Shown in pieces: positions 1 through 64,000 of a stretch of 64,000 nucleotides of DNA. This stretch comes from a virus (taxonomy: Duplodnaviria > Caudoviricetes). The DNA lies in IMG/VR virus record IMGVR_UViG_3300021255_002694. One strand, given 5' to 3'. How positions within the stretch are numbered: the first letter of the stretch is position 1; each line of letters begins with the position of its first letter. The notes below the pieces were generated by a model. The model was given only the letters and a program-made list of their open reading frames with translations. It made no database searches and had not been told where the DNA came from. Both the position numbers and the translations under genes were made by a program.

Positions 1-183
1 GCTTACTCCGACAGAATTGAGGTTACTGTGTATATCGAACATGGAGACTGGAAGCATGATCACCTGAGAATGGTGAGAAGTGTTGACAAGTTCGATCCTG
101 ACGAACACATTGAAACAGTAACCGATGAAGATGGTTCTGATTGCTATTCCGCCGAACATATTTTTGTATTTACAGGAGAGTGA
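1..183 (+). CDS. Hypothetical phage protein, 5'-truncated by window edge
   Basis: Frame 1 is open from base 1 to TGA at 181-183 (…HGDWKHDH…EDGSDCYSAEH…); the next gene's SD follows directly. Confidence 0.7.
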   Translation, partial: AYSDRIEVTVYIEHGDWKHDHLRMVRSVDKFDPDEHIETVTDEDGSDCYSAEHIFVFTGE

Positions 184-193
184 GGGATTATAT

Positions 194-514
194 ATGACCA
201 CCAATATCATTAACCTCAGAGATGGTGTTCTTGTTGACATCCAGACTGATCTTGATAATCAAATTTATGACTGGTATCTTGAAAATGGTGTCATTGATAC
301 CGTTGCATTTACCTTCAACAATGGTAATATTATCCGCTACAATGTCAATTATGGTATTGAGAGAACTGAAATGATGAAGTTTTTTGCCCGTGATTTCGAT
401 GGCATGACTATTAAGGAGTTCGGCATTGCATTTGCATACTTCCTCTACGACTACACTGGTGTCTATCCAGATGTTGACTTTGATCAGTACGGCACATATC
501 CTACTGAAATCTAA
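194..514 (+). CDS. Hypothetical protein
   Basis: ORF 125..514; ATG at 194 follows SD GAGGG. Confidence 0.7.
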   Translation: MTTNIINLRDGVLVDIQTDLDNQIYDWYLENGVIDTVAFTFNNGNIIRYNVNYGIERTEMMKFFARDFDGMTIKEFGIAFAYFLYDYTGVYPDVDFDQYGTYPTEI

Positions 515-525
515 TTAAAACTACG

Positions 526-578
526 TCACATGCGATCAGTTTGTAAACTATTATAACAGCCGCTCTGATCGCATGTGA
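526..578. repeat. Perfect 14-bp inverted repeat with 25-nt spacer
   Basis: TCACATGCGATCAG (526-539) / CTGATCGCATGTGA (565-578), intergenic, no U-tract. Confidence 0.85.
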
Positions 579-600
579 AAACTTATGTAAGGAGTATATT

Positions 601-1017
601 ATGAAGGCTATCGTATATGCAAAAAAGTATGAAAACAATCTTCTGTGTGACTGTGAGGTAAACACAGTTAGATGTGTACATGATGCTGACTACGAAAATA
701 ATATTGAGATCATCAAATATAATTCTGATAAATATACCTTGATCGGCACAGTTAATCTTGACGCAGATGATGCTGTCAGACAGGCAGTTATTGTGTTTAA
801 CTGCGTTCTTACACAGTTCTATGGTAGCGGAATCGCTCTCTATATTGCTGAAAACAGCAATGAAGCAAGCGTTGGAATCGCCAGACGAAATTTTGTATCT
901 TTTGCAGAAATTAAAACTTCCGAGGATTTTAAGACTCTTGTGAGTAATTTCTTTGCAGATATGAAAATCTCTGTTGACTATGTTTCTGACAGAAAGATCA
1001 TTCTAACTAGGGGGTGA
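601..1017 (+). CDS. Hypothetical protein (possible paralog of 1024..1440)
   Basis: SD AAGGAG; C-terminal FV..I....F...V..FF.D pattern shared with next gene. Confidence 0.7.
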   Translation: MKAIVYAKKYENNLLCDCEVNTVRCVHDADYENNIEIIKYNSDKYTLIGTVNLDADDAVRQAVIVFNCVLTQFYGSGIALYIAENSNEASVGIARRNFVSFAEIKTSEDFKTLVSNFFADMKISVDYVSDRKIILTRG

Positions 1018-1023
1018 TTCTCG

Positions 1024-1440
1024 GTGTGCATGATTGTTGTATACATAGATGACTATAAGATAAAAACAACGATAACACAGAATTATGATGATTTTATTGA
1101 AAAGATTGAATATAAGCATAATATGATAGATGCATATGACGTTGACAATAAAACATTTGCAGATCAAGTTGAACACGGAATCAGACTTATAAATAGAATC
1201 ATATCTGAATATTTCAATGATTTTGTAAATATTGCCGTTGTGAAAGATGACAATAGACATAGCGATAACATCTTTGTACTTGCTCCAATATTTTCAAAAG
1301 AATCTGCATTTGTAAGAACAGATAAAATAACAGTCACAGACGAGTTCATTGATTTTGTGATTGGATTTTTCAGGGACAGATCGCTTAATATTGTCCCACT
1401 TGCCGGAACCGATCCGGTTAGATTTATCATCGTTAAGTAG
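1024..1440 (+). CDS. Hypothetical protein
   Basis: ORF track; SD GGGGTG; same length as upstream gene. Confidence 0.7.
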   Translation: MCMIVVYIDDYKIKTTITQNYDDFIEKIEYKHNMIDAYDVDNKTFADQVEHGIRLINRIISEYFNDFVNIAVVKDDNRHSDNIFVLAPIFSKESAFVRTDKITVTDEFIDFVIGFFRDRSLNIVPLAGTDPVRFIIVK

Positions 1441-1793
1441 GTGTATTTTATGACTGATACATGTGAGACATGCAGATATTTTAGAAAGATGATTCGAGGA
1501 AGCAACAATGGAATTTGTGAATGTTCAAAAATACTCATACCAAAACTAATTGAAAGATCAGTTAATGATGAAGCCTGTAAATTTTACGTATGCAAGAGAG
1601 GTGTAAAGAGTGGAGACTAAGAAGTGCAAAGATTGTGTATTCTATACTCCAATGTGCAAGTGCAGCGAAAACAGCGTACTTGATACAAAATATGGCTTTT
1701 GTTCTGAACAGGTAATTAAACTTAAAAATTTTACGATGCATGAACAGACAGAAGCAAGCAGAGATGCTTGTACCATGTTTAAGGAGAAATAAT

Positions 1794-2243
1794 ATGAAAT
1801 ATAAATATGTGTGGTACGTAGATACGTCAGGTGATGTCATTACATGCAGAACACTTGAGGATGCTATTGAAACGGCAGAGAAGTACATTAAACAAAAATA
1901 TCCAGATAAATTTGAAAGACTTGTTGAGTCACTACACGATCAGGTAGAGAAAAATAGAGACTTAGAAGAATTCTATGTGATCGACTATGAACGCGAATAT
2001 CCGCTTACTGTTGTATCTATTGATAAAGGCGCATTCCTTGAAAGAGTGGATGACGAATGTGATGCTCCAACAGCCAGTGATATTGAAGATATGGCAGAAC
2101 AGGTGGCAAACGATCTATATGTAAACAAGTATTACTGTGTAAAAATTGAAGCATTGAGAGATGAATTTATTAAAAGATTCTTAGATGCTACCGATAGGGT
2201 GATTAAAGATTATGCAGAGAAGACGAGTTGGTTTGAAGATTAG
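1794..2243 (+). CDS. Hypothetical protein
   Basis: ATG at 1794 after AAGGAG. Confidence 0.7.
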   Translation: MKYKYVWYVDTSGDVITCRTLEDAIETAEKYIKQKYPDKFERLVESLHDQVEKNRDLEEFYVIDYEREYPLTVVSIDKGAFLERVDDECDAPTASDIEDMAEQVANDLYVNKYYCVKIEALRDEFIKRFLDATDRVIKDYAEKTSWFED

Positions 2244-2245
2244 GG

Positions 2246-2999
2246 GTGATTTATATGATTTTCTACAAAGCTATCGCTGATTGTAAGTATGAAAATGAAG
2301 ATATTGTAACAATGAACAGCGAATACATGGCTGGCTTTAAGACGGCATACTCATCGTTTCATATTTGGAAATCTGATGGATATGATATTCTGAATGCAAG
2401 AATCGAAATGTTTGACGATTCTCGCTCTGAGATTGTTGGAACAATGAATGTAGATGCAACTAAAATTATGTAAGAGGTGATTTTATGAGAGCTTGTATCA
2501 ATGTGATTGCCCTTGATCAAAACGGAGAAAGATTTGATTTTACAAAATACGTTTTCAATGTCTTTAATAAGACAGAGAGTCAGTTTATCAGCTTCATTGA
2601 AAACAATGCTTCTGACTTTGCGGAAGAAGCATGTCATGATGAAGCACCAAATTTGGATTTTGTAGCAATATCTGGAATCGAGTTTGACAATGAGGATGAA
2701 CAATGATTGTATTTACAGTAACAACTTCTAGCGGTAAAACACATAAATATAGAGAAACTGATTATATTCTAAGTAGATATGGTACAACAGATATTGTAGG
2801 TAAGAAGTTTCAGGTAACACTTGAAGATGAAATTGTAAAGGTATACTGTTACAGGATCAAAGCAGAAGATTTCAGGTATGATACAGAACTACCGCCTAAA
2901 AAATATGAGTGGATTGTTGAATCTCTATATAAGTTTGGAAAGATTATAACACTAAAAGAACAAAAGAAACAAAGAGAGAAGAAGCTAGCAATGCTTTAA
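2246..2999 (+). other. Three small hypothetical genes (2246..2473, 2485..2706, 2703..2999)
   Basis: Tightly packed ORFs, each with an SD. Confidence 0.65.
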
Positions 3000-3011
3000 A
3001 AGGAGACTGCT

Positions 3012-3356
3012 ATGAAACTTACTCCGAATCAGATTAACATTATATATGAATATGCATCATGGCTTGCAGAACATCCGGTTCCGTGTGATGAATGTATATC
3101 AAGACAGGACTCCGTTATCTGTGATGGCTGTGATCAGCAGCTTGACTGGATTAAGAATAGATCGCAAGCTAAGACTGTTTTTATGAATCTTGTTGGATGT
3201 GAACTGGCTGTAAATAGTTATATTCAGAAAATTATTCATTTATACGTTAAACGAATAAGACTTGAATCCGAACTTAATCATGTTAAAACAGCATTGGAAG
3301 AAAATGCTGAAAATCTAAAATGCGCATTAAAAGCATTTGAAGAAAAGGAGAATTGA
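3012..3356 (+). CDS. Cys-cluster hypothetical protein (paralog of 37617..37955)
   Basis: PCxxC…CxGC…W motif followed by a coiled coil, in both genes. Confidence 0.7.
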   Translation: MKLTPNQINIIYEYASWLAEHPVPCDECISRQDSVICDGCDQQLDWIKNRSQAKTVFMNLVGCELAVNSYIQKIIHLYVKRIRLESELNHVKTALEENAENLKCALKAFEEKEN

Positions 3357-3360
3357 TTTT

Positions 3361-3858
3361 ATGCTAAAGTACATGATTTCTGACACAAAGGTTATTGGGC
3401 GTAAGCTGTTTGAAATTGTTGAAGACGTTGCTTATGATGTTCTGCGATCTGTAGATAAGTCAAAAAAGACAAAAGTTGTATATCCAGATAAAGAAGATGC
3501 TATGGAAACTGAAAAAGGTGAAAAGTGTCTATCTGAATCATGGATCATTGACTTTGACATGACAGATAATGAAGAAACACAGCTTGCAAACATCGCACAT
3601 CTAAAGAAAAAGAAGTTCGGACATTTTGTAAATATTGTAACAGATATTGATGATTCTGACTATGTTTTCAGCTACCTTATTGCTATTGAGGATATCGAAG
3701 ATGGTTTTTCTGTTTCAACAAGTGTATCCTATATAAACAAGAATACAGGTGATTCAAAAACCGTAGATGATCCTGAAAAAGAGTTGTCCGGAACTGACAA
3801 AGAACTGTGTGATAAGATCACCAAGAAAGCAAAGAACTTTCTTGAAATGATCGGATAA
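3361..3858 (+). CDS. Hypothetical protein
   Basis: ATG at 3361 after AAGGAG. Confidence 0.7.
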   Translation: MLKYMISDTKVIGRKLFEIVEDVAYDVLRSVDKSKKTKVVYPDKEDAMETEKGEKCLSESWIIDFDMTDNEETQLANIAHLKKKKFGHFVNIVTDIDDSDYVFSYLIAIEDIEDGFSVSTSVSYINKNTGDSKTVDDPEKELSGTDKELCDKITKKAKNFLEMIG

Positions 3859-3865
3859 GTATTAT

Positions 3866-3940
3866 ATAAAAACTCCCTTAAATATAGATTTTATACACTT
3901 TATGTTTTGTAAAATCTATGTTAAGGGAGTTGTTTTTATG
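3866..3940 (+). promoter_or_regulatory. Long RNA hairpin occluding the SD and start codon of 3938..4234
   Basis: AACTCCCTTAA(A)TATAGATTTTATA (3871-3895) pairs with TGTAAAATCTATGTTAAGGGAGTT (3908-3931), which contains the SD AAGGGAG. Confidence 0.8.
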
Positions 3941-4234
3941 CGACTTATGATAAACGAAAGTGATTACAGATCGTGTAACCTAACATTTGAGAAACTACAG
4001 GCAGACCAATATGATATACTATGTAACGGTGAATCAGTTGGAACAATATACTGCCGCAGTTACTATAGCAATACTAGAAACCGTGTATGGACTGTTTTTG
4101 TTGAACTTGATTCATTCAAAGAAGACGATACTGCTTCATCTGTGGCTGATGCAAAGAATGTTGCAAAACGTCTTTGGCTTGAACTTAAAGATAAGGTAGA
4201 TAGATGGAACAGAAGCATGGGGAGTGATGTATAA
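3938..4234 (+). CDS. Hypothetical protein with MRLMINES leader (putative capsid-targeted internal protein)
   Basis: ATG at 3938 after SD; shared leader motif. Confidence 0.65.
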   Translation: MRLMINESDYRSCNLTFEKLQADQYDILCNGESVGTIYCRSYYSNTRNRVWTVFVELDSFKEDDTASSVADAKNVAKRLWLELKDKVDRWNRSMGSDV

Positions 4235-5010
4235 TGAAATTATATTTTGAAAACATAATTACCGATCTTAGAAAGAATGGAATAAAAATATCACAAGATA
4301 TGTTTGATGCTATAAATGAGTTTGTTGATATACAGAACTCTTTTGCAAGACCTGTTAATGTTGATAGGTGGCAAGATGTTAAAGGTAAGACTGTCCTGTT
4401 TACAGAGAACGGGAATATTGTTGCTGTATATGGTAACGATAAATTTATGTACAATCCAAATAAATTAAAGATTAGCCAAGCACCTGAGTATGATATATTT
4501 GAAATAGAAGTTCTTGGAACACATGTTCAAAATCGCCGTCAGGAGCGCAGAGACTACTTAAAAGGTCTTACAAGAACATCCGATTCACCATATTCAAATA
4601 CTCCAAAATCAACAACCTATATATGGGATAAGGACTGGAATCCGGAAGTAAATAAAGCATATTATTCTAAACTGTTACAGCGCAATCATTTGAATAAATA
4701 CGCACAGCAACTTGAAGATGCTTATGATGTAGTAAAAGATATGATAGATCAGCGTAAGGAGCGTCTTACAGGAAAAAGAACAGAGTATGATCGTATGATT
4801 ACAGATATATCAAGACAGATCGGTAAGATTGAAGATGAAATGATAGCTGCTGAGAGAGACTTTTCTTTCGATGTTGACAAACTTAAAAAAGAAATATCTA
4901 AACTGCCAAACCTTGTGAATAAGGCAAAAGAGTTCATGGAGACTGAGGAAAAAGAATATAAGTATTGGGGCAAGCGTAAGAAGATTCCGTATGATAAAAT
5001 AGAAAAATGA
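4234..5010 (+). CDS. Hypothetical protein, coiled-coil C-terminus, weak leader MKLYFEN
   Basis: 258-aa ORF coupled to the previous gene. Confidence 0.7.
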   Translation: MKLYFENIITDLRKNGIKISQDMFDAINEFVDIQNSFARPVNVDRWQDVKGKTVLFTENGNIVAVYGNDKFMYNPNKLKISQAPEYDIFEIEVLGTHVQNRRQERRDYLKGLTRTSDSPYSNTPKSTTYIWDKDWNPEVNKAYYSKLLQRNHLNKYAQQLEDAYDVVKDMIDQRKERLTGKRTEYDRMITDISRQIGKIEDEMIAAERDFSFDVDKLKKEISKLPNLVNKAKEFMETEEKEYKYWGKRKKIPYDKIEK

Positions 5011-5042
5011 TAATTTTGCATGAAAAATATTTGGAAAAATGC

Positions 5043-5071
5043 TTGACAAAACAGTTAAAATGTGATATACT
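5043..5071 (+). promoter_or_regulatory. Consensus sigma-A early promoter, extended -10
   Basis: TTGACA-17-TATACT with TG. Confidence 0.9.
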
Positions 5072-5122
5072 ATATTTATAAGAGATAAGTATGACTTGAT
5101 TGTAAACTTGGAGGATTTACCT

Positions 5123-5515
5123 ATGATTAAAAAGGAATTCAATAAACTTTATAAGGAAATTGAACAGATCAGACGAAAGATTGATTCTGGTAAACTCAAA
5201 TATTTCGGTGAAAAGAATTACATGAATGCATCCCCATATTATGTATTCCTCCGAAATGGGAAGTGGTTTAAGATTGAACTTGGTACAAAGATTATCCCTA
5301 CATTTAATAAGAATGATGTTGTGTTTATTCAGAAACATATCCTTCGTGATTCTACAGATACAAACTGGAAGTATACCCGTGATTATGTTGATAGTGACCG
5401 TGGATTCGTGAGATATTCTGGGTGTATCACAGATAATATTGATTACTTCCTTGATAGGGCAAACAAGTATAAGATAAATCTTGTTGATGAAATTGAAACA
5501 TATTATTGGGATTAA
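5123..5515 (+). CDS. Promoter-proximal hypothetical protein (paralog of 47094..47468)
   Basis: YVFLRNGKWF…NDVVFIQKH…STDT…YVDSDRG vs YFVIMGNGDLF…NDIVYIRKH…SIDT…YFDSDNG. Confidence 0.75.
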   Translation: MIKKEFNKLYKEIEQIRRKIDSGKLKYFGEKNYMNASPYYVFLRNGKWFKIELGTKIIPTFNKNDVVFIQKHILRDSTDTNWKYTRDYVDSDRGFVRYSGCITDNIDYFLDRANKYKINLVDEIETYYWD

Positions 5516-5530
5516 ATTGGAGTGATTTAT

Positions 5531-6103
5531 GTGAAACTAATGATAAGAGAAGATAGACTATCAATGTTGTCGGAAAGTGTCTTTTATAAGGCACTCCTTG
5601 AATTCCTCACGAAGGATACAGAGATAAAATACGCTGATGATTATATTGATAACTTTGATAAGTCGAAGAAACAGAGGTATGCAAAAGAATACCCGATCAG
5701 AGACATTAAAAATGACATTGCATCATTCATTGATGATTGGCTGAAAGAAATTAAAAGAGATTGTGATATATACTCTATGAAGAATAATCGTATGTCTGAT
5801 TCATATGGATTTTCTAATTATATTACTCTTTCATTTAATCGTCCGGCAGATCGTAGATTATACCAATTCTATCAAGATAACAGCGAAAAATATAATAATG
5901 TAAAATTTAGATTTTCAGAGCATGATCCTAAAAATGACACATCCGATATTGCCGATAGTGTGAACTTTGTCGGAAAGACGTTTAATCAGGCAGCAGATGA
6001 AATGAAGTGCAAAATTGAAAACTATGTAATTGATTTAAGATCAGCAGAAAAACAATATCTTAAAAAGCTAGATAAACAGGCAAAGAAAAAGAATCGGCGG
6101 TGA
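5531..6103 (+). CDS. Leader-bearing protein with YGxSNY…RFSEH motif (paralog of 21808..22362; possible nuclease fold)
   Basis: GTG start gives MKLMIRED; motifs shared with 21808. Confidence 0.7.
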   Translation: MKLMIREDRLSMLSESVFYKALLEFLTKDTEIKYADDYIDNFDKSKKQRYAKEYPIRDIKNDIASFIDDWLKEIKRDCDIYSMKNNRMSDSYGFSNYITLSFNRPADRRLYQFYQDNSEKYNNVKFRFSEHDPKNDTSDIADSVNFVGKTFNQAADEMKCKIENYVIDLRSAEKQYLKKLDKQAKKKNRR

Positions 6104-6108
6104 GCATA

Positions 6109-6393
6109 ATGATTATACTTGAAAATAAAACGATCGAAAAAGACATATTTGATTCTATAATCAGAACAGTTAAAACAAATTTCAATAAAAACAATTTCAG
6201 TTTTGATATTGATATCACTGATACTGTCAATATCTGGTGCGATAACGATAAAGATAAAACAGTGTTTATTCAAACACAGGATGAAGATTCATACGCAACA
6301 TTTACAAAGGATGATCTTGATAATGTTGATGAGGCGGATATAAAGGAGAGCATTGAATATCAGCTTAATGCAACCGGATCAGAGAATGAATAA
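6109..6393 (+). CDS. Acidic hypothetical protein (MIILEN leader)
   Basis: ORF 6100..6393, ATG at 6109. Confidence 0.65.
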   Translation: MIILENKTIEKDIFDSIIRTVKTNFNKNNFSFDIDITDTVNIWCDNDKDKTVFIQTQDEDSYATFTKDDLDNVDEADIKESIEYQLNATGSENE

Positions 6394-6402
6394 GATGCAA
6401 TG

Positions 6403-6442
6403 TAGAACTTACGTGAAAATTCCGTAAGTTCTATTTTTTTTT
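6403..6442 (+). terminator. Intrinsic terminator
   Basis: TAGAACTTACG / CGTAAGTTCTA stem followed by a T run. Confidence 0.85.
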
Positions 6443-6453
6443 ATAAAAACCAC

Positions 6454-6482
6454 TTGACATTTCATACAATATGTGATATACT
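6454..6482 (+). promoter_or_regulatory. Consensus sigma-A early promoter
   Basis: TTGACA-17-TATACT with TG. Confidence 0.9.
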
Positions 6483-6852
6483 ATATTTGTAAAATACTAC
6501 CAGAAAGGTGGAATCACATAAAAATGTTGTCATTTGCAAGCAAAAAGTGGACTGATTCTGAAAAAGAACATATCCGAAAAATGCAGGATGCGGTAGATGA
6601 ATCAAAAAAGATAAAAATTATGTACATTGCGACAGATGTTTCAACAGGAAATGTTTTATGTGAACTCAATAACATGCTTGATGTAATTAGCTGTATACAG
6701 GGATATGCAATAATGGTACTCGGAACACGTAATTACATCTTGAACGAGTTTTATTCAATGAATCATGTTACAAAGACTTATTCACATGAAAACACATCAT
6801 TTACGGTTGATGTAGAAGAACGTGTGTATATAGAGAACTGAGGTGCTTTAGC

Positions 6853-7269
6853 ATGACTGAGATTAAAAATGGAATCATTCGCTTCATGTTTGCCGGAAAT
6901 TCTATTTTCACAATAATTAAAGGCAATGAACATCATTCCTATAAAATTTATAGGAAAAAGACTGATGATGGTGTAAAAATTTATCATCTATATCTTAGAA
7001 AAGCAAATAAATGTACGTATAGCGGATACTTTAAGATTGAGGATAACAAACTGACATTCAAAAGAAGCTATAAGTACCGCTGTGATCATGCAGATGATGA
7101 TATTGCAGTTCTGCTTGATGTTGTTCACAACAGGAACAATCTTCCGGAAGATATTTCTGTGTATCACTCTGGAAGATGTGGTTGCTGTGGTCGCGTCCTG
7201 ACCGATCCAGAAGCTATTTCGCGTGGATTCGGACCAGAATGCTGGAAGAAAGTTAAAGATCATGTTTGA
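6853..7269 (+). CDS. DUF6011-like zinc-finger protein
   Basis: C-terminal GRCGCCGRVLTDPEAISRGFGPECW. Confidence 0.7.
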   Translation: MTEIKNGIIRFMFAGNSIFTIIKGNEHHSYKIYRKKTDDGVKIYHLYLRKANKCTYSGYFKIEDNKLTFKRSYKYRCDHADDDIAVLLDVVHNRNNLPEDISVYHSGRCGCCGRVLTDPEAISRGFGPECWKKVKDHV

Positions 7270-7540
7270 ATAAGGTTGGTGTGTTTATGTTCTATGTAAG
7301 AAAAATCGGCAAAGAATACAAGGTTTCAGAAGTTCAATCTAGTGAGGATTCAGGTGAGTTTGAATCATACATTGATGCGTACATATATGCCAAAGAAATG
7401 AGCGGCAATATCAGTCTTGAAAAATATAAAGAGGTAAAGTCTGACGAATATATGTACAGTCATCTTATAGATTCAGACACAACTGAATTAGAAAAAGACT
7501 TAAACAATTATTCAAAAAAGAAACGTGGTGAAAACAAAAA

Positions 7541-9580
7541 ATGACAGTAGATTACTCACGAGAGATAAATAAACTTGTAGAATACCTAAATACATGCAGA
7601 GATCAGTATTATAATCACAATAATTCTATTATCACAGATAAGCAGTATGATGATCTATTTGATCGGCTAAAAGAACTTGAAGAAGAATCAGGCATCATTC
7701 TTTCAAATTCTCCTACACAATCAGTAGGATATAATGCTGTAAGTTCATTGCAGAAAGTTAAACATGAGGAAAGATTACTCTCTCTTGATAAGACAAAGAG
7801 CGTTTCTGATGTTTTAAAGTTCTGCGGTACAAAGAATGTTATCTTCATGCATAAGATGGATGGACTTACTGTCGATCTAACATATGTTGACGGAAAGATC
7901 ACACAAGCACTTACTCGCGGCGGTGACGATGGATACGGTGAAGATATCACGCATAATGTAAAGTCAATTCTTGGTATTCCAACAACAATTCCAGTTAGCG
8001 GAAAGGTGCATATTTCCGGCGAAGCAATTATAACATATAAAGATTTTCAGTATATAAATTCTGGATTGAAAGAACCATATAAACATGTTAGGAATTGTGC
8101 AAGTGGAAGTGTTAGACAGTTTGACAGTGCTATCTGCGCACAAAGAAAAGTACGTTTTATTACATGGAATGCAAACGATCTATCAAAGAATGGAACAATG
8201 ATGTCTGGACTTGATGAAGCTGATAAACTAGGATTTATTACAGTATTTCGCAGAGGCGGAATGTCTGTTTCACGTATGATTGAAAAAGAGATTGCTGAAA
8301 TCTTTGATAGTTTCAAGAAACGTGCTGAGATGTTAAGTTATCCTATTGATGGAATTGTTATTATGTACGATAACATTGCATATGGTAAATCTTTAGGATC
8401 AACAGCACATCACCCTAGATGTGGTATTGCATATAAATTCTACGATGAAACAGTTGAATCAAAGCTAAGAGGAATTGAATACTCAATAGGTAAAACAGGT
8501 GTTCTAACTCCTGTTGCTATATTTGATCCGAGAGATATTGACGGAACTTCTGTGTCAAGAGCATCACTTAGCAATATATCTGTTCTAAAGTCTACACTAA
8601 ATGTTGCATTTGATGGTCAGATTGTAAACATATCAAAAAGAAACGCTGTTATTCCGCATATTGAAAGTGCTGATATTAGCGGAATCACTCTTGGAAGTAA
8701 AGTATTTACAGTTCCAGATAAATGTCCGTGCTGCGGAGAACCAACAGCTATTGTAACAGACAGCAATTCTGGTGTCGAAACACTTGTTTGCACTAATAAT
8801 AAATGCTCCGGCAGACTACTTAAAAAGTTCTCAGCGTTTGTTTCAAGAAGTGCAATGAATATTGACGGAATGTCTGAAAAAACTCTTGAAAAGTTTATTG
8901 ACATGGGTTTGCTAAATACATATTCAGATATTTTCAGATTGAAAGATTTTGCCGATAAAATTGTATGCCTTGACGGTTTTGCTGAAAAGTCTGTTACAAA
9001 GATGCTTGATTCTATTGAAAATGCAAAAAATACAACTCTTGTAAGGTTGTTTGTTGCACTAAATATTGATGGTATCGGCAAACAGACAGCAAATGATCTA
9101 TCAACATTTTTTGCCGATAATCCTGAAAATGTACTGAAAATGAAAACATCTGAAATTAGAGATAAACTAATTCATGTTGACGGATTTGGTGAAACTCTTG
9201 TTGATTCTATATGCAAGTGGCATGATTCAGATGAAGATATGAGTGAGTTCAGAAATCTACTCAGCTATATCACGATTGAAAGTACACCAGATCAAAAGTC
9301 AGATGTTCTAAATGGTCTAAAATTTGTTATTACCGGAAGTTTGGAAACATATAGGAATAGAAACGATCTTATTTCTGATATTGAGAAAAATGGTGGAAAG
9401 GTACAATCTTCTGTAAGCAAAGAGACTTCATATCTTATCAATAATGATGTAAATAGTACATCTGGTAAAAATAAAAAGGCAAAGGAACTTGGTGTTTCGA
9501 TAATTTCAGAGAAAGATTTTGTACGTCTTTTGAACGGCAATCAGCCGCAAAAATCTGTAAAAAAGAAAGGGTTGTTTTAA
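7541..9580 (+). CDS. ligA: NAD-dependent DNA ligase
   Basis: KMDG adenylation motif, TRG…GEDIT, RNxASGSVRQ, IDGIV, AYKF, Cys4 zinc finger, HhH repeats, C-terminal BRCT (FVITGSL). Confidence 0.97.
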   Translation: MTVDYSREINKLVEYLNTCRDQYYNHNNSIITDKQYDDLFDRLKELEEESGIILSNSPTQSVGYNAVSSLQKVKHEERLLSLDKTKSVSDVLKFCGTKNVIFMHKMDGLTVDLTYVDGKITQALTRGGDDGYGEDITHNVKSILGIPTTIPVSGKVHISGEAIITYKDFQYINSGLKEPYKHVRNCASGSVRQFDSAICAQRKVRFITWNANDLSKNGTMMSGLDEADKLGFITVFRRGGMSVSRMIEKEIAEIFDSFKKRAEMLSYPIDGIVIMYDNIAYGKSLGSTAHHPRCGIAYKFYDETVESKLRGIEYSIGKTGVLTPVAIFDPRDIDGTSVSRASLSNISVLKSTLNVAFDGQIVNISKRNAVIPHIESADISGITLGSKVFTVPDKCPCCGEPTAIVTDSNSGVETLVCTNNKCSGRLLKKFSAFVSRSAMNIDGMSEKTLEKFIDMGLLNTYSDIFRLKDFADKIVCLDGFAEKSVTKMLDSIENAKNTTLVRLFVALNIDGIGKQTANDLSTFFADNPENVLKMKTSEIRDKLIHVDGFGETLVDSICKWHDSDEDMSEFRNLLSYITIESTPDQKSDVLNGLKFVITGSLETYRNRNDLISDIEKNGGKVQSSVSKETSYLINNDVNSTSGKNKKAKELGVSIISEKDFVRLLNGNQPQKSVKKKGLF

Positions 9581-10165
9581 TTGATTCTTATTCTGTGTGG
9601 CAAATCTGGATCAGGTAAAGATGCTATATTAAAGCATCTTGTAACAGATCATAAGTTTCTTCCGATCATTTCAACAACATCAAGACCTCCAAGATTCGGT
9701 GAGATGAGTGGTGTTGAGTATTACTTCACATCAAAATCAGAATTTCTTAAACTGATTGATCAGGATTTGCTTATTGAGTATAGAAAATACAATACGCTTG
9801 TAGACAATGTTCCAGATGTCTGGTATTATGGCATTGAAAAACGTGATTTTGATGATAGATATGATTATGTTGTTATTCTTGACATCAAAGGAGCAAAAGA
9901 GTTCATTAAATATGCCGGAGATAATAATTGTGTTGTTCAATACATTGAAACAAGTGATGATGTTCGTGAACTGAGAGCAAAGAACAGAGGTTCTTTTAAC
10001 AAGCCTGAGTGGGATCGCAGACTTGAAGCCGATGCTGTTGATTTCTCAGAAGAAGAAATTGAATCAGTAAGCGATTACATTGTCAACAATAACGGATTGC
10101 TGAAATATGCTATTGATGAAGTTATCGACAATTTCTACGTGTATAAATCCGTATATAGGGAGTGA
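9581..10165 (+). CDS. gmk: Guanylate kinase
   Basis: GKSGSGKD P-loop, STTSRPPRxGExxGVEYYF, WYYG. Confidence 0.92.
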   Translation: MILILCGKSGSGKDAILKHLVTDHKFLPIISTTSRPPRFGEMSGVEYYFTSKSEFLKLIDQDLLIEYRKYNTLVDNVPDVWYYGIEKRDFDDRYDYVVILDIKGAKEFIKYAGDNNCVVQYIETSDDVRELRAKNRGSFNKPEWDRRLEADAVDFSEEEIESVSDYIVNNNGLLKYAIDEVIDNFYVYKSVYRE

Positions 10166-10171
10166 TTACAA

Positions 10172-10525
10172 ATGATTAACAAGAAACAGAAATTGATCAA
10201 AGAGTTGGAAACTAAATTAGATAATTTTCGCAAGATGTACACGGAACTTGGTACTGAATTATCTAAAATTGAGAAAGATATTGCGATCTTAGAATTGATT
10301 GAATCTGGTGATTTGAAAGATGTTTATTTTGAATCAGACTTAGAGAAAATTCCAGAAACACCGTATTTTCCAAATCCAAGTACACCCCCATATTATAATC
10401 CAGTTGTAACACTTTATGGGTGTCCCACAGTAGGCGGAACAGGACTTCCTATTGATTATTACATGAATATCACATCTATCAACTCTGATGTAAAGGAAGA
10501 TTCAAATGAAGAAGAATCTAAATAA
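10172..10525 (+). CDS. Hypothetical coiled-coil protein
   Basis: ORF with SD. Confidence 0.6.
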   Translation: MINKKQKLIKELETKLDNFRKMYTELGTELSKIEKDIAILELIESGDLKDVYFESDLEKIPETPYFPNPSTPPYYNPVVTLYGCPTVGGTGLPIDYYMNITSINSDVKEDSNEEESK

Positions 10526-11000
10526 AGGTAAACCTCTTTTTGGTGATACTTCTAGTGCTGATCAGAGCGTTAAATTAAACAAGGTTGTAAAAGAAGATAA
10601 ACCAAAAAGAGGTAGACCTAAAAAGACCACAACTGTAAATGAACCTAAGAGTGAAACAGTTGTAAAACCTAAACAGAAACAACAGCCTATCAAACAGATT
10701 ACAAAGAAAAGAGTACCAGATCAGACAGATAAAAATGGTAAGTGGAGAGATTTCAATACATCTAAACCGGAATGCATGAAACCATGTGAGTTCTATGTCG
10801 ATACTGGAAAAGATAAAATTGATATCTTTTACGGGTATGTTGAAAGAGCCGGAGTAACAGTTACAGATGAACCGTATAAGATGCGAGTATTGCGTAAGAA
10901 ATATGGCAATCTTCAATACAGGGAAGTTAAAGGTTGTCAATCTGTAAATGACTGTCCGAATGGTTTTCCGCACTGTGATAAATGTAAGAAGAAGAATTGA
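10506..11000 (+). CDS. Basic protein with AT-hook-like KRGRPK motif and C-terminal Cys cluster
   Basis: KPKRGRPKK; C…C…HC..C. Confidence 0.6.
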   Translation: MKKNLNKGKPLFGDTSSADQSVKLNKVVKEDKPKRGRPKKTTTVNEPKSETVVKPKQKQQPIKQITKKRVPDQTDKNGKWRDFNTSKPECMKPCEFYVDTGKDKIDIFYGYVERAGVTVTDEPYKMRVLRKKYGNLQYREVKGCQSVNDCPNGFPHCDKCKKKN

Positions 11001-11023
11001 TGCAACTGAAAGAGGTTTTGCAA

Positions 11024-11575
11024 ATGGATAAAAAGATAAAAGATATGAGAAACGGGATATTATCTCTCCAAACGAGGCGTTTCGGAAACATGATGGAGAT
11101 AATTATAAGAGAACTGTACGGGCTTGAAGAGTGTAATGGATCATCTTGCAACTTGTATGATAGTAATAAAGGATATAAGATTGCCCTCGCTTTTTCAAGA
11201 GCATTACTTTTTGCAGAAGGAAACTTAAAAGTGAATCCGCTTGAAGCGTGTATATGCTCCACAATACACAAAAGGTCTATAAAATCGACTGATACTGGGA
11301 AGAAATATAACTGTGTATTTCAGCAACTAAAGCTGAAAAATTTTGACTACTTGTACTACGGTATATTGTTTAAGGATAAGGTTTTGATTTTCAAAGCACC
11401 GAGTTCAGACATACCACACATGCCATGCTTTTCAAACTTTCAGCACAGAGACAATAAAAATGAGTCTCAGTTTCACTTAGATCAAACATCTATTTTGTGG
11501 CATGTTGACAGATACTTAGATAGAGAACTGACCTATGAGGAAATATATGATCTTCTGAGTAAGCTGGGAAAGTGA
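11024..11575 (+). CDS. Restriction-endonuclease-like protein, apparently lacking PD-(D/E)xK catalytic residues
   Basis: TRRFG, QQ.K…FDYLYYG.LF.D, QH..N..E.QFH motifs recalled from an REase-like family; expected DL..D…IEVKFS reads NLYD…IALAFS. Confidence 0.5.
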   Translation: MDKKIKDMRNGILSLQTRRFGNMMEIIIRELYGLEECNGSSCNLYDSNKGYKIALAFSRALLFAEGNLKVNPLEACICSTIHKRSIKSTDTGKKYNCVFQQLKLKNFDYLYYGILFKDKVLIFKAPSSDIPHMPCFSNFQHRDNKNESQFHLDQTSILWHVDRYLDRELTYEEIYDLLSKLGK

Positions 11576-11897
11576 TTTTATGACAAAAGCATATTGGGGG
11601 AAGTTTTTAACACATGAATTTTGATATCAGTCTTAAAATGTGGAAAGTGATATTTAATCAATCCGGATATTGTATAGGTGCATTTGAATTTGATCTAGTT
11701 GATGATAACACTAAATTTGATGTTATTTACCAATCAGATAATAATTGTACCGCAGTAAACATTATTGCTGTAAACGAAACGATTGCAATGAATATGGCTA
11801 ATCACATTTATTATGGTGTCACAAGACATTCAGCATAATGCACAAAATTTACTTGTTTTATTTGTGAGCATTTTTCAGATATTTTTCTGAAAAATGC

Positions 11898-11926
11898 TTG
11901 ACTTTTATCTTGAAATATGTTATACT
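11898..11926 (+). promoter_or_regulatory. Consensus sigma-A early promoter with upstream inverted repeat
   Basis: TTGACT-17-TATACT; CATTTTTCAGA / TCTGAAAAATG inverted repeat immediately upstream. Confidence 0.88.
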
Positions 11927-11973
11927 ATATTTACAAGGTTAAGGAAAACAAAAGCGATAGTGAGGTACATATT

Positions 11974-13351
11974 ATGAGAATTTATGTTGTTACTGAGATG
12001 ATTGATCTTAAAGTTAAAAGAATCACTGGTGCGACTGCTGATCGTGAGAGGGCTTTAGGAATGGCTTGTGCAGTTATGAAAGATCGTCTTAGAAATCATC
12101 TTGACATAACCGATCTCAATAAGTATTTGGCAAAGGAAAATGAAGAACTTGATCACTATACACAGTGTGGTATTAACTGCATTGATACGTATAACACAGT
12201 TCAAATTACTGTATTCGATGATTGAAAGTGAGGAATGTAAAATGAAAGATATCAAAGATATGAACTATAAGGAATTCTCTACTACATATAAGAAAACTCT
12301 GCGTAGATATCCAGGTATGGAGTGTACTTTTAATACGGATACTAAATATGAACTCACTCAGGTTCAATATGAGAAGATAGATGGATCAAATAAGTGGATT
12401 GAAGTTGATAGAAAAAATAAGATCATTACAGGTCAGAATTATATGAATATTATTGATGCCATTGATTTCTTCCGTGATCTCGGTGGAAGAGAAACAGTTT
12501 CTATGGGATATACCTCTGTAGGCTATATTCCTGTTAAACTGAAAAGCATCAATCCTGATATTACTGTTAAGGTTGTAAGAACTTTTAATCCTGTTGACAA
12601 GTGATCTGAAAGTGAGGTAAAACTATGAAAGAACTGAAATATGTCATCACAACTGAGTTCGGTAATTCCAGAGACTTCTTCATGATCTGGGACGGTAACT
12701 ATACATTTGATGATCCGCTCGGCATGACATGGACTAGCTTTAATGTCTTTGCAAAGTGCCAGAGACAGATCATGGTATCTGATAGACTCGGTACACTTAC
12801 GCTGTTTAATACAGCGGAAGATGCCAAGAGACTCGCAGATGAGTGTGGTCTTAAAGACTACACAATTCGTCAAATTCTGTTTGATACAGATATTGACGGA
12901 GATACTCGTCTTTTAGCACAGCATAAGGCATTTTACGGTGCTGACACATCTGTTACTGTTGAAACCTACACAAATAACAGATATGCAGAACCAGGCATTT
13001 CTGATGCCGCTATGAAACAGCTTGCTGAAATCTTCGGATAACGGCAACATGAGAAAGTGAGGAAATGATATGAAATACACTAAAGATGAAATTAAAAAGA
13101 TGGTAACAAGATATGTGGCGCTCCGTAAGCGTCAGAACGAGATCGAGACAGAGATGAAACTTATCAAGAGTGCGCTCATTGAATGTCTGGAAGAATTGCC
13201 GGATAAGAAGATGGAAGTTGGAAAGAGAGTTGTATCTGTTTCTGACTGCTCGAAGAAAACCATCTCCTTTGCAAACCTCTACAAAAAGCATCCGAAGATT
13301 GCAGAGATGTTTGCAAGCGTGAGCGAATATAAGCAGCTCAATGTTAAATAA
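11974..13351 (+). other. Four-gene early cassette (11974..12225, 12242..12604, 12625..13041, 13070..13351), all hypothetical
   Basis: Bounded by a promoter and a terminator; SD AGTGAGG before each gene. Confidence 0.75.
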
Positions 13352-13356
13352 ATGTA

Positions 13357-13395
13357 AAATCTGCTGTTCAGATAGTAAGTCTGAACAGCAGATTT
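13357..13395 (+). terminator. 16-bp stem-loop, probable terminator
   Basis: AAATCTGCTGTTCAGA / TCTGAACAGCAGATTT. Confidence 0.8.
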
Positions 13396-13430
13396 GCTAT
13401 ACTTATAATAAAAAAAACATTAAAAACCTA

Positions 13431-13459
13431 TTGACAAAATCATCTTATTATGATATACT
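13431..13459 (+). promoter_or_regulatory. Consensus sigma-A early promoter
   Basis: TTGACA-17-TATACT with TG. Confidence 0.9.
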
Positions 13460-13485
13460 ATATATATAAGAAAGGTGTGATCAAT

Positions 13486-14010
13486 ATGAAATTCTATCAT
13501 TATAGACTTGTTCCATATCTACCAGAAACACAGTTCCGCGAACAGATTAAGAATATTCTGCTGTGCATGGAACAGTATGTAGAGGGAATTGATAAAAAGA
13601 GAAACGGTCCTAAAGAACCACAGTACAGAAAGGTTCTCGAAGATATAAACAGCTTTTATCGTTATTTTGTTTGGTGTGAGTTCTGGTTGGAAAAACGAAT
13701 CAAGAACTGTAAAGTTTCATCTGTCAAGACATATCTAAAAGAAACATCTGAAACAACTAAAAACGCTGTTATTGATTTTTGCCAAAGTTTTGATGATTTT
13801 GACAACACTCTTATTTCAGGTCTTTCTGCGATTACAAGAACTGATCCAATTTACGGCGATCTTATGAATAAAGATTATCTTAGAATCTGTATGGCAGAGT
13901 TTTATTACAAATATATCTTTAGATCACCGAATAGTAAATTCACAGATTTTGATTGGAAATATCTGTGTACAGGATATAAGGAAATAACTGGTGAAGAATA
14001 TGCTATTTGA
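13486..14010 (+). CDS. Pyrimidine-dimer glycosylase/DenV-like family homolog, degenerate active site
   Basis: MKFYHYRLVPYLPETQFREQIKN resembles MRLWH..LIPYLP..QL..QWRE; C-terminal YLRIC…KY. Confidence 0.55.
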   Translation: MKFYHYRLVPYLPETQFREQIKNILLCMEQYVEGIDKKRNGPKEPQYRKVLEDINSFYRYFVWCEFWLEKRIKNCKVSSVKTYLKETSETTKNAVIDFCQSFDDFDNTLISGLSAITRTDPIYGDLMNKDYLRICMAEFYYKYIFRSPNSKFTDFDWKYLCTGYKEITGEEYAI

Positions 14011-15065
14011 CGATTTCAATTTCATGCGAGATCAATTTGCACAAATGTTTGTAGATGATTTATCAAGACATGGTGATGTGCAAACATCTCTCGAACACGC
14101 ACTACAACACATTGCAAAAAAGTACAAAAAGTGGATTTTACCACAATTTATTAAGATTGGAAATTCCGAAAGTAATCTTTTAGATATTAAAATTTTCGGT
14201 TGGGACAGAAATTATAACGGTGAGTACATTCAGGAAGATGAAGTGAAGTATTTATTATATGATTTCATTGACATTCATCCTTATGGAGATAACAGTATAG
14301 ATTCAATCTGTAATCGAATTACAGATAAATTTGACAGATACATGAAATCATCTTATACTATGGACCATGTTGAAGATGAAAATTCAACACCAAATGTATC
14401 TGCGCATAACTGTCCTAACTGCGGCGCATTTCTTAGAAAAGGCGTACATAAGTGTGAATACTGCCAGACTGAGTTCTGGTAAATAATAATAAAAAAAACA
14501 AGGAGTTATATTCAAATGAGCGATTTCAAAAATGGTGATATTGTTTCTTATCCAGTAAACGAGGGAACAAAATCAGAGAGACTTACACTTGGAAGATTGT
14601 CTGGAACAGGCTCTAATTTTTGGATTACTGGACCTGAAATTTCATCTGTTGTAAATGATCTATCCAAATGCACACTTATTGCGCATAAAAGCAAAAGAGT
14701 AGACAAAATCTACAAAAGATTTGAGGAACAGATGGATAAAGTAAGCATCGAAGAGAGTGGATTTGATGTGTATGAGAGTGTAGCATCACTTGCATATGAA
14801 CGATACACAAGAAAAATGTGTGATCTTGACGAGTGAGGTAATTCACATGGATGAAGATTTTATTCTTTCTAAGGAAAAACAGTCTTTTTCAGGTGGAACA
14901 ACTGAATGTCCTGTTTGCGGAAAAACATTTTATGTTCCATCCGGAACAAGAAAAGAATATGTCTACAAAAAAGTAAATAGACAAGGCATAGTAAGATTTA
15001 CATGTAGTAATAAGTGTTACACAAAATTATGTGATTATATTTCAAGTCACAGGTGGTCAAGATGA
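13991..15065 (+). other. Three hypothetical genes, two with zinc ribbons (13991..14482, 14516..14836, ~14847..15065)
   Basis: CPNCG…CEYC; CPVCGK…CSNKC. Confidence 0.65.
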
Positions 15066-15228
15066 TTTCCTTTGTAATTTCAATGGTTATCATGTTCAGA
15101 GAAGATTATTTTATTGAAAAGTATGGATTTGACTATTTACGTTCAATACAGCTTGTTTTAGGATTACTTGAAGTTATCGAACTTTTTGTTGAATCTTTGT
15201 TCTTTATTGGTTTATCGAGGTTATTAAA

Positions 15229-16227
15229 ATGACGATAAAAGACATGATTAAATTTAAGGCAATATCAAAATACGGTAAATTTGTTTCCGGTTATCATGTT
15301 GTCCAACATGGAAAACACTATATTGTAGATAATTCAGGAAACTACACCGAAGTAAATGAAAATACTCTGTGTCTATTTACAGGATATAAAGACAGCAATG
15401 GTGTTGATCTGTATACAGACGATATTATTGAATATACAAGCACTAGAAGTGATCGGAAGATGATTGCGTGGATTGATTTCAATTCAGGTGCTATTGCTGT
15501 ATCAGATGTTGATTATACACTTGTATATGATTTCTTCAACTCTCCGTTTGTGAAAGACATTCATTTTATTGGCAATGTCAATATTGGTGATTCCATGCGT
15601 GTAATGGATGAGTACGAAAATGATTATTACGAAAGTTGTGCTGAGGACCCGATTGATGTAGATATTTGCATTGATAAAATTTCTAAAGCATGGAATAATT
15701 TTCAATGTATCATTTCATGTCATGACATAAACAATCCAGAGACTCTTACCGCCGATGATTTGGACACGGATGAGTATAGTAAATCTTTGTTTAGTTGTGC
15801 TAAGAATCTTAATATTAAAAAATATACTCCTGAAATTGATACGCATATCATTTCAAGTAAAATTGATGAATCATTTGATATTGATGATATTTGTTGTGAT
15901 CCGTATACACCATTTCACGAACAAATAGATTTTATTATCAAACATGAAAGTGATATAATTGATAAAATTTTTATTGATGAATTCAGAGCAAACGGCTATG
16001 ATACACCAGAAAAGATCAGGATTTTATTTGATACACATTTCTATAAACTTGGTGATATGTTGAAAAACATAAAGCAAACTATAAGCGAATATCATGAAGC
16101 CGGAATTTTGAACTACTTGATTTATGATGTTTACGCACCACCAACAGAACCAAGTAAGTTATCAGATGAAGTAATTGAACGCATAAAAGATAGGATGGAA
16201 TTTCTATATGGAACAGATGCCGAATGA
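15229..16227 (+). CDS. YopX-family N-terminal domain fused to an unknown domain
   Basis: IKFKA…TLCLFTGYKDSNGVDLYTDDII…IGNV. Confidence 0.75.
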   Translation: MTIKDMIKFKAISKYGKFVSGYHVVQHGKHYIVDNSGNYTEVNENTLCLFTGYKDSNGVDLYTDDIIEYTSTRSDRKMIAWIDFNSGAIAVSDVDYTLVYDFFNSPFVKDIHFIGNVNIGDSMRVMDEYENDYYESCAEDPIDVDICIDKISKAWNNFQCIISCHDINNPETLTADDLDTDEYSKSLFSCAKNLNIKKYTPEIDTHIISSKIDESFDIDDICCDPYTPFHEQIDFIIKHESDIIDKIFIDEFRANGYDTPEKIRILFDTHFYKLGDMLKNIKQTISEYHEAGILNYLIYDVYAPPTEPSKLSDEVIERIKDRMEFLYGTDAE

Positions 16228-16485
16228 TGTGCTTGAAAATTTGATGAAAAATATAAATGATAGAGCAAAAAATTGTGAGTTCAAATTCAATGATCACTTA
16301 TCATGTGATTCAAGTTTCTATGATGCAATTAAAAATTATTTGATTTCTGCCGGAATGTTCAATCCACAGACAGATGAACTAACTATAAGTTCTCCGGCAA
16401 AAGAGCCATATCATTTCGATGTAAAGATAGTTAAACAGATTTATGAATTTGATCTTACGATTGAACCGCCACAGGGGGGATAAAA

Positions 16486-16896
16486 ATGAGTAATTATACA
16501 AGACTTGCAAAGAGACATGGATTTGATCATGAGTATGAATATAAAAACTATGTAAAGGCGAAGTGCAAAGGTAAGCTAGGAGAGTTTTACCTTAATAGAT
16601 GCGGTAGAAGTCTTGTTAAAGCAAATGAACATTTTGATAGTGTTATTAGAGGTCTACAAGAAGCATGTATTGACGATCTAAGAAAAGCGCTTTTCAACTG
16701 CGTTCCAGTACCCCGTGAATACATAGACAGAGAATACCTCATACATGCTGATCTAGCACAAAAACCAGATGTTGTTGTACCACCTATAGAGATAATTCCA
16801 TACGGAATACACACTCACCCTGGAAAGTCTTGGATTTGGTTGAAAGAGTTGATTGCAGAGAAAATAGCCGAAGCTGAAAATGAATTAAGCGAATGA
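16486..16896 (+). CDS. Hypothetical protein (AKxHGFDH family)
   Basis: N-terminal LAKRHGFDHEY shared with 17414 and 17651. Confidence 0.65.
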   Translation: MSNYTRLAKRHGFDHEYEYKNYVKAKCKGKLGEFYLNRCGRSLVKANEHFDSVIRGLQEACIDDLRKALFNCVPVPREYIDREYLIHADLAQKPDVVVPPIEIIPYGIHTHPGKSWIWLKELIAEKIAEAENELSE

Positions 16897-16904
16897 GGTT
16901 TATT

Positions 16905-17426
16905 ATGCGTAATGTTTTCCACGTTTCTCTGGACGCATATCTTAATGGCGTTACTTTTAATCCAAGAGTTCCGGAAGATGCATCAAATGCAGCAAGAGAT
17001 TACTTTGATAGTGATACTGGAACTTTTGAAAATACAAAAGCAGAGCGAGTTTGTTTTTCAAAAACAATCAATGGTGCATTAAATGCACTATCATGTGTAC
17101 TATCAAGAAATAACCCGGTTCTTATGTTTGATCGAGTTTATGTTTATATTCCAGAAAAAGATTTCAGATCGTATAAGCATAAGACAAATCGTAAAATCAT
17201 AAGAGACAAAGATGTGTTTGATGCAAATGTAACAGGAGAAGTGTGGATTACTGAGCCTGTAAAACTAAAACTGTATGCCGTGATCAATGTTGACGGAATT
17301 AAATATGTTAAAAACAAGAAATGTGTTTCTGATCGTTTTGGATATAGACATAAACGAAAGTATTTTAACTATAAATTCCATTATATTTTATCACCGAAAG
17401 TTGTTAAGAGAGGGTGTTCGGATTGA
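16905..17426 (+). CDS. Putative ADP-ribosyltransferase-fold protein
   Basis: FHVS…PRVP…RVCFS.TI.GAL.A…DA.VTGEVW, an H-S-E spaced ART-like pattern. Confidence 0.45.
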   Translation: MRNVFHVSLDAYLNGVTFNPRVPEDASNAARDYFDSDTGTFENTKAERVCFSKTINGALNALSCVLSRNNPVLMFDRVYVYIPEKDFRSYKHKTNRKIIRDKDVFDANVTGEVWITEPVKLKLYAVINVDGIKYVKNKKCVSDRFGYRHKRKYFNYKFHYILSPKVVKRGCSD

Positions 17427-17644
17427 ATTACAGGAAAAGGAAGAAACTTAGTCGCATTGCTAAGTCACATGGGTTCGATCATTATTATATGTGGAAACGG
17501 TATGTAAAGCTGTCATGTGTACTGCAACCAAAAATTAAAGAGTTCTGCCCAAACTCAACGATAAATGTTCCGAAATCATTTTGGAATTGCTTTTGGATTT
17601 GTAAGGGCAGACCAAATCACATGATTGGCGGACAGAGTTCATAA
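17414..17644 (+). CDS. Small basic protein, tandem paralog of 17651..17893
   Basis: MFGLNYRKRKKLSRIAKSHGFDHYY vs MLGLNWKKRKKLNQIAKSHGYDHYY. Confidence 0.75.
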   Translation: MFGLNYRKRKKLSRIAKSHGFDHYYMWKRYVKLSCVLQPKIKEFCPNSTINVPKSFWNCFWICKGRPNHMIGGQSS

Positions 17645-17650
17645 GAAAGG

Positions 17651-17893
17651 GTGCTTGGATTGAACTGGAAGAAAAGAAAGAAACTTAACCAGATTGCTAA
17701 ATCACATGGATATGACCATTACTATCTATATGAACAACACATGAAATTTTCATGCAAGGTGAAACCAAAGTTAGAAAAGTTTTTTGCCACAAGAAAACTG
17801 GACACGCCGTACTATTTTCTATATAGCAGTGTTAAAATGAGACATTTTTGTGACTTAGATTTGCACAAACCGAATAACATGATCTGTTGGTGA
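17651..17893 (+). CDS. Small basic protein, tandem paralog
   Basis: See 17414. Confidence 0.75.
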   Translation: MLGLNWKKRKKLNQIAKSHGYDHYYLYEQHMKFSCKVKPKLEKFFATRKLDTPYYFLYSSVKMRHFCDLDLHKPNNMICW

Positions 17894-18196
17894 TAACTAT
17901 GAATAAACGAAAGAAAAAGAAGATTATCAATAGGAACGGATTTCGTAAATATAGCAATTACAAGCTATATAAAGCTATTGATGAATTTTGCATTGATAAG
18001 TACGGAAAAGACGTTTATGATAGATTTAGAGTAACAAATGAAACAAAAGGATACAAAAGAAATATGATATTTGTAAAATATAAAAAGAAAATTGATTACA
18101 AACATATTTCCGATGTAAGCTGCTTTTTCGATGTTATTCCATATGGTCCTAGTCCATTTCAAAATAAACCAGAAGAGTTCATACATACTGTAAAAA

Positions 18197-18838
18197 ATGG
18201 TGGTGAAAATAGTGGATTACCGAACAATAGTTGATCAGAGATTCAAAGAGTATCGTGTAGAAAACAAGACAAGAGTAGATCACCTGTCCAAAATTAAAAA
18301 TGATTTTGGTGATGCTGTTTTTAAGTTTACGGTCTATAAATTCAGCATTAAAGTACCAGCATCAAAAGATATTGACTCGTCTTATAATACTACAATGAAG
18401 CTATGTGAGATAATTGATAAGATGGGGCATTATAAATACGATACAGAAGATATAACAGGGGTTCGTTTGCCATACCCATCTAAAAAGCGAATTATTTGTT
18501 CGATTAGATTTAATGTTAGTTCATTTACAAGCGTTGTTGTAACTGCATATGAGGGTAATCTTTTTCATATCTATTTTCAAACAGAGAGCCTCGATGTTCA
18601 TAATAAAACCACAGAATTTTACTTCTATAAGAATTTCATATCCATATTAGATAAAGATGTTAAAACTGCTAAACTCTCCGATATAGGATATGATAGTGAG
18701 GAATGCAGAGATATGTGTGAAGATGTATATGCCATGTATGTATATTTATTCGGGCAAGTTTACAGAACAATCAATAACTGTACATTTGAATGCTCTGAAT
18801 ACAATGCCTTTAAGAAATATATAACGGTTGATCCGTGA
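18197..18838 (+). CDS. Hypothetical protein, tandem paralog of 18851..19522
   Basis: IKxDFGDAV, YYKN…V.TA.L.D, YLxGxxY shared. Confidence 0.75.
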   Translation: MVVKIVDYRTIVDQRFKEYRVENKTRVDHLSKIKNDFGDAVFKFTVYKFSIKVPASKDIDSSYNTTMKLCEIIDKMGHYKYDTEDITGVRLPYPSKKRIICSIRFNVSSFTSVVVTAYEGNLFHIYFQTESLDVHNKTTEFYFYKNFISILDKDVKTAKLSDIGYDSEECRDMCEDVYAMYVYLFGQVYRTINNCTFECSEYNAFKKYITVDP

Positions 18839-18850
18839 AGGAGTAAAAAC

Positions 18851-19522
18851 ATGGAAAGACAAGTTCTTAAAAACACTATATACAGTCATATAAAAGATTT
18901 ATCAGATTTTGAGAAATCAAAAATTGATAAATACAAGACTATAAAACTTGATTTTGGTGATGCTGTATGTGATTTTGTCAAAAAGCAATTTCAGTACGAT
19001 TCAAAGAAGATGCAAAAATACGAAAATGCAATCAGACTTATGTTAGATGTCTGTGATTACGTTATGTTAGATATTTGTGATGACATTAGACTGTATGATT
19101 GGATTGATGCTACTGGCGATGTAGACATCCTAAAAAGCGAAACCGTATGCTCTCTGATGTTTACATCAACAACAGTTACAGGCGATAAAATTATTGTATC
19201 GTTGCTAAGAGACTATCGGATCGCTGTTATATTTGCTAAAATTGATCATTCACCACTCGGTTTTAAAACTAAGATCATGAGAGCATTATGTCCTAGATAT
19301 ATAACATACTATTATAAGAATTATATTTTGATTGGTAATGATACTGTTGAAACAGCTAGATTAAAAGATTCTTTTACTCTTGAAGATAGATTACTTTCGA
19401 TGAATGAATTAACATACGCTAAGTTTATCTATCTTTGGGGAAAAATTTATCAGTATGTCACTAAAAAAGACTTTACTGACGAATACAAGGCATATGCAAA
19501 CCATATTGATGCAAAACCGTGA
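18851..19522 (+). CDS. Hypothetical protein, tandem paralog
   Basis: See 18197. Confidence 0.75.
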   Translation: MERQVLKNTIYSHIKDLSDFEKSKIDKYKTIKLDFGDAVCDFVKKQFQYDSKKMQKYENAIRLMLDVCDYVMLDICDDIRLYDWIDATGDVDILKSETVCSLMFTSTTVTGDKIIVSLLRDYRIAVIFAKIDHSPLGFKTKIMRALCPRYITYYYKNYILIGNDTVETARLKDSFTLEDRLLSMNELTYAKFIYLWGKIYQYVTKKDFTDEYKAYANHIDAKP

Positions 19523-19981
19523 AAGAGGTGTTACATAGTGACTGATTCAAATAAAACTTATTTTGAATTTTTGGAATTTTTAGCAGAAAGATATTCTGTT
19601 CTTCCAAGTGATACGGTATGCCTGAAAGATGTTAAAGATTTTCTGTCTGAATCTAGTACATATAATGTTAGACTGGATTCTTCAATTTCTGACATTATTC
19701 CAGATGATGTAAAAGACTTTCTTGCACATTATAAAAATACACATTATGATGCAAGAACAAGATCATTCACAGTTAAGATTCTGATGTGTGATGTGTGTGG
19801 AAATACTCACTACATTACTTTTTACATTAACGGTAGCTATACTGTTTTTGATGATCGTGGTCATGATATAACTATTCGGCAGTCTGACTGGATTCCGATG
19901 CAAATTAAATCTATTGAAGATGCTAGAGAAGTTATATTTTTCTATGAGAATCAAGGCAAATAAAAAATAAGGAGATTATAT

Positions 19982-20377
19982 ATGAAACTAAAGAAACTGA
20001 TTACTTGTTCAATCGCATGTGCATCATTACTTGCAATTACTGGATGCAGAGAGGTAACTTATGCATCCTACAATGTCTCAAAAGATGCTGATAATTTCAA
20101 GGTTTTAAGAAGAATTACTGTAATCAACACAAGAACAGATAATGTTCTATATGAATTAACTGGATTTTTCAGCCTACAAAATTCATCAACTGATGAAATT
20201 GCTGTTGTCTGTCGCGTGGATCAAGATAAGTACAAAAAGGACTTTATTTATCTGAATGAGTGGACAACGTATGTTGTTGAGGATTTAGACGGAAATGATG
20301 TTTCACCATATCACTACGAACTGTCAATCATTCCAAAGTCTATTCCTGTTGCTGTTCCTGATGTTGTTTTAGATTGA
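19982..20377 (+). CDS. Conserved phage lipoprotein
   Basis: Signal peptide with lipobox ITG-C; SYNVSKDADNFKVLRRITVINTRTD. Confidence 0.75.
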   Translation: MKLKKLITCSIACASLLAITGCREVTYASYNVSKDADNFKVLRRITVINTRTDNVLYELTGFFSLQNSSTDEIAVVCRVDQDKYKKDFIYLNEWTTYVVEDLDGNDVSPYHYELSIIPKSIPVAVPDVVLD

Positions 20378-20840
20378 GGGCTAACGCAATGAGATTTTAT
20401 AACAACCATGACGGCAAAATTTACAGAGAAATAGAAGAATATATAAATAAATTCTATCTTGACTGTAAAACATGCATAAAAGAAACTATTGTAACAATAA
20501 GATTTCCAAATGATACTGATGAAACATATTTATTTATTGATCCAGATAGATTTGATGGTTGTGGATGGTTGACTTGTGCAGATGATTATGTAGAATCAGA
20601 ATCATATGTAGATGTTGTTGGATTTGTACCAGTTGATAACATACGAGTAGTTGGAGATCAGATTGTTTGCGATTTCAAAGAGTTTTTACCGCCTGAACTT
20701 GTAGACTTTTACTGGAAATATCTAGGAATCGAGAAACCGAAAACTGTAGCAGAAGCAATAGATGAGTGCAACAAAGCACTGAAAGATAAACCAGAATTAG
20801 ATTTTTCAGTGGTAAAAATGATAAAGTAAATAACTATATA

Positions 20841-20865
20841 AGCGGTAGATTTATGATCTGCCGCT
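20841..20865 (+). terminator. Hairpin upstream of the GNAT gene
   Basis: AGCGGTAGAT / ATCTGCCGCT stem. Confidence 0.7.
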
Positions 20866-20892
20866 ATTCTTATATATATGGAGTTGATTTAT

Positions 20893-21309
20893 ATGAAACT
20901 TAGAATTATGGAATCTAATGATATCAATATTCGGAAAATCATGTTCCCGAGTGATGAAGCTAATGAATATTTAAAGCATGAGGATGAAAATGAATATCTC
21001 ACCGATATAAATAAAACTTGTATTGGAGAACTAATTGTAAACGATGATAACGGTGAGTTGATTGGAAAGGTATTTGTCTATAAGAAGAAGTATCCAGGAT
21101 TTATCTTTAATGTCGAAACTAAGCCGAAATATAGAGGAAAAGGTTTTGGAAAAATGCTTGTAGATGATGCAGTTAAAAAACTAGGCGGGTATGATCTAAC
21201 AGTAAAGAAAACAAACTATAGAGCAATTCAATTATATAGAGACTACGGGTTTGAAATTATATCTGATGGAAATGATGAATCAGAATGGTACATGAAACTG
21301 GAAAAATAA
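20893..21309 (+). CDS. GNAT acetyltransferase with MKLRIMES leader
   Basis: Motif A TKPKYRGKGFGKMLV, motif B N.RAIQLYRDYGF. Confidence 0.88.
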   Translation: MKLRIMESNDINIRKIMFPSDEANEYLKHEDENEYLTDINKTCIGELIVNDDNGELIGKVFVYKKKYPGFIFNVETKPKYRGKGFGKMLVDDAVKKLGGYDLTVKKTNYRAIQLYRDYGFEIISDGNDESEWYMKLEK

Positions 21310-21324
21310 TTTTTCAAAATCCTC

Positions 21325-21353
21325 TTGACAAATCAGAATAAATATGGTATAAT
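21325..21353 (+). promoter_or_regulatory. Consensus sigma-A early promoter
   Basis: TTGACA-17-TATAAT with TG. Confidence 0.9.
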
Positions 21354-21376
21354 ATATTCTGAAAGAGGTGACATGT

Positions 21377-21808
21377 ATGCTGAATCTTAGAGATGATTAT
21401 AAGAAAAATCTTGTTAGAAGCCTTGAATATATTATTGATCGCAACGAAGATATTGAAGTAGATATGAATAATAATAACAGAGATTATCTTGATTCTATAG
21501 AGATCATTGATTTTAAGTTTCATCGACACAGGGCGTATTGTCATGTTGTATTCCTGTGCGGAAAATACTATAAAGTAGATGCATTCATGAAAGTTGAGGA
21601 TGCAAAATTCATTCTTAATAATATTGATAAGATTGAATATGTGTACAATATTGATAAGATGTATGATACGATTCTTGGAGACTTACTGGACTTATATATA
21701 AAATATAATACAAACGGATACAGATATATGGAGTTCATGATGAAATTTAACGATCTTTTCACAAAAGACGATGCAATTAAATTTTTTGAGAAAGGTGATA
21801 ATTTATAA
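21377..21808 (+). CDS. Promoter-proximal hypothetical protein
   Basis: ATG at 21377 after GAGGTG; stop overlaps the next start. Confidence 0.7.
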   Translation: MLNLRDDYKKNLVRSLEYIIDRNEDIEVDMNNNNRDYLDSIEIIDFKFHRHRAYCHVVFLCGKYYKVDAFMKVEDAKFILNNIDKIEYVYNIDKMYDTILGDLLDLYIKYNTNGYRYMEFMMKFNDLFTKDDAIKFFEKGDNL

Positions 21809-22362
21809 TGAAACTATCAATAAGGGAGTCAGATAACAACGGTAATTTTATAATTTACATTGACATGTTGCCGTTTTTAGATGTTAAAGACAACATACAG
21901 TTACACGAAGATGATATACAGCCAGATCATGTATTCTCTAAAGATAAAAAGTATGACAATGAATTCGATACAAGGCAGTACATTTTGGCAAAATATATAG
22001 CACCATTTGCAAAAAGACTTGTTGAAGATTTTGATTTTGTTGTTGATTATGATGCACACTCATCTAGTGAAGGTAACTATGGTCTTTCAAACTATCTGAC
22101 TCTAACATTTGAACATCCAGACAATATAACCGAGAGCGAACTTGAAGAAACGTATATGTACACAATTAGATTTTCTGATCACGAAAATAAACATCCAGAA
22201 TTAGGTGCTGTTGAAGAAGTTGATATGACTGATATGAAAGCATCCAATTTGATGAAAGCTGGAATGAGAGTGTTTAAAAGAAAACTAAGTGATGTTCAGA
22301 GGAACATAGCGAAATTTGAAATTGAAAAATTTGGAGAACAACAAACATTTTTCGATATGTAA
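21808..22362 (+). CDS. Leader-bearing protein (MKLSIRES) with YGLSNY…RFSDH motif
   Basis: Paralog of 5531..6103. Confidence 0.72.
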   Translation: MKLSIRESDNNGNFIIYIDMLPFLDVKDNIQLHEDDIQPDHVFSKDKKYDNEFDTRQYILAKYIAPFAKRLVEDFDFVVDYDAHSSSEGNYGLSNYLTLTFEHPDNITESELEETYMYTIRFSDHENKHPELGAVEEVDMTDMKASNLMKAGMRVFKRKLSDVQRNIAKFEIEKFGEQQTFFDM

Positions 22363-22371
22363 ATATTACAC

Positions 22372-22403
22372 AAAAATCTGCCAAAATATCATGGCAGATT
22401 TTT
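22372..22403 (+). terminator. Intrinsic terminator
   Basis: AAAAATCTGCCA / TGGCAGATTTTT. Confidence 0.8.
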
Positions 22404-22427
22404 ATTTATATTTTTTCGTATTTGCTA

Positions 22428-22456
22428 TTGACAAACATTATTTTTTATGATATACT
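22428..22456 (+). promoter_or_regulatory. Consensus sigma-A early promoter
   Basis: TTGACA-17-TATACT with TG. Confidence 0.9.
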
Positions 22457-23556
22457 ATATTTACAAGATTAAGATACTTTAGAGGGCGGATCAGGCTGTT
22501 CACATCCCAACTTTCTACAATTTTAAGAGGCGTGATTAAGATGGATAGGATTTGTGTTGATATTTTCGACAATTCTGTAAATGTCAAAAAAGCGATCTGT
22601 GGTGATTGCAAATGGTGTATCAAAGGTAATATAATGGTTACTTGCGAATGCCGTTACTGGAATAAAAAATTAAGGATTGATAGCAGACCGTGTGAATGGT
22701 TTGAACGTGGAGAGTATAAATCTTAAAGATATCACTCAGAGTCCGGAGGTACATTATGACAGGCGATGAGTTGTATGTAGTGAACACATCAACAGGTGAA
22801 CGTGTAAAAGCTAAACCTGATAAAAACCCTCTTTCAAACTTAAAAAGTACAATGCTTTATCATGTGAATGGATTTGATTCAAATTTCAGAGATGCTTGGA
22901 TGCTTGGAATTGTTGTTGGTTATGATTGGAAGGACAATAGTTTCAAGGAAGTATGTGATCGGTGGAATTGGACAAATGAAGATGCAGATTTGCTTAGAAA
23001 GTTGCATGAACAGTATGAGGAATTGCTTGAAGTCTGCAATAAGAAAATTGTATTGTTTGGAGATTAAAGCTAAAATATAAACAATCTTATAAAATACAAT
23101 AGGAGTGATCTGATTGAATAAATCAATAATACTATCATTGTGCAATCAAATTGAAATGATAGTTGCAACTGTTTGTGATACTGGATATACATTGCAACCA
23201 GGTGACGAAGAAGCCATATTCAACATGGTAAAAGAAATCATTGACGAAGTAAATGCCCCACCGAAAAGTAATGGTGATTTTATTCGACATATGACAGATG
23301 AAGAACTTGCTGACTGGTTTGCACCATGCATGATGTGTCATATGTGCGATAAGGAAAACAAACCAGTTGGATGTAATAAAGATGAGTGTAGAAAATATGC
23401 ACTTAGATATATGAAAAATGGGGTGAACACAAATGATGACAATGGATGAAATCAAAGAACTTGGTCTTGACTCAGTTGATAGTTTTGCTCTATTCTTTGG
23501 TCAGATGTTCGGATTGTTTGATGATGATGAAAATAGTGATGAGAGGGCTGACGAAG

Positions 23557-23865
23557 ATGCCGGAACTGATTGACAGACAGGCAGTACGATTGCTTGAAAG
23601 CGATGCAGACGCATATACTGAAAACTGGAACGATGATTATGAAAAAGGATTTTGTGACGCTATCAACAAAGTGTTGGAACTTCCAACAATAGAATCCGAA
23701 CCTGTAAGGAACGGAAGGTGGATTAACGATACGTTTTGCAGTGAATGTAAGCGATTTCCGGTTGATGTTTCTGTATCCATAAGCAATCGGGAATTGACAA
23801 AGTATTTTTCACGATGTCCACATTGCGGCGCACACATGCGAGATGGATGTGCTGACGATGACTGA
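23557..23865 (+). CDS. Zn-ribbon protein of temperate-phage type (MPELIDRQA family)
   Basis: LIDRQA…LPTIE.EPVR.G.W…CS.C…CP.CG; paralog of 24326. Confidence 0.75.
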   Translation: MPELIDRQAVRLLESDADAYTENWNDDYEKGFCDAINKVLELPTIESEPVRNGRWINDTFCSECKRFPVDVSVSISNRELTKYFSRCPHCGAHMRDGCADDD

Positions 23866-24124
23866 ATTGAAATTACGTAGCTGTCCGTTTTGCGGCGGAA
23901 GAGCAAAAGTATCATATAGACAGTATAGATTCATAAAGCAATATGATGATGGCACAAAACGAATTAAATATGCATTTTATGGAATCTGTAACCGTTGTAA
24001 AGCAACAGGTGGCACAATCACAGGAGAAATTCATTGTGGACTTGGACAATCAAGAGATGATTTTCGGTTTTATGAGGAACTTGCCGCCGAAGCATGGAAC
24101 AGTAGAACTAGCAATGAATCTTGA
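23858..24124 (+). CDS. Lar-family (restriction alleviation-like) zinc protein
   Basis: ELKLRSCPFCGG…CNRC…AAEAWNSR. Confidence 0.7.
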   Translation: MTELKLRSCPFCGGRAKVSYRQYRFIKQYDDGTKRIKYAFYGICNRCKATGGTITGEIHCGLGQSRDDFRFYEELAAEAWNSRTSNES

Positions 24125-24325
24125 TGAAACAATCAAACATTGCGCGTAATGTGTCTTGAAACGGATCAAACTGGAGGAACAGAGTTATGAAAACTAGCGA
24201 AAAGGAAAAAGAAATGTATTTCATGTGTTGCCTTGCACGGGATAGAGGAATCAAGGCAGATTATTTTGATTTCGACAAAAGAAGTGAAATCTCTGATTTT
24301 ACAAAGAATAAAGTGGTGAACAAAG

Positions 24326-24667
24326 ATGCCAGAACTAATTGACAGACAGGCGGCACTTGAAATAGCTATGAGTTATTGTCCAGATGATGACGGTTGCTGT
24401 TCAAAATCCGGTCATGATCTCAGAGAAATGCTTGATGAAATCGAGGCATTGCATGAAATCGAAGCTGAACCAGTGCGATACGGATATTGGAAACAAAGAA
24501 GAAATTTGGAATACTATTGCTCTAACTGTGGACGCGAAGAAAAGTACATTTTTCAGAAGAACTACTGTCCTAGGTGTGGTAGTAAGATGCAATTTCGCTC
24601 ACCGACAGAGGCACAACTTGACGAGTCTGATAGTGTGATTATGGGAGATTCCGACAATGAAATTTGA
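24326..24667 (+). CDS. Zn-ribbon protein, paralog of 23557
   Basis: MPELIDRQAA…CSNCG…YCPRCG. Confidence 0.75.
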   Translation: MPELIDRQAALEIAMSYCPDDDGCCSKSGHDLREMLDEIEALHEIEAEPVRYGYWKQRRNLEYYCSNCGREEKYIFQKNYCPRCGSKMQFRSPTEAQLDESDSVIMGDSDNEI

Positions 24668-25121
24668 AAATTACAGAAAGTGGTTAGCGCAACATGATTT
24701 TCTAGGATCATAAGAATTTGACTATTTAGATAGTTTAGATTTAAGTGTTATTATCTGTGCAAATATAGATAAAACATGTGAGGAAATTATGGAAATTATC
24801 GAAGATAGATATGAGGAAGATTATCTATCTAAGTATCCAAATGACGAAATGTTGTTTAATAGCATTTCAGAGAGTGACTTTGTTAGTTACATTAAATATC
24901 GTTACGGGATTTCTCATACAGAAACTATAACTAACTATTTTAATTTATAAAAAGATAATTACTGGATGAGGTGCTGACAATGAGTGAAATTGAGAATCCT
25001 TGCTACCACTGCTATCAAGGTGCGATTGGTGAGTGTCTAAGATGCAAGTATGGTGGAGAATATTGGAGCGGTGATCTAAGCGCTGAAACAGTCGAAGTCG
25101 AAAAGGAAGAAAGTGCAGAAA

Positions 25122-25490
25122 ATGAACGATCTGATTTATCGGAATTATTTGATTGAGAAGTTTTCAGATACCGGAGTACCTTCGGTGTCTGAAACTGGAA
25201 AAGGCTATGATCTCGGAATTGCAGCAGCTTTGCGAGTTGTAAAAAACGCTCCATCTGCAAACCTCTGTATTTCTGTTAAGGATGCTTTACCTGATACTGA
25301 CGGAGAATATCTAGTATATACTGATCATTATGAAATAGCTGAATATGATACAGAACTACAGCAGTTTGGACATACCGATGAGTATAAAGATGAACTAGGA
25401 TACAATATAGTAGAATGGTATGAAGTGAATAACGTAACGTATTGGATGCCGTTACCGAAACAGCCTGAAAGCGAGGTACAAAATGGATGA
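25122..25490 (+). CDS. DUF551-like protein
   Basis: ISVKDALP…VTYWMPLPKQP. Confidence 0.75.
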   Translation: MNDLIYRNYLIEKFSDTGVPSVSETGKGYDLGIAAALRVVKNAPSANLCISVKDALPDTDGEYLVYTDHYEIAEYDTELQQFGHTDEYKDELGYNIVEWYEVNNVTYWMPLPKQPESEVQNG

Positions 25491-25857
25491 TTTGATTTAT
25501 AGAAATGTGCTTATTGATGAATTGAAAAAGATTAAGTTTCCGTGTATGTTGCCATCTGGCGCTGAATATTTAGATGGCATACAGACAGCAGTAAAACGGA
25601 TTTCAGGTGTTATAAATGATGTACCTGCTGTCAACAACTGGATTCCGGTCGAGGATGCTTTGCCGGAAATTGGTTACAATGTGTTTGTAACTAGGCAGAC
25701 AGAAAGTAATGCAAGATATGTTAGAATTGCATCCCGTCAGGATGATTGCTGGATGGATAACACAGATGAATATGGAAAACCGAATCCACATCCAGTAATC
25801 GCATGGATGCCAATGCCTGATGCATATGAACCACCTAACAACATGATTGGAGATTGA
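25483..25857 (+). CDS. DUF551-like protein, paralog
   Basis: WIPVEDALPE…VIAWMPMP; MxDLIYRN start shared with 25122. Confidence 0.75.
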   Translation: MDDLIYRNVLIDELKKIKFPCMLPSGAEYLDGIQTAVKRISGVINDVPAVNNWIPVEDALPEIGYNVFVTRQTESNARYVRIASRQDDCWMDNTDEYGKPNPHPVIAWMPMPDAYEPPNNMIGD

Positions 25858-26862
25858 ATAAAGATGCCAATGATAATTAAAAATAAGTGTCCTTGCATTG
25901 GTTGTATTTATCTTACGTTTTCAAATGTTTCACATGTATATTGGTGTATGAAAAAAGATCAATCGGTTGTTCAGGCTCATGGTAACGCTGCGCATAGTGA
26001 TGGACAGTGGTTGATTCCATGTGGCAGAGACATGTGGTTATATAAAGAAGATACTTGTGAAAATTACTAAAAACATGTAGGAGTGATTATTTTATGACCA
26101 TTGATGTTTACTCTGATGCGGTTTGTTCCATGTATGAAAGAACAAAGAAAGATGTTTCTTCATTTAGTGATGCTGAGTTGTTACTTAATTATAGAACTAT
26201 CGCACAAGCAAGATCACACGCTTTGTCGGATGATGCTGAAAAAGTAGTGGAAGAACTTGACATGATTCTTGAAACCGAAGTTCTTTCGAGAATGGGTAGA
26301 TGGAATGTGCAAGCACATAATTTTGCACAGGAAATTTATGATAAAATCACTGCCTGTAGATAAATAATTGGGGGTTTGGGTTTATTTATGGATTTGACAC
26401 CTGATATTTTACTGAATGATGATATCAGAAAGGCTCTTGTTGAAGGCGCTTGTCCATATGTTCTAAGTGGCGGATTTAGAGCAGAGATTGAATCATCTGA
26501 AAAAGTTTGGAATATGTTGATGCAGAAAGTGGAAGAAAATAAACAAAAAGAAAATGAAAAGGCATCCAATGATCTAACTACAATCTAATTTCAAGTAAGA
26601 GGATTTAAATGAAACATAAAGATTGTTTTGTAAACGGGCACTGTGCATATGACTGTCCTAATTTTCAGGTTGATTATTTTGAAGAAAAATATGATCTTCC
26701 GGCAAGTGAAGTGGGCTTTGAAAGAATTAAATGCAAAGAATGTTATCTTAATTCTTTTGAATGTGCTGACTGCTACCTTGAAAACACGGATATGTGTCCG
26801 GAACGAAAGTCAGATTCGGAGAAGTGACTAACAATAATTTGAAAAAAAAATGAAAATTACTA

Positions 26863-26891
26863 TTGACAATGGTTTTAATTTGTGATATACT
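26863..26891 (+). promoter_or_regulatory. Consensus sigma-A early promoter
   Basis: TTGACA-17-TATACT with TG. Confidence 0.9.
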
Positions 26892-26906
26892 ATATATAAC
26901 ATAGAG

Positions 26907-27641
26907 GTGAGTGATGTGAGTAAAAAAGAATTTGAATATGGTCTTGAAGTTGTCGATAACAAGAAACCAGATTCTCCTTATTCTGATCTTGTAAGATGTG
27001 CCTGTCCTAATTGTGCAGAGGTTGATACTGACGGTATGACAATCATCCCACTTGAAAAGGAAAGAGTTACAAAGTACAGAGACTATGCTTTGAATTTTGA
27101 ATATGAACAATATGACATTCTTCCGCATGTATGCAAGAATTGTAAGAGTGTTTTTGTATCATATAAGAAAAGTAAGCATATTTATACACAGGTAATTATT
27201 GGTAGAATTCTTTATATTCTTGGGATCACTGGTCTTTTTTTCGGTGCATCATTTTTTAAGGATCATGAATTATTCGGTGTGGCTATGCTTATAATTGGAT
27301 TTTTTATGCTTGCTGTAGGCATTATTTTCGCAGTTGACACACATCATGGAATTAGTGAAAATTTTGTGCCGGATTTCTCACATTACTACTCAGATTGTGA
27401 ATTAAATAGAATACTTGACATCAAAGAAGAGCCTGATGAAGGCGATCTGAAAGAGGTAATTGACAAGCATTTACAAAAAGTTGATGTTCTTTTTACAGAG
27501 CAAACAGAACTTGCAAAATTAGCCACAACTGATCTTACAATGCCTGATAAAAAGAAAGATAGAGGAACTGTTCAAATGGCTATTGCAGGAGATAATGCCG
27601 TTCAGGTTCAAAAGTTCGGCGGTGTTCATATATGGGATTGA
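26907..27641 (+). CDS. Membrane protein (2 TM) with N-terminal zinc ribbon
   Basis: CPNC…CKNC followed by two hydrophobic helices. Confidence 0.7.
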   Translation: MSDVSKKEFEYGLEVVDNKKPDSPYSDLVRCACPNCAEVDTDGMTIIPLEKERVTKYRDYALNFEYEQYDILPHVCKNCKSVFVSYKKSKHIYTQVIIGRILYILGITGLFFGASFFKDHELFGVAMLIIGFFMLAVGIIFAVDTHHGISENFVPDFSHYYSDCELNRILDIKEEPDEGDLKEVIDKHLQKVDVLFTEQTELAKLATTDLTMPDKKKDRGTVQMAIAGDNAVQVQKFGGVHIWD

Positions 27642-28199
27642 GGTGAGTTATTGTGGAATACGTTTACATAAACGATGATGGAGTGCTTGTCAATGATTTT
27701 CCAGATGACATTACATCTGGTAATTCCAAAACACTTACTGTAGGTGAACTTATAGATGAACTTAGAAACTATCCAAAGGATGCGCCTGTTTTCCTTGAAT
27801 ATCACAGATCATTAAGAGAAATCAGAGATTGGTGCATCGGATCAGAGGAACTTTGATGTAAGGAGTGTTATTATGCAAAATGAAGTAGACGATATCAAAG
27901 GTCTTCCATCTGGAACAGAGGTAGATGTTGATTTAATGTGTGTTATTCTAAGAGTTCCAAAGAATACAGCACATCTAACAATCATTTCAAAGATGTTTGA
28001 CAGTTCAGGCAATCCCGTTGAATTAAAATCTGATGTTACAAAAGACATGGTTGATAACGCAAGAAAAGATTTCCTTGACTATGTTGGTGATGATGACTAT
28101 GACGGTGTATTTGTTCTTACAGAAGAAGGCAGACAGCTTGCAGATAAACTCCTTGGGTACAAATAAATATTTGCAATATAATCATAGGAGATATAAGAT

Positions 28200-28523
28200 A
28201 TGGATATTTTGAATGCTATGAAATTAGCATCTAACGGAGTTAAAATAACTAGATTAGACTGGATTGATATTGTTCGAGAATATCCAGATGATCCAGATGG
28301 TAAGTGGAGAAGATCGTTGTCATGTCCGGCTTACTTTGTTTACAACAAAGAATATGATGTTCTTGATGTTTACAATAGATACAGAATGCTGATTCATCAA
28401 TATGCAAATAAATTTAACACGTTCGGATTCAACTATGAGGACATTATTGCAGATGATTATGTTGTGTTCACGGATGATCTACTTGATGCTGCTTTGAAAG
28501 ACGGTATTGCAAATGCAAAATAA
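28200..28523 (+). CDS. Tad2/DUF2829-like protein (possible signalling-nucleotide sponge)
   Basis: MDILNAMKLASNGVKITRLDW…EDIIADDYVV matches the MxFxxAxxxxxxGxKVxRxxW…DxLAxDW family pattern. Confidence 0.5.
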   Translation: MDILNAMKLASNGVKITRLDWIDIVREYPDDPDGKWRRSLSCPAYFVYNKEYDVLDVYNRYRMLIHQYANKFNTFGFNYEDIIADDYVVFTDDLLDAALKDGIANAK

Positions 28524-28737
28524 ATGCGAATTTCCTGATGGTATTGTAATTAAGCCTGATGGAGAAAATGAACTTGATCCATGTGTATATGAAACAACAC
28601 AAGTGTTTACAAACTGCATTGTAGAGGTTTGCAAATGTAAGAAATGTGGAAATATATCATGGTCTTGGAGAAAAACAGAAGATACTCAGGAAGTTCCTGA
28701 AACGGATTTTGACCTATTTATCTGATAGGAGATATTT

Positions 28738-29280
28738 ATGAGAAAAGGTCTTTATATTGGTAGTTTTGACTGTTTTCACAACGGTCATTTAGATGTGTTG
28801 AAACAAGCACTGCCATTCTTTGATGAAATATTGGTTGTTATAGGCAATAACCCTATGAAGAAAAGACGGTTTACAGTCGGATCATCTAAGCAGTACATTG
28901 AAAAGTGTATCAGTGAATGTTTTAACAAAGAAGATGCGAAGAAAATAACAGTTGATTATACAGATGATCTTGCTGTTGTATATGCAAAAAACAATGGATG
29001 TTCTCATATCATAAGAGGAATTAGAAATTCATTTGATTATGCATATGAAAAGAGTATCTTTGTATCAAGTCAAGTGATTGATACTGATATCAATTATGTG
29101 TACTTTCTTACTAATCTCCCTCATATTTCCTCAACAATGATAAATGAATTGATGGAAAGAGATATGGTTGATGTTCTTCTAAAAGACTTTTTGCCATGCA
29201 AATTCAACTGTCTAATGTCTCAGGAATACTACAATACTGTTATTAAACCTTCTGTGTGGGGTGAAAATGATGATCTGTAA
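28738..29280 (+). CDS. coaD: Pantetheine-phosphate adenylyltransferase
   Basis: GSFDCFHNGHLDV, N.xK…F, IIRGIRNSFDYAYE, HISST. Confidence 0.88.
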   Translation: MRKGLYIGSFDCFHNGHLDVLKQALPFFDEILVVIGNNPMKKRRFTVGSSKQYIEKCISECFNKEDAKKITVDYTDDLAVVYAKNNGCSHIIRGIRNSFDYAYEKSIFVSSQVIDTDINYVYFLTNLPHISSTMINELMERDMVDVLLKDFLPCKFNCLMSQEYYNTVIKPSVWGENDDL

Positions 29281-29785
29281 TAAACACATTGTAGGAATTA
29301 CAGGCAAAAGTGGAGTTGGTAAATCAACGCTCTCTGAAATTTTATTTCCAGACCACTATCACATAGATTTTGACAAAGTAGGTCATATAGCAATCAGTAA
29401 AAATGCAGATAAACTAACTAAATCTCTAGGAATTGATGTTTCAAAAATTTCAAGAGTTGAACTTGGTGATATCGTTTTCACAGACCGTGATGCAATGCAC
29501 CTAGTTTCAGATTATATTTATTCTGATATGCGAATTATAATTGAAGATACTCTTGAAAAATATGATAAAGTTGTTCTTGATTGGATTCTCTTGCCTAAAA
29601 CAATTTACTTTGAAATGTGCAACTTAACAGTTCTTGTGACTGCTGATGAATCAGAACGAAAGAAAAGAGTTTTACTTAGAGATAAAATCAGTGAGGAATA
29701 TTTAGCAAAGAGAGATTCAGCCGGAATCAGCTATGAAGAAAATAACTTTGATCTTGTTATCAAAAATAATTATACTGTAAAATAA
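29267..29785 (+). CDS. coaE: Dephospho-CoA kinase
   Basis: IVGITGKSGVGKST, IDFDKVGH, SR.ELGDIVF, R..RV..RD. Confidence 0.82.
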   Translation: MMICNKHIVGITGKSGVGKSTLSEILFPDHYHIDFDKVGHIAISKNADKLTKSLGIDVSKISRVELGDIVFTDRDAMHLVSDYIYSDMRIIIEDTLEKYDKVVLDWILLPKTIYFEMCNLTVLVTADESERKKRVLLRDKISEEYLAKRDSAGISYEENNFDLVIKNNYTVK

Positions 29786-29826
29786 CGCAATAAGCGTTAT
29801 AAATAAAAAAATGGAGGAATTTTACT

Positions 29827-30480
29827 ATGAGAAGCATGAATAACATGTTTGGCGGAATGTTCGGACCTATTGGTAAGGACGAAAGAACTGGTGAGAGTCT
29901 TTGCAAGATCACATTCGATGGCTCTATTGCAGTAAGAACTAAGAATGGTGATTATAAGTCTTACAATCCAAAGACGAAGAATTTTGTTAATTGCACAGAA
30001 TTTGTATTTGATATGGCAAATATGTTCTATGTAATTCCAACAAACAGTGTTAAGACTGGTGACATTATTCTTGTCAATGATAGTCTTACCGGAAAAAAGA
30101 CACCTAGATTTGTTCTGTCTGTAGCAGAAGATACAATTACAGTTATCAATTATGAAACTTCTACAGTTGAGACTATTCTACCTGAAAAGTATGTCATGAT
30201 GGGCAGAACTTATTTCTATGGAAAGATTGTATGCCCGTTCAATGTAAACGCTATGATCGGTTCTGCTGATTCTAATGGAATTGAAAATATTATGAAATTC
30301 CAGATGATGTCTCAGATGATGGGCGGAATGTTTAACGGAGGCTCTGGAACTGAATTTAATCCTATGATGTTTGCATTTATGGGCGGCGGATTTGGAGATA
30401 TGTTCAGTGGCATGTTTGATAACATGTTCAACGGAATGTTTGATGCACCTAAGACTGAGGAAACTGAAACAAAGGAGTGA
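29827..30480 (+). CDS. Hypothetical protein with Met/Gly/Phe-rich low-complexity tail
   Basis: MMSQMMGGMF…NPMMFAFMGGG…; directly upstream of the vWA gene. Confidence 0.75.
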   Translation: MRSMNNMFGGMFGPIGKDERTGESLCKITFDGSIAVRTKNGDYKSYNPKTKNFVNCTEFVFDMANMFYVIPTNSVKTGDIILVNDSLTGKKTPRFVLSVAEDTITVINYETSTVETILPEKYVMMGRTYFYGKIVCPFNVNAMIGSADSNGIENIMKFQMMSQMMGGMFNGGSGTEFNPMMFAFMGGGFGDMFSGMFDNMFNGMFDAPKTEETETKE

Positions 30481-30486
30481 TCTTAA

Positions 30487-31362
30487 ATGGGCGGCGGAAG
30501 TTGGACTAAAGATGATTTTACAAAATATTCAACTTCTATGCACAGAACCGTAACATCTGATGGATCACTTGATTTATCTGGACTCTCTGCACAGCAAGTA
30601 TATGTGCAGAGAGGTCTTGACACAATGCTAAATCCACTCAATGTTATGCGTGAATGCAGAGATAGTGAAGAACATCCAAACACAATTCCTGTAATTCTTG
30701 CTCTTGACGTAACTGGTTCGATGGGACATACTGCTGTTGAAGTTGCATCTAAATTGAACACGATCATGACAGAACTATATAAATCTGTTAATGACATTGA
30801 GTTCATGATTATGGGAATTGGCGATTTTGCTTATGATCATGCACCGCTTCAAGTGTCTCAGTTTGAATCGGATATCCGTATTGCTGAACAGCTTGATAAG
30901 ATTTATTTTGAGGGCGGCGGTGGTCCGAACTTGTTTGAATCATATACCGCAGCTTGGAAGTTTGCTGTTACACAGACTGATCTTGATTGCTGGAAACGTG
31001 GTAAACGTGGAATCATCATCACAATGGGTGACGAACAGATCAATCCTTATATTCCGGAAGAACAGTATAGAAATGTAACAGGAGTCAAGTGTGATAAAAT
31101 TGACACAGATGATCTGTTTGAGGAAACTAAGGATAAGTATGATGTATACCACCTAATTGTCAATCACTACGATGATACTTGTCACTCAAATGTGTATATT
31201 GAATCTGTTTATAATTCTTGGAAACAAGTTATCTCAGACAGCAAAGTATCTATTGTAAAAGTAGATGAAATCAAAGACAAGATTGTTGAAATTATAACTA
31301 AATCAATCGAATCTCGAAATGATGAAGTTAGTTACACTGGTCTTGCAGAGATTACATGGTAA
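30487..31362 (+). CDS. vWA-domain protein
   Basis: MIDAS DVTGSMG, GIGD, QVSQFESD, EGGGG…ESY, TMGDE; MGGGSW N-terminus. Confidence 0.85.
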   Translation: MGGGSWTKDDFTKYSTSMHRTVTSDGSLDLSGLSAQQVYVQRGLDTMLNPLNVMRECRDSEEHPNTIPVILALDVTGSMGHTAVEVASKLNTIMTELYKSVNDIEFMIMGIGDFAYDHAPLQVSQFESDIRIAEQLDKIYFEGGGGPNLFESYTAAWKFAVTQTDLDCWKRGKRGIIITMGDEQINPYIPEEQYRNVTGVKCDKIDTDDLFEETKDKYDVYHLIVNHYDDTCHSNVYIESVYNSWKQVISDSKVSIVKVDEIKDKIVEIITKSIESRNDEVSYTGLAEITW

Positions 31363-31380
31363 AATGTGAAAGGATTAGAT

Positions 31381-32559
31381 ATGCATAATATTTCAGTTGT
31401 AACAGGACTTAACTATGGGGATGAATCAAAAGGACTTGTCTCAAATGCACTTTCTGATAAAAATACGCTGACTATTCTGCCGTCTAATTCATGTCAAAGA
31501 GCGCATACTGTTGTAGAAAACGGAAAAAGAATTGTGTTCAGACATTTTGGTAGCGGCACTATTAAAGGTGCTGCTACCTATTTCACAGAAAATTTTATTA
31601 TCAATCCGGCAATGTTTAGAAAAGAATATGAAGAACTATCTAAACTTGGAATTACACCTAAAGTGTATGCAAGACTAGGTGATTTTCATGTTACGCCGAT
31701 TGACATGTTTGCAAATGTAGTGATTGAGAGATCAAGAGGTTCTGAATCACATAGTTCTACTGGATGCGGTGTATGGGAAACGATAAGACGAAATAAGGTA
31801 CTTCAAGATCAATTTAAGGTATATTTCGATAAAGATATTGTAGACTACTATAAAAACCACTTGATATTAGCAACTGGTAAACCACTATCTGATGAAATTC
31901 AATCATTCTTAAATGGTAAATACCTGATTCAAAACTGCCAATCTGATTTTGACTTTTTTATCAATCATGTAACTATCATTGATTCAGATGAAGAAGAAAA
32001 AGAACTTCTAATGTCTTATCCTAATATTGTATTTGAAAATGGTCAAGGTTTACTTCTTACTGATGAATATAGTATTGATTCTAAACATAATACGCCTGTA
32101 TATGTTGGGGCGCTAACTCCGGCAAAAATGATAGCAAAACAATTCACCGGAGAATTTTATGATCTTAACATGTATTATGTTTCCAGAACATACTATACAA
32201 GACACGGTAAAGGAATGATCGGTGTATCTTCTAATTGTGAATGCAGTAAAGAAGATATAAATGCAGATATGGTTGATCTTACAAATGTTCCAAATCCACA
32301 TCAAGGAACGCTTAGATATGGTAAATTTGCCGAAAAAGATGCACAAATCGCTGTTAAGAGAGCCGATTTTGATGCATCAAGACTTTTAGAGATCGGTATG
32401 CATGTTCCGGCATCAAAAAGAAATCTTGTCATAACACATGTTAATGAATATAATGACAGCATACTTTTATCTGCGGCGTGTTGCTCAGATAATCCAAAAA
32501 TGAATGTATTTACGTCAAGCGATGAAAGTACAATCAAAAAGTATTTCAGTATTGAATAA
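31381..32559 (+). CDS. Divergent adenylosuccinate synthetase (PurA)-like protein
   Basis: GLNYGDESKG, QRAHTV, RHFGSG, STGCGV, FENGQGLLL, TRHGKG, TN.PN..QGTLRYG. Confidence 0.8.
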   Translation: MHNISVVTGLNYGDESKGLVSNALSDKNTLTILPSNSCQRAHTVVENGKRIVFRHFGSGTIKGAATYFTENFIINPAMFRKEYEELSKLGITPKVYARLGDFHVTPIDMFANVVIERSRGSESHSSTGCGVWETIRRNKVLQDQFKVYFDKDIVDYYKNHLILATGKPLSDEIQSFLNGKYLIQNCQSDFDFFINHVTIIDSDEEEKELLMSYPNIVFENGQGLLLTDEYSIDSKHNTPVYVGALTPAKMIAKQFTGEFYDLNMYYVSRTYYTRHGKGMIGVSSNCECSKEDINADMVDLTNVPNPHQGTLRYGKFAEKDAQIAVKRADFDASRLLEIGMHVPASKRNLVITHVNEYNDSILLSAACCSDNPKMNVFTSSDESTIKKYFSIE

Positions 32560-32565
32560 ATAGAA

Positions 32566-32637
32566 TCAAGAGGTTTCTGATTATTTCAAAAAAATTTTCA
32601 GAAACCTCTTGACTTTTATATGAAAATATGATATACT
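32566..32637 (+). promoter_or_regulatory. 15-bp inverted repeat overlapping the -35 of a consensus early promoter
   Basis: TCAAGAGGTTTCTGA (32566-80) / TCAGAAACCTCTTGA (32598-612); TTGACT 32609, TATACT 32632. Confidence 0.85.
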
Positions 32638-32677
32638 ATATATGATGATAAATAATACAGATTAGGAGAAGATTTGT

Positions 32678-33157
32678 ATGAATCTGATCGGAAAGAGATT
32701 TGGTAGACTTGAAGTAATTTCAAATGCAAGTGAACATGGATATGTTTCATGTAAGTGTGATTGCGGAAATTTTAAGGACATTCGTGCAACATCTTTAACG
32801 AAAAAATATCAGCCGACAAGATCATGCGGATGTATTCAAAAAGAATTTGCATCATCTGTTTCAGCAAAATCAATCTCAAAAAACTCTGAAAAACAGATTT
32901 CAAGCAATAAAAAATTCAATACAAATTTTGGCTCTATTATATGTGACAAACCAAAAAATAACACATCTGGACATAAAGGTGTTTCGTGGTGCAAAAGCAA
33001 GGGAATGTGGGAAGCATACATATCTGTTCACAATAAAAGAATACATCTTGGTCGTTATCATAACATTGATGATGCTGTTAAGGCTAGAATAGAAGCAGAG
33101 GAAAAATATTTCGATCCGCTTCTTGAAGTTCGTAATAATGTAGAGGGGGTACTGTAA
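32678..33157 (+). CDS. AP2-domain DNA-binding protein (homing-endonuclease-related, no HNH core seen)
   Basis: LIGKRFGRL…CKCDCG…SCGC; NNTSGHKGV…WEAYI…HLGRY…AVKARIEAEEKYF. Confidence 0.85.
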   Translation: MNLIGKRFGRLEVISNASEHGYVSCKCDCGNFKDIRATSLTKKYQPTRSCGCIQKEFASSVSAKSISKNSEKQISSNKKFNTNFGSIICDKPKNNTSGHKGVSWCKSKGMWEAYISVHNKRIHLGRYHNIDDAVKARIEAEEKYFDPLLEVRNNVEGVL

Positions 33158-33978
33158 AATGACTTGGGGAGAAAAGTACGATAAAATTATCAAGAGAAAT
33201 CAGGATATTGGTGTTACGGAATTCATTGCATCTAAAACATCACCAACATGTGTGCTTGTTCAGTATAGAGATGATAGGTACAGATGCACTTTTTGCGGAA
33301 ATGTTGTGATCGGTGATTCTCGATACTGCCCCAAATGTGGTGCATGGAACAAAACATATGATTCTCAATTCTATGATCTGTATGACGATGATATGGATGA
33401 GGATGAGGATTATGAAGATGATGATTGTGAAGAAGATGATGAATAACGAGGTAATGACATGAGTCAAAACAGTAGTAAATACGCCGTTTCAGTATATGAA
33501 ATTGATACAAAAGATCATAAATACAGGATTCTTGATGAATTTTCAAAAGCATTTGATTCATATGAAGATGCAGTTAAATACGCAAGAACACAAACAATCA
33601 AGTGTGAAACATATATTCGTGGATATTTGATCAATGAGGTGATTTGTTGTGATTAACTTTATTGAATACCAAAACTTGAAAAAGGCTTACAATGTAATTC
33701 GATCTACAATTTATTCCGGAATTGATTTCGGTGATTCAGATGAAGATGAGGCTATTGATAGAATTACACTAGGAAATATCAGAGAATTTTTTGATGGAAT
33801 TGAATCTATATCTGTAAAGTGTGATTACTGCAATGGCTCTGGCGGTTTTCCGGATAATGAAGCCGGATTTAAGCCGTGTCCGAAATGTAACGGAGATGGT
33901 GGATATTTCAAAGAAACAAGCATTGATCTTAATTTAGATTGGTAAAGATATTTATTTTTCAAATGGAGTTGGATTAAA

Positions 33979-34701
33979 ATGATTTATTACACAGGAGATA
34001 TTCACGCTGAATATAGAAATCCAAGAAAGATTGCAAAATTTGCAAAAAAGCATAATTTAACAGAAGATGATGTTATTGTCATTCTTGGTGATGTTGGTGT
34101 TAATTATTACGGGGAAGGTTCTGTTGAAGATAATACAATTAAATCAAGACTTAGTAGAATTAAACCAACACTTCTATGTATTCAAGGAAACCATGAAGAA
34201 AGACCTAAGAATATTTCAACATATAGAAAAAAGTTCTGGAAGAATGGATATGTTTATGTTGAAGATAAATTTCCTAAATTGCTTTTTGCGATTGATGGAA
34301 TGATCTACGATCTTGACGGAAAGGATACACTTGTTATCGGTGGTGCATATTCTGTTGATAAGTGGTATAGACTTGCAAACGGATATCAGTGGTTTGCGGA
34401 TGAACAACCAGACGATCAAATCAAACAGGAAACAGAGCAAGCAATGAGTGCTTGGGGATATGTATTCGATCAAATTCTGTCACACACATGTCCATATAAA
34501 TATCTTCCAACAGAAGCATTTTTACCACACGTAGATCAGTCAACTGTAGATCAGTCAACAGAGGAATGGCTTGATACGATTGAAGATAGATGCACTTATG
34601 GCAGATGGCTATGTGGTCACTATCATATTGATAAAGAGATTGATAAGGTAAGATTCATGTACAATGATTTTATTGACAATGATGGCAATAAAGTAGAATA
34701 A
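33979..34701 (+). CDS. Calcineurin-like metallophosphoesterase
   Basis: TGDIH, LGD.G, GNHE, GGA.SVD, SHTCP, GHYH. Confidence 0.9.
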   Translation: MIYYTGDIHAEYRNPRKIAKFAKKHNLTEDDVIVILGDVGVNYYGEGSVEDNTIKSRLSRIKPTLLCIQGNHEERPKNISTYRKKFWKNGYVYVEDKFPKLLFAIDGMIYDLDGKDTLVIGGAYSVDKWYRLANGYQWFADEQPDDQIKQETEQAMSAWGYVFDQILSHTCPYKYLPTEAFLPHVDQSTVDQSTEEWLDTIEDRCTYGRWLCGHYHIDKEIDKVRFMYNDFIDNDGNKVE

Positions 34702-35417
34702 TTATTTCAGACTACATATAAAGGGGTATAAGCATGAATCTCAAATACGCTATACAGAAGAAGTTTCCGAAATCACATGCTAGCCAATTTCGGGTATGGG
34801 ACGAGAACAACAATGAACTGTTCGACTATTCATCATATGCATCTGGAAACTACGATAAGCGGCTTCTGGATAAAGTAGTTATCGGAGTGTCAGAAACAAC
34901 TGTTCTTTACTCCAATACGACTATCTTGCATATCACAGTTGATACAGGTGTGAAGCGAATGCAAGAACTTATTGACGCTGCAATTACCATTAAGCGTCAC
35001 TGTGATATTTCTAAGTGCAATAGTGAAACATGCCCGTTCTGGAAGAACATCTGTGTTCTACGAGATGATGCACCGTCTGGATGGGATTTATAATGATGTG
35101 TATGTGGAGAGTATTATGGATGAAACGATTTTAGAGCATATTAAAGCGCTTATATGTTACTATCATACAGGTGATTACGTTTATGATCAAGTTCTTCACA
35201 GGGAGTTTAATGATTCATATGATGATGTTGTAAACTACCTTATTGACAATAATATTGTTGAAGTATCTGAGAGACTTGTTTGCCCAGAGTGCAGACAGTT
35301 TATTTCGGATGGCGATTTTAGCGGTGAAGTTGTCTGCTATCACTGTGGAAGAATTTATAGTGTTGATTCAGTAATTCATGAGAAAGTTTTTATAAAGTTG
35401 TGAGGTACACATATAAT

Positions 35418-35867
35418 ATGATTATATCAGGTTACATGTATAAATACGGAAATGAAATCGGTTCTTCTGGAACAGTTGCGTGTACCGAATCTATTAAGAA
35501 TGCAGTTACGAGGTTTGGCAGAGATTTTAACCAAGTGCCTTGTTTGCTTGGATATTCAAGAGATATTCCAGATCGTGCTGTAATTGGCGGATATAACATG
35601 GCAGATGTCTTAGGGTATGCGACACTAAAGGTGTGTGATGATGGAATATATGCATTTGTGAAAGTAATCGAAACACCTGCTGGAAGAACTATACTTAGTA
35701 TGGCAGATCATGAAATAATGGAACAATTCAAATTTGGATTTGCCTTGTACGGTGAACGTGTTGATACAAATGCAAATGGTTCGACTTTAGTTGGAAGTAT
35801 AACAATAGGATATATAACTCTGGCAGAAGATAATATTCATTACAAAATTGATAAGATTGAGAGGTAA
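35418..35867 (+). CDS. Prohead-protease (T4 gp21/S77-like) fold homolog lacking catalytic His/Ser
   Basis: DGIYAFVKVIETPAGRTILSM matches VYG.akildTP.G.il; GELDHP site reads LLGYSR and GVSSRG site reads GFALYG. Confidence 0.55.
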   Translation: MIISGYMYKYGNEIGSSGTVACTESIKNAVTRFGRDFNQVPCLLGYSRDIPDRAVIGGYNMADVLGYATLKVCDDGIYAFVKVIETPAGRTILSMADHEIMEQFKFGFALYGERVDTNANGSTLVGSITIGYITLAEDNIHYKIDKIER

Positions 35868-35872
35868 TTACA

Positions 35873-36349
35873 ATGGTTATTCGTTTTCATAATCCAGATG
35901 AGCCTAATGGCTATCTGAGTAATTGGTATCTGTCTGATTTTGAAATTGACAGAATTAAATTCACATCAATGGAACAGTATATGATGTATAAGAAAGCGAT
36001 CTGTTTCAAGGATAAAGAAGCTGCAAGAGAGATTCTTGCAACAAATGATGTTGGAAAGATTAAAGCACTTGGAAGAAGTGTAAAGAATTATGATGACCGC
36101 TACTGGAATGGTGTTCGGCAGATTATTGTGTATAACGGGCTACTTGCAAAGTTTTCGCAGAATGATGATCTAAGAGAGAAGTTGAAATCAACCGGAAATG
36201 CTATTCTTGCTGAATGTGCTGTGAATGACTTTATCTGGGGCATTGGTCTTTCTATGTACGATATTAGAGCAGACGATCCTAAAAAGTGGAAAGGTCAGGG
36301 CTTGCTCGGTTATTCCTTGATGCTTGTGAGGGATGCACTGTGTCAGTAA
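35873..36349 (+). CDS. NADAR (YbiA-like) family protein
   Basis: LSNWY, SMEQYMMYKKA.CF.D, IKALGRSV, KFSQN..L…L.STG…LAE…D.IWGIG. Confidence 0.92.
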   Translation: MVIRFHNPDEPNGYLSNWYLSDFEIDRIKFTSMEQYMMYKKAICFKDKEAAREILATNDVGKIKALGRSVKNYDDRYWNGVRQIIVYNGLLAKFSQNDDLREKLKSTGNAILAECAVNDFIWGIGLSMYDIRADDPKKWKGQGLLGYSLMLVRDALCQ

Positions 36350-37197
36350 ATGTTGACTACTGGAAAAATAAGTTTGATGATATTCCATTCAGTAAAGTAT
36401 CAATCAAAATGATACATGGATTTCCGTTTATCGTCTATGATTTCGGCAAATACGGAGAGCTAAAATTAAAAGCAGATAAAGAGTGTGTTCTTGAAAAATT
36501 ATATAAATGCATCAGTAATTCATATAAATGTTCACATAACTTAAAATTATCATGTAAATGTTGGTTTGATCAGATTGATCTGTTGTATGAAACGGCAAAT
36601 AAACTGTACGAAAATTATTTGAAAGATCAGATCATTCAACCGTTTGTAAAGTTTATAAGTGAATATAACCCAGAGTATAGAGATACCGGATTACCATGCT
36701 ATTCATATGTAATTTTAGGGCTACATGATAGATGCTATCTATCTGAAACACCTCACTACACTAATTTTATATCAGAATTACTCAAAAATGTTAAAAGTGA
36801 ATCAGCTATGTTCTTATGTGGTCGATCATCTGCAAGAATTGGAAAGTGGTTTTTTATTGAAGGTTCTGTTGATAGTTCAAATAATGTACGAATTATACGT
36901 GATCTTGGAATAAACATAGATAATCCAATTCAAGCTAGAATTTGCAGTATTTATGATAAATGGGCAAGGCAGAACGAATATCAACTTGATGAACTATTTA
37001 ATCCTGATAAAGACATAAAGTCAATCAAAGATAGTAAAATCAAATCAATTATTTCTAATTTTTCATATGATGATATGATCAGTACATTGAAAAGAAAACA
37101 TACTGATCTACAATCTGTTCAGGTTCAATGTGGTGGTGCGCCGATGTACGATGATACAGACTATGAGTTTGTAGAGAAATTCGATAAGGAGAGTTGA
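36340..37197 (+). CDS. Hypothetical protein
   Basis: GTG at 36340 after GAGGGA, within ORF 36286..37197. Confidence 0.65.
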   Translation: MSVNVDYWKNKFDDIPFSKVSIKMIHGFPFIVYDFGKYGELKLKADKECVLEKLYKCISNSYKCSHNLKLSCKCWFDQIDLLYETANKLYENYLKDQIIQPFVKFISEYNPEYRDTGLPCYSYVILGLHDRCYLSETPHYTNFISELLKNVKSESAMFLCGRSSARIGKWFFIEGSVDSSNNVRIIRDLGINIDNPIQARICSIYDKWARQNEYQLDELFNPDKDIKSIKDSKIKSIISNFSYDDMISTLKRKHTDLQSVQVQCGGAPMYDDTDYEFVEKFDKES

Positions 37198-37616
37198 TGT
37201 ATATGGTCTACGCTATAGTTGCGGTTCTATCATGCTTTGTCGGATATACAGTTGGTGTTTTTAGAACCAATAAAAAGAACACTAGACATTCAACTTCAAT
37301 CGGCAATAATCTATTGATTGATGCTAGAGATAACAGAGAAATTGCATCTATTGTTCACGATTCAGGCACAACTGAAAAGACGAAGATTCTTGAAGAACTT
37401 GTAGAAATTGTAAACAAAGCTGCATTAGATGGAAGAACCTTTGTTTGTATAGAAACAGAATATGATGAACTAAATGGGCGTATCTCAAGATATCTTACAA
37501 AAAATGATGTTCTTGATCTATTCGATAAATCACATTATACAGTTGATTTCAGATGGTTCTTTTTAGATGATGCCGATATCCGTAAAATTAGTTGGTAAGT
37601 GTGAGGTGATAATAAG

Positions 37617-37955
37617 ATGAAAGTAGAGATTACTCTAAGAGAAAGTGAATTGAATGCACTTGAAAGATACATAGATTTTTTAGTATCCTATAAAAAACCT
37701 TGTGTTGGATGTTCAGACACTCATTCATGTACCGGATGTGTAGCAAATGCAGAATGGAATAAAATGCATTCACAGTCATACAATCCAGTAAAGCACATCT
37801 ACACAAACCCATGCATGAAGAAGTACATAGATGCTTATAAAGAGGTTATTGAAGCTGAGATAGCAAAATTTGATGCCGAAAATAAATTTGAAGTTCTTAA
37901 AGACTTATATAACAATATGATAAATGACGAAATTACTGTAATAAAAGGAGAATAA
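37617..37955 (+). CDS. Cys-cluster hypothetical protein (paralog of 3012)
   Basis: PCVGC…CTGC…W. Confidence 0.7.
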   Translation: MKVEITLRESELNALERYIDFLVSYKKPCVGCSDTHSCTGCVANAEWNKMHSQSYNPVKHIYTNPCMKKYIDAYKEVIEAEIAKFDAENKFEVLKDLYNNMINDEITVIKGE

Positions 37956-37961
37956 TGAAAA

Positions 37962-40163
37962 ATGAGAACACTACTTTTGTTTCGTGGCGCACCTGGCTGT
38001 GGAAAATCAACATTTATTGATACTCACGGTCTAAGACCATATGCTCTGTCTGCTGATGATATCAGACAAACTTTGAGATCACCGATGCAGACAGCGGATG
38101 GAAGTGTACAGATTTGTCAAGATAATGAAAAAGAAGTTTGGGAACTTTTGTACAGAATGCTAGAAACTCGAATGCAAAAAGGAGAGTTTACAGTAATTGA
38201 TGCAACAAATTCAAAAACATCTGAAATGAATAAATATAAGGATTTGTGCGGAGAGTACAGGTACAGAATGTTCTGTATTGATATGACTGATCTGCCTATT
38301 GATGAATGTAAGCGTAGAAATGCTGGTAGAATTCCTCTAAAGAGAGTTCCGGAAGATTGCATTGATAAAATGTATTCAAGATTCAGAACACAGAAAATTC
38401 CATCTGGCATTAAGGTGATTAAGACTGAAAGTGATTTTAATTCTATGCTTATGCATAAACTTGATATGTCAAGTTATGAGAAAATTGTTGTTGTAGGTGA
38501 TTTACATGGCTGTAATACAGCACTAATGGAATACTTTAACGACGGTCTTAATGATAATTATTTCTATATCTTTGTAGGGGATTATATTGATCGTGGAATT
38601 GAAAATGCAGAAGTAATTAAATTCCTACTAAGTATCTATGAAAAGAAAAATGTTCTGCTTCTTGAAGGAAACCACGAGAGATGGATAAAAGCATACTCTA
38701 ATGAAGAAGTATCAAGATCAAAAGAGTTTGAATTTGTAACAAAGAAACAGCTTGATGCGGCAGATATCAGCAAGAAAGACCTAAGACAACTTTGTAGAAA
38801 ACTAGGTCAGGCTGCATGGTTTACATATGGTGATAAAGAAGTTGTTGTAACTCATGGTGGTATTGCAACAATGCCTGAAAATCTTACATATATGGCAACA
38901 ACTCAAATGATTCATGGTGTTGGAGATTATAATGATTCTGATATTATCGCAGATACATGGCTGAGAACAACAGCAGATAATATGTATCAAGTTCACGGTC
39001 ATAGAAATGTTAAAAATGTTCCAATGAAAGTGAATGATCGTGTATACAACCTAGAGGGAAAAGTTGAATTTGGTGGATTTCTTAGAATCCTAGAACTTGA
39101 TAAAGATGGATTCCATGAAGTTGAAATTAAGAACACCGTATTTAAGACTCCGGAAGCTATTGCTCAAAGTGTTTCTCTTTCCGATTCCTCTATTGCAGAT
39201 ATTGTTCTGAAAATGCGTCAGAATAAATTTATTCAAGAGAAGTCATATGGTAATATTTCTTCTTTCAATTTTACACGAGAAGCATTTTATGGAGATGTTT
39301 GGGATGATCAAACCGTTAAAGCAAGAGGTCTATATATTGACACAAATAGGATGAAAGTTTCATGTCGCGGATTTGTTAAGTTCTTTAACATAAATGAACG
39401 TCCTGAGTGTCGCTTTGAGATGCTACAGCACACACTCCAATTCCCAGTGACATGCTATGTAAAAGAAAACGGATTTCTAGGTCTTGTTTCATATAATCCA
39501 GATACAGATGATCTATTCATTACAACAAAATCAAGTCCAGATGGACCGTTCGCGGAATGGCTAAAAGACATGGTATATAGAAAAGTTCAAAACATTGATC
39601 TTATGAAACAGATTTGTAAGGAACAGGATGTTACATTTGTATTTGAGTGTGTGGATATGAAGAATGATCCGCATATCATTAAATATCAAGATGATGAACT
39701 TTTCTTGCTTGCTATTGTTAAGAACAGCATGGATTTCATTCAGTATGAATACGGTGATCTTGTAAATACTGCAAATGAAATTGGTGTTAAGTGCAAGACA
39801 AAGGCTGTTGAACTTGGAACATGGGCTGAATTTGTTGACTGGTATAATGAAGTTCTTGATCCTGATTATGAATTTAATGGAAGAATCATTGAGGGATTTG
39901 TTATTGAAGATTCTGCCGGATACATGACAAAGGTAAAGTTGACATATTACAATTTCTGGAAATTTATGCGCGGACTTACACATGAAGTTCTGCAAAGAGG
40001 TTATTTCCATAAAACATCTGCATTGACAACACCAACAGCAAATGATTATTACGGATTCATTAAAAATGTATTTGATACTACAGATAAGGAAACAAGGCAA
40101 TCTTTGCCTAGAGATATTATCTATTGGCGTGATAAGTTTTATAAAGAGAAAGGAAGTAACTAA
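37962..40163 (+). CDS. Trifunctional RNA repair enzyme: polynucleotide kinase + metallophosphatase + RNA ligase (Pnkp-like)
   Basis: GAPGCGKST and DATN (AAA_33); GDLHG, GDYIDRG, GNHE, HGG; ligase KENG and EGFVI. Confidence 0.9.
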   Translation: MRTLLLFRGAPGCGKSTFIDTHGLRPYALSADDIRQTLRSPMQTADGSVQICQDNEKEVWELLYRMLETRMQKGEFTVIDATNSKTSEMNKYKDLCGEYRYRMFCIDMTDLPIDECKRRNAGRIPLKRVPEDCIDKMYSRFRTQKIPSGIKVIKTESDFNSMLMHKLDMSSYEKIVVVGDLHGCNTALMEYFNDGLNDNYFYIFVGDYIDRGIENAEVIKFLLSIYEKKNVLLLEGNHERWIKAYSNEEVSRSKEFEFVTKKQLDAADISKKDLRQLCRKLGQAAWFTYGDKEVVVTHGGIATMPENLTYMATTQMIHGVGDYNDSDIIADTWLRTTADNMYQVHGHRNVKNVPMKVNDRVYNLEGKVEFGGFLRILELDKDGFHEVEIKNTVFKTPEAIAQSVSLSDSSIADIVLKMRQNKFIQEKSYGNISSFNFTREAFYGDVWDDQTVKARGLYIDTNRMKVSCRGFVKFFNINERPECRFEMLQHTLQFPVTCYVKENGFLGLVSYNPDTDDLFITTKSSPDGPFAEWLKDMVYRKVQNIDLMKQICKEQDVTFVFECVDMKNDPHIIKYQDDELFLLAIVKNSMDFIQYEYGDLVNTANEIGVKCKTKAVELGTWAEFVDWYNEVLDPDYEFNGRIIEGFVIEDSAGYMTKVKLTYYNFWKFMRGLTHEVLQRGYFHKTSALTTPTANDYYGFIKNVFDTTDKETRQSLPRDIIYWRDKFYKEKGSN

Positions 40164-40458
40164 AAATGGCAAGACTATTTAGATTTTCAATCGGTGGAGA
40201 TTTTGATACTGTAGAACAATATAAGTTTGCTGTGAACCTTAAAAGTTCCCTTACATCTATCGGAACTATTCATAGTTGTTTAAGTGCAAACAAACTGGTT
40301 GATCTTTGGTACACTTTCTGCGATTTGAAAAATATTAAGGATCGTAAATCTTTATCTGAGGACACTCTGATTGAATTTGCAATATATCTTAGCAATATTG
40401 AGGTTTAAGAAAATCTCAAATCACAAAAACACCATCTATCTAATATGTCAATATACAC

Positions 40459-40490
40459 AAAAACCTACCATATTATTTGGTAGGTTTTTT
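40459..40490 (+). terminator. Intrinsic terminator
   Basis: AAAAACCTACCA / TGGTAGGTTTTTT. Confidence 0.88.
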
Positions 40491-40512
40491 CTTATAAATT
40501 TTCAGAAAACAC

Positions 40513-40541
40513 TTGACAAACAACCTACAATATGTTATACT
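40513..40541 (+). promoter_or_regulatory. Consensus sigma-A early promoter
   Basis: TTGACA-17-TATACT with TG. Confidence 0.9.
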
Positions 40542-40587
40542 ATATTTGTAAGATAAATGTGTCTATCATGAAAGTGAGGTAAATACT

Positions 40588-43500
40588 ATGTATAATAAAG
40601 ATCATTATTTTGAAGTTGGAACATGTAGAGTTGATGATAATGGTAATTATAATATTTACCACACTACTGAATCCACTTATGATGCGGCTGTACGTGAGTT
40701 TGAGAGCATTGTAAAGTCAGTTAAGGAACACATCAGACTTACTCACTACAAGAGTGCTGGCATCACTGCATATATCACTGAGTTTAAGATCAACCGTGCA
40801 GAAGGTACTGGAAATGCTCGTACTATCCGCAGAGAAACTATTTGAAATGGGGTGTCTGTATGTGGTACTCTGTGAATCTTAATTCACTTAGATACTGGTA
40901 TTTTCTTAAATATCGTGTAATAGGAGACAAACTCATAAGAAACCTTTACTCTCCAGAATGGGATTTTCGTGAGAGATTTTGTGGAAAACCAAAGACATGG
41001 TGGGTTTATACCGGATATGGTAAATTCATCAAAATGTACTCCGAAGCACTTGCCGATTATGTTCGTGAACGCACTGGGTGGATCATTAAGCCGTTTGGTC
41101 ATGAAGAAATGGAATAAAGGAGAATAAAGATGAAAGATTTTATCAAGACAACACAGACAATGAGAGAATTTATGGAATCTCGTGGATTCACTCTTTTTAA
41201 GGATAAGAAGGGCAGACTTGCAGTATGGGTTGCAAAGTTTGAAACAGCCGAAACTGACATCGAAGGTCTGGATAAGTTTATTGTATTTTACAGTGTTCTT
41301 GGATGTGACAGTGGAGAAATTTGGGAATTCAACCCAGAAGATCGCAAGCATCTCACAGATGATGAAATTGCACAAATGATTGCAGATGTAGATGAGGCAA
41401 GTCTTCTTACATTGGGTGTTACACCTATTTCAACTGAATCTTATCTGTTTTCAAAGTGAGATGTTAAAAAATGACTGTTAAAGATTCATTTAATTCGGTC
41501 ATGAGAAAATGTAGCAAAGGAGAATTATTATGAAAAAACTTATTATGAAAGATCACATCGGAAACGTATATCGTAAAATCTATGAGGATTTCAAGCCTTA
41601 TAAGTTCCGGCTTGACGGTGCGCCCGTTACTTCCAGAGTTGCATTCCGTGATGCTCTCTATGGAAACAATGCGGTAAATCATCATGGACTCTCTATGTGG
41701 TTTCCTGTTGAACTGAAAACAGAGAAAAGAACGGTCTATGTTGTGATCTATACAGATCAGAATAATAGACGAGTTAAGCATCTCTACTATCAGGACACCG
41801 AGCCTAAAGGCGGAGTGTGCTACCATCGGGCGCGTCTGAATGTTGAAAACGGAAAAATTATCCGTAGAAAGAAAGAAGAAATCTAAAAATCACATGAGGT
41901 AGTTATTATATGATTGCATTCAAAACAAAATCTATGAAAGAGATTTCAAGATATATCTTTTCTAACTGGAACAATAACTCTCAGGAAGCATATCAAATCT
42001 TCACAAATAATGATTTCTACAGATTTACAATGCGCAAGCTGCATTATGCAATTTATAACTATTTGCGCTACCGATCTGCATGTAAGAGAGTATGGTTTGA
42101 ACTGCGGCATCCAGTAAAACCAATGTCCGTCTATATCATTGTTTCATATGATGATCAGACTAAAGAATATACATTTGAGTACACATATAAATATGACAGA
42201 GAATACTTGCCAGATTCACAGGAATTGACATTTAATAGTATGTGCGGTGAACTGATTTAAGTGGAGGTGACTATAAATCATGACTGAAAATACAACATTG
42301 ATTGAAAAACATATTATTGATCTATCCGGATCATCTGAAAAAAGATTTCCGGATTATCTGGTATTCTTTCATCGCGGTTATGAAATGGCGATTGGAATTC
42401 TATATGAAAAATGTCAATCGCGCAATGTTACGGAATTTCATGATTTCATTCGTAAAGAGTTGATTCCTGAATTTAGATCGCATATCAAAGGAAATGAATC
42501 TGTTAATGACAGATATCGTGGTGCAATTCAAGCATGTGTTGATGTAGATAGATACATCATGAGAAACAAATTCATTGATCATTGCGCTGATAATGGATAT
42601 ACAGTTGTTGAAGATGCAAACGGAATTGACATTAGAGATTGTGTTGAATCTTTGAGAAATAATAACTAAGGAAGGAGTGTAATAATATGTTTGATAAGAT
42701 CACTGAATATCTCTTGTCTAATCGGTGGATAGATTGTGATTGTGGTTATTATATATCAAGTGATTATAATTTCAAGATTTCTTTAACATACAACTCTGAA
42801 TGCAATAAATATTCTGTAAGAGTTGCAATTTTGCCTATTTTTGATAGATGGTCAAATAGCGGAACTTCTGCACAGTTTAATACACAGGAAGAAGTAATTG
42901 AATATCTTAAAGGTGCATTTATCATTGATGCATTTAAGGAAGTTCGCAGGATGATTGAAAACGGTCTTATTCAAAACAACAAAGAATTTGACAGGGACGC
43001 ATATGAAGATTCGTATAATCTTTCATCTAGGATTATCGAAGCTGTGAGTGAATGGTTTGACGAAGATAAATACACTTGAAAAATATTTAACAGAAATGAG
43101 GTAAATAAATATGGCTCTTACAGTTGGAAAACTGAAAGAAATTCTAAATACTCTTGATAATGATGTACCCATTGTAGTTGAAAATGCATGGGAACAATTT
43201 TACATCAAAGAAAGTGATGTCTCTGTTGAAGAAATTTATGAACACACAGGAGATCGTGTATCATCATTCAAAACAATCATTATTTATGCAGGAGATCATT
43301 ATTAAACAAAAAAAAAGAGGTAATTTCATGGAACTTACTGTCGGTAAACTAAAAGAGATTATCCATGATCTCGATGATGATATGATAGTTTCTGTAGTAA
43401 ATCCTGTTGGAGATGTTACAGAACTAGATTCTGATAGAATTACAGTAGACGATTATCCGCCTAGAGAAAATATTGATGGTAAAATATTTTTACTACAGGC

Positions 43501-44446
43501 TTGTCGAGATATGCTTGCTAACGGAATTATCAGCGCAAGAGATATATCAACATGGAGATACGGAGAGGACTATCTGTGTTTCAATAAGAAAAAGGATAAG
43601 TAATTGAAAGGACTATAAAAATGAATATCATTATTGTAAATGTAAAAGAAAACAAAACTAAGTCAATGAGAGTAAAAACTGTAAAGAATCGCGGTCTTGA
43701 ATTTGTTGTTGTGTTTAATGATGGTACATCAAAGAAATACAGCTTCAAAGATTATGATTTCTTTATTCAGAGAGGTTAATGGTATGAAAATTTCAAATAG
43801 TTATTATGGTGAAAAATCAAAGTTTGAACTGCTTGAACAAATTGTCAATGCACACAAAAATGTAATTGTGTTTTATGATTCGCTATATGACAGATCAATG
43901 ATCGAAAGATTCTTTGAAAATAAAGATGTCGATGTAGATAGATTTCCGTTTGCTGAACTTGAATCTGATAGATCGGTTTATCTTGTTCCGAAAACATGTA
44001 CTTCCGGTTGGAAATCAGATATTTCAAATACAGTTGTTTTCTACAACACATTTGCAGAAGAACTTATGGAAGAAGCAAGAGAAATTGTTTCAGAAAATAA
44101 AACAGGAGATGCATATTTTTACTATCTCTATTAAGGCGGTGATATTTTGAGATTTGCAAAATCAAGAGGTTTAAGAATTGATATCTACAGCAATGCTTCT
44201 AGTAAACGAGAACTCGTTGAAATGGCAAATTCAGATATCCTAAAACTAGAAAAAGAATATTCAGATATACTTGAAAAAATTGATAATATAAATGAGTTCA
44301 TTTATGAATTCAGACATGATCAAAATAAAGAAGATCAAGTTAAGGACGCAAGAAAGAGAAGAGCAACATTAAGAAATTCTCTATATACAGTTCGGCGCAG
44401 AATTGATAGAATTAAATCTAACATTCTAAATTATAATGCGCAATAA
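40588..44446 (+). other. Early cassette of ~12 small hypothetical genes, including tandem MxLTVGKLKEI paralogs (43111, 43328)
   Basis: Contiguous ORFs with SDs between the promoter at 40513 and the hairpin at 44470. Confidence 0.7.
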
Positions 44447-44469
44447 CATAGAAAATTGAATAATATTAG

Positions 44470-44515
44470 AACATTATAAGCATGTAGCCATTATGTGCTT
44501 ATAATGTTTTTTTTT
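44470..44515 (+). terminator. Long hairpin/terminator at the early-to-structural gene boundary
   Basis: AACATTATAAGCATGTA / TATGTGCTTATAATGTT followed by a T run. Confidence 0.82.
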
Positions 44516-44531
44516 CGAGGAAGTGATATCT

Positions 44532-45578
44532 ATGGCAATTAGCGGAACTGGAACTGCTGCTGATCCGTATATTCCTACAACATTTGCTGATTTTAGAACA
44601 TGTGTTGGAAGAACTGGCGCATATGTGTGTCTTATGCAAGATATTGATGTATCTAAAGATTCTGTATATAAAACTGGAATTACATCGTCACTTGATATAT
44701 TATGCCGATATGTATATGGAACTGCAATGACTTATTCAAGTACAACATCTTATGCTGTTGGTAATAAATGCACTTATAATGATGGTGAACATGGTCTTTG
44801 CACTTATGAGTGTATTCAAGCATGTACTGGTGTTGATGTTACAAATACTGAATATTGGACTCGTGGTGGTAATCCTACTAAAAAGATAACTGGACTTATT
44901 ATTACGTCTGGTTATTGTTTTAGTTGTAACCAATATAATAATGAAATAACTATGGCTAATTTATTTTTTGAATCGTGTGCTTGGGATAAAACATCCGACA
45001 CCACCCCGATGTTCAACGCTAATGAATCATATAGCAGTAGAACTATACGATTAAATGATTGCTCGTTCTCCATGTTCTACAATCAGCACTCCTATGAAGC
45101 ACACATTACTAATCAATGCACTTTTATATTTAACAGATGTTCATTATACATTAAATTCTCTCATAGTGTTAGTGGAAATTTCTATGCATATGGTGCTGTT
45201 GGATCAAATACATCATTTAATAATTGTACTATTGACATGAGTGACTTTTGCGCTCCCACAACTAACTCATATTATCTTATGAGAGGGCTTATAAATTCAA
45301 GTGTACACGTTGTTTGTGACGCTGCCTATTCTTCAAACGGCAATCAAATACGAATCTATGGCACAAATTCTTTTTATGCTATAACTGTCCGTAATGTATA
45401 TGGTAACTATTACAGTAATGTTGTATTTGATGGAACATTTAGTGGTACAAATATAATAGATAGTGATGTAATGGGAAATATGACACTTAATTCTGGTATT
45501 CAAAACTTAATTGCCGGAACTACAGAACAATGTAAAGATAAAGATTGGCTTACATCAAAGGGATTCTTCACATCATAA
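44532..45578 (+). CDS. Putative virion adhesin/beta-helix protein with CBM5/12-like insert
   Basis: GTGTAADPY start; insert YSSTTSYAVGNKCTY…YEC…TEYW; F..C/FNNC beta-helix repeats. Confidence 0.6.
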   Translation: MAISGTGTAADPYIPTTFADFRTCVGRTGAYVCLMQDIDVSKDSVYKTGITSSLDILCRYVYGTAMTYSSTTSYAVGNKCTYNDGEHGLCTYECIQACTGVDVTNTEYWTRGGNPTKKITGLIITSGYCFSCNQYNNEITMANLFFESCAWDKTSDTTPMFNANESYSSRTIRLNDCSFSMFYNQHSYEAHITNQCTFIFNRCSLYIKFSHSVSGNFYAYGAVGSNTSFNNCTIDMSDFCAPTTNSYYLMRGLINSSVHVVCDAAYSSNGNQIRIYGTNSFYAITVRNVYGNYYSNVVFDGTFSGTNIIDSDVMGNMTLNSGIQNLIAGTTEQCKDKDWLTSKGFFTS

Positions 45579-45590
45579 GGCGGTGATTAT

Positions 45591-46604
45591 ATGTCATGGT
45601 CATATCAAATTTGGAAACAGGATGACGATGTATTTTATGGATATATAACACCACTGAAAAGTGCTGAGTATGATCAGTTTGATGTAACAGAGATATTTTG
45701 TTGTTTTAAGATTGACAGTCAATTTTATGGTTATCCTCACACTATTTATGGTGTTGCACCAAGTTTTGATGTAAGCAAAGTATATCACTATTTTGAATGT
45801 AATGATTCATTTTATGGATATCCGGCAGCTTTAGGAATTACATTTAATCCGTTAGGTGCATTTATGCGGTGTACATCACTTAGACATATAACAATACCAG
45901 AATCAGTATATGAATTTGGTTCACATTCATTCTATGAAAGTGGACTTGATGCTGTAACAATATCACCAGACAGTATTATATATCAAAATACATTTAATAG
46001 TGATTGCACAATAAGTTACTACCCGTCTGCAACAAATATACCACAAACATTTGATCTTGCACGATATCAAAAAACAGATATTCAATCAATATATCCAAAT
46101 GCCAGTATAAATATAAATAATAAGATCGAAAGAGAATTAAAGAATGTTATCTGTAATGCTGATACATCACAAGTATCAAGTGAATACAAACAAGCATCTA
46201 TTACAGGTAGATATACAGGTGCAACCATAACAACATTTAATTATACTGTTCATGAAGATATAATAGATATAACATCATATAATTGGGAACAAGGAACAGG
46301 AAACCCATCAACAGGTGAATTCAATTCAGATGGCACAACAAGAATACGATGCTTAGATTATATAAATGTCGATAGTAAATATGGTAAAGTATCTGTAAGA
46401 GCATTAAATCAATCAGATGCTAATTTATCTTTCGTTGTATATTACTATACTGATTCTAGCTTTATATATTCAACAACATGGTTGACAAGCGGTACATGGG
46501 TTAAGATACCTGACGGAACAACAAGAATTAGAATACTTCTAAAGATACAAGACAATGTAGATATAACTGTAGCTGATATGAAATCATGTAAAATAATTCT
46601 ATGA
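45591..46604 (+). CDS. Putative structural protein with BspA-type LRR and C-terminal carbohydrate-binding-like domain
   Basis: GAFMRCTSLRHITIPESVYEFGSHSF; WEQG…RIRCLDYI…IPDGTTRIRI. Confidence 0.6.
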   Translation: MSWSYQIWKQDDDVFYGYITPLKSAEYDQFDVTEIFCCFKIDSQFYGYPHTIYGVAPSFDVSKVYHYFECNDSFYGYPAALGITFNPLGAFMRCTSLRHITIPESVYEFGSHSFYESGLDAVTISPDSIIYQNTFNSDCTISYYPSATNIPQTFDLARYQKTDIQSIYPNASININNKIERELKNVICNADTSQVSSEYKQASITGRYTGATITTFNYTVHEDIIDITSYNWEQGTGNPSTGEFNSDGTTRIRCLDYINVDSKYGKVSVRALNQSDANLSFVVYYYTDSSFIYSTTWLTSGTWVKIPDGTTRIRILLKIQDNVDITVADMKSCKIIL

Positions 46605-46615
46605 GGTGATTGTAT

Positions 46616-46924
46616 ATGAAATTGAGAATAAGAGAATCTTCGGTTGATCCGCTAAATACAGTAAATCAAAATATAATTGCGGTCTTAAATTCTATTGAAA
46701 GAAGATTAGACAATATTGAATTTGATACTGTTCAAATAGATGACGGATATCTTGAAGTAAAGGCTATGAATACAGAAACAGATCAAAGTTGTTCATATGT
46801 ACTAGATATCTATAAGGGAGAACTAAATGTTGCATGTGACTGGTCAGATCGTATTCATAAATTCAGTGATATTGATTCATTCAAGGATTGGCTTGAAGAT
46901 GATATTGCAGATAACTTAATCTAA
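46616..46924 (+). CDS. Acidic protein with MKLRIRES leader; paralog of the C-terminal domain of 48207
   Basis: HKFSDIDSFKDWLEDDI vs EKFYDFKSFIDWLDEDI. Confidence 0.72.
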   Translation: MKLRIRESSVDPLNTVNQNIIAVLNSIERRLDNIEFDTVQIDDGYLEVKAMNTETDQSCSYVLDIYKGELNVACDWSDRIHKFSDIDSFKDWLEDDIADNLI

Positions 46925-46934
46925 TATAATGATC

Positions 46935-46964
46935 TATCGGGACTAAATGTCCCGATATTTTTTT
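46935..46964 (+). terminator. Intrinsic terminator
   Basis: TATCGGGAC / GTCCCGATA followed by a T run. Confidence 0.85.
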
Positions 46965-46974
46965 GAAAAAATAC

Positions 46975-47003
46975 TTGACAAATCGCATGAAATATGGTAT
47001 ACT
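46975..47003 (+). promoter_or_regulatory. Consensus sigma-A early promoter
   Basis: TTGACA-17-TATACT with TG. Confidence 0.9.
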
Positions 47004-47093
47004 ATATTTAGATGGGTATGCAAAAAATATATCTGTATACAATTAAAAATATATGGAAATTTTAACTATATAATGTGAATTTGGAGGTAAATT

Positions 47094-47468
47094 ATGAATA
47101 CTGAATACATGAACACTTTGAAAGAAGAACTGTCTATTGTATCCGATATAATTAAGAAATATGGAGTCTATGATTTTGGATATCCTGAATCTGTAGATGC
47201 TATTGATTATTTTGTAATTATGGGCAATGGTGATCTTTTCTACATTTTTCCAGGATCGACATGTTTTCCTGATATTGATTTCAACGATATTGTTTATATT
47301 AGAAAACATGTTGCAGTTAATTCTATTGATACTGACTGTGTTAAAGAATATTTTGATTCCGATAATGGTTTGTTTAATTGTGACGATGATTACACCTATG
47401 ATTCCGATATCGCAAAAAGATACAATGCAGATTTTGATAAAGAGATTTTAACAGGTAACTATGACTAA
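47094..47468 (+). CDS. Promoter-proximal acidic protein (paralog of 5123)
   Basis: See 5123. Confidence 0.75.
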   Translation: MNTEYMNTLKEELSIVSDIIKKYGVYDFGYPESVDAIDYFVIMGNGDLFYIFPGSTCFPDIDFNDIVYIRKHVAVNSIDTDCVKEYFDSDNGLFNCDDDYTYDSDIAKRYNADFDKEILTGNYD

Positions 47469-47485
47469 TTAGGGATGTGGTTTAC

Positions 47486-48190
47486 ATGAAACTTATAGTA
47501 GAATCAATTAAACTTAAAATTTCAGAAAGCGTGAGTTTAGATGAGAGATTAGAAGATATTGGCAATTCAACATATTGTACAGATTCAGCACAAGATATTG
47601 CGAACTGGATTGTAAATAAACCAATGCCATACAGAGTTATATATGATAAAAAATATGATGTATGGTGCATTGCAGATGCAGAAGTTCAAACACATAAAGA
47701 TATGTCCATTGATATGTTTGATAGTAATTATCTGTATGGAATTGCAAAAGATTTAGATAATGATATTGAACTAATGCGAAAAGAAGATAATCTTAATGAT
47801 GGTTGGACAGATGCAGAAGTATATTCAGATTATCAGTTTGATCATTATAATATTAAAGGTTTAATTTTTATTCCTGAAAATATGGAATATAGAGATTATG
47901 AGGAATCTGGATTCTATTCCGCAAAAACAGAATTAGTAAATGGAACAATATTCACAACAAGACATAGTGAGTTTAGCGATTCTGGAATATTCAAACCCCT
48001 ATACATGAAACTAAAGATAATGGGAGCAATTAAGCCTGAAATAGAAGCATTATGGAAGAAAGCACTTCTACTTAAATTTGATCCAGATAAAATGCTGAAT
48101 TGGTTTTACGATACTGCTGGAAAACATGGATATTCAGATACCGAGATTAGCAGATTCATAGATGATCACCTAACTGACTATTTGAAATGA
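47486..48190 (+). CDS. Hypothetical protein with doubled leader MKLIVES-IKLKISES
   Basis: ATG at 47486. Confidence 0.72.
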   Translation: MKLIVESIKLKISESVSLDERLEDIGNSTYCTDSAQDIANWIVNKPMPYRVIYDKKYDVWCIADAEVQTHKDMSIDMFDSNYLYGIAKDLDNDIELMRKEDNLNDGWTDAEVYSDYQFDHYNIKGLIFIPENMEYRDYEESGFYSAKTELVNGTIFTTRHSEFSDSGIFKPLYMKLKIMGAIKPEIEALWKKALLLKFDPDKMLNWFYDTAGKHGYSDTEISRFIDDHLTDYLK

Positions 48191-48206
48191 AAGGAATTGA
48201 TTTAAC

Positions 48207-49154
48207 ATGATCGAACTATATGATGATGAACTATTTAATGAAGATGAACAATTTGATGAAGCATATGCACAATCACCGCAGATGATGACAGTAAGAAACC
48301 AACTCATGAATAAACTCGGTGATGATTTTAGTGCTGTCGGTGGATCAATGAATCCGAAGATTTTAATTCAATATAAACAGAATCCTAAGATTGATTTTGA
48401 AATAACTCCAAATGGAAAGAATATTGATATTGTAGGTCGAATTGATAAAGTTCCGGACACAATACATAAGAAACGTGGTATTGCATATATGAGAGCTGGA
48501 AATATTATATATGATTATATCATGGATTTTATTGATGATAATGAAGAAAGGATTGAAGAAAATATGAAACTTGAAATTAGAGAATCTACAAAAGAGGAAT
48601 ACTTTGTTGGTGTATGGGGCAAAGATAAGCCAAAATATGACCAAGCATACATTGAAACACGTACATTCAGCAATCGACAAGATGCTTGGGAATTCGCGCT
48701 GAAATGGAATCTCAAAGGCTACTATGTCAATTTTGCATCAGATGAAGAATATGATGACGAAGATGGAGAATACAGTGAATGCACCTACAAACCATATGAA
48801 ATGGAAAGAACATTTAATTCAGTTCATGAGGCATACGAAGATAGTGAAAACTTTTCATATCTGGATGATCCATTCTCAGAACTAAAGAAAGCATTAAATA
48901 ACTATTTTAATGAATTCCACGATCCAGTACATACAAAAGTATATTATAAAAATCTAAACTATGACGATATTTGGGCTATGGATATGAAGGTAAGTGCATA
49001 TGACGGCACTTCTGAAAAAACATATTCTCTTGAATTCAGAGATGCATATGACGGAATTTTGTATGTAAGACCTCAAAACGGTTCATGGGAAAAGTTCTAT
49101 GATTTTAAGTCTTTCATTGACTGGCTAGATGAGGATATAGAGGGATTGTTCTAA
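48207..49154 (+). CDS. Multi-domain acidic protein with internal MKLEIRES motif (48564)
   Basis: 315-aa ORF; apparent fusion of leader-bearing units. Confidence 0.72.
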   Translation: MIELYDDELFNEDEQFDEAYAQSPQMMTVRNQLMNKLGDDFSAVGGSMNPKILIQYKQNPKIDFEITPNGKNIDIVGRIDKVPDTIHKKRGIAYMRAGNIIYDYIMDFIDDNEERIEENMKLEIRESTKEEYFVGVWGKDKPKYDQAYIETRTFSNRQDAWEFALKWNLKGYYVNFASDEEYDDEDGEYSECTYKPYEMERTFNSVHEAYEDSENFSYLDDPFSELKKALNNYFNEFHDPVHTKVYYKNLNYDDIWAMDMKVSAYDGTSEKTYSLEFRDAYDGILYVRPQNGSWEKFYDFKSFIDWLDEDIEGLF

Positions 49155-49184
49155 AAATATCAAAAACAAAAGGACTTGATGTAA

Positions 49185-49487
49185 ATGTTTTTTAGGAAAA
49201 AAGATATAACGATAGAACATGTAAAGGATTTACTGTTGCCTCGTATAAATATAATGAATCCAAAAATAATTGCAGATGAATCTAATAGATTTCAAGTTGA
49301 CGTTTTTACTAAAGGTCGATCTATAGAAATCAAACTAAACTCTTTTCATAAAAATTCAGTTACAGTAGATATTATTGATCCATTTGGAATTGTTCGTATT
49401 CCGCGAAAGACATTTAAGAAGATGGATGATTTTAAGCTGTATATGCTTACAGACTTTACACGATTGTTAAATGAATACAATAGGTAA
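49185..49487 (+). CDS. Hypothetical protein
   Basis: ORF with SD AAGGA. Confidence 0.6.
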   Translation: MFFRKKDITIEHVKDLLLPRINIMNPKIIADESNRFQVDVFTKGRSIEIKLNSFHKNSVTVDIIDPFGIVRIPRKTFKKMDDFKLYMLTDFTRLLNEYNR

Positions 49488-49534
49488 AGAAAATATAGAC
49501 ATATTGATTCAAAATAAAAAACAATACTTAACAA

Positions 49535-49579
49535 TATTCATAGATCACTGATAACAGCGATCTATGAATAGTATTTTTT
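49535..49579 (+). terminator. Hairpin upstream of the 49597 cluster
   Basis: TATTCATAGATCACTG / CAGCGATCTATGAATA followed by a T run. Confidence 0.75.
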
Positions 49580-49596
49580 AGAAAGGAATTGATCGT

Positions 49597-49854
49597 ATGG
49601 TTAAACTTATAAATGAATCTATTGATGATGTTCAACCAGAGATTGTCAAGGATCGCGGCGGAAAAATATACAAAGAAACACGAGATAAACTTGATCGCAT
49701 AACTAACTATCATACTGGTGTACTTGATACATATGCATATAAATTAAATGAGAATGAAAAATCAGCAGATATGACACTGCTTAAATTAGTTAATGACGCA
49801 GTAGAAGCATTGAAACAGCTTGATGAATATAAACATATAATTCCACGTAAGTAA
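49597..49854 (+). CDS. Small protein with MVKLINES leader, tandem paralog of 49904
   Basis: PEIVKDRGGK.YKET..KLD shared. Confidence 0.78.
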   Translation: MVKLINESIDDVQPEIVKDRGGKIYKETRDKLDRITNYHTGVLDTYAYKLNENEKSADMTLLKLVNDAVEALKQLDEYKHIIPRK

Positions 49855-49903
49855 TTTATAAAAACAAATTAAACATAATGATATAGAAAGTAGTTGATTG
49901 TAT

Positions 49904-50176
49904 ATGATTAAAATTATAAATGAATCTATGGAAGACTTTATGAATGTTGAACCTGAAATTGTTAAAGATCGTGGCGGAAAGATGTATAAAGAAACACAAG
50001 AAAAATTAGACAAATTAAACCGTGGTATTTTTTCAGATAGATATATAGTAGAATTAAACAAAGAAAAATTAGCTGATAAAACATTAGTTGAGATAACAAA
50101 TGAAGCATATGAAGCATGTATGAAGTTATCAGATTATCTTTTGGAAATGCGCCGCAGACAGATGTTTGGTAAATAA
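49904..50176 (+). CDS. Small protein with MIKIINES leader
   Basis: See 49597. Confidence 0.78.
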   Translation: MIKIINESMEDFMNVEPEIVKDRGGKMYKETQEKLDKLNRGIFSDRYIVELNKEKLADKTLVEITNEAYEACMKLSDYLLEMRRRQMFGK

Positions 50177-50287
50177 TATTTATTTTTAGGTCATGGATAT
50201 GATTTTTAATAATGATCACATTGTATAAGATTATTCGCTGATTTGATAAAGTATATTGTGGATTAAGAAATAAAAGGTGTGATACAA

Positions 50288-50659
50288 ATGATCAAACTTA
50301 AAATATGTGAAAGTCATGATGGCTTAACCACATTTGATAAAGATTGGGATTTTATAGAAGCTGTGTTTACACAGGCAAGACCTGGGCATTTTGGAATAGA
50401 AATACCACTTGATAGATATGATGATCGCACACGGAAAAATATTGTATCAGATATTCGTAAGTTAGTAAAAGCACAAGACGGAATGACAGTTGAGGAAACG
50501 ATCATAGAAGAATATAATGATATAAGTCCTGACGATGAACTATTTGAATGGGTTTCCGATGTTCTTTATGATATTGAAGATAAGGCACATGATAGCAAAT
50601 ATGAGAACTTTGCTGACACAGCTAGCTTACTGATACGTGGTACACATTTTTATTGGTAA
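50288..50659 (+). CDS. Protein with MIKLKICES leader
   Basis: ATG at 50288 after AAGGTG. Confidence 0.7.
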   Translation: MIKLKICESHDGLTTFDKDWDFIEAVFTQARPGHFGIEIPLDRYDDRTRKNIVSDIRKLVKAQDGMTVEETIIEEYNDISPDDELFEWVSDVLYDIEDKAHDSKYENFADTASLLIRGTHFYW

Positions 50660-50721
50660 GTTTACAAAAAAAAACTACGATATAACACCACATGAATAGA
50701 GACTAGAGAGGTTGATTTATT

Positions 50722-51255
50722 ATGGCAGTTAGAAAGTTAAAAGAGAGTAAAACTCTTAAAAATTATGAAATAGCAGATATGCTTGTTGCAAATGGTTTTG
50801 GTAATGAAGAAGAAGGATACCTTGATTATTTTCTTCCAGATAATCCAAAATATGTTGCATCTGTAAATTTAGATGATATGGGTTCATATATTGATGACTT
50901 AGATGAGGGTGAACATGTATCACTACCGTATGCAAATAACGCTGATAGAAAAATTCTAAGAACTGAGGAAGATGTAGAGGAATTTCTCAGCTTTATTCAA
51001 GAACTAAATTACAGCGATATGTTTGAATCTAAGACACGTAAGACAGGAAAGAGAATTAAAGAAGAACTAGATTATGATGCAGTAACTATTGACGATATTG
51101 TAGATATATGTGATCACATAAAAGAAGATGCAGATAAAATAAAGAGAGTAGCATCAAATTATCCAGAAAACTATAATTCTGCTTGGAGAAATTATGCTGA
51201 GTTGAAAAACAAGTTAATTGACATAGAAACAATGCTGTATGAACTATGGAGATAA
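50722..51255 (+). CDS. Protein with MAVRKLKES leader and internal MFES…RIKEE linker
   Basis: ORF with SD GAGG. Confidence 0.72.
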   Translation: MAVRKLKESKTLKNYEIADMLVANGFGNEEEGYLDYFLPDNPKYVASVNLDDMGSYIDDLDEGEHVSLPYANNADRKILRTEEDVEEFLSFIQELNYSDMFESKTRKTGKRIKEELDYDAVTIDDIVDICDHIKEDADKIKRVASNYPENYNSAWRNYAELKNKLIDIETMLYELWR

Positions 51256-51291
51256 AGATAAGCAGAATAAACTATAACTAAAACAATCAGC

Positions 51292-51340
51292 AACACCACA
51301 TGACCTAAAGGATAAGATCATGTGGTGTTTATTTTTATTT
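51292..51340 (+). terminator. Intrinsic terminator
   Basis: AACACCACATGA / TCATGTGGTGTT followed by a T-rich tail. Confidence 0.82.
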
Positions 51341-51411
51341 CGGCGTGAAAGATAAAAAATCATTCAATATAATTATCAAAACTAAACAATATCTTTTCAC
51401 TATATAGATAT

Positions 51412-52974
51412 ATGCGCAAGCCTTTTTTACATGTCACGGAAAGGATGATTAAATTGTCTATTGAAATAAAGAGATCAGATAAATATGTAGATTATAATAT
51501 ATCCGCAACGAATAATAGAGGATATATTACTATTGATACTTCTGATTGGATAAATAAACCTTGGATGTTTTATGAACTTCCGGCGCTGAAATTTGAAATA
51601 TATACTGAAACAAATGGAGAATTAGTAAAATATCAAAATTTTACCAGAGAAATAAGAACATATAATCCAGTATATTCTCCATTAGGAGTATTAAATGTAA
51701 CGATTGATATTAGAAATGTTCCTGAAGAATTTATTTTAAGAATAACTCCTATATTTGATAATGATGCTATTGATGCTAGAAATATGTTAATTGAAAATGG
51801 AATTGAAAATGGTGATATTTGGGGATCAGATCAAGATGTTCCAACTCAACTATTTAATCTTGATCTTGAATTTATAGAATGTGATGGAGAGTATGTTCCA
51901 CCTACTCCACCAGTTCCTCCTACTCATGAAGAAACTATTACTGGTATTCCACCTATTACATTTGATGGAAGTACAGGTGAACCTCTTGTTTCTTGGACTA
52001 TTTTAGGTAATGGTCAACAAACAGGAACACCCTCACCAGATAACATTATAATGCCTGAATTTGTTGGTGTTAGGACTGCGAATCTGTTTGATAATCAGTC
52101 TCTTGCAAATGGATATATAAACTCATCCGGAAATGTTGCATCCGCAGGAAGCACAAAACATACTGATTACATTCCAGTTGATGCAGGAAGTACATACACG
52201 CTCACAACGGAAATAAAAATCGGTATCGGTCATTATCTCGCAATTTACAATGCAGAAAAGTCGAAAATCGGAAACACGGTTGATATGCGAAATTTAACGA
52301 CCGTAACAGTGAATATACCGGAAAACGGTGCATTTGTTCGCTTTTCGATGCAAAGCGGAGACATAACGAAAAATACAATGTTTAACAAAGGTTCTGCCAT
52401 CCCATACGAACCCTACGGCTGGAAAATCCCTCTCACCTGCGCTGGACAGACCGTTCCTGTTTATCTCGGACAGGTCAGCACGGTGCGGCGGATTAAGAAG
52501 TTGATATTCACAGGAGATGAATCATGGAACTATTCGACGCAAGGCAATAACACGAGAGCTTACACGCCGCAAATTGCGGAATGCTTATCCTTATCTCCAG
52601 CAATCTGTACGCATTTTGCATATAATGTTGCAAATGTCGGCTATCCAAGAAAAGATGAATTTGTAATCAATTCGTCAAAAGCAATCATATTCGGAATTGA
52701 CGGTTCTGTTTTTACAGACAAAACAGCGTGGACAACTTATCTGCAACAGCAGTACGCCGCCGGAACTCCTGTTACGGTGTGGTATGTTCTCGCAGAACCG
52801 GAAACCACAACCGTTAATGAGCCACTTGCAAAGATCGGAGACTATGCAGATGAACTTTCAAGTGCAGATGCAGGAGTTACAATTCCAACAACAGAAGGAC
52901 AGAATACTTTAACAGTTGATACTGATTTACAACCTAGCGAAATGACAATAACATACATAAAAGAAGGACAATAA
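51412..52974 (+). CDS. Tail-fibre/adhesin-like structural protein, single copy of the fibre module (true start probably TTG at 51454)
   Basis: N-domain paralogous to 53079 (ELPA, ITP.FD..A..A.N.LI..G); PYEPYG, RRIKKL, VWYVLA.P, EPLAKIGDYADEL and NTLTVDT shared with 54885. Confidence 0.75.
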   Translation: MRKPFLHVTERMIKLSIEIKRSDKYVDYNISATNNRGYITIDTSDWINKPWMFYELPALKFEIYTETNGELVKYQNFTREIRTYNPVYSPLGVLNVTIDIRNVPEEFILRITPIFDNDAIDARNMLIENGIENGDIWGSDQDVPTQLFNLDLEFIECDGEYVPPTPPVPPTHEETITGIPPITFDGSTGEPLVSWTILGNGQQTGTPSPDNIIMPEFVGVRTANLFDNQSLANGYINSSGNVASAGSTKHTDYIPVDAGSTYTLTTEIKIGIGHYLAIYNAEKSKIGNTVDMRNLTTVTVNIPENGAFVRFSMQSGDITKNTMFNKGSAIPYEPYGWKIPLTCAGQTVPVYLGQVSTVRRIKKLIFTGDESWNYSTQGNNTRAYTPQIAECLSLSPAICTHFAYNVANVGYPRKDEFVINSSKAIIFGIDGSVFTDKTAWTTYLQQQYAAGTPVTVWYVLAEPETTTVNEPLAKIGDYADELSSADAGVTIPTTEGQNTLTVDTDLQPSEMTITYIKEGQ

Positions 52975-52981
52975 AAAGAAT

Positions 52982-53031
52982 TGTTAAATCTATGTTAAAT
53001 ACAGAATAATCAAATTTAACATAGATTTAAC
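52982..53031. repeat. 19-bp perfect inverted repeat between structural genes
   Basis: TGTTAAATCTATGTTAAAT / ATTTAACATAGATTTAACA. Confidence 0.85.
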
Positions 53032-53078
53032 ATTCACATAATTTTACAATACAACCAAACCGAAAGGAGTTTTATACA

Positions 53079-54866
53079 ATGTCACAAACAACTCTATTAA
53101 GTTCTATAAATAGAACTACTGATTATCCTATTACTGTATCTTCTACAGCAGATAGTCATTGTGGTACTTTACAGTTAATTTTAGGTAGTGACTGGACTAA
53201 TCAAATGATACATGAACTTCCGGCAATAAATATATCTATTCTTACTGCGGATGGTTCTAAATTTCTATCATTTGATGTTAATATGTCTACAGTTAATGAA
53301 GAATTAAGAAATAAAGATAGATCACTTACTCCAACAGAACCATATTCTATTGCTGTTTATGATATTCCAAAAGATATTACTTTTTCTATAACTCCGCTTT
53401 TTGATCAATATGCTCTTAAAGCACATAATGATCTTATAAATGACGGCAATATAGAAATATTTGATACTTCTAATAAAGGAATTGTTGATACAGATTCAGA
53501 AAATTACGTATATAGACTTTGGACTACACCTACATCTACTTTTGATATTACTATTATATTTGATAATAGTAATGTTTCTTCTGGCGGTTCATCTGGCGGC
53601 GGTGGAGGTGGAGATACACCTACTGCGGCTGATATTTCTTATAGCAATACCACTTCTGGTTTATCAGCTACTAATGTTCAAGCAGCAATAGATGAAATTG
53701 ATAATGCAATAGATAATCTTCCAGAGCCTATGATATTCAAAGGTAGTCTTGGTACTGGCGGAACTATTGCAACATTACCAACAGCTTCTAATGATAATAA
53801 AGGATTTACTTATAAAGTAATTACTGCCGGAACATATGCAGGACAAACTGCTAAGATCGGAGATACTTTTATTTCTGACGGCACAGCTTGGGTTTTAATT
53901 CCATCAGGTGATGAACCAAGTGGAACAGTAACTAATGTTGCAGTTACAAGTACAGATGGAAGTGCAACAATAACAGGAAGTCCTATAACATCAAGTGGAA
54001 CTATTGATATTTCAGTTGTTACAGATTCAGCATTAAATGCAAATTCTACAAAACCAGTACAGAATAAAATTGTTACATCAGCAATCAATGAAAAACTTAA
54101 TATAGAAGACGCTGTTGGTAAAAATGTTACTGGTACAGAATATACTATTGACGGACAGACTGTTACTGCCGGAGACGGTGCTGAGATTTTTAATTCGTAT
54201 GATGGCAATTCACAGAATAAGGCTGCTGGACAGTGTTCTCATGCAGAAGGTGCGTATAATACTGTCACTGGTACATACGCCCATGTAGAGGGAATGGGAA
54301 ATACGGCATCTGGTGATGGCGCACATGCAGAAGGTTCTGGTGGAGTACGAGCAACAGGTACAGGCTCTCATGCAGAAGGTCAAGGAAACGTCGCTTCTGG
54401 TGTTAATGCCCATGCCGAGGGAGGCGGAACAACCGCATCTGCTATTTACTCACATGCAGAGGGATCGGGAACATCAGCATCCGGTCAAAACTCACATGCC
54501 GAAGGATCAGGAACAGTGGCTTCTGGTAATAGCGCTCATGCAGAGGGAGGTAGTTCGGTAGCATCAGGTGATAGCGCACATGCAGAAGGTAATTATACAA
54601 TCGCTGCATCGTCATATCAGCATGTCCAAGGTAAATGTAACGTCGCGGATGCAAACAACACTTACGCTTTTATAATCGGAAATGGTACTGCTGATAATGC
54701 TCGTCATAATGCATTTGCTATTGATTGGAATGGAAATATATATGTTAATAACTCTGCAACTGGTGTAAATGTAGAAACACTTTCTTCAATTCTAAATCCT
54801 ATTTCTGAATCTGAATACGATTCTTTAACTACAAAAGATAAACCTTTATATTTTATATATGATTAA
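53079..54866 (+). CDS. Tail fibre/spike with YadA-head-like 14-residue SHAEG repeats
   Basis: About 10 repeats of (S/A)HAEGxxTxASG; IIGNGT…NAFAIDWNGN; Gly-rich linker. Confidence 0.82.
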   Translation: MSQTTLLSSINRTTDYPITVSSTADSHCGTLQLILGSDWTNQMIHELPAINISILTADGSKFLSFDVNMSTVNEELRNKDRSLTPTEPYSIAVYDIPKDITFSITPLFDQYALKAHNDLINDGNIEIFDTSNKGIVDTDSENYVYRLWTTPTSTFDITIIFDNSNVSSGGSSGGGGGGDTPTAADISYSNTTSGLSATNVQAAIDEIDNAIDNLPEPMIFKGSLGTGGTIATLPTASNDNKGFTYKVITAGTYAGQTAKIGDTFISDGTAWVLIPSGDEPSGTVTNVAVTSTDGSATITGSPITSSGTIDISVVTDSALNANSTKPVQNKIVTSAINEKLNIEDAVGKNVTGTEYTIDGQTVTAGDGAEIFNSYDGNSQNKAAGQCSHAEGAYNTVTGTYAHVEGMGNTASGDGAHAEGSGGVRATGTGSHAEGQGNVASGVNAHAEGGGTTASAIYSHAEGSGTSASGQNSHAEGSGTVASGNSAHAEGGSSVASGDSAHAEGNYTIAASSYQHVQGKCNVADANNTYAFIIGNGTADNARHNAFAIDWNGNIYVNNSATGVNVETLSSILNPISESEYDSLTTKDKPLYFIYD

Positions 54867-54884
54867 AAGAGAGGTGAATATATA

Positions 54885-57800
54885 ATGCTTAAAAGCATTG
54901 TTAATGGTGCTGAACATGATATTGTAAGTATTCCTATGAAAGGGAAGAATTTATCTTCATTTGATGCAATCACATATCTAAACGATGATTCCTATTATGT
55001 GTCTTACCGTATACTCAATTCGATACCAGAGGGTTCATATACATTGTCATATTTCGTTGATGTTGATCCTAGTGTGGATTCGCTTGCTGCATCCATCGGT
55101 GTCGGTTCAACGATATATGAGAAAGATATCAAAATTGTTAATAGCATTGATCCTGGATATATAAATATACCATTTTCAATAACAGATGCCGACGCTGGTA
55201 AAAATTTATTTGTGCGGTTTGTAAGAAGTGGATCAAAATTTACTGCAACAATCACCGTCACAAAAGTCATGCTAAACACAGGTTCAACTGCATTACCATA
55301 TGAACCATATGGATATCAAAATGGATGGGAAGTAAGAGATAATCAAAATAGACTTATATGGGGAAGAGAAGATGAACTTCAAACAACTACAGGAACTCTA
55401 CCATTTAAAGGATATGGATTAGATATTAAAGAATATAGTATAGACGGTAATATGGTTCAAGCGGCGGAAAAAGAATATTCTATTACTGGTACATCTCCTT
55501 TAGATTTTCAAAGTAATGGTTCTAATGCTACTATTTCTATTTCCGGAAATGAAACACAAGCATCTAATCAATCATATACTACTTCTTGTACTTCTCCATT
55601 ATCTTTTAATGCAGATGGAACTAATCTTACTGCATTATCTATGGATGGAAATATGAATCAAGCTAGTAGTCAACCTTATACTGTTTCTGGTACTTCACCG
55701 ATCAGTTTTATGAATAATGGTACTGCTATTGATTATACTGTTTCCGGAAATATGTCACAATCTGGTACTCCTACTCCTACATCTCCTATTACTCCACAAG
55801 AATGTGGAGAGAGAACTAATCAGCTTATACCTTATCCATATTATAGTGCAGATGGAGTATATGATGGGATTACATTCACTACAGATGGAAATAAGATAGT
55901 TGCTAATGGTACAACATCGACAGGATATAATTTCTATCTTTGGAGAGTTGATAAATTTCCGGCTGGAACATATACTCTCAGCGTGACTGGAACACATACA
56001 GGTGCTAGTATTTATGTAAGAGATGTTACAAATTCAACTACTATTGTAGGTATTTTCGGTGGTCAGACTGGTGATCGTCAAATATCATTTACGACAACAG
56101 AAGAATTGCAAGTATATGTTTATATAAATTCCAGCGGTACGGGAACTGTTGATTTTGACTGTTCTATAATGTTAAATGAGGGTTCAACGGCATTGCCATA
56201 TGAGCCAAATCTATATAAAGTACCTCTAACAATAGCCGGAAATACACAAAATATTTATATTAAAGAGCCATTAAGAAAAATTGGTGATTATTCTGATACT
56301 GTTAATTCAGATGGTAGTGTTACAAGAGTTATTAAGAAAATTGTATTGACAGGTGCGGAATCTGAGTGGTCTAGTGTTGGAGGTCAGGCACCATTTCTAT
56401 TAACTATATCCGGTTATTCTGAAATTTCAAAATCAGTTCCGTATTATATGAGTTCACATTTCAAGCCTATTGCATATGATGATCTATGGGGAACAAATGA
56501 TAACTTTATTGTGACATATCAAACTGGTTTTCGGTTTAAGTACAGTACGTTAGGTACTGATCTAAATGATTTTAAGACATGGCTTTCAACACAGTATGAA
56601 AATAATAATCCAATAACAGTTTGGTATGCACTTCAAATTCCACAAACAGATACAGCAACAGTACCAACAATAACACCAACATCAGGAAATAATACATTAT
56701 CAGTAGATACTACTTTAGCTCCATCTAATATTACAGTTACTTCTAATTCTTCTGTTTTTCCTGAAAATCCTATTACTCCTATTGAATGTGGTGTTCTAAG
56801 TGAAAATCTATTCGATAATAACCAGACCACAACGAATGAGAACGGTGCTGAAAGACCTGGTGTAGAACTTCCAGTCGGAACATACTCTATCTATAATACA
56901 TCAGGTCAAGCTGTGTATTATCGTATCGGTGATAGTGGAACTGGCGCACAAGTAAACAATGGTAATTCAAAAGCAAACATAGTAGCGAATGATACATTGT
57001 ATGTGTGGCAATATCCTAAAAAAGACGGTGTTATGGTTATTGAGGGTGCTACCGCACCGACTGAATATGAACCTTATGGAAAATATAAAATTCCAGTAAC
57101 AGTAGGTTCAACTACCAAAAATATATTTATAAATCAGCCACTTAGAAAAATAGGTAATTATAGTGATAGTATTGGTAGTGATGGTGTTGTTACAAGGAAT
57201 ATTAAGAAGTTGGTGCTTGATGGTACGGAGAACTGGTCATCATATAGCGAAGTTGTTTATTTACAAGACATAATTGATTATGCAAAAATTGATAATATTA
57301 TTTGCATGTGTACGCACTATGAGCCGCAAACAAATGTTGACGGAGTTGCTGAAACAGATACAGGGCATATAGCATTTGGTAAAAGTTCAAACTATAGACT
57401 TAACATTCATGATGCAAATATAAACAACGCAACAGATTATAAACTATTTCTTGCTGACGAATACTCAGCCGGTCATCCAGTAGAAGTCTGGTACATATTA
57501 GCAACACCAGATACAACAGAAACAACTACTATACCAACAATATCAACAGTAAATGGAGCAAATACTCTTACTACAGGAACTCCTATAACTCCATCTAATA
57601 TTACTATTTCTACTTCTTCTTCTGTCTATCCTAAGAATCCTATATATCCAGAAGAATGTGGAGATAGGACTGGTAATGTTCTTGATCTTGATGCATACCT
57701 TAAAAGAGATAATAACGGATATACAAAAAGCGGTAGCACTTATACTATCCCAATGCAAGCATCTTTGTTTGCAAATCCTTGGTATTTTTCCAATGAGGAT

Positions 57801-60800
57801 GTTCCGATAAGTATAAGTGGCACTATGCAAACATTAACTGGTACAAATATCCGAATTTATATTGTAAAACGTGATGGAGCTGTTTCTGGTTCTATTGCAC
57901 TAGGCGGAACTGGAAATGTAACAAAGACAGAAAACAGGTTAGGTGCCGGAATAAAGTTCGATTATACCTCTATTGGAACATGCACTGTATCTAACCTTAT
58001 GGTCAATTTCGGATCAACTGCACTTCCTTATGAACCATATGGATATAAAATACCAGTAACAATAGGTAGCAATACTAATTATATCTATACTAAAGAACCT
58101 ATTAGAAAAATTGGTAATTATGCTGATGTGGTTAATAGTGATGGTAGTATTACTAGATATATTAAGAAGATCGAGTTAAATGGAACAGAAAATATCATTC
58201 TTGGTTCTCCACAATCCGGAGGAAATGTATTTTCTATAACTGATCAAGATACAATAACAAGCAATGGTTCGTATTCAATATCTAATTACTATCGAAACGT
58301 ATATGGTAATAGTGGCGAGTACACATACATTTACAATGGAAGGATTATCCTACTAGATAAAAGCCATAGTACAGTCACATCATTTAAACAGTGGTTATCT
58401 GATGAATACAATTCGGGTAATCCAGTATGTGTGTGGTATGTAATGCAAACTCCAACAGCAGAACAAACAACAATACCAACACTAACAACAGTAAATGGAA
58501 CAAATACAGCAACAATAGGAACTACTCTAGCCCCATCAAGTATTACTATAAATGCCACTTCTAAAGTATATCCTAATAATCCTATTATTCCTGAATTTTG
58601 TGGAGTTAGGACAGAGAATCTTATTGATGCTACGATGTATGACAATCTTGCAAAATCTGTAGCATATCTATCTATGCTAGTATCCGTTCCGATTGTAACA
58701 TTGACGTCACCAGAAGGACTATACACAAGAGTTGTTTGGACACAATCAATGAATCCTGATACAAGAATCCATGAAAGTAACTGGATAACATCTGGAAACA
58801 GTGCAACATTTGATCTTGCATCATATAGTGATGCTGATTGTTTTAAGATAGAGTTTCGCAATGTCGAATATTCAATTTTAACTGATGAAGATATTGCACG
58901 TAGATTCAATATCATGCTTAACACTGGTTCTACTGCACTTCCTTATGAACCATATGGATATAAAATATCTTTTAATAATAATGGAGAGAATTTGTTTGAT
59001 TGTGATAGAACAGATGGCATTATTGATAATTCGTATATCAGAAAATCAGACAGTGAAATCGTAACAGACACAGACTACTATATCAGTTATCCTATTTATG
59101 TTTCTGAGAATGTGACATATACATGGAGATTTGATAGTGACACAAGTACAACACATTCAGCACCTACTGTCGGATTTTATGATTCATTAGATAACATGAT
59201 AGGAACTGCACCGCATGGTAACGGACTAACATATTTTTCATTCACTACTCCAAATGGGTGTAAATACATTCGTGCGTCTGTTTATAAGCATAACAACTTT
59301 CAGAGAGAAGCAATGCTTAATCTCGGATCAACACCATTACCATATTCTCCATATCTAAATAAAACAACTCCTATATATCTTAGTGAAGTTCCTACTATAA
59401 GAAGAATTAAGAAATTGGTGTTGACAGGAGATGGAGAATATCAAAATTACTCATATGATGGTACTAACGGTGTCCGAATCTTGAATATGTTGAAAACAAC
59501 ATACAAAAGAGCAGATGGGTTATGCAATATTTGTAAAGTATCAACAGTCGCAGGTATACGTCATTGTTTATGGATAGGTTCTGGTGGTGGTGATCCTCAC
59601 TTGTATTTTATATCCATACTTTCAGATATGGGACTATCCGATGCATCTGAGTTTAAATCATGGGTTGCACAACAATATCAAAACGGTACTCCGGTTACAA
59701 TATGGTATGCACTTGCAAATCCGGAAACAGGAATAGTAAATGAACCATTAGCAAAAATAGGAAATTATGCAGATGAACTAACAGAAATATCTGTTCATAA
59801 TCTTTCTGCTCCATTATATGGTATTGGAGATTATAAAGATATTCTAAATCTTTCTACTGGTGTTTTGACTAGGAAGATTAGGAAATTGGTGTTGGACGGC
59901 GTAAACGATGGAGAATGGAAAAAATCTTCAACGAGAACAGGCTCATTCTATTTGAATGTTGGAGTGAACGCAATCACTTCTTTAGGCTTATGTGACCGTG
60001 CTGTTAATGTGGATACAATCAGTCAGTACGATTCCATTGGAAAAATGTTCGTTGAATCAAGCGGTTCATCAAAGTTGATAAACTTGTGGCTTTTCGATAC
60101 CAATATATCGCTTGATGATTTCAAAGCATTTCTCGCCGCCCAGTACGCAAACGGAACCCCAGTCACGGTCTGGTACGTGTTGAATACTCCTAAAACCGAA
60201 ACTGTCACAGTTCCAACAGGAATGACAGGAGAAATAGAAGGATATTTAACACAGATCAGTACACCAACTCCGGAACATCCAAGTATACCGAAATGGAATG
60301 GAAAAGAAGAAACTGGTGGTACATATGCAGTTACAGTTTATGATCTTCCTGAAATTCCTACAACTACAGGAAAAAATACTTTGACAGTAGATACAACTCT
60401 AGCACCATATGATGTAACTATAAATGGACATATAAGATACACATATTGGGGTAAAATACGTGAAGATGTTAGAAGTGGATTGGCTCAAACAAAATTCCCA
60501 GTTGGAACAATCTTATATGATAACGAAGATGCAACAACAGGAAGAGCATTTCAAGTTGTAGGATATGATAAACATTTTGATCCATCACTAACAGCACGAG
60601 GATTCACTCATAGTATGACATTGTGTCAGTTAAAACTATCCGGACCGTGGCAATATGACGCAATAGAAGCATTTTTATATACAACTGTTGAAATGCAACC
60701 TGGAACATATAAATTCAAAATACCTAACTATGATACAACATATGGCGGTAATAAAACATACTATTTTACTTCTACTGCAACCGTTCCAGTTGATAGTCAA

Positions 60801-61556
60801 ATTGTATTAAAATGGGATTATCAAAAACCACCTGCTTCTGTAACTGCATATGCTGGTCCAAATCCGCAAACAAATACAACAGCAATAACAGGATTTAACG
60901 CTTTAACACTTACAGAATGGGTTGAGGGTGAATCACCGGAAGCTATTGATTTAGGAACAATAAAACTAGCAAACAATGATCCAGACAGTGCATATGGTAA
61001 ACTAAATCATATTCAACGTGCAAGATATGGTTCAAACAATTATTATCAATCTGGTTTGAGACAGTTATTGAATACAGACCTTGCGGCAAATAACTGGTGG
61101 CATCCAGCTACTATATTTGATAGACCATATGCAAATAGAACAACAAATGGTTATTTAAGATCACTAAATGAAGATTTTATAAATGTACTAGCAACACCTG
61201 AAATTACTAATATAACAAATAATGTATTTGAATATCCATCATTAGACGGAAGAACATTTGCACTAAATACAGAATATAAGATAAATACAGATAAGGTATT
61301 CTTACTATCTCATACAGAAGTTGGTCTATCTTCATCACCGAATGTTGGAACAGTATTAGATTATTATAGTACACATAATACAAATAATGATAGAATAAAG
61401 TATAGAATTGATAATGGAAATGCTTATCATTGGTGGTTTAGAACTCCTTACCCGTCTTACGCTCACGATTTCCGGTATTGTAGCACTTCGGGTGCTTTGG
61501 ACGTCAGCCATGCTCTCAATTACCTGTGCGTCGCCCCCGCTCACATCATCCAGTAA
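54885..61556 (+). CDS. Large tail-fibre/adhesin with repeated modules and a C-terminal CLec (DUF6273-like) DGR target domain
   Basis: Repeated TGSTALPYEPYG / EPLRKIG.Y.D / VWY.L.TP modules; C-terminus RYGSNNY..S.LRQ.LN…DKVFLLS..EVG…WWFRTP…VAPA.II. Confidence 0.85.
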   Translation: MLKSIVNGAEHDIVSIPMKGKNLSSFDAITYLNDDSYYVSYRILNSIPEGSYTLSYFVDVDPSVDSLAASIGVGSTIYEKDIKIVNSIDPGYINIPFSITDADAGKNLFVRFVRSGSKFTATITVTKVMLNTGSTALPYEPYGYQNGWEVRDNQNRLIWGREDELQTTTGTLPFKGYGLDIKEYSIDGNMVQAAEKEYSITGTSPLDFQSNGSNATISISGNETQASNQSYTTSCTSPLSFNADGTNLTALSMDGNMNQASSQPYTVSGTSPISFMNNGTAIDYTVSGNMSQSGTPTPTSPITPQECGERTNQLIPYPYYSADGVYDGITFTTDGNKIVANGTTSTGYNFYLWRVDKFPAGTYTLSVTGTHTGASIYVRDVTNSTTIVGIFGGQTGDRQISFTTTEELQVYVYINSSGTGTVDFDCSIMLNEGSTALPYEPNLYKVPLTIAGNTQNIYIKEPLRKIGDYSDTVNSDGSVTRVIKKIVLTGAESEWSSVGGQAPFLLTISGYSEISKSVPYYMSSHFKPIAYDDLWGTNDNFIVTYQTGFRFKYSTLGTDLNDFKTWLSTQYENNNPITVWYALQIPQTDTATVPTITPTSGNNTLSVDTTLAPSNITVTSNSSVFPENPITPIECGVLSENLFDNNQTTTNENGAERPGVELPVGTYSIYNTSGQAVYYRIGDSGTGAQVNNGNSKANIVANDTLYVWQYPKKDGVMVIEGATAPTEYEPYGKYKIPVTVGSTTKNIFINQPLRKIGNYSDSIGSDGVVTRNIKKLVLDGTENWSSYSEVVYLQDIIDYAKIDNIICMCTHYEPQTNVDGVAETDTGHIAFGKSSNYRLNIHDANINNATDYKLFLADEYSAGHPVEVWYILATPDTTETTTIPTISTVNGANTLTTGTPITPSNITISTSSSVYPKNPIYPEECGDRTGNVLDLDAYLKRDNNGYTKSGSTYTIPMQASLFANPWYFSNEDVPISISGTMQTLTGTNIRIYIVKRDGAVSGSIALGGTGNVTKTENRLGAGIKFDYTSIGTCTVSNLMVNFGSTALPYEPYGYKIPVTIGSNTNYIYTKEPIRKIGNYADVVNSDGSITRYIKKIELNGTENIILGSPQSGGNVFSITDQDTITSNGSYSISNYYRNVYGNSGEYTYIYNGRIILLDKSHSTVTSFKQWLSDEYNSGNPVCVWYVMQTPTAEQTTIPTLTTVNGTNTATIGTTLAPSSITINATSKVYPNNPIIPEFCGVRTENLIDATMYDNLAKSVAYLSMLVSVPIVTLTSPEGLYTRVVWTQSMNPDTRIHESNWITSGNSATFDLASYSDADCFKIEFRNVEYSILTDEDIARRFNIMLNTGSTALPYEPYGYKISFNNNGENLFDCDRTDGIIDNSYIRKSDSEIVTDTDYYISYPIYVSENVTYTWRFDSDTSTTHSAPTVGFYDSLDNMIGTAPHGNGLTYFSFTTPNGCKYIRASVYKHNNFQREAMLNLGSTPLPYSPYLNKTTPIYLSEVPTIRRIKKLVLTGDGEYQNYSYDGTNGVRILNMLKTTYKRADGLCNICKVSTVAGIRHCLWIGSGGGDPHLYFISILSDMGLSDASEFKSWVAQQYQNGTPVTIWYALANPETGIVNEPLAKIGNYADELTEISVHNLSAPLYGIGDYKDILNLSTGVLTRKIRKLVLDGVNDGEWKKSSTRTGSFYLNVGVNAITSLGLCDRAVNVDTISQYDSIGKMFVESSGSSKLINLWLFDTNISLDDFKAFLAAQYANGTPVTVWYVLNTPKTETVTVPTGMTGEIEGYLTQISTPTPEHPSIPKWNGKEETGGTYAVTVYDLPEIPTTTGKNTLTVDTTLAPYDVTINGHIRYTYWGKIREDVRSGLAQTKFPVGTILYDNEDATTGRAFQVVGYDKHFDPSLTARGFTHSMTLCQLKLSGPWQYDAIEAFLYTTVEMQPGTYKFKIPNYDTTYGGNKTYYFTSTATVPVDSQIVLKWDYQKPPASVTAYAGPNPQTNTTAITGFNALTLTEWVEGESPEAIDLGTIKLANNDPDSAYGKLNHIQRARYGSNNYYQSGLRQLLNTDLAANNWWHPATIFDRPYANRTTNGYLRSLNEDFINVLATPEITNITNNVFEYPSLDGRTFALNTEYKINTDKVFLLSHTEVGLSSSPNVGTVLDYYSTHNTNNDRIKYRIDNGNAYHWWFRTPYPSYAHDFRYCSTSGALDVSHALNYLCVAPAHIIQ
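61431..61556 (+). repeat. Putative DGR variable region (VR)
   Basis: Abrupt GC rise; variable positions are NNC/NNT codons (TAC, CAC, GAT, TTC, AGC, GAC, GTC, CAT, CTC…) as expected from AAC/AAT templates; ends in GC-rich GTCGCCCCCGC. Confidence 0.75.
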
Positions 61557-61557
61557 T

Positions 61558-61599
61558 CGCGTAATCGCCGTCCGTTAGGGCGGCTTACGCGAAGCGTAA
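61558..61599 (+). promoter_or_regulatory. DGR target-recognition-like hairpins
   Basis: GCCGTCC-GTTA-GGGCGGC (61567-84) and TTACGC-GAA-GCGTAA (61585-99) directly after the VR stop. Confidence 0.7.
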
Positions 61600-61628
61600 A
61601 ATACAAAAAAGAAAGGTAATAAAAATAT

Positions 61629-61703
61629 ATGTCAGTTCCAGTATTTAAAAGAACAGAAAATAAACTCCAAGCATTAAAAGATACAATTACAATGACTTCA
61701 TAA
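61629..61703 (+). pseudogene. avd: Truncated Avd (DGR accessory protein) N-terminal stub
   Basis: SD GAAAGG then MSVPVFKRTENKLQALKDTITMTS*, resembling the MSV.k.kR.e.kl start of Bacillota-phage Avd proteins, in the canonical position after the target. Confidence 0.6.
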
Positions 61704-61707
61704 AAAA

Positions 61708-61723
61708 TGTTCCATGTGGAACA
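61708..61723. promoter_or_regulatory. parS-like palindrome
   Basis: TGTTCCATGTGGAACA, one mismatch to the parS palindrome TGTTCCACGTGGAACA, extended by AAAA/TTTT. Confidence 0.6.
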
Positions 61724-61778
61724 TTTTACAGATTATATAAACAATAAATAATCAAAAATATAATACACAATTACTTTA

Positions 61779-61808
61779 TCCATAGTAGTCTGAAATGGCT
61801 ACTATGGA
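61779..61808 (+). promoter_or_regulatory. Hairpin upstream of 61844
   Basis: TCCATAGTAGTC / GGCTACTATGGA. Confidence 0.65.
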
Positions 61809-61843
61809 AGATTTTGAAATTTAAGTAGAAAGGTTGATATATT

Positions 61844-62161
61844 ATGGTAAAGAAAGTAAACAGAAATGAGTCTATTGGCTATAAACGCAGATCAAGAAGA
61901 ATGAATGAGAGTAATGGTACTATAAACGATCTTGAATTTTATATAGCACAAATTCATGATACCGCCGATGAAATAGCTAGATTATCAGATCATGCTACAG
62001 ATATTGTTAATAATTATCAAGAAATTGAAGATGATTCCAGAGAACTAAGAAGAACAGAAAACGATCTTTTAGGGTTTGTAAAAGAGTTACAAATGTGGAA
62101 AGAAGGATTTGCAAATTATATCGGTCAAATGGAAGAATTGGTTGACAACGTACTGCTGTAA
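61844..62161 (+). CDS. Coiled-coil protein with basic leader containing two xNES sites
   Basis: MVKKVNRNES…RRSRRMNES. Confidence 0.72.
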   Translation: MVKKVNRNESIGYKRRSRRMNESNGTINDLEFYIAQIHDTADEIARLSDHATDIVNNYQEIEDDSRELRRTENDLLGFVKELQMWKEGFANYIGQMEELVDNVLL

Positions 62162-62172
62162 AAATATAAAAC

Positions 62173-62218
62173 AAAAACCACCTAAGTATTAAGTTACTTA
62201 GGTGGTTTTTATTTTTTT
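62173..62218. terminator. Bidirectional terminator between convergent blocks
   Basis: AAAAACCACCTAAGTA / TACTTAGGTGGTTTTT with A and T tails. Confidence 0.9.
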
Positions 62219-62232
62219 AATATTTACTTTTA

Positions 62233-62460
62233 TCAATCATCGTCACAGGCATCCCATTGATCTCTCAGTTCTAGGATGTCATAATCGTCATCATCATCCT
62301 CATCATATTCATATCCGTCAGCTTCGATCTTTTCAATAAGTTTATCAAGATTCTCTTTAGAAGCGATATACTCATGTACTTCTTCTCCATCTTCATAAAG
62401 AGTAACTTCAAAAAGATCAGTGTCTCTTGTCATTGAAGAAACAGTATATACTTTTTCCAT
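62233..62460 (-). CDS. Acidic hypothetical protein
   Basis: SD AAAGGAG on the minus strand. Confidence 0.7.
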   Translation of the reverse strand: MEKVYTVSSMTRDTDLFEVTLYEDGEEVHEYIASKENLDKLIEKIEADGYEYDEDDDDDYDILELRDQWDACDDD

Positions 62461-62475
62461 TTAGCTAAACTCCTT

Positions 62476-62757
62476 TCACATGTTAAGCCATCTATCAGCT
62501 TCACTCTTAGACATTTCTTCATATTTATCGACAAGAGATTCAAGATCACGGATAGTATCTCTAAGTCTTAAACATTCATCTTTATAATGATCAGCACGAG
62601 AATGAGAATTATCAATCGTACCCATCATTCCAGTAAGAACACCTTTAAGACCATCTCTTGAAAGAACAATCTCAATCCCTCCGGCATTAAACACTCCGGA
62701 TTTAGTGAGAATTTCAATAAGGTCATGTTTAGAAATAGTGAGCATTTCATCTGCCAT
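62476..62757 (-). CDS. Hypothetical protein
   Basis: ORF with SD. Confidence 0.7.
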   Translation of the reverse strand: MADEMLTISKHDLIEILTKSGVFNAGGIEIVLSRDGLKGVLTGMMGTIDNSHSRADHYKDECLRLRDTIRDLESLVDKYEEMSKSEADRWLNM

Positions 62758-62759
62758 TT

Positions 62760-63086
62760 TTAATCACCTTCCTCACTGTTCGGATAAATGCACTCGACAG
62801 TACACTGATAAATGACTTCGGTGTCCCAGCTTGTAGCACGGAAACCGTTATCAATTTCCTTAAACTTAGGCGGTTCAGTATATCCGAGATCACGGTATAC
62901 TTCTTCGTACTCATTGACATACTTTTTGTATGCCTTAGATACAAACTCAGATGCTTTTGCAAGAGCCGCATCAAGGCTTACAAAATATCCGGAATCAGTA
63001 AGCATTCTTTTACACAAATGATTGTTCCAACTGTCAGTAAAATGTTCACTGATAATATAGATCGGATTATCTTTCATATATAACAC
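62760..63086 (-). CDS. Hypothetical protein (true start probably ~63077)
   Basis: SD GGAGG upstream. Confidence 0.7.
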   Translation of the reverse strand: MLYMKDNPIYIISEHFTDSWNNHLCKRMLTDSGYFVSLDAALAKASEFVSKAYKKYVNEYEEVYRDLGYTEPPKFKEIDNGFRATSWDTEVIYQCTVECIYPNSEEGD

Positions 63087-63097
63087 CTCCGGTGAAT

Positions 63098-63815
63098 TTA
63101 CATCTGTCTCAGATAGATGCTGTTAAATGCATCAAGTGCTTCTAAGGCATCACCAACGGTGACTTTAACATCACCATCAACAACAACCTTAAAGATTACC
63201 CTATTACTGAAAATGAAAACAACAGCAATCAGTCTCTTGTAGTGATCTGCCGTAATTTCTGCGGCAAGTTCAATTTCCTTTTTGATTCCAATATCTTCAA
63301 TCGTAATGTTATTCATAATAAATACCTCACTTTCAATTAAAATCAGAAATCAGTCTCTACCAGATCATCCATGAAAACAGTCTTACCATTCCAAGTAAAG
63401 AACGGTTTTCCATCATCATCAAACCGGATTGTTCTGTCACACCAACATGCACCGGACTTGATGCTGACAACACCATAGTCAGACAGCAGTGTGTAGAAAC
63501 ACTTGAATTCAGTTCCCTTTACATTAAACTTATAAAACTTAGTAGTAGACATAGTAAAACCTCACTTTCAACACAATATGCATTCAGACTATCACGATCA
63601 TATCCGATATCAAGTTATTTACTAACTATTACACGAATATCACCATTGGAATCTTTTACCGTACTTAAAACCTGACAGTTATCGAAAAGTCTGTTATAAT
63701 CGAAAAACTGCGGAACACACTTTTCTATAAAATCACAGTAATCGCCCTCAAAGCGGATCGAGATTTTTGTACCGTTCAATCTGTCAATAGTCCAAAGAAA
63801 ATCTCTGAATTTCAT
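63098..63815 (-). other. Three small minus-strand early-type genes (63098..63316, 63343..63552, 63615..63815)
   Basis: Each preceded by TGAAAGTGAGG, as in the + strand early cassettes. Confidence 0.72.
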
Positions 63816-64000
63816 ATGTATTACCTCACTTTCAATCAGTTATTCATTCATGCTATCATAGTCATATCCGATATTGGTTTCTTTTTCAAGAGTAACAGTC
63901 ATATTACCACTCGGATAACGCTCAACAGAAACTACCTCACATCCGTTGAAAATACGGTCAAGTTTGAAATAAAAAGCTGCTTGACGGGTAAAAACAAAAT

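Follow-up and report, generated by a model that had tools for sequence, protein, structure and literature searches.

[quoted passage not shown]

Many predicted proteins in a 64-kb stretch of phage DNA (here called the window) begin with nearly the same seven or eight residues while their remaining sequences differ. The question raised by this locus is whether the shared start is a propeptide that directs proteins into the phage head, as in T4, or has another origin. The window belongs to the genome of a ~323-kb uncultured phage whose translation and promoter signals are Firmicutes-like, so that a Firmicute is probably its host. Further loci were obtained by a stepwise walk along the source contig from the window, bringing the sequence covered to ~131 kb with the window included. 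Because this is ~131 of ~323 kb, whole-genome tag numbers are extrapolations. A 520-aa protein had no match by megablast and tblastn against phages, and a scan of viral contigs likewise gave no match. The RNA ligase and exonuclease, used as queries, found no close cultured relative; the capsid protein alone gave one, with the Thornevirus group (Bacillus phage SP-15, Listeria phage LIS04) and Streptococcus phage GXN1 nearest at 38-42% identity.

The tag has the consensus M-(K/R)-(L/I)-x-(I/V/L)-x-E, usually with Ser next. Strong members, defined by a hydrophobic-x-E-S tetrad no more than 12 residues from Met1, start at 3938, 20893, 21808, 37617, 46616, 47486, 49597, 49904, 50288 and 50722. An earlier sequence-only reading had listed 14 starts, and all are present at their coordinates with the peptides given, although they differ in strength. 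Nine are strong, 4234 and 6109 are weak, 5531 ends in E-D but has a further L-S-E-S, 48564 lies inside a 315-aa ORF, and at 61844 the second site alone (R-M-N-E-S) fits the motif. The genes are listed below, with a slash after Glu marking the predicted cut.

3938..4234, + strand: 98-aa ORFan, MRLMINE/S; Pfam and PHROG matches absent
4234..5010, + strand: 258-aa protein, weak variant MKLYFE/N
5531..6103, + strand: 190-aa protein with a GTG start, MKLMIRE/D and a second site M-L-S-E/S at residues 12-16; distant paralogue of 21808
6109..6393, + strand: 94-aa acidic protein, weak variant MIILE/N
20893..21309, + strand: GNAT acetyltransferase, MKLRIME/S; Pfam Acetyltransf_1, E 1.8e-11
21808..22362, + strand: 184-aa ORFan, MKLSIRE/S
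37617..37955, + strand: 112-aa protein, MKVEITLRE/S; candidate member absent from the earlier list
46616..46924, + strand: 102-aa acidic ORFan, MKLRIRE/S
47486..48190, + strand: 234-aa ORFan, tandem leaders MKLIVE/S-IKLKISE/S
48207..49154, + strand: 315-aa two-domain protein, internal copy MKLEIRE/S at residues 120-127 (nt 48564-48587)
49597..49854, + strand: 85-aa protein, MVKLINE/S; paralogue of 49904
49904..50176, + strand: 90-aa protein, MIKIINE/S; paralogue of 49597
50288..50659, + strand: 123-aa acidic ORFan, MIKLKICE/S
50722..51255, + strand: 177-aa acidic ORFan, MAVRKLKE/S
61844..62161, + strand: 105-aa protein, two N-terminal E/S sites with a basic linker between them (..NRNE/S IGYKRRSRRMNE/S)

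Some of these peptides have counterparts elsewhere. The hexapeptide MKLYFE also opens an unrelated 204-aa protein adjoining the head module, MIILEN also opens an unrelated 272-aa protein, and the basic-h-x-E/S grammar of 61844 is that of the linkers in a 517-aa polyprotein adjoining the head module. Modules of promoter, partner gene and tagged gene were also seen to recur (5123~47094, E 2e-11).

The enrichment implied by the sequence-only reading was confirmed. The pattern [ILV]xES occurs within residues 1-12 in 10 of the 114 window genes, where the internal rate predicts 1.18, while the control motifs [ILV]xDS, xQS, xKS and xEA gave 0 matches in the first 12 residues of window genes. A six-frame search of the window with [KR][LI]x[IVL]xES returned 9 matches, 7 of them on the + strand; five of these lie directly after Met1, one is shifted by one residue (MIKLKICES) and the last is the second of the tandem leaders of 47486. 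The match at 48564 is preceded by an internal Met. At the DNA level, the pattern for M-K-h-x-h-x-E-S was matched four times in the window compared with 0.21 in shuffles, and none of 100 shuffles reached four. The 131 kb contain 26 in-ORF matches to [KR][LI]x[IVL]xE, and 22 of them begin no more than one residue from the start codon. The tag stands at the N-terminus of about 8-12% of genes, which belong to many unrelated families, and its strict form occurs ~19 times in 131 kb; by extrapolation, the number of tagged cargo genes genome-wide is estimated at 50 or more. Ser after the Glu is not invariable, and N, D, E, V or K takes this place in the gene cluster upstream of the window. Tail fibres, ligases, a kinase and other identified enzymes are without the tag.

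Codons within the tag vary among copies (Ser AGT/AGC/TCT/TCA, Leu CTT/CTA/TTG, Arg AGA/AGG). Since the synonymous codons differ and both Ser codon families are used, conservation and selection are at the level of the peptide. This bears on the proposal that the tag is unrelated to the capsid and is either some other protease or degron signal, as with Firmicutes Prp and L27-type leaders, or a translation-initiation optimum for AT-rich 5' ends. Many tagged genes do lie in early operons, MK- starts are frequent in low-GC genomes, and [ILVMF]xE followed by a residue other than S/N/G/T/A is mildly enriched at N-termini both here (39 against 20 expected) and in SP-15 (64 against 43). However, Ser is drawn from both AGY and TCN and Leu from three codons, and SP-15, put through the same pipeline, has no enrichment of N-terminal h-x-E-S (5 observed, 5.3 expected). 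Nor can a translation signal explain why the tetrad is concentrated in the scaffold, at the capsid maturation position and at domain junctions, as described below. In Firmicutes, Prp removes the L27-type leader at Phe-Phe/Ala and also acts on head proteins of staphylococcal phage 80alpha. A leader of this type (aromatic-Phe/Ala-Ser) was rejected for the tag, as all strong tags end in Glu and are without Phe-Phe or Phe-Ala. Glu at P1 with Ile or Leu at P3 is the grammar of T4 gp21 (PMC9026906), unlike the Phe-Phe/Ala of Prp. A role outside the capsid is in our view very improbable. A neighbouring protein, MIKLNLNLFEFE (L010:974-1192), resembles Prp/L27-type leaders only loosely.

A head module of T4 type was found by Pfam on the same contig as the window.

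L014:13354-15117: Portal_T4, gp20-like portal
L014:15645-17471: Peptidase_S77 (PF03420) fused to a coiled-coil scaffold, 608 aa
L014:17516-18871: Gp23-family capsid protein, 451 aa

The S77 protease aligns to T4 gp21 (5JBL, E 8.7e-6) with intact catalytic motifs, GELDHP and GVSSRG, corresponding to GELNHP and GVSSRG around His85 and Ser140 of T4, and its N-terminus reads PQVLIE/T where T4 has PQLLIE/T. The scaffold contains 11 h-x-E-S sites past residue 25, compared with 1.29 expected (p 1.3e-7), making it the top outlier for this tetrad among 187 proteins; T4 gp22, the positive control, has 16 [IL]xE sites in 269 aa. In the capsid protein, the sequence I-C-E63/A lies 13 residues ahead of the conserved F..VVPNLI block, and across four aligned MCPs of the nearest relatives the Glu is invariant and P3 hydrophobic. 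In a second L-x-E, at residues 24-26, Leu and Glu are both invariant. The P3 residue in tags and scaffold sites alike is I/L/V/M/F. The capsid and scaffold precursors thus carry the same sites as the leaders and, together with the His and Ser motifs of the S77 enzyme, they support the earlier suggestion of a T4-like leader served by a gp21-type protease. A 155-aa window protein (35400-35867) was also considered as a prohead protease and rejected: its Peptidase_S78 match was sub-threshold (E 0.0012, 19.4 bits, cutoff 21), and PHROG and PDB matches were absent.

Which proteins carry the tag was examined across the 131 kb. Within the window, Pfam and PHROG searches gave a single family match among tagged ORFs, the GNAT at 20893, and many of the others are ORFans. 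The putative nucleases that the sequence-only reading placed among the cargo were not borne out by these searches. A dense cluster of tagged genes lies directly upstream of the head genes; tagged proteins there include SAM-lyase-like, SprT-like and DUF3293 members and a 517-aa polyprotein-like member with five basic-h-x-E/(S/A) linkers. Tagged proteins are richer in D/E than others (median 18.8% versus 15.2%, p 2e-4), while pI did not distinguish the two groups (p 0.085).

Several of these features would also suit proteins that mainly fill the head as structural core, inner-body or scaffold-like components, with no injected effectors among them; the tag would then be a real protease site used for trimming, and targeting would reside elsewhere. 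The D/E-richness, the many ORFans, and the position of the dense cluster beside the head genes with its polyprotein-like members all agree with such a role, and in giant phages such as phiKZ and SPN3US a large number of head proteins undergo processing (PMC9026906). Against it, the tag is found on families of host-takeover or anti-defence type (GNAT, S-AdoMet_lyase, SprT-like), tagged genes are spread over early-type operons far from the head genes, and the tag is gained and lost between close orthologues, unlike essential structural parts. We regard a purely structural role as unlikely.

The gain and loss was seen for the acetyltransferase. Its orthologues, 56-72% identical, either have an MKLRI(M/V/R/K)ES leader or start 8-10 residues later. 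The 5' half of the window gene is mosaic when compared with a relative (L015), and gain of the tag coincides here with a recombination breakpoint. In two fused GNAT forms, K-I-N-E-S and E-I-D-E-S mark the point where an additional C-terminal domain is joined on; a homologue of this domain was absent from the window and loci L001-L011. In the 21808 family, M1, K2, L3, I5 and E7 are invariant in homologues down to 26% identity, whereas positions 4 and 6 and the linker after the tag vary. The internal motif of the 48207 protein is invariant in every homologue found; all of these are fused, and the aligned ones are 80-95% identical. Judged from these sequences, the leader is portable, being carried by unrelated proteins whose fold does not require it. 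This agrees with the sequence-only reading, which called the leader portable; among ~70%-identical GNAT orthologues it is present in some and absent from others.

That reading had also called the bodies mostly unrelated, which holds for the distinct families but not for every gene: 49597 and 49904 are paralogues (51% identity), as more distantly are 5531 and 21808, and 46616 and 48207 have a C-terminal motif in common. Together with the recurring modules noted above, these cases are what favours common descent, in which the shared N-terminus would be the remnant of one fast-evolving paralogue family with bodies diverged beyond recognition. Paralogue pairs are few among the carriers, however, which across 131 kb comprise GNAT, S-AdoMet_lyase, SprT-like and DUF3293 proteins as well as ORFans. 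A tag on distinct established families, its absence from close GNAT orthologues, and its occurrence inside the scaffold and at fusion junctions make descent from a single family extremely improbable.

The T4 system is the closest parallel. T4 internal proteins IPI-III and Alt carry a capsid-targeting sequence (CTS) on which gp21 acts (Mullaney and Black 1996, cited from the reviews PMC9026906 and PMC3012670). The protease cleaves after L/I-x-E and cuts the scaffold into many fragments, and a 10-residue CTS is sufficient for packaging, as shown for T4 IPIII alone (PMC9026906, PMC3012670). In both systems, fast-evolving proteins that are otherwise unrelated begin with a short propeptide, putative in the present phage, that ends in hydrophobic-x-Glu. 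The two S77 proteases agree in their catalytic motifs, and the cleavage motif stands at many sites in the scaffold, at the N-terminal maturation site of the capsid protein and at the protease N-terminus (LIE); in both, the cargo gene set differs between related phages. There are also differences. The tag, M-K-L-x-I-x-E, has 7-8 residues instead of 10 and no evident sequence similarity to the T4 CTS, and its preference for Ser at P1' is strong, though not absolute. It is present in ~19 strict copies per 131 kb, or ~50 per genome by extrapolation, where T4 has a handful. Unlike in T4, protease and scaffold form a single fusion protein, some cargo is polyprotein-like with basic linkers, and the host is probably a Firmicute, the phage being known here from sequence alone.

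Phages of the phiKZ type share with this one a large head and many different proteins with cuts after Glu, which are predicted in our case. In phiKZ-type phages P3 is small (S/A/G-x-E), and the propeptides are long and are not known to form a common short N-terminal tag. P3 here is Ile/Leu/Val, as in T4. The inner-body class of phiKZ was rejected, given P3 of I/L/V/M/F and head genes that match the T4 families Portal_T4, Gp23 and Peptidase_S77. In phiKZ, 201phi2-1 and SPN3US, a diverged gp21 homologue cuts many head proteins after Glu, propeptides have redundant sites, and ejection proteins are delivered to the host (PMC9026906, PMC5694885, PMC10052503).

The group of SP-15, LIS04 and GXN1 has the same gene order (portal, small protein, S77 protease-scaffold fusion, gp23-type MCP, gp13-like neck) and conserves the MCP Glu site, and h-x-E-(S/N/A) is abundant in the SP-15 scaffold too. 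In contrast, SP-15, LIS04, GXN1 and the 595-kb uncultured phage LR756511 contain the MKLxIxES DNA pattern about as often as chance predicts. Another candidate tag, M-x-I-x-F-L/V-R-E, is carried by only about four SP-15 proteins. A search for virion proteomics covering the present phage and SP-15 found none.

Promoters offered a mild complication. The operons that contain the tagged genes 5531, 21808 and 47486 are headed by strong host-type TTGACA-N17-TGnTATACT promoters, which suggest early expression as read from the promoter sequences, and head cargo would be needed late. A T4-like late promoter (TATAAATA-like, (A/C)TATA(T/A)A(A/T)A) precedes a number of genes, both tagged and structural. 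With 25 matches in the window this motif is too common in AT-rich DNA, and for this reason it was not counted as evidence.

Taken together, the observations make it likely that the tag is the counterpart of the T4 capsid-targeting sequence, a CTS-like propeptide with the L/I-x-E cleavage grammar on cargo genes estimated to number 50 or more. If T4 is the guide, the tag would dock a protein onto the scaffold core during prohead assembly. Once the shell is closed, the protease would cut after Glu, removing the tag, splitting polyproteins, trimming the capsid protein and destroying the scaffold. The mature and mostly acidic cargo would be retained in the head, enter the host with the DNA and act ahead of phage gene expression; it would include the GNAT of the window and the SAM-lyase-like, SprT-like and DUF3293 proteins adjoining the head genes. 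On the same analogy, tagged proteins are probably packaged into the capsid and cleaved there and may be injected, and the tag would be a head-targeting signal beyond marking a cut. Against this proposal stand the early-type promoters, the variable P1' residue, a tag shorter than the T4 CTS and dissimilar to it in sequence, and the number of cargo genes, which at 50 or more would far exceed that of all cases characterised so far.

Proteins injected with phage DNA precede phage expression and are prime candidates for anti-defence functions, but they can seldom be predicted from sequence. The tag, which evidence from within the genome links to protease, scaffold and capsid sites, would flag dozens of candidate cargo proteins, mostly ORFans, and so make "unknown small acidic proteins" a class that can be tested. 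Being compact, it could also serve to load foreign proteins into a large capsid, a use already made of the T4 CTS. The findings suggest that cargo sets can grow far past the T4 paradigm. More tentatively, and as a possibility to which we would not yet commit, about a tenth of the genes (50-80) may form a capsid-delivered arsenal of enzymes (GNAT, SAM-lyase-like, SprT-like) and polyproteins cut by the head protease, in which a 7-residue tag gained and lost by recombination sets whether a protein's fate is the cell or the virion. If true, no phage would be known to pre-package a larger set of effectors, and injected proteins of uncultured T4-type phages could be predicted by a rule based on sequence.

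All 14 starts listed in the sequence-only reading, here named by window coordinate, were present as described; the leader reads M-(K/R)-(L/I)-x-(I/V/L)-x-E, mostly followed by Ser. The strong members stand and are joined by 37617 (MKVEITLRES), which was absent from that list; 4234 and 6109 were downgraded to weak, as was the first of the two sites in 61844. Enrichment over background was borne out at N-termini: in 10 of the 114 genes called in the window, [ILV]-x-E-S falls within the first 12 residues, against 1.18 expected from the rate inside the same proteins, and control tetrads (D, Q or K for E; A for S) occurred in none of these 114 N-termini. Six-frame scanning of the window gave nine matches to [KR][LI]x[IVL]xES, seven on the coding strand, where five directly follow Met1, one is shifted by one residue and one is the second of two tandem copies; the match at 48564 is preceded by an internal Met. 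The DNA pattern for M-K-h-x-h-x-E-S (h, hydrophobic) matches the window four times, compared with 0.21 in shuffles. Across the 131 kb of this phage assembled, 22 of the 26 occurrences of [KR][LI]x[IVL]xE in long ORFs lie at most one residue from the start codon, and the 19 strict N-terminal tags extrapolate to approximately 50 per genome, more with loose variants. Since codons vary among tag copies (Ser AGT, AGC, TCT, TCA; Leu CTT, CTA, TTG; Arg AGA, AGG), conservation is at the level of the peptide, not of DNA or RNA.

The tagged bodies are mostly unrelated, as had been claimed. When they were compared all against all by BLAST without their first 12 residues, 49597 was linked to 49904 (51% identity) and 5531 to 21808 (26%), and 46616 and 48207 proved to share a C-terminal motif; no further links appeared among tagged genes. 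A GNAT protein is the sole tagged protein in the window with a family assignment; outside the window the tag occurs on S-AdoMet_lyase, SprT-like and DUF3293 proteins. It was found on none of the tail fibres, endolysin, ligases, kinase or adenylosuccinate-synthetase-like enzyme. The gene for this last enzyme (window 31381-32559) matches phrog_1211, annotated as an adenylosuccinate-synthetase variant (E 6e-35), and, if PurZ-like, could indicate 2-aminoadenine DNA. A module of promoter, untagged partner (~125-143 aa) and tagged gene (184-234 aa) recurs at window 5123-6103, 21377-22362 and 47094-48190; the partners 5123 and 47094 are paralogous to each other (E 2e-11), the tagged genes 5531 and 21808 distantly so, and the entire 21377-22362 module is missing from L015, the syntenic stretch of a 319.5-kb relative.

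Homologues of the GNAT protein (gene 20893-21309, + strand) that are 56-72% identical to it fall into two groups. Tagged members start MKLRI(M/V/R/K)ES, with P2 the sole varying position, followed by a linker of one to three residues; untagged members lack this stretch and start 8-10 residues further in, where the conserved part of the domain begins. Two longer homologues have an extra C-terminal domain with K-I-N-E-S or E-I-D-E-S at the junction, and the same tetrad therefore stands at a domain boundary. At the nucleotide level, alignment with the 319.5-kb relative revealed ~90% or higher identity over the flanks and 3' half of the gene, with the 5' half, carrying the Shine-Dalgarno site and tag, replaced; the tag was gained or lost through recombination. 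Members of the 21808 family, down to 26% identity, all have M1, K2, L3, I5 and E7, while positions 4 and 6 vary, as do the ten residues that follow, and the internal MKLEIRES of the 315-aa protein (48207-49154, + strand) is kept in all homologues found.

ACTATA(T)A and then a GC-rich hairpin, GCGGTAGA..TCTGCCGC, stand directly upstream of the GNAT gene (window 20835-20880; L015 9935-9985) and are kept in the relative despite the replaced 5' coding half; similar hairpins precede 601, 3938, 49597, 53079 and 61844. The relative also encodes a 410-aa OrfB_IS605/Cas12f-like TnpB (L015 6624-7856) in a region that is otherwise syntenic with the window. Another locus, L010, encodes a PemK_toxin-domain protein of 359 aa (6060-7139) and a 717-aa BspA-type LRR protein (1457-3610) that starts VKLMLLDED and has an internal MKLSIKES 138 residues from its C-terminal end.

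The head genes lie in L014 (scaffold positions 46,211-66,897) in this order:

L014 10906-13338: 810-aa protein, Pfam MJ0330_N, intein signature, adjoining the portal gene
Next: Portal_T4 protein, 587 aa
Next: 151-aa protein, between the portal and protease genes
Next: Peptidase_S77 protein, 608 aa, with a long coiled-coil tail
Next: Gp23-family capsid protein, 451 aa
Next: Big_2 protein, then gp13-like neck protein

From its position alone, our guess is that the 810-aa protein is the terminase; a further locus, L008, encodes a paralogue of 417 aa among its tail-fibre and lysis genes (15889-17142; 34% identity, E 3e-53). The capsid protein matches T4 gp23 structures (E ~1e-21). Aligned to T4 gp21, the protease domain retains GELDHP and GVSSRG where T4 has GELNHP (His85) and GVSSRG (Ser140), and this T4-type protease is intact. 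Its N-terminus, MPQVLIE↓T (arrow, presumed cut), compares with ..PQLLIE↓T of gp21, a probable autocleavage site (PMC9026906). That the 155-aa protein at window 35400-35867 is a dead prohead protease could not be established: its Peptidase_S78 match is sub-threshold (E 0.0012), and it has no PHROG or PDB matches. A run of tagged genes lies directly upstream of the head genes; several of their proteins have a second site mid-chain, and in a 517-aa member five basic-h-x-E↓(S/A) linkers divide the chain.

Scaffold and capsid carry the same sites as the leader, as the proposed mechanism would have it. Beyond residue 25 the protease-scaffold protein has 11 hydrophobic-x-E-S tetrads against 1.29 expected (p 1.3e-7), the strongest outlier of 187 proteins. 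The T4 scaffold gp22, which gp21 cuts to pieces after L/I-x-E (PMC9026906), has 16 [IL]xE sites in 269 residues under the same treatment. When the capsid protein was aligned with its three nearest cultured counterparts, the Glu of I-C-E63↓A proved invariant, P3 always hydrophobic and P1' A, T or S; the site is 13 residues ahead of the conserved F..VVPNLI block; in a second L-x-E, at 24-26, both Leu and Glu are invariant. T4 gp23 loses 65 residues at L-T-E↓A (cleavage, PMC9026906). The tag is thus shown to be real, under selection at the peptide level and portable, and its short grammar is the one concentrated in the scaffold and found at the conserved capsid-protein site.

Bacillus phage SP-15 (222 kb, whole genome) served as control, with the same gene caller and statistics. 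In this cultured relative the head genes stand in the same order and the scaffold is just as rich in h-x-E-S/N/A. Its N-termini show no h-x-E-S enrichment (5 observed, 5.3 expected), whereas the phage under study has 16 against 3.3; the signal is therefore no method artefact and the expansion is lineage-specific. The tag DNA pattern occurs no more often than by chance in SP-15, LIS04, GXN1 and a 595-kb uncultured phage. Four SP-15 (KT624200) proteins, at 15673, 192624, 195365 and 196812, start M-x-I-x-F-(L/V)-R-E-(N/S/A/G); one is encoded immediately ahead of the terminase gene, and together they may represent a small group of tagged head proteins that SP-15 has of its own.

The G+C content of the window is 33%, with coding nearly all on the + strand, and its proteins are identical letter for letter to those on a 323,500-bp metagenomic scaffold (ENA ERZ28612978 scaffold_7), window position 1 being approximately position 270,015. 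The scaffold end falls within the window, near the gene for a 2223-aa fibre, which means that the assembly is circular or permuted. The break lies inside this gene, whose product has a DUF6273 C-terminus and repeated domains in common with a 520-aa protein (both within window 51412-61556; several BLAST segments, best E 3e-27). Searches with the 520-aa protein, RNA ligase and exonuclease, and a viral contig scan, found no close cultured relative. Shine-Dalgarno sites are long matches to AGAAAGGAGGTGATC, and eight intergenic regions hold strong, near-identical host-type promoters (TTGACA, 17-nt spacer, TGnTATACT, then ATATTTA):

5043-5122, host-type promoter
6440-6523, host-type promoter
11890-11973, host-type promoter
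21310-21376, host-type promoter
22460-22540, host-type promoter
26830-26915, host-type promoter
32560-32677, host-type promoter
46930-47093, host-type promoter

A terminator hairpin stands before several of these promoters, which define early operons and, together with the Shine-Dalgarno matches, point to a Firmicutes-type host.

By analogy with T4 (PMC9026906, PMC3012670), the tag would draw a protein into the assembling core, the protease would then cut it off after the Glu, and the mature protein would remain in the head and be ejected into the host. Because it is fused to the scaffold, the protease would act inside the prohead, and since an N-terminal protease site is under selection, the simplest explanation is that substrate and protease meet there. 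Several observations argue against head cargo: several tagged genes follow strong early-type promoters, P1' varies in the seven-gene tagged cluster immediately upstream of the window, and the cargo would have to be very large. In DNA this AT-rich, no T4-like late promoter could be established. We nevertheless regard tag-directed head loading, cleavage after Glu and ejection as probable when taken whole, and are more confident of the protease site and less so of injected effectors.

The capsid-targeting principle has been known in T4 since 1996, and among T4 relatives the set of tagged internal proteins is known to vary (PMC9026906). Novel in this distant, probably Firmicutes-infecting T4-type jumbo phage are its distinct tag consensus; the unusual scale, with about one in ten of the genes examined carrying the tag, recognisable enzymes included; a polyprotein-like cargo; and direct evidence of tag gain and loss between strains.

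Follow-up and report, generated by a model that had tools for sequence, protein, structure and literature searches.

A probable stand-alone pseudo-protease of the prohead protease fold in an accessory operon of very large rumen and gut phages

The DNA analysed here, which we call the window, is a stretch of 64,000 nucleotides from a virus of the Caudoviricetes, and an earlier note on it had placed a gene of interest at positions 35418 to 35867. An open reading frame lies at exactly these positions (35418..35867, + strand), with an ATG at 35418 and a TAA at 35865-35867, and it encodes a protein of 149 amino acids, P0001, which begins with MIISGY and comprises a fold core only. A Shine-Dalgarno-like GAGG (35402-35405, + strand) is located 12 nt 5' of the ATG, and GAGG or GGAGG precedes the same ATG in 10 homologous loci of the P0001 family. 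A scan for sigma-70 promoters identified 55 sites versus 52 in shuffled sequence, showing no excess, and a scan for terminators gave a handful. The strings that had drawn attention to this protein are all present in its translation, namely GTVACTESIKNAV (residues 18-30), DGIYAFVKVIETPAGRTILSM (residues 75-95), LLGYSR (residues 43-48) and GFALYG (residues 107-112), and the T4 gp21 motifs with which they had been compared were confirmed as GELNHP and GVSSRG.

The most constant neighbour of the gene is a calcineurin-like metallophosphoesterase of 240 amino acids (33979..34701, + strand; PF00149, E 3.3e-10; phrog_1649), which had no match among PDB sequences and, as to its subfamily, gave a weak YfcE signal. 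In three lineages of related loci (L001-3, L114/115 and L116) the stop codon of the phosphoesterase gene overlaps the start of the P0001 homologue in an ATGA, and in the window, L113 and L008 the phosphoesterase is found one to two genes upstream. Between the two genes in the window lie two small ORFs (34734..35403, + strand) encoding proteins of 119 and 99 amino acids, the second with a CPxC...CxxC zinc ribbon. The same pair is found in L113 at 5322-5993 and is absent from L114, L001 and L116, whose flanking genes overlap; these small ORFs are a recent insertion into the operon. Upstream of the metallophosphoesterase is a gene for an AP2-domain protein.

On the downstream side, a NADAR-domain protein is encoded 6 nt past the P0001 stop codon (35873..36349, + strand; PF08719, E 2.2e-46; TIGR02464, E 1.1e-40), as had been noticed earlier, and a NADAR gene follows the homologous gene in most relatives. 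The best score of the NADAR protein is to TIGR02464, a riboflavin-intermediate N-glycosidase domain model, and in the 217-kb relative L001 there are two NADAR genes (260-679 and 10475-10945), the additional copy lying 10 kb upstream. Three unknown ORFs separate the NADAR gene from one encoding a 733 amino acid RNA-repair fusion (37962..40163, + strand), in which a PNK (AAA_33) domain, a metallophosphatase domain and a T4 Rnl1-type RNA ligase are joined. This fusion lies less than 10 kb from the P0001 homologue in four lineages. A single chain thus holds everything needed for tRNA repair. In L006, by contrast, ligase and kinase are encoded by two genes, with an HD domain on the kinase.

Other parts of the neighbourhood differ from phage to phage. 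Genes for Lar, HNH and TnpB proteins vary in their presence among the relatives of this locus, and mobile elements are found within a few kb of the homologous gene in L002 (11276-13067), L008 (1766-3016) and L001 (11899-13140). These elements include IS605-type OrfB/TnpB (Cas12f-like) genes, accompanied by a resolvase in L002, and an RRXRR-HNH endonuclease. The presence of such elements near the gene in relatives indicates that the region is a hot spot of gene turnover. Three distant members of the family (L006, L010 and L007) have quite different neighbours and no adjacent phosphoesterase. Further upstream in the window, a 397 amino acid homologue of adenylosuccinate synthetase (31366-32559, + strand; PF00709, E 8.4e-16) falls far under every PurA cut-off and has a faint similarity to PurZ (NF038379, E 3.3e-4); its upstream position is conserved in L002, L113 and L114. 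The protein could act in purine salvage or, as a PurZ-like enzyme, in making 2-aminoadenine DNA.

The gene had also been described as lying among accessory, counter-defence-like genes and away from any head genes, and this description held: no head gene was found among the window proteins scanned or in the flanks of the relatives, and neither the window nor 15 related context loci yielded an S77 or S78 protease. The sole virion-type signal among the approximately 27 window proteins scanned lies 19 kb from P0001, in a protein of 2223 amino acids (54885-61556, + strand) whose C-terminal 400 residues or so match phrog_19280 and overlap a match to the Hoc-like head-decoration family phrog_10993.

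At the level of sequence, the relationship of P0001 to prohead proteases is faint and recurs in one member of the family after another. The top Pfam match of P0001 is Peptidase_S78 (PF04586), with an E-value of 0.0031 and a score of 18.1 bits, below the gathering cut-off of 21, and four homologues that are 31-75% identical to it (P0026, P0023, P0016 and P0018) each match Peptidase_S78 alone at 15.4-20.1 bits (E 7.5e-4 to 0.02). No match of P0001 to Peptidase_S77 (PF03420) was found at E<=10, and an HMM built from nine S77 proteases gave an E-value of 7.1. When all ORFs of the window and the 15 related loci were ranked by an HMM of 11 annotated HK97-type proteases, the ORFs of the P0001 family came first. 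Comparison by hhalign with single sequences was uninformative (HK97 gp4 alone gave a probability of 0.2%), and alignments of 11 S78 and nine S77 proteases were therefore built; with these, the P0001 family matched the S78 proteases at E 2.9e-5 (probability 73.5%) and the T4-type S77 proteases at E 3e-4 (probability 40%). A collection of diverse S78 proteases from IMG/VR yielded near-identical copies of HK97 only, and a profile search of PDB sequences with the P0001 family gave only matches at chance level.

The structural evidence is stronger. An AlphaFold2 model of P0001 made from the family alignment has a pLDDT of 86.4 and a pTM of 0.83, and residues 1-149 form one domain. In an all-against-representatives search, its best structural match is T4 gp21 (5jbl_A), with a Z-score of 11.9 and an rmsd of 2.5 A over 126 residues; residues 1-138 of the model match residues 38-172 of gp21, and identity is about 11%. 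The proteases of Varicella-zoster virus, cytomegalovirus and KSHV follow with Z-scores of 9.1, 8.2 and 7.1, compared to 5.7 or less for unrelated MCE-domain proteins. Foldseek against the PDB retrieved assemblins and gp21 only, among the matches listed, and a search of BFVD gave 143 matches at E<=1e-3 (best 6.7e-8), and among the matches listed most are named prohead proteases. In the ESM Atlas the model reached a TM-score of 0.77 to a Peptidase_S77 cluster and of 0.71 to an S78 cluster. A model of P0026, which is 31% identical to P0001, ranked the known structures in the same way (gp21 Z 10.4), the alignment being shared so that this second model is not fully independent of the first.

The similarity to prohead proteases for which a structural search had been suggested was thus found, and the proposed resemblance to T4 gp21 stands as far as the best solved structure is concerned. 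By sequence P0001 is, so far as these profiles can tell, slightly nearer to the HK97-type S78 proteases than to the T4-type S77 proteases, and in the predicted model the two families appear about equally near. Given this leaning toward S78, P0001 may not be a recent copy of the protease of this phage.

The catalytic residues of the fold are another matter. Gp21-type enzymes have a His/Ser/Asp catalytic triad (PMC5694885), and in our alignment of nine true S77 proteases His85, Ser140 and Asp168 (T4 numbering) are among the invariant residues, as are His65, Ser114 and Glu141 (HK97 numbering) in the alignment of 11 true S78 proteases. By hhalign against S77, the His85 site of gp21 is occupied in P0001 by Tyr46 (codon at 35553..35555, + strand), as had been proposed from the LLGYSR string, and family members that possess this segment have either Tyr or Phe there. 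His65 of HK97 aligns with Tyr59 or with Tyr46, depending on the alignment. The Ser-x-Gly of the HK97-type enzymes falls on Lys105-Phe106-Gly107 (codons at 35730..35738, + strand), with S114 aligned to K105 and G116 to G107 by hhalign against S78; across the family position 105 is Lys, Arg, Gln or Asn, and Gly107 is invariant. The earlier note was right that the serine is lost, there being no Ser at the aligned position; the register that it assumed is ambiguous, since Ser140 of T4 falls on Lys105, on Phe108 or on the Ala109 of that note, all within a segment (QFKFGFALYG, residues 103-112) that has no Ser. The strand that carries the third catalytic residue, Asp168 in gp21 and Glu141 in HK97, holds the invariant Tyr132 (codon at 35811..35813, + strand) in an extended hhalign alignment of low confidence, in which Asp168 aligns to a gap beside Tyr132 and Glu141 to Thr129 or near Tyr132. 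In the family this strand reads I-x-Y-I-[TV]-L and has no acidic residue.

Only Met1, Gly76, Gly107 and Tyr132 are invariant across the P0001 family, and its alignment shows no conserved Ser, His, Asp, Glu or Cys, which makes the ambiguity of the serine register immaterial. The claim that the protein is a catalytically dead homologue is therefore borne out by the absence of the triad and of any conserved alternative catalytic residue in the family. Gly66, Gly76 and Gly107 of P0001 match the structural glycines Gly73, Gly84 and Gly116 of HK97 gp4, and Ile77 matches Leu85. Structural glycines have been retained where catalytic residues have been removed, a pattern that marks a pseudoenzyme and not a gene in decay.

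The family has its own pattern of occurrence. A word-indexed search of 5.8 billion proteins returned 20 clusters at 63-89% identity to P0001, all unnamed and metagenomic, on contigs that reach 217 kb. An exhaustive search of 1.84 billion representatives with the family profile matched just 10 proteins and supplied members of 134-165 amino acids with identities down to 24%; there were no annotated proteases and no convincing fusions among the 10, and the sole long match to the profile is P0029 (1068 amino acids, E 6.6e-4). A phage-genome collection held no match to P0001 by DNA search or tblastn, and no relatives of the family were found in a search of IMG/VR. More than 25 clusters, with identities as low as 24%, retain an uninterrupted reading frame. 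Between P0001 and those relatives for which dS is unsaturated (approximately 0.6), pairwise dN/dS is 0.08-0.18, indicating that the protein is kept by purifying selection. We can say with high confidence that P0001 is a stand-alone pseudo-protease, with the prohead-protease/herpesvirus-assemblin fold, with all three catalytic residues lost, under purifying selection, and belonging to a lineage of very large rumen and gut phages.

Proteins of a similar kind have been described before. SPN3US gp117 and its relatives are diverged paralogues of giant-phage head proteases without the C-terminal part, and were called unprecedented by the authors who described them (Ali et al. 2017, PMC5694885); members include 201phi2-1 gp206 (145 aa), PhiPA3 gp143 (136 aa), Erwinia phage Stratton gp135 and Kwan gp144 (PMC5694885). 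Those authors proposed that such paralogues are not loaded into proheads, the C-terminal region being thought to target the enzyme there (PMC5694885). Like the gp117 type, P0001 is a short protease core (approximately 135-160 amino acids in these proteins) with no C-terminal targeting region, and it too is encoded in a very large phage away from the head protease, neither head genes nor a protease having been found in the window or in the flanks of its relatives. The two differ in that SPN3US gp117 retains the aligned Ser and Asp (PMC5694885), whereas the P0001 family has lost all three catalytic residues, and in their weak Pfam signals, which are to Peptidase_S80 for gp117 and to S78 for P0001. 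Unlike gp117, the P0001 family belongs to a lineage with I/L-x-E (T4-like) leaders and shares its operon with genes for a phosphoesterase, NADAR and RNA repair. No sequence kinship between the P0001 family and gp117 was detected by hhalign (probability 0.3%, E 0.19). Truncated protease paralogues of giant phages were thus already described in 2017 (PMC5694885), and the P0001 family is the same kind of object.

P0001 shares with T4 gp21 (S77, PF03420, 5JBL) an I-x-G start, a hairpin followed by a D/E-T-P-x-G helix cap, and the order of secondary structure elements, but it has neither of the extensions that gp21 carries at both ends, matches none of His85, Ser140 and Asp168, and is not encoded beside scaffold or capsid genes. 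HK97 gp4 (S78, PF04586) gives the strongest sequence-profile signal, yet its His65, Ser114, Glu141 and Ser143 are not retained in P0001, and its approximately 60 further C-terminal residues, which serve in capsid targeting, are missing. The genes for S78 proteases are directly upstream of the capsid gene in all 10 examples compared, mostly right after the portal gene, while that for P0001 lies between the phosphoesterase and NADAR genes. T4 Inh, to which the T4 record gives the description 'minor head protein inhibitor of protease', offers an analogy of role only, as a phage protein that restrains the head protease of its own phage; Inh is a minor head protein by annotation, whereas P0001 has no capsid-targeting signal. 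As relatives of the P0001 family, Inh (hhalign probability 0.35%) and the T4 prohead core protein gp68 were compared and proved unrelated.

Other short proteins (122-144 amino acids) that share the fold and are unnamed or labelled 'uncharacterized' occur in BFVD and the ESM Atlas, for example in Yersinia phage fHe-Yen9-04 and Vibrio phage River4. In the ESM Atlas many unnamed viral clusters of 128-143 amino acids have features or a shape that suggest a similarity to P0001. Core-only proteins of the protease fold may be common in phage dark matter.

What P0001 might do can be considered in relation to a sequence motif found elsewhere in the window. A leader of the form M.{1,4}[IL].E[SN] is present at 11 ORF starts on the + strand (3938, 6109, 20893, 21808, 46616, 47486, 48564, 49597, 49904, 50288 and 50722), as in MKLRIRES, MKLSIRES and MIKIINES, versus none on the - strand; MKLRIRES is the start of the gene at 46616. 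T4 gp21 cleaves after I/L-x-E (PMC12991175; PMC5694885), and the leaders fit a T4-like tag for capsid targeting and cleavage carried by many unrelated proteins. P0001 has no such leader (M-K-L-x-I-x-E-S at the N terminus) and no C-terminal targeting tail, ending with the fold core at residue 149. It is therefore expected to stay in the cytoplasm, and the missing tail matches the idea, put forward for gp117, of paralogues that are not loaded into proheads (PMC5694885).

The role for P0001 that we rank first, though tentatively, would be to bind without cutting, in the cytoplasm, either I/L-x-E segments or the protease of the phage itself; we infer the binding, the partner and the effect alike. 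A non-catalytic reader of the I-x-E leaders had been suggested in the earlier note as well. As a rule, pseudoenzymes whose cleft is intact go on binding the ligand of their ancestor. In P0001 the glycines that shape the cleft are retained, suggesting that the cleft has survived, and the catalytic sites are filled by Tyr, Lys and Tyr, and we therefore propose binding without cutting. The partner would be either the I/L-x-E segments recognised by the head protease of the phage or that protease, and in the cytoplasm P0001 could help to confine cleavage to the prohead, for instance by protecting the leaders of the many tagged cargo proteins up to the time of loading or by holding free protease inactive. 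Such a role would make sense in a phage unusually dependent on protease-clipped leaders. Three points argue against it. By sequence P0001 leans toward the HK97-type proteases and may not be a recent copy of the protease of this phage. Regulators of head assembly are usually encoded in the late head module, and P0001 is encoded in one operon with a phosphoesterase, NADAR and RNA-repair enzymes. Moreover, P0001 bound to leaders would risk blocking their proper processing.

The gene neighbourhood raises another possibility, namely that the fold has been put to use apart from proteolysis and that P0001 assists the upstream metallophosphoesterase, as its partner or as a subunit that sets its specificity, or forms another part of an operon for nucleic acid repair and removal of ADP-ribose. 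The constancy of the phosphoesterase as a neighbour, with its overlap of the start codon in three lineages, speaks for this, as does the PNK-phosphatase-Rnl1 fusion within 10 kb in four lineages. However, the distant members L006, L010 and L007 have no phosphoesterase alongside, and the ORFs inserted between the two genes in two lineages show that tight coupling is not required. All of the loci come from related phages, and synteny may therefore be merely inherited. We consider this second use of the fold rather doubtful.

A third possibility takes up the suggestion of the earlier note that P0001 is a decoy against protease-sensing defence. The background to that suggestion is correct: a 2026 report describes CBASS CD-NTases that are activated when the prohead protease cuts an exposed loop, which needs the active site of the protease (PMC12991175), and the prohead protease as a CBASS trigger figures in a bioRxiv preprint as well (10.1101/2023.05.21.541620). 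P0001 would then act as a shield or decoy in counter-defence, by occupying host tripwires such as the activation loops of CBASS CD-NTases against the head protease, or by soaking up a sensor that recognises the fold. Because triggering of CBASS needs the protease active site (PMC12991175), a look-alike that does not cut would not set off the alarm, and both the counter-defence-type neighbours (NADAR, the RNA-repair fusion, and Lar in relatives) and the hypervariability of the region in relatives, with its inserted ORFs, HNH and TnpB genes, are in keeping with such a role. On the other hand, no anti-defence protein of the prohead protease fold is reported in the literature that was searched, a binder of I/L-x-E loops would compete with the substrates of the phage itself, and a decoy for a sensor that recognises the fold is expected to trigger that sensor and not to block it. 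We regard a shield or decoy as unlikely. A more specific version, in which P0001 is an immune-evasion protein whose retained cleft sits on the I/L-x-E loops of CBASS CD-NTases so that abortive infection is not set off, perhaps together with the preceding phosphoesterase, is in our judgement quite improbable; if true, P0001 would be the first anti-defence protein derived from a disarmed copy of the very enzyme that the defence senses.

That P0001 is still a working peptidase, by way of unconventional catalytic residues, is hardly credible. The fold is intact and under selection, SPN3US gp117 keeps Ser and Asp, and Thr86 is nearly invariant in the P0001 family; but there is no conserved pair of nucleophile and base, the aligned positions hold no His, His98 and His141 of P0001 vary, Val replaces Cys42 in two members, and in one member Ala replaces Thr86. 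Even less can be said for a decaying remnant or chance ORF without function, to which the Pfam score under threshold and the lack of a match in the phage-genome and IMG/VR collections might point, against the dN/dS of 0.08-0.18, the unbroken frame of more than 25 clusters with identities as low as 24%, the confident fold predictions and the conserved ribosome-binding site.

Dead or short copies of the protease fold look widespread and under-annotated in phages, and specialists familiar with the 2017 description would find the present pseudo-protease unsurprising. If binding to leader, protease and tripwire should all fail to hold, P0001 would simply add to the accessory proteins in which an old fold has been reused. 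The P0001 family is nevertheless a clean and testable case, with the triad lost, the fold preserved and strong selection, and the occurrence of P0001 together with I/L-x-E leaders in the same phage, combined with the 2026 report that many CBASS systems sense head-protease activity, turns a vague idea of a decoy into one that can be tested.

What the first reader, a model, noticed from the sequence alone, without database searches (positions are those of the whole stretch)
55380..60430. Russian-doll (recursively nested) module architecture in the giant fibre protein
Seen: the single module in 51412..52974 runs N-part (ITG.PP..F…GN..Q), then GTP.P.N.I.PE..G, then body, then NTLTVDT..PS..TI. In the 2223-aa protein, four N-parts are stacked first (GNMVQA ~55450, GNETQA ~55550, GNMNQA ~55650, GNMSQS ~55750), and only the fourth continues GTPTPTSPITPQECG. 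After each closing NT…TxxPSxIT segment the chain resumes mid-module (PENPITPIECG 56760, PKNPIYPEECG 57630, PNNPIIPEFCG 58570), with the final closure at ~60380-60425. The order is N1 N2 N3 N4 C4 C3 C2 C1. Inference: each module was inserted into the same loop of the previous one, so the chain runs out and back to form a stalk instead of beads on a string.
Basis: partly seen in the sequence, partly recalled or inferred. Interest (0 to 1): 0.8.

Follow-up and report, generated by a model that had tools for sequence, protein, structure and literature searches.

The report
Self-nested sugar-binding modules in phage protein
A 2,223-residue surface-type protein of an uncultured giant phage is built from four copies of one sugar-binding module inserted one inside another like Russian dolls, and related phages carry one to five such levels; the design is rare, but it is already known from cyanobacterial RNA polymerase.

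Summary
Confirmed. ORF 54885-61556 reads N1 N2 N3 N4 C4 C3 C2 C1. The repeated unit is a jelly-roll beta-sandwich whose first three strands (N-part) are completed by strands at the module's far end; a CBM-like domain and a 'head' domain sit in its loops. Evidence for nesting: (1) AlphaFold of a fragment holding N1-N4, C4 and C3 folds only N3 and N4 and leaves N1 and N2 without strands; (2) close orthologues have depth 1, with N1 running straight into C1; (3) 27 nested proteins (this one plus 26 homologues, depth 2-5) have equal N and closure counts, and N types keep their nested partner across depths; (4) one relative is split by an endonuclease gene into an N-only and a C-only ORF. Tandem forms also exist. 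This gene is a mosaic: a nested cassette recombined into a depth-1 allele. 'Stalk' geometry and virion location are inferred, not shown. Recursive self-insertion is published for the Si3 arm of cyanobacterial RNA polymerase, and this scan has reported it in other phage fibres with other folds. New here: this fold, compound modules, and depth varying among close relatives.

The parts
54885..61556 (+). ORF of the 2223-aa nested protein (P0001)
54939..55313 (+). N-terminal CBM-like domain, outside the nest (aa 19-143)
   Evidence: same boundary motifs (..NL / PYEPYG) as the other CBM-like domains
55380..55460 (+). N1: first three strands of the outermost jelly-roll (partner C1)
   Evidence: HMM 40 bits; depth-1 orthologues join N1 to C1; unstructured when C1 is absent
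55476..55559 (+). N2 (partner C2)
   Evidence: HMM 30 bits; type tracking with P0143 and P0010; unstructured when C2 is absent
55575..55661 (+). N3 (partner C3)
   Evidence: HMM 39 bits; three strands in the model; innermost level in depth-3 P0143, next to the C3-type closure
55677..55760 (+). N4 of the innermost, uninterrupted module
   Evidence: HMM 36 bits; model range 104..466 (N4 to closure 4) aligns to monocin chain 9j1k_K 136-272, Z 7.0
55761..56744 (+). C4: GTP.P loop, linker, CBM-like domain (55818-56213), hairpin, head domain, closure (56670-56744)
   Evidence: CBM matches CBM16/CBM4, Z 9-10.5
56754..57614 (+). C3: linker, CBM-like domain, head, closure (57540-57614)
57624..58556 (+). 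C2: linker, CBM-like domain, head, closure (58482-58556)
58566..60428 (+). C1: linker, CBM-like domain, second CBM-like domain inserted at the hairpin tip (58983-59354), head, inserted mini-module with a second head (59793-60350), closure (60354-60428)
   Evidence: scaffold segments 66-87% identical to depth-1 orthologues
55416..58944 (+). Approximate limits of the nested cassette that replaces about 0.5 kb of the depth-1 allele of a close relative (L035)
   Evidence: blastn blocks end at 55415 and resume at 58945; protein mosaic table
60435..61553 (+). C-terminal region with DUF6273 (61014-61550, C-type-lectin-like) and a DGR variable region (about 61450-61546)
   Evidence: Pfam E 8e-17; 78% match to the template repeat of L035; C-lectin assignment from PMC10743442
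61629..61700 (+). Remnant (first 24 codons) of the Avd-like DGR gene; the rest, the template repeat and most of the reverse transcriptase are deleted
51412..52974 (+). Neighbouring gene with one uninterrupted copy of the module (51913-52965), used as the reference
   Evidence: AlphaFold2 pLDDT 95, pTM 0.88

Best explanation
The protein is a multivalent adhesion (host- or glycan-binding) protein of a jumbo phage, built on four stacked jelly-roll scaffold domains. Each scaffold domain is discontinuous: three strands come from an N-part and the rest from the matching C-part, and the next module is inserted in the loop right after the third strand (Q | GTP.P). Only N4+C4 is continuous; N3, N2 and N1 are completed in reverse order as the chain returns. 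SHOWN (sequence, homologues, model): order, pairing and insertion site. INFERRED: (a) a module's two termini lie together at one pole while the insertion loop follows three strands and so should lie at the opposite pole; nesting therefore stacks modules end to end through a fixed two-stranded joint, whereas tandem fusion cannot extend the chain without a long linker. (b) Each level displays a CBM-like domain and a variable head sideways, giving six CBM-like domains, five heads and one C-lectin-like domain. (c) Depth changes by double-crossover recombination in the conserved scaffold motifs, which swaps contiguous inner blocks and keeps N and C counts equal. (d) The protein sits on the virion surface.
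For: Single module: model pLDDT 95; a domain spanning model residues 1..351 aligns to jelly-rolls such as chains 9j1k_K (monocin tip) and 6v8i_AC (phage 80alpha baseplate), Z 5.7-5.8, 89-95 residues, so N-part and closure share one domain. Truncation model: N3 and N4 fold, N1 and N2 do not, although the alignment favoured N1 with closure 3 (26 rows against 7 for N3). Depth-1 orthologues P0019, P0159, P0360 are 91-97% identical over aa 144-178 and 59-66% over aa 1230-2223, with N1 followed directly by C1. 27 proteins nested at this loop are all balanced: 17 at depth 2, 3 at depth 3, 6 at depth 4, 1 at depth 5. Using only single and tandem modules as reference, nested pairing outranks parallel pairing in 24 of 27; across depths 24 of 31 N matches keep the nested partner against 6 of 31 for parallel. 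Joint lengths are tight (N-N period 31-35 aa in 54 of 56 cases, closure-to-linker 25 or 27 aa in 49 of 51) while tandem linkers vary from 5 to 26 aa. A natural split gives ORFs with N=2/C=0 and N=0/C=2 around an endonuclease gene. Binding role: CBM folds Z 8-10.5 including Tuc2009 BppA; CBMs and heads mostly under 40% identical between relatives while scaffold segments are 60-100%; DGR next to orthologues; structural neighbours in BFVD are named tail fibre, distal tail, head fibre and neck passage proteins.
Against: No coordinates or contact maps were returned, so N3-C3 pairing in the model is read from strand pattern and confidence, not from contacts; N2-C2 and N1-C1 were not modelled. For depth 3 and above, nested pairing was not the top-ranked permutation in the single-module test (for example rank 4 of 24 for this protein, 15 and 16 of 24 for P0003 and P0004). 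The homologues are related, so counts are not independent. One short ORF (P0155, on a 719-nt contig ending in adapter sequence) has two N-parts and no closure, and P0301 stops mid-module near a contig end. Fold matches of the scaffold are middling (Z 5.7-7.0). No tail or head genes were recognised nearby, so virion location rests on analogy.
Confidence: 0.82

Rival explanations
1. Nested topology, but compact or flexible rather than a straight stalk: modules pack as a cluster or helical bundle, with the CBMs around it.
For: Shape was not measured; each module is about 330 aa with two large side domains that could pack on neighbours; tandem versions of the same module exist in 15 proteins, so a linear stack is not needed for function.
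Against: Short, length-conserved two-stranded joints; pTM 0.74 for two nested modules suggests a defined relative orientation; strand parity puts the insertion loop opposite the termini (inference).
Confidence: 0.25
2. The N-parts form their own beta-solenoid or sandwich and the C-parts are self-contained tandem domains (beads on a string).
For: The four N-parts are a regular 31-35-aa tandem repeat, as in solenoids; P0155 has stacked N-parts with no closure.
Against: N1 and N2 have no secondary structure when their partners are absent, while N3 and N4 fold; N-part and closure are one domain in the single module; counts match in 27 proteins; no complete protein has C-parts without N-parts, except the split gene whose N-parts are in the upstream ORF.
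Confidence: 0.03
3. N-parts complete C-parts, but not in strict nested order: parallel or interchangeable pairing, or swapping between chains of an oligomer.
For: N-parts are homologous and could be exchangeable; the split gene implies complementation in trans can work; Si3 shows domain swapping among nested domains (PMC11515920); the permutation test is not decisive at depth 3 and above.
Against: Linkers of about 5 aa on both sides fix the geometry; loss of N4 goes with loss of the first C-part in P0143, loss of level 2 of P0008 goes with the fourth C-part; parallel pairing fits only 6 of 31 cross-depth matches.
Confidence: 0.08
4. Architecture as described, but the protein is not a virion adhesin (for example a secreted or host-surface protein made during infection).
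For: The gene lies among unannotated genes, not in a recognised tail module; no trimerisation or anchoring domain was identified.
Against: DGR-targeted C-lectin-like end in orthologues, typical of phage receptor-binding and decoration proteins (PMC10743442); structural neighbours are virion proteins; a PHROG 'Hoc-like head decoration' family matches the C-terminal domain.
Confidence: 0.15

Closest known systems
Si3 insertion of cyanobacterial RNA polymerase beta' (recursively inserted HABAS/SBHM domains; PMC11515920, PMC10895346)
   Same: Copies of one domain inserted into each other, so that several domains are built from distant parts of the chain and give an elongated arm.
   Different: Different context (RNA polymerase against phage surface protein) and apparently a different fold (jelly-roll here); here the nested unit is a compound module of about 330 aa carrying two side domains, nesting is a clean single series at one loop, and depth varies from 1 to 5 among relatives.
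Evolved Dit proteins of Gram-positive siphophages (CBM inserted in the galectin domain; PMC9692632, PMC9437275)
   Same: A jelly-roll scaffold with a CBM inserted in a loop; the scaffold's best phage matches are the C-terminal halves of chains 9j1k_K and 6v8i_AC, which I take from memory to be Dit-type galectin domains (Z 5.7-7.0); an Atlas cluster with Sipho_tail/SPP1_Dit families on 13-27% of members aligns over the whole module (TM 0.59).
   Different: No belt domain, no tail-module context, and the scaffold is inserted into copies of itself, which I did not find described for Dit.
BppA of lactococcal phage Tuc2009 (PDB 5e7t)
   Same: Accessory phage adhesion protein; its CBM region aligns to the CBM of module 4 (Z 8.5, 126 residues).
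   Different: Single 286-aa protein with one CBM; only the CBM and adjoining strands matched, not the scaffold or head.
Split domains of RTX adhesins (AhLap; PMC12077191)
   Same: A beta-sandwich is interrupted so that a ligand-binding domain buds out of it; termini of the inserted domain lie together.
   Different: There the split domains project unrelated domains and are strung in tandem; here the split domain hosts further copies of itself four deep.
DGR-targeted DUF6273/C-lectin phage proteins, tentaclins (PMC10743442)
   Same: DUF6273 C-lectin-like domain with a variable region diversified by a retroelement in orthologues.
   Different: Tentaclins have the lectin at the N-terminus followed by tandem Ig domains; here it is C-terminal and sits at the base of the nest, and this genome has lost the retroelement.

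Membership tests
Recursively self-inserted domain architecture (as in Si3) | Homologous domains interrupted by a further copy of the same domain | tested here: met
Recursively self-inserted domain architecture (as in Si3) | Direct structural contacts between distant halves (N1-C1, N2-C2, N3-C3) | tested here: inconclusive
   N4-C4 spanned by one fold match; N3-C3 inferred from strands and pLDDT; no contact map available
Si3 / HABAS (SBHM) family proper | SBHM fold of the repeated domain | tested here: inconclusive
   fold searches returned jelly-rolls and CBMs; an unlisted family is not excluded
Si3 / HABAS (SBHM) family proper | Insertion within an RNA polymerase beta' subunit | tested here: not met
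   the host protein has no polymerase domain; Pfam gives only DUF6273
Evolved Dit | N-terminal belt domain (Sipho_tail, PF05709) | tested here: not met
   no Pfam hit at E 0.1 or in ten homologues at E 5; the N-terminal domain is CBM-like
Evolved Dit | Galectin-like jelly-roll domain | tested here: inconclusive
   Z 5.7-7.0, rmsd 2.7-3.1, 89-96 residues to 9j1k_K and 6v8i_AC, tied with CBM35 and nucleoplasmin; no sequence match to PDB
Evolved Dit | CBM inserted in a loop of that domain | tested here: met
   CBM at model 55-160 inside a domain spanning 1..351
Evolved Dit | Gene between tape-measure and Tal genes | tested here: not met
   flanked by a 595-aa gene of unknown function, the single-module gene and small ORFs
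BppA-like accessory adhesin | BppA-type CBM | tested here: met
   5e7t_B Z 8.5, model 153-285, chain 28-198; other CBM families score as high
BppA-like accessory adhesin | Binding to BppU in a baseplate tripod | not testable with these tools
   no partner identified
DGR target protein | C-terminal C-lectin-like domain with a variable region | tested here: met
   DUF6273 E 8e-17; in orthologous loci 28 of 40, 23 of 29 and 21 of 24 VR/TR mismatches fall at template adenines
DGR target protein | Template repeat, Avd and reverse transcriptase in the same genome | tested here: not met
   none in the 64-kb window; cassette deleted next to the gene; the rest of the genome was not available
Tentaclins | N-terminal C-lectin followed by tandem Ig domains | tested here: not met
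   lectin-like domain is C-terminal

The most novel reading that the evidence does not exclude
A phage family uses self-nesting of a detached Dit-galectin-like module as an adjustable, genetically swappable arm: depth (1-5) sets reach and valency, inner blocks are exchanged as single cassettes, at least three different loops accept a whole module, and the two halves can even be made as separate chains that zip together after a homing endonuclease splits the gene.
Probability: 0.45. Interest if true: 0.75.

Novelty: new variant of a known kind. Interest (0 to 1): 0.6.

Why it matters
Repeat proteins are almost always tandem; self-nesting has few documented cases and its evolution is hard to study because intermediates are missing. 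This family supplies them: single, tandem and nested forms of depth 2-5, near-identical genomes with depth 1 and depth 4 alleles, and a naturally split gene. That makes it directly testable how nested proteins fold (inside out, with three N-parts waiting up to 1,650 residues for their partners), how balance is kept during recombination, and whether nesting is a way to extend a domain whose termini lie together. It also explains why such proteins escape domain annotation, and offers a natural scaffold for multivalent display.

Tried and rejected
Complex prediction of N1 (aa 160-197) with C1 (aa 1225-1852), both without alignments, gave no verdict; not used as evidence. Pfam, PHROG and PDB sequence searches name no family for the module. 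Foldseek on PDB gave nothing at E 0.001 or better. VIA searches of the nested model were crowded by CBM hits, so no row spanning N3 to closure 3 could be read; SBHM domains and the non-CBM part of BppA were not among the listed rows. My starting guess that the module is BppA-like held only for the CBM. Direct-coupling analysis of N against closure was weak (Meff 93): one pair above all shuffles (N2-CL24, 3.65 against at most 2.42) and two more consistent with antiparallel first and last strands. Apparent exceptions checked: P0007 and P0153 stop at an in-frame TAG and continue in frame with the missing parts; P0010's third N-part was missed by the HMM and is visible by eye; P0144 and P0287 are two halves of one split gene; P0152 and P0038 were not checked; P0155 and P0301 remain unexplained. 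Annotated phage genomes hold only the CBM part. No whole genome is held for this window. Paper searches for recursive or nested insertion in phage proteins found no description of this family; the library lacks most subscription journals. Sequencing reads were not examined.
Full report
Context. The window is a stretch of an AT-rich phage genome (GC 30-38%; NAD-dependent DNA ligase and RNA ligase genes). Orthologous genes lie on metagenome contigs of 217-320 kb, so it is a jumbo phage; Atlas neighbours of the module are from tailed phages and Bacillota, which suggests but does not show the host. The finding lies in ORF 54885-61556 (2223 aa, P0001); a neighbour, 51412-52974 (P0002), carries one copy of the module.

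Observation. The N-parts were not distinguishable from chance with a single query, so I built profiles of the N-part, the P.NPI.P linker (PL) and the closure (CL) from about 100 single-module homologues. P0001 parses as N166 N198 N231 N265 PL293 CL596 PL621 CL886 PL911 CL1200 PL1225 CL1824, at 19-40 bits against shuffled maxima of about 5 bits.

What the module is. AlphaFold2 models the single module at pLDDT 95, pTM 0.88. The structural search finds two things: a CBM-like domain at model residues 55-160, and a second domain whose aligned residues run from the first to the last residue of the module and match jelly-roll sandwiches (monocin tip chain 9j1k_K 136-270, Z 5.8; phage 80alpha baseplate chain 6v8i_AC 168-312, Z 5.7; CBM35; nucleoplasmin). 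So the three N-terminal strands and the two closing strands belong to one discontinuous scaffold, from whose loops a CBM and a variable 'head' domain bud out. The scaffold's family is not settled: these Z-scores are middling, and that the two phage chains are Dit-type galectin domains is my recollection.

I folded aa 160-915, which holds all four N-parts but only C4 and C3. Nesting predicts that N4 and N3 fold and N1 and N2 do not; an independent N-domain predicts that all four fold. The model (pLDDT 85.7, pTM 0.74) has no strand at all in its first 70 residues (N1, N2; block pLDDT 39-77) and the full three-strand pattern in N3 and N4. The alignment was biased against this outcome, with 26 rows linking N1 to closure 3 and 7 linking N3. 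In this model 9j1k_K aligns from N4 to closure 4 (104..466, Z 7.0). Contacts could not be read, so N3-C3 is inferred from pattern.

Natural experiments. (1) Depth-1 orthologues P0019, P0159 and P0360 have the same start, the same C1 with its extras and the same C-terminal domain, and in them N1 runs straight into the loop and linker of C1. (2) Among 360 proteins from four searches, 27 are nested at this loop, at depth 2 (17), 3 (3), 4 (6) and 5 (1), each with equal numbers of N-parts and closures; 15 others are plain tandem, and P0006 and P0010 mix both. (3) Sequence types travel in nested pairs: the N3 type sits with the second closure at depth 4 and with the first closure in depth-3 P0143, which lacks exactly N4 and C4; the N2 type sits with the third, second and first closure in P0001, P0143 and P0010. 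Across depths 24 of 31 matches fit nested and 6 fit parallel pairing; with single and tandem modules as the only reference, nested beats parallel in 24 of 27 proteins but is the best permutation only at depth 2. These proteins are related, so the counts are not independent trials. (4) In locus L041 a GIY-YIG/NUMOD3 endonuclease ORF splits a depth-2 gene at a hairpin tip of the inner module into an ORF with two N-parts and no closure and an ORF with two closures and no N-part; 10 nt separate the first stop from the endonuclease start and the endonuclease stop overlaps the next start, leaving no visible room for an intron. A gene fragmented by an endonuclease whose products still assemble is described for a phage nrdA (PMC3045599, abstract). 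Whether the L041 halves assemble is untested.

How depth changes. The window is 80-94% identical in DNA to L035 over long blocks on both sides, yet L035 carries the depth-1 allele; identity stops at 55415 and resumes at 58945. At protein level aa 144-178 are 91-97% like the depth-1 alleles, the N-parts from aa 179 are 84-100% like the deep alleles P0003-P0005, and scaffold segments from aa 1493 onward are again 66-96% like the depth-1 alleles. P0001 is therefore a recombinant. In a nested gene any inner block is contiguous DNA, so one double crossover in the conserved motifs can add or remove levels while keeping the balance (inference). CBMs and heads are mostly under 40% identical between relatives, with sporadic high matches, as expected of cassettes shuffled between conserved boundary motifs. 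Whole modules also insert at other loops: in place of the CBM (P0029, P0047) and at the hairpin tip where C1 holds its second CBM (P0015, P0016, P0286).

How it likely works. The first and last strands of a module end together, and the insertion loop follows the third strand, so by strand parity it should be at the opposite pole (inference). Nesting would then stack scaffolds end to end via a two-stranded joint of fixed length (N period 31-35 aa; closure-to-linker 25 or 27 aa), whereas tandem forms use linkers of 5-26 aa. The tip of such an arm is module 4, in the middle of the gene; both termini, including the lectin-like domain, stay at the base. CBM folds (CBM16, CBM4, BppA; Z 8-10.5), structural neighbours annotated as tail, head and neck fibre proteins, and a retroelement beside orthologues with adenine-specific VR/TR differences point to host or glycan binding on the virion surface. 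Position on the particle, oligomeric state and ligands are unknown.

Comparison with what is known. Recursive insertion of homologous domains is published for Si3 of cyanobacterial RNA polymerase; split domains that project binding domains are known in RTX adhesins; CBM insertion in a galectin domain defines evolved Dits. The protein works like the first architecture using parts like the last, but it is not a member of Si3, Dit or tentaclin families (see membership tests). Earlier notes of this scan report self-nesting in other phage fibres, with beta-barrel or CBM-like units; none matched this sequence, and I did not test their proteins. I found no paper describing this family.

Verdict. Observation confirmed, nesting strongly supported (about 0.9), stalk shape and virion role likely but inferred. 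New variant of a known kind; interest 0.6.

Noticed in passing
window 61629-61746: Frozen diversity-generating retroelement: only 24 codons of the Avd-like gene and the last bases of the RT gene remain; about 1.7 kb with the template repeat is deleted relative to L035.
   Followed up: yes
L041 1234-5352: Depth-2 nested gene split in two by a free-standing GIY-YIG/NUMOD3 endonuclease ORF at a hairpin tip of the inner module; Avd-like and RT-like genes follow.
   Followed up: partly
window 31366-32559: Adenylosuccinate-synthetase-like gene (PF00709; phrog_1211 '2-aminooxy adenylosuccinate synthetase', E 6e-35) with a GDESKG motif; PurA or PurZ not resolved.
   Followed up: partly
window 28738-29785: Adjacent cytidylyltransferase-like (CoaD-like) and dephospho-CoA kinase genes, suggesting phage-encoded coenzyme A synthesis steps.
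   Followed up: no
window 46610-51255 and 61844-62161: A run of small acidic ORFs sharing an N-terminal motif like KL.I.ES, sometimes repeated inside the ORF; from memory this resembles prohead-protease or capsid-targeting signals of internal head proteins.
   Followed up: no
window 54222-54590: 14-residue repeat (HAEG..T.ASG) eight or more times in the 595-aa gene upstream, a likely beta-solenoid fibre segment (phrog_25468).
   Followed up: no
L032 1499-5452: P0007 ends at an in-frame TAG just inside its fourth closure, and all three called genes on this contig end in TAG and extend under code 15; possible TAG recoding or a nonsense variant.
   Followed up: partly
L038 207-656: P0155: two N-parts fused to 68 unrelated residues and a stop, on a 719-nt contig that ends in adapter sequence; chimera or real unbalanced variant.
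   Followed up: partly
proteins P0292, P0293 (no locus fetched): A closure is followed directly by the third N strand, suggesting a further self-insertion site between the second and third strands.
   Followed up: no
proteins P0006, P0008, P0009, P0156 (P0008 = L004 10001-16705): Second joint type: N period 31-32 aa and closure-to-linker 27 aa with the G.PTP loop kept on the return side; may be an independent origin of nesting at the same loop.
   Followed up: partly

Follow-up and report, generated by a model that had tools for sequence, protein, structure and literature searches.

Remains of a probably decayed DGR at the tip of a fibre gene in a ~320-kb rumen phage

Phages of gut bacteria, among them Faecalibacterium prophages (PMC11792537) and 'tentaclin' phages (PMC10743442), carry DGRs whose variable regions (VRs) are sited at the C-terminus of DUF6273 domains, for which a C-lec-like fold is reported in the same studies. 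In BPP-1, the target is Mtd, and an IMH plus a hairpin are enough to make a sequence a target (PMC3240598, PMC5758913); a BPP-1 prophage lacking avd-TR-brt has been retrohomed from a plasmid donor (PMC3240598). Phage-associated DGRs may also act on non-adjacent targets within ~50 kb, and such remote targets have their cognate template repeat (TR) elsewhere in the genome (Wu et al. 2018, PMC5758913). The DGR system is already known, and the locus described here is ordinary, well-documented biology.

The window analyzed is a 64,000-nt stretch of a Caudoviricetes genome (IMG/VR record IMGVR_UViG_3300021255_002694). The features that concern us, in window coordinates, are:

54885..61556, + strand: tail-fibre-like gene, 2223 aa (ORF list and translation)
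61011..61553, + strand: DUF6273 domain, a C-type-lectin-like DGR target domain (Pfam PF19789)
61449..61546, + strand: VR whose cognate TR is now gone (gap-free alignment to the TRs of relatives L021 and L016)
61530..61546, + strand: GC-rich VR 3' end, GTCGCCCCCGCTCACAT, IMH-like by position (the same in the window, L004 and L021 VRs)
61557..61592, + strand: target hairpin/cruciform element (DNA folds; kept in relatives)
61629..61703, + strand: avd remnant with ribosome site, start, codons 1–24 and a TAA made by the junction (Avd similarity)
61700..61702, no strand: deletion junction with 3-nt microhomology, ATA (homology limits against relatives)
61700..61747, + strand: last 15 codons of a reverse transcriptase (RT) reading frame, IKNVPCGTFYRLYKQ, and its stop (match to the C-terminus of RT P0075, ..NYIKNVPCGTIYKRI)
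61704..61727, no strand: palindrome with 11-nt arms AAAATGTTCCA and TGGAACATTTT and a 2-nt centre (exact match, unique in the window)

The 2223-aa open reading frame, read as a fibre in the initial annotation, is a real gene. It has repeat modules of ~870–960 nt inside and a DUF6273 module at its C-terminus, which matches PF19789 (E 9.9e-18, residues 194–373 of P0001:1850-2223) at 65 bits, above the gathering cut-off of 23.5. An AlphaFold2 model of the C-terminal 344 aa, built from 18 sequences, has a mean pLDDT of 50 and falls below 50 in the DUF6273 part; the C-type lectin fold is a putative assignment taken from the literature. The sharp rise in GC content noted earlier is also evident, from ~0.25–0.30 to 0.55–0.58 over 61450–61599, compared with a window mean of 0.34. 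The GenBank phage collection holds no DNA match to the locus. We also note that its host is a ~320-kb rumen jumbo phage, represented by a contig of 323.5 kb, and that the source run is from sheep rumen.

The VR is shorter than first proposed (61431–61556), as the TR-homologous stretch in the closest relatives spans 61449–61546 (~98 nt). Across the 69 nt of 61449–61517, the window VR differs from the L021 TR at 15 positions, 14 of which are TR adenines (Fisher 1.6e-7). When it is compared with the L004 VR, 15 of the 21 differing sites fall in TR-adenine columns (p 3e-5), and VR differences among the relatives are concentrated in the same columns. Mismatches between the relatives' own TRs and VRs are at TR adenines in 12/12 (L003), 18/18 (L015), 17/17 (L013), 18/18 (L021) and 16/17 (L016) cases, or 81/82 for the five pooled. 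Judged from these alignments, the DGR type of the relatives is a working one, and the window VR bears a sequence pattern that demonstrates its DGR origin. Like a DGR target, it lies at the C-terminus of a C-lec-type domain and varies at AAY-derived codons. One block within it, 61518–61529, does not fit any recovered TR.

Homology to the TR stops after CACAT, with GAT in the TRs compared with GCT in the VRs. A hairpin, also GC-rich and with a loop of 4 nt, comes after the GC-rich VR 3' end, as in known DGR targets. Two hairpins had been proposed here, GCCGTCC-GTTA-GGGCGGC and TTACGC-GAA-GCGTAA. Both can be drawn, but the minimum-energy and conserved fold is a single composite hairpin at 61557–61592, with an outer 7-bp stem (CGCGTAA/TTACGCG), a 2-nt bulge, an inner 7-bp GC stem and a GTTA loop (−15.4 kcal/mol, z −3.6; 0/200 shuffles as stable). 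We rejected the idea that the GAA-triloop hairpin is a conserved element of its own, since in L016 it is weakened and the composite hairpin persists. Single-sequence folds of the relatives place the hairpin directly after the stop codon, with differing stem sequences and a 4-nt loop of GTCA, GTGA or GTTA. RNAalifold, applied to a MAFFT alignment of the post-VR regions, gave the inner hairpin only, because the alignment is poor. The hairpin differs from that of L021, which has a DGR, by a single base: a G at 61580, giving a G·T pair in place of A·T. The GC-rich VR 3' end and the hairpin are putative targeting elements that the deletion described below left unchanged.

Downstream of the hairpin, the 24-codon reading frame that had been likened to an Avd N-terminus (61629–61700) is identical at 19/24 positions (79%) to residues 1–24 of full-length Avd P0015 and P0012 (tblastn E 7e-9). 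The full-length proteins of the relatives, 138–142 aa long, match Avd models weakly (for P0003, E 4e-4 with bAvd PF22296 and 1e-6 with NF033474, both below the curated cut-offs), but in the loci read they lie between VR and TR, which supports the assignment. The stub itself is too short for these models. At the end of the stub, full-length avd carries on in L016, L019 and L021 and in independent Logan contigs from two other runs, X2 and X3. An X2 contig matches the window to 61702, has 394 other letters and then matches 61450–61499 again, continuing onward as AACAACAACAATGCTAACAAC.., which is a TR; an X3 contig continues past 61702 as ..MTSYLINMCENEK, the rest of avd.

The alignment with L021, which is 93–96% identical, pairs window positions 60864–61702 with L021 1775–2612 (92.9%) and 61695–61748 with L021 4329–4380. 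Homology to the relatives on the left ends at 61702, and that on the right starts at 61699/61700. Compared with L021, the missing block is 1721 nt long and takes in the remainder of avd, the TR and an RT of 355 aa. Four syntenic relatives (L016, L017, L019 and L021) share the order target, hairpin, avd (139 aa), TR and RT (351–355 aa); the RTs of the relatives, at 325–355 aa, match RVT_1, and complete DUF6273-type cassettes are present in L003, L013, L015, L016, L019 and L021. Direct comparison with relatives that carry avd, TR and RT exactly at 61700–61702 thus confirms the cassette deletion put forward in the initial annotation, and demonstrates its endpoints. In agreement with that proposal, a TR-like sequence exists in the relatives, TR-adenine positions are where their VRs vary, and the stub is clearly Avd.

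Assemblers can be confused by VR/TR repeats, and the cassette might in principle be present in the phage and collapsed out of the contig. We consider such an artefact extremely improbable. The junction is identical base for base in three independent assemblies (ENA, JGI and a Logan contig of the source run), the Logan contig covering 61541–61795 crosses it at a full depth of 63.5 with no branch, and a diverged contig from another animal (X4, ~93% identical) is colinear across 61702 and has the same junction.

The right end of the deletion lies within 3 nt of the point where DGR-free relatives L022–L024 rejoin the common backbone, a coincidence that random deletion does not predict. An origin of the junction by recombination with a DGR-free relative through a 'TTCA' microhomology was rejected, as it predicts an extra A that is absent from the window. 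The RT tail at 61700–61747, unrecognized in the earlier sequence-only reading, is out of frame with the avd stub, and in L022–L024 its DNA follows the fibre stop codon. The palindrome at 61704–61727 lies inside this tail, since 61700–61747 are the last RT codons and stop. It is kept in DGR-containing, cassette-deleted and DGR-free alleles, and a larger deletion in L004 ends at its centre. The palindrome may mark a hot spot for repeated gain and loss of the whole DUF6273 and DGR module. We rejected the idea that it acts as a classical terminator, the true bidirectional terminator being found at 62173–62210. Farther downstream, no IMG/VR relative was found for a 105-aa protein, and the exact sequence of a 108-aa protein at 62760–63086 is not on record.

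None of the components of a complete DGR (RT, TR and full avd) is found in the window, where avd is represented by codons 1–24 only. The absence of a TR and RT from the window, as claimed previously, holds in an adenine-tolerant scan, whose best non-self match is 48/60. With RT and Avd queries, tblastn finds nothing beyond the stub and the RT tail in the window and the next 8 kb. No TR was found in the window or in L001, and scans for a TR pattern in IMG/VR and the JGI metagenomes returned only L004's own VR; the 118-kb contig of L004 has no RVT_1 match and no TR.

These searches bear on whether a second DGR elsewhere in the ~320-kb genome supplies TR, RT and Avd, with the VR as a non-adjacent target of the kind described above. 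TR and RT sequence searches of the phage's own DNA covered the window and the next 8 kb, all but ~250 kb of the 323.5-kb contig. None of the RT-family clusters among the 120 best profile matches is on the 323.5-kb contig, other proteins of which are indexed with that length, although a distant RT might rank below those 120. It is unlikely that the phage's own genome has a second DGR of the same RT family. The collection scans and the L004 contig also speak against the idea, and the avd stub shows that a cassette once sat at the VR, indicating local loss at this locus rather than a dispersed target. Taken as a whole, we regard supply from a second DGR as very improbable.

Logan contigs of the source run contain a dominant VR that makes up ~91% of depth, together with a single, discrete minor allele (depth 5.8 versus 59.4 for the major) with 38 differences; both lead into the single junction contig of depth 63.5. 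With the X4 contig, the same junction seems linked to three or more VR alleles, a finding hard to square with a strictly frozen VR. Rewriting in trans would account for these alleles in two animals: the deleted phages would keep a competent acceptor, orphaned but active, and a co-infecting relative with a DGR would rewrite it. The VR 3' end and hairpin, which are the same as in L021 apart from the G·T/A·T change, are consistent with this possibility, as are the BPP-1 precedents for retrohoming from a plasmid donor and for the sufficiency of IMH and hairpin, and relatives with DGRs are present in other rumen samples. However, none is seen among the Logan contigs of the source run, the 61518–61529 block is unlike every recovered TR, and it is Logan contigs rather than reads that link the VRs to the junction. 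Differences in the minor allele extend to 61286 and 61400, beyond the TR-homologous stretch, so that a strain difference or homologous recombination fits equally well, and recombination could likewise account for the several alleles at one junction. We view trans rewriting as unlikely; if it occurs, the deletion lineage relies on its relatives for diversification and need not carry the genes itself.

Because relatives retain avd, TR and RT, we conclude that the locus is very probably a decayed copy of the known system in a ~320-kb rumen phage, its cassette lost by one deletion. The ancestor would have carried the fibre–DUF6273 gene with its VR, hairpin, avd, TR and RT, as in the relatives. A single 1.7-kb deletion, with 3-nt microhomology at 61700–61702, then removed avd codons 25–139, the TR and all of the RT except its last 15 codons. 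What is left is an intact fibre gene, a VR that probably represents one fixed receptor-binding variant, the cis elements and the 24-codon avd stub. We infer that the phage alone is unable to diversify its VR, and its tropism determinant would thus be fixed unless the functions come from outside.

Three allelic states are found in rumen jumbo phages: (i) a full DGR, (ii) cassette deleted with the VR kept and (iii) no DUF6273/DGR module. Their co-circulation suggests that these phages can dispense with hypermutation of the receptor-binding tip and lose it repeatedly. The locus is a clean natural case of DGR decay, with exact breakpoints, cis elements still in place and intact alleles in close relatives, and the deleted and intact phages form a natural recipient and donor pair for trans retrohoming between co-infecting phages. 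To our knowledge, the only demonstrations of such retrohoming so far used engineered BPP-1 constructs.

The BPP-1 DGR resembles the present system in having (i) a receptor-binding protein with the VR at its C-terminus, (ii) a GC-rich VR 3' end and, a few nt past the stop codon, a hairpin that is GC-rich and has a 4-nt loop and (iii) the gene order target, avd, TR, RT, seen here in the relatives. It differs in its target (Mtd, compared with DUF6273 here) and in its phage, which here is a ~320-kb jumbo phage. The hairpin here is composite, with two stems and a bulge, and its loop (GTTA, GTCA or GTGA, that is GTNA, in the window and relatives) departs from the reported GRNA consensus (PMC3240598). 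Remote DGR targets likewise combine a VR and cis elements with no adjacent RT, but have a cognate TR elsewhere in the genome (PMC5758913); none was found here in the sequence searched. The DUF6273 DGRs of gut-bacterial phages share the position of the VR at the C-terminal end of the domain (PMC11792537, PMC10743442), whereas here a repeat-rich fibre of 2223 aa carries the module as a fusion, and the cassette has been lost. For the engineered recipient BPP-1 delta-ATR, deleted for avd-TR-brt (Guo et al. 2011, PMC3240598), the window provides a counterpart from nature; its deletion was not made in the laboratory, and 24 codons of avd remain as a stub and 15 codons of the RT as a tail.

The end of the fibre gene is a decayed diversity-generating retroelement (DGR) of an already-known system. 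The locus has a DGR target site and falls short of a complete DGR in its reverse transcriptase (RT), template repeat (TR) and accessory protein (Avd). Its features are:

54885–61556, + strand: fibre ORF, 2223 aa, with long internal repeat modules
61554–61556, + strand: fibre stop codon, TAA
61557–61592: composite hairpin, the best fold as RNA or DNA (outer 7-bp stem, 2-nt bulge, inner 7-bp stem, GTTA loop)
61629–61703, + strand: avd stub, a 24-codon ORF preceded by a ribosome site, MSVPVFKRTENKLQALKDTITMTS and stop
61700–61747, + strand: end of the RT frame, IKNVPCGTFYRLYKQ and stop; compare ..NYIKNVPCGTIYKRI in RT protein P0075
61704–61727: AT-rich palindrome with 11-nt arms, also at ~11022–11045 in relative L016 and ~868–892 in relative L022
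62173–62210: bidirectional terminator

The fibre C-terminus matches Pfam DUF6273 (E 9.9e-18; 65 bits, cut-off 23.5), and GC content, 33.8% for the window overall, rises to 0.55–0.58 over 61450–61599. DUF6273 has already been described as a DGR target domain of C-lec-like type whose C-terminal end holds the variable region, VR (PMC11792537, PMC10743442); the C-lec-like fold is taken from the literature, our own structure model being of poor quality. Several diverged copies of a module of ~870–960 nt occupy 55241–60418, with recurring peptides such as ..GSTALPYEPYGYK.. and ..TLxVDTTLAPSxIT.., and the fibre of DGR-free relatives stops directly after one such motif. Upstream of the fibre, a 595-aa ORF contains eight 42-nt tandem units (54222–54590) with a ..SGxxxHAEG.. 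repeat.

Relatives were retrieved by searches with the C-terminal domain, Avd and an RT profile. The order in L003, L013, L015, L016, L017, L019 and L021 is DUF6273 target, hairpin, avd (138–142 aa), TR and RT, the last an RVT_1 protein of 325–355 aa. TR–VR mismatches fall at TR adenines in 12/12 cases for L003, 18/18 for L015, 17/17 for L013, 18/18 for L021 and 16/17 for L016; such near confinement to adenines is the canonical DGR signature. The L003 Avd matches NF033474 (E 1e-6) and PF22296 (E 4e-4) weakly, each below cut-off; it occupies the usual avd position, and the Avd family is well populated. The 24-codon ORF of the window, likened to an Avd N-terminus in the initial annotation, is indeed residues 1–24 of the relatives' Avd, 19 of the 24 being common to Avd proteins P0015 and P0012 (tblastn E 7e-9). 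L019 carries two tandem DUF6273 target genes (6562–9094 and 16529–17779), each with a separate hairpin set after it, and an IS605 OrfB/TnpB-like gene lies 5 kb downstream. In L016, a GIY-YIG/NUMOD-type homing-endonuclease-like ORF (6044–6931; faint Pfam matches) lies between fibre genes, immediately upstream of the DUF6273 target.

Deletion of the cassette, one of two explanations originally proposed, is evident from the relatives. Synteny with the window extends over both flanks in L016, L017, L019 and L021, which share the small minus-strand genes downstream. Window positions 60864–61702 correspond to L021 1775–2612 (92.9% identity) and 61695–61748 to L021 4329–4380; the intervening 1721 nt of L021 hold avd codons 25–139, the TR and almost the whole RT. 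Left homology stops at ..ACTTCATA and right homology begins at ATAAAAAATG.., and these edge alignments place the junction at 61700–61702 with a 3-nt microhomology. The RT tail and the stub are read in different frames, so the stub stops immediately. Contigs from two other sequencing runs leave the window at 61702: one continues for 394 letters, repeats 61450–61499 and then enters AAC-rich TR sequence, and in the other avd goes on as ..MTSYLINMCENEK. Contigs of both runs also join from the RT side at 61699/61700. An assembly artefact was ruled out, since the junction is seen in the ENA, JGI and Logan assemblies and a Logan contig spans it at full depth.

The TR-homologous stretch of the nearest relatives corresponds to 61449–61546, a narrower stretch than the 61431–61556 initially put forward. 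Against the L021 TR, 61449–61517 has 15 mismatches, 14 of them at TR adenines (Fisher 1.6e-7). The next 12 nt (61518–61529) represent another TR variant, common to the window and L004, a relative with a larger deletion, and absent from the TRs recovered. Between the window VR and that of L004 there are 21 differences, 15 in TR-adenine columns (p 3e-5). These substitution patterns show the window VR to be of DGR origin.

No cassette was found elsewhere. An adenine-tolerant scan of both strands of the window did not find the GC-rich segment a second time (best non-self match 48/60), and tblastn with the relatives' RT and Avd returned only the stub and an RT tail of 15 residues; the earlier observation that the window has no TR copy or RT therefore stands, with corrections. 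RT, TR and avd are likewise absent from the 8 kb past the window end, RVT_1 has no match in the 118-kb L004 contig, and IMG/VR and JGI metagenome scans gave no TR-like match beyond the L004 VR.

The 105-aa protein encoded at 61844–62161 is recorded on a 323,500-bp ENA contig and an 11.8-kb JGI contig, each 100% identical with the window throughout the overlap; the source is a jumbo phage, and sequencing-run look-up places it in ruminant gut and rumen metagenomes. The ENA contig begins at window 54886, within the fibre gene, and the window reaches 54.9 kb farther upstream, which suggests one genome, circularly permuted or differently opened in assembly. Among the best 120 clusters of the RT-profile search, where a paralogous cassette acting on the window VR would be expected to rank, none is on a 323,500-bp contig, the length under which other proteins of this contig are indexed; the largest contig there is a DGR-positive sibling of 313,435 bp. 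We conclude, with a small doubt attached to the ~250 kb not directly read, that the phage very probably has no other cassette able to act on this VR. Eight sites between 5020 and 47015 (e.g. 5020–5083, 11875–11938 and 46952–47015) carry a ~64-nt promoter-like repeat in which 17 nt separate TTGACA from an extended -10 (TGnTATACT), with ATATTT as a conserved tail.

DGR loss takes more than one form among the relatives. L004 (88% identity with window 60132–61613) has the VR and hairpin and no avd stub, its deletion running from immediately before the avd start to the palindrome centre. L022–L024, without DUF6273 module or DGR, have a fibre whose end corresponds to window 60435 (..TVKGHIKPVQ and stop) and meet the shared backbone at window 61700; the TAA that closes their fibre ORF is the one ending the window stub. 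The palindrome is conserved across DGR-positive, cassette-deleted and DGR-free alleles, as coding sequence of the RT tail in the first and non-coding past the fibre stop in the last. Its left edge is the right boundary common to three different alleles, and we would guess at a palindrome-adjacent recombination hot spot. An indel polymorphism (61745–62173) lies downstream: the 105-aa ORF is present in the window and L022–L024 and absent from L016, L019, L021 and one other-run contig, where the RT stop directly precedes the bidirectional terminator.

In the source run one VR sequence accounts for ~91% of depth. A discrete minor allele (depth 5.8; 38 differences and 2 indels) leads into the same junction contig, and a second animal yielded a ~93%-identical contig that is colinear over the junction and carries a different VR. 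One junction paired with several VRs suggests that the deletion came first and the VR was altered later, or that VR and junction were shuffled by recombination. Rewriting in trans by the DGR of co-infecting phages, the second original proposal, would account for this pairing and has a precedent in BPP-1, but we consider it unlikely. Two further differences of the minor allele lie outside the VR, on its upstream side, so recombination or strain divergence may also be the source. The cassette-deleted locus poses a testable question, that of trans retrohoming between co-infecting phages.

In BPP-1 experiments a recipient deleted for avd-TR-brt could be retrohomed in trans (PMC3240598, PMC5758913); the trans reading proposed for the window is therefore mechanistically sound. 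The VR position at the domain C-terminal end agrees with the known DUF6273 targets (PMC11792537, PMC10743442). The two hairpins initially described lie in a GC-rich inverted repeat 3′ of the fibre TAA, and its best fold is a single composite hairpin (DNA fold -15.4 kcal/mol; 0/200 shuffles as stable). The GC-rich VR 3′ end and hairpin are the same in the window and L021 except at 61580 (a G.T pair in the window, A.T in L021). All relatives have a GC-rich hairpin just 3′ of the stop codon, with varying stem sequence and a GTNA loop. These hairpins fit the BPP-1 rule of stem structure plus loop sequence (PMC3240598), whereas the loop reported there is GRNA rather than GTNA.
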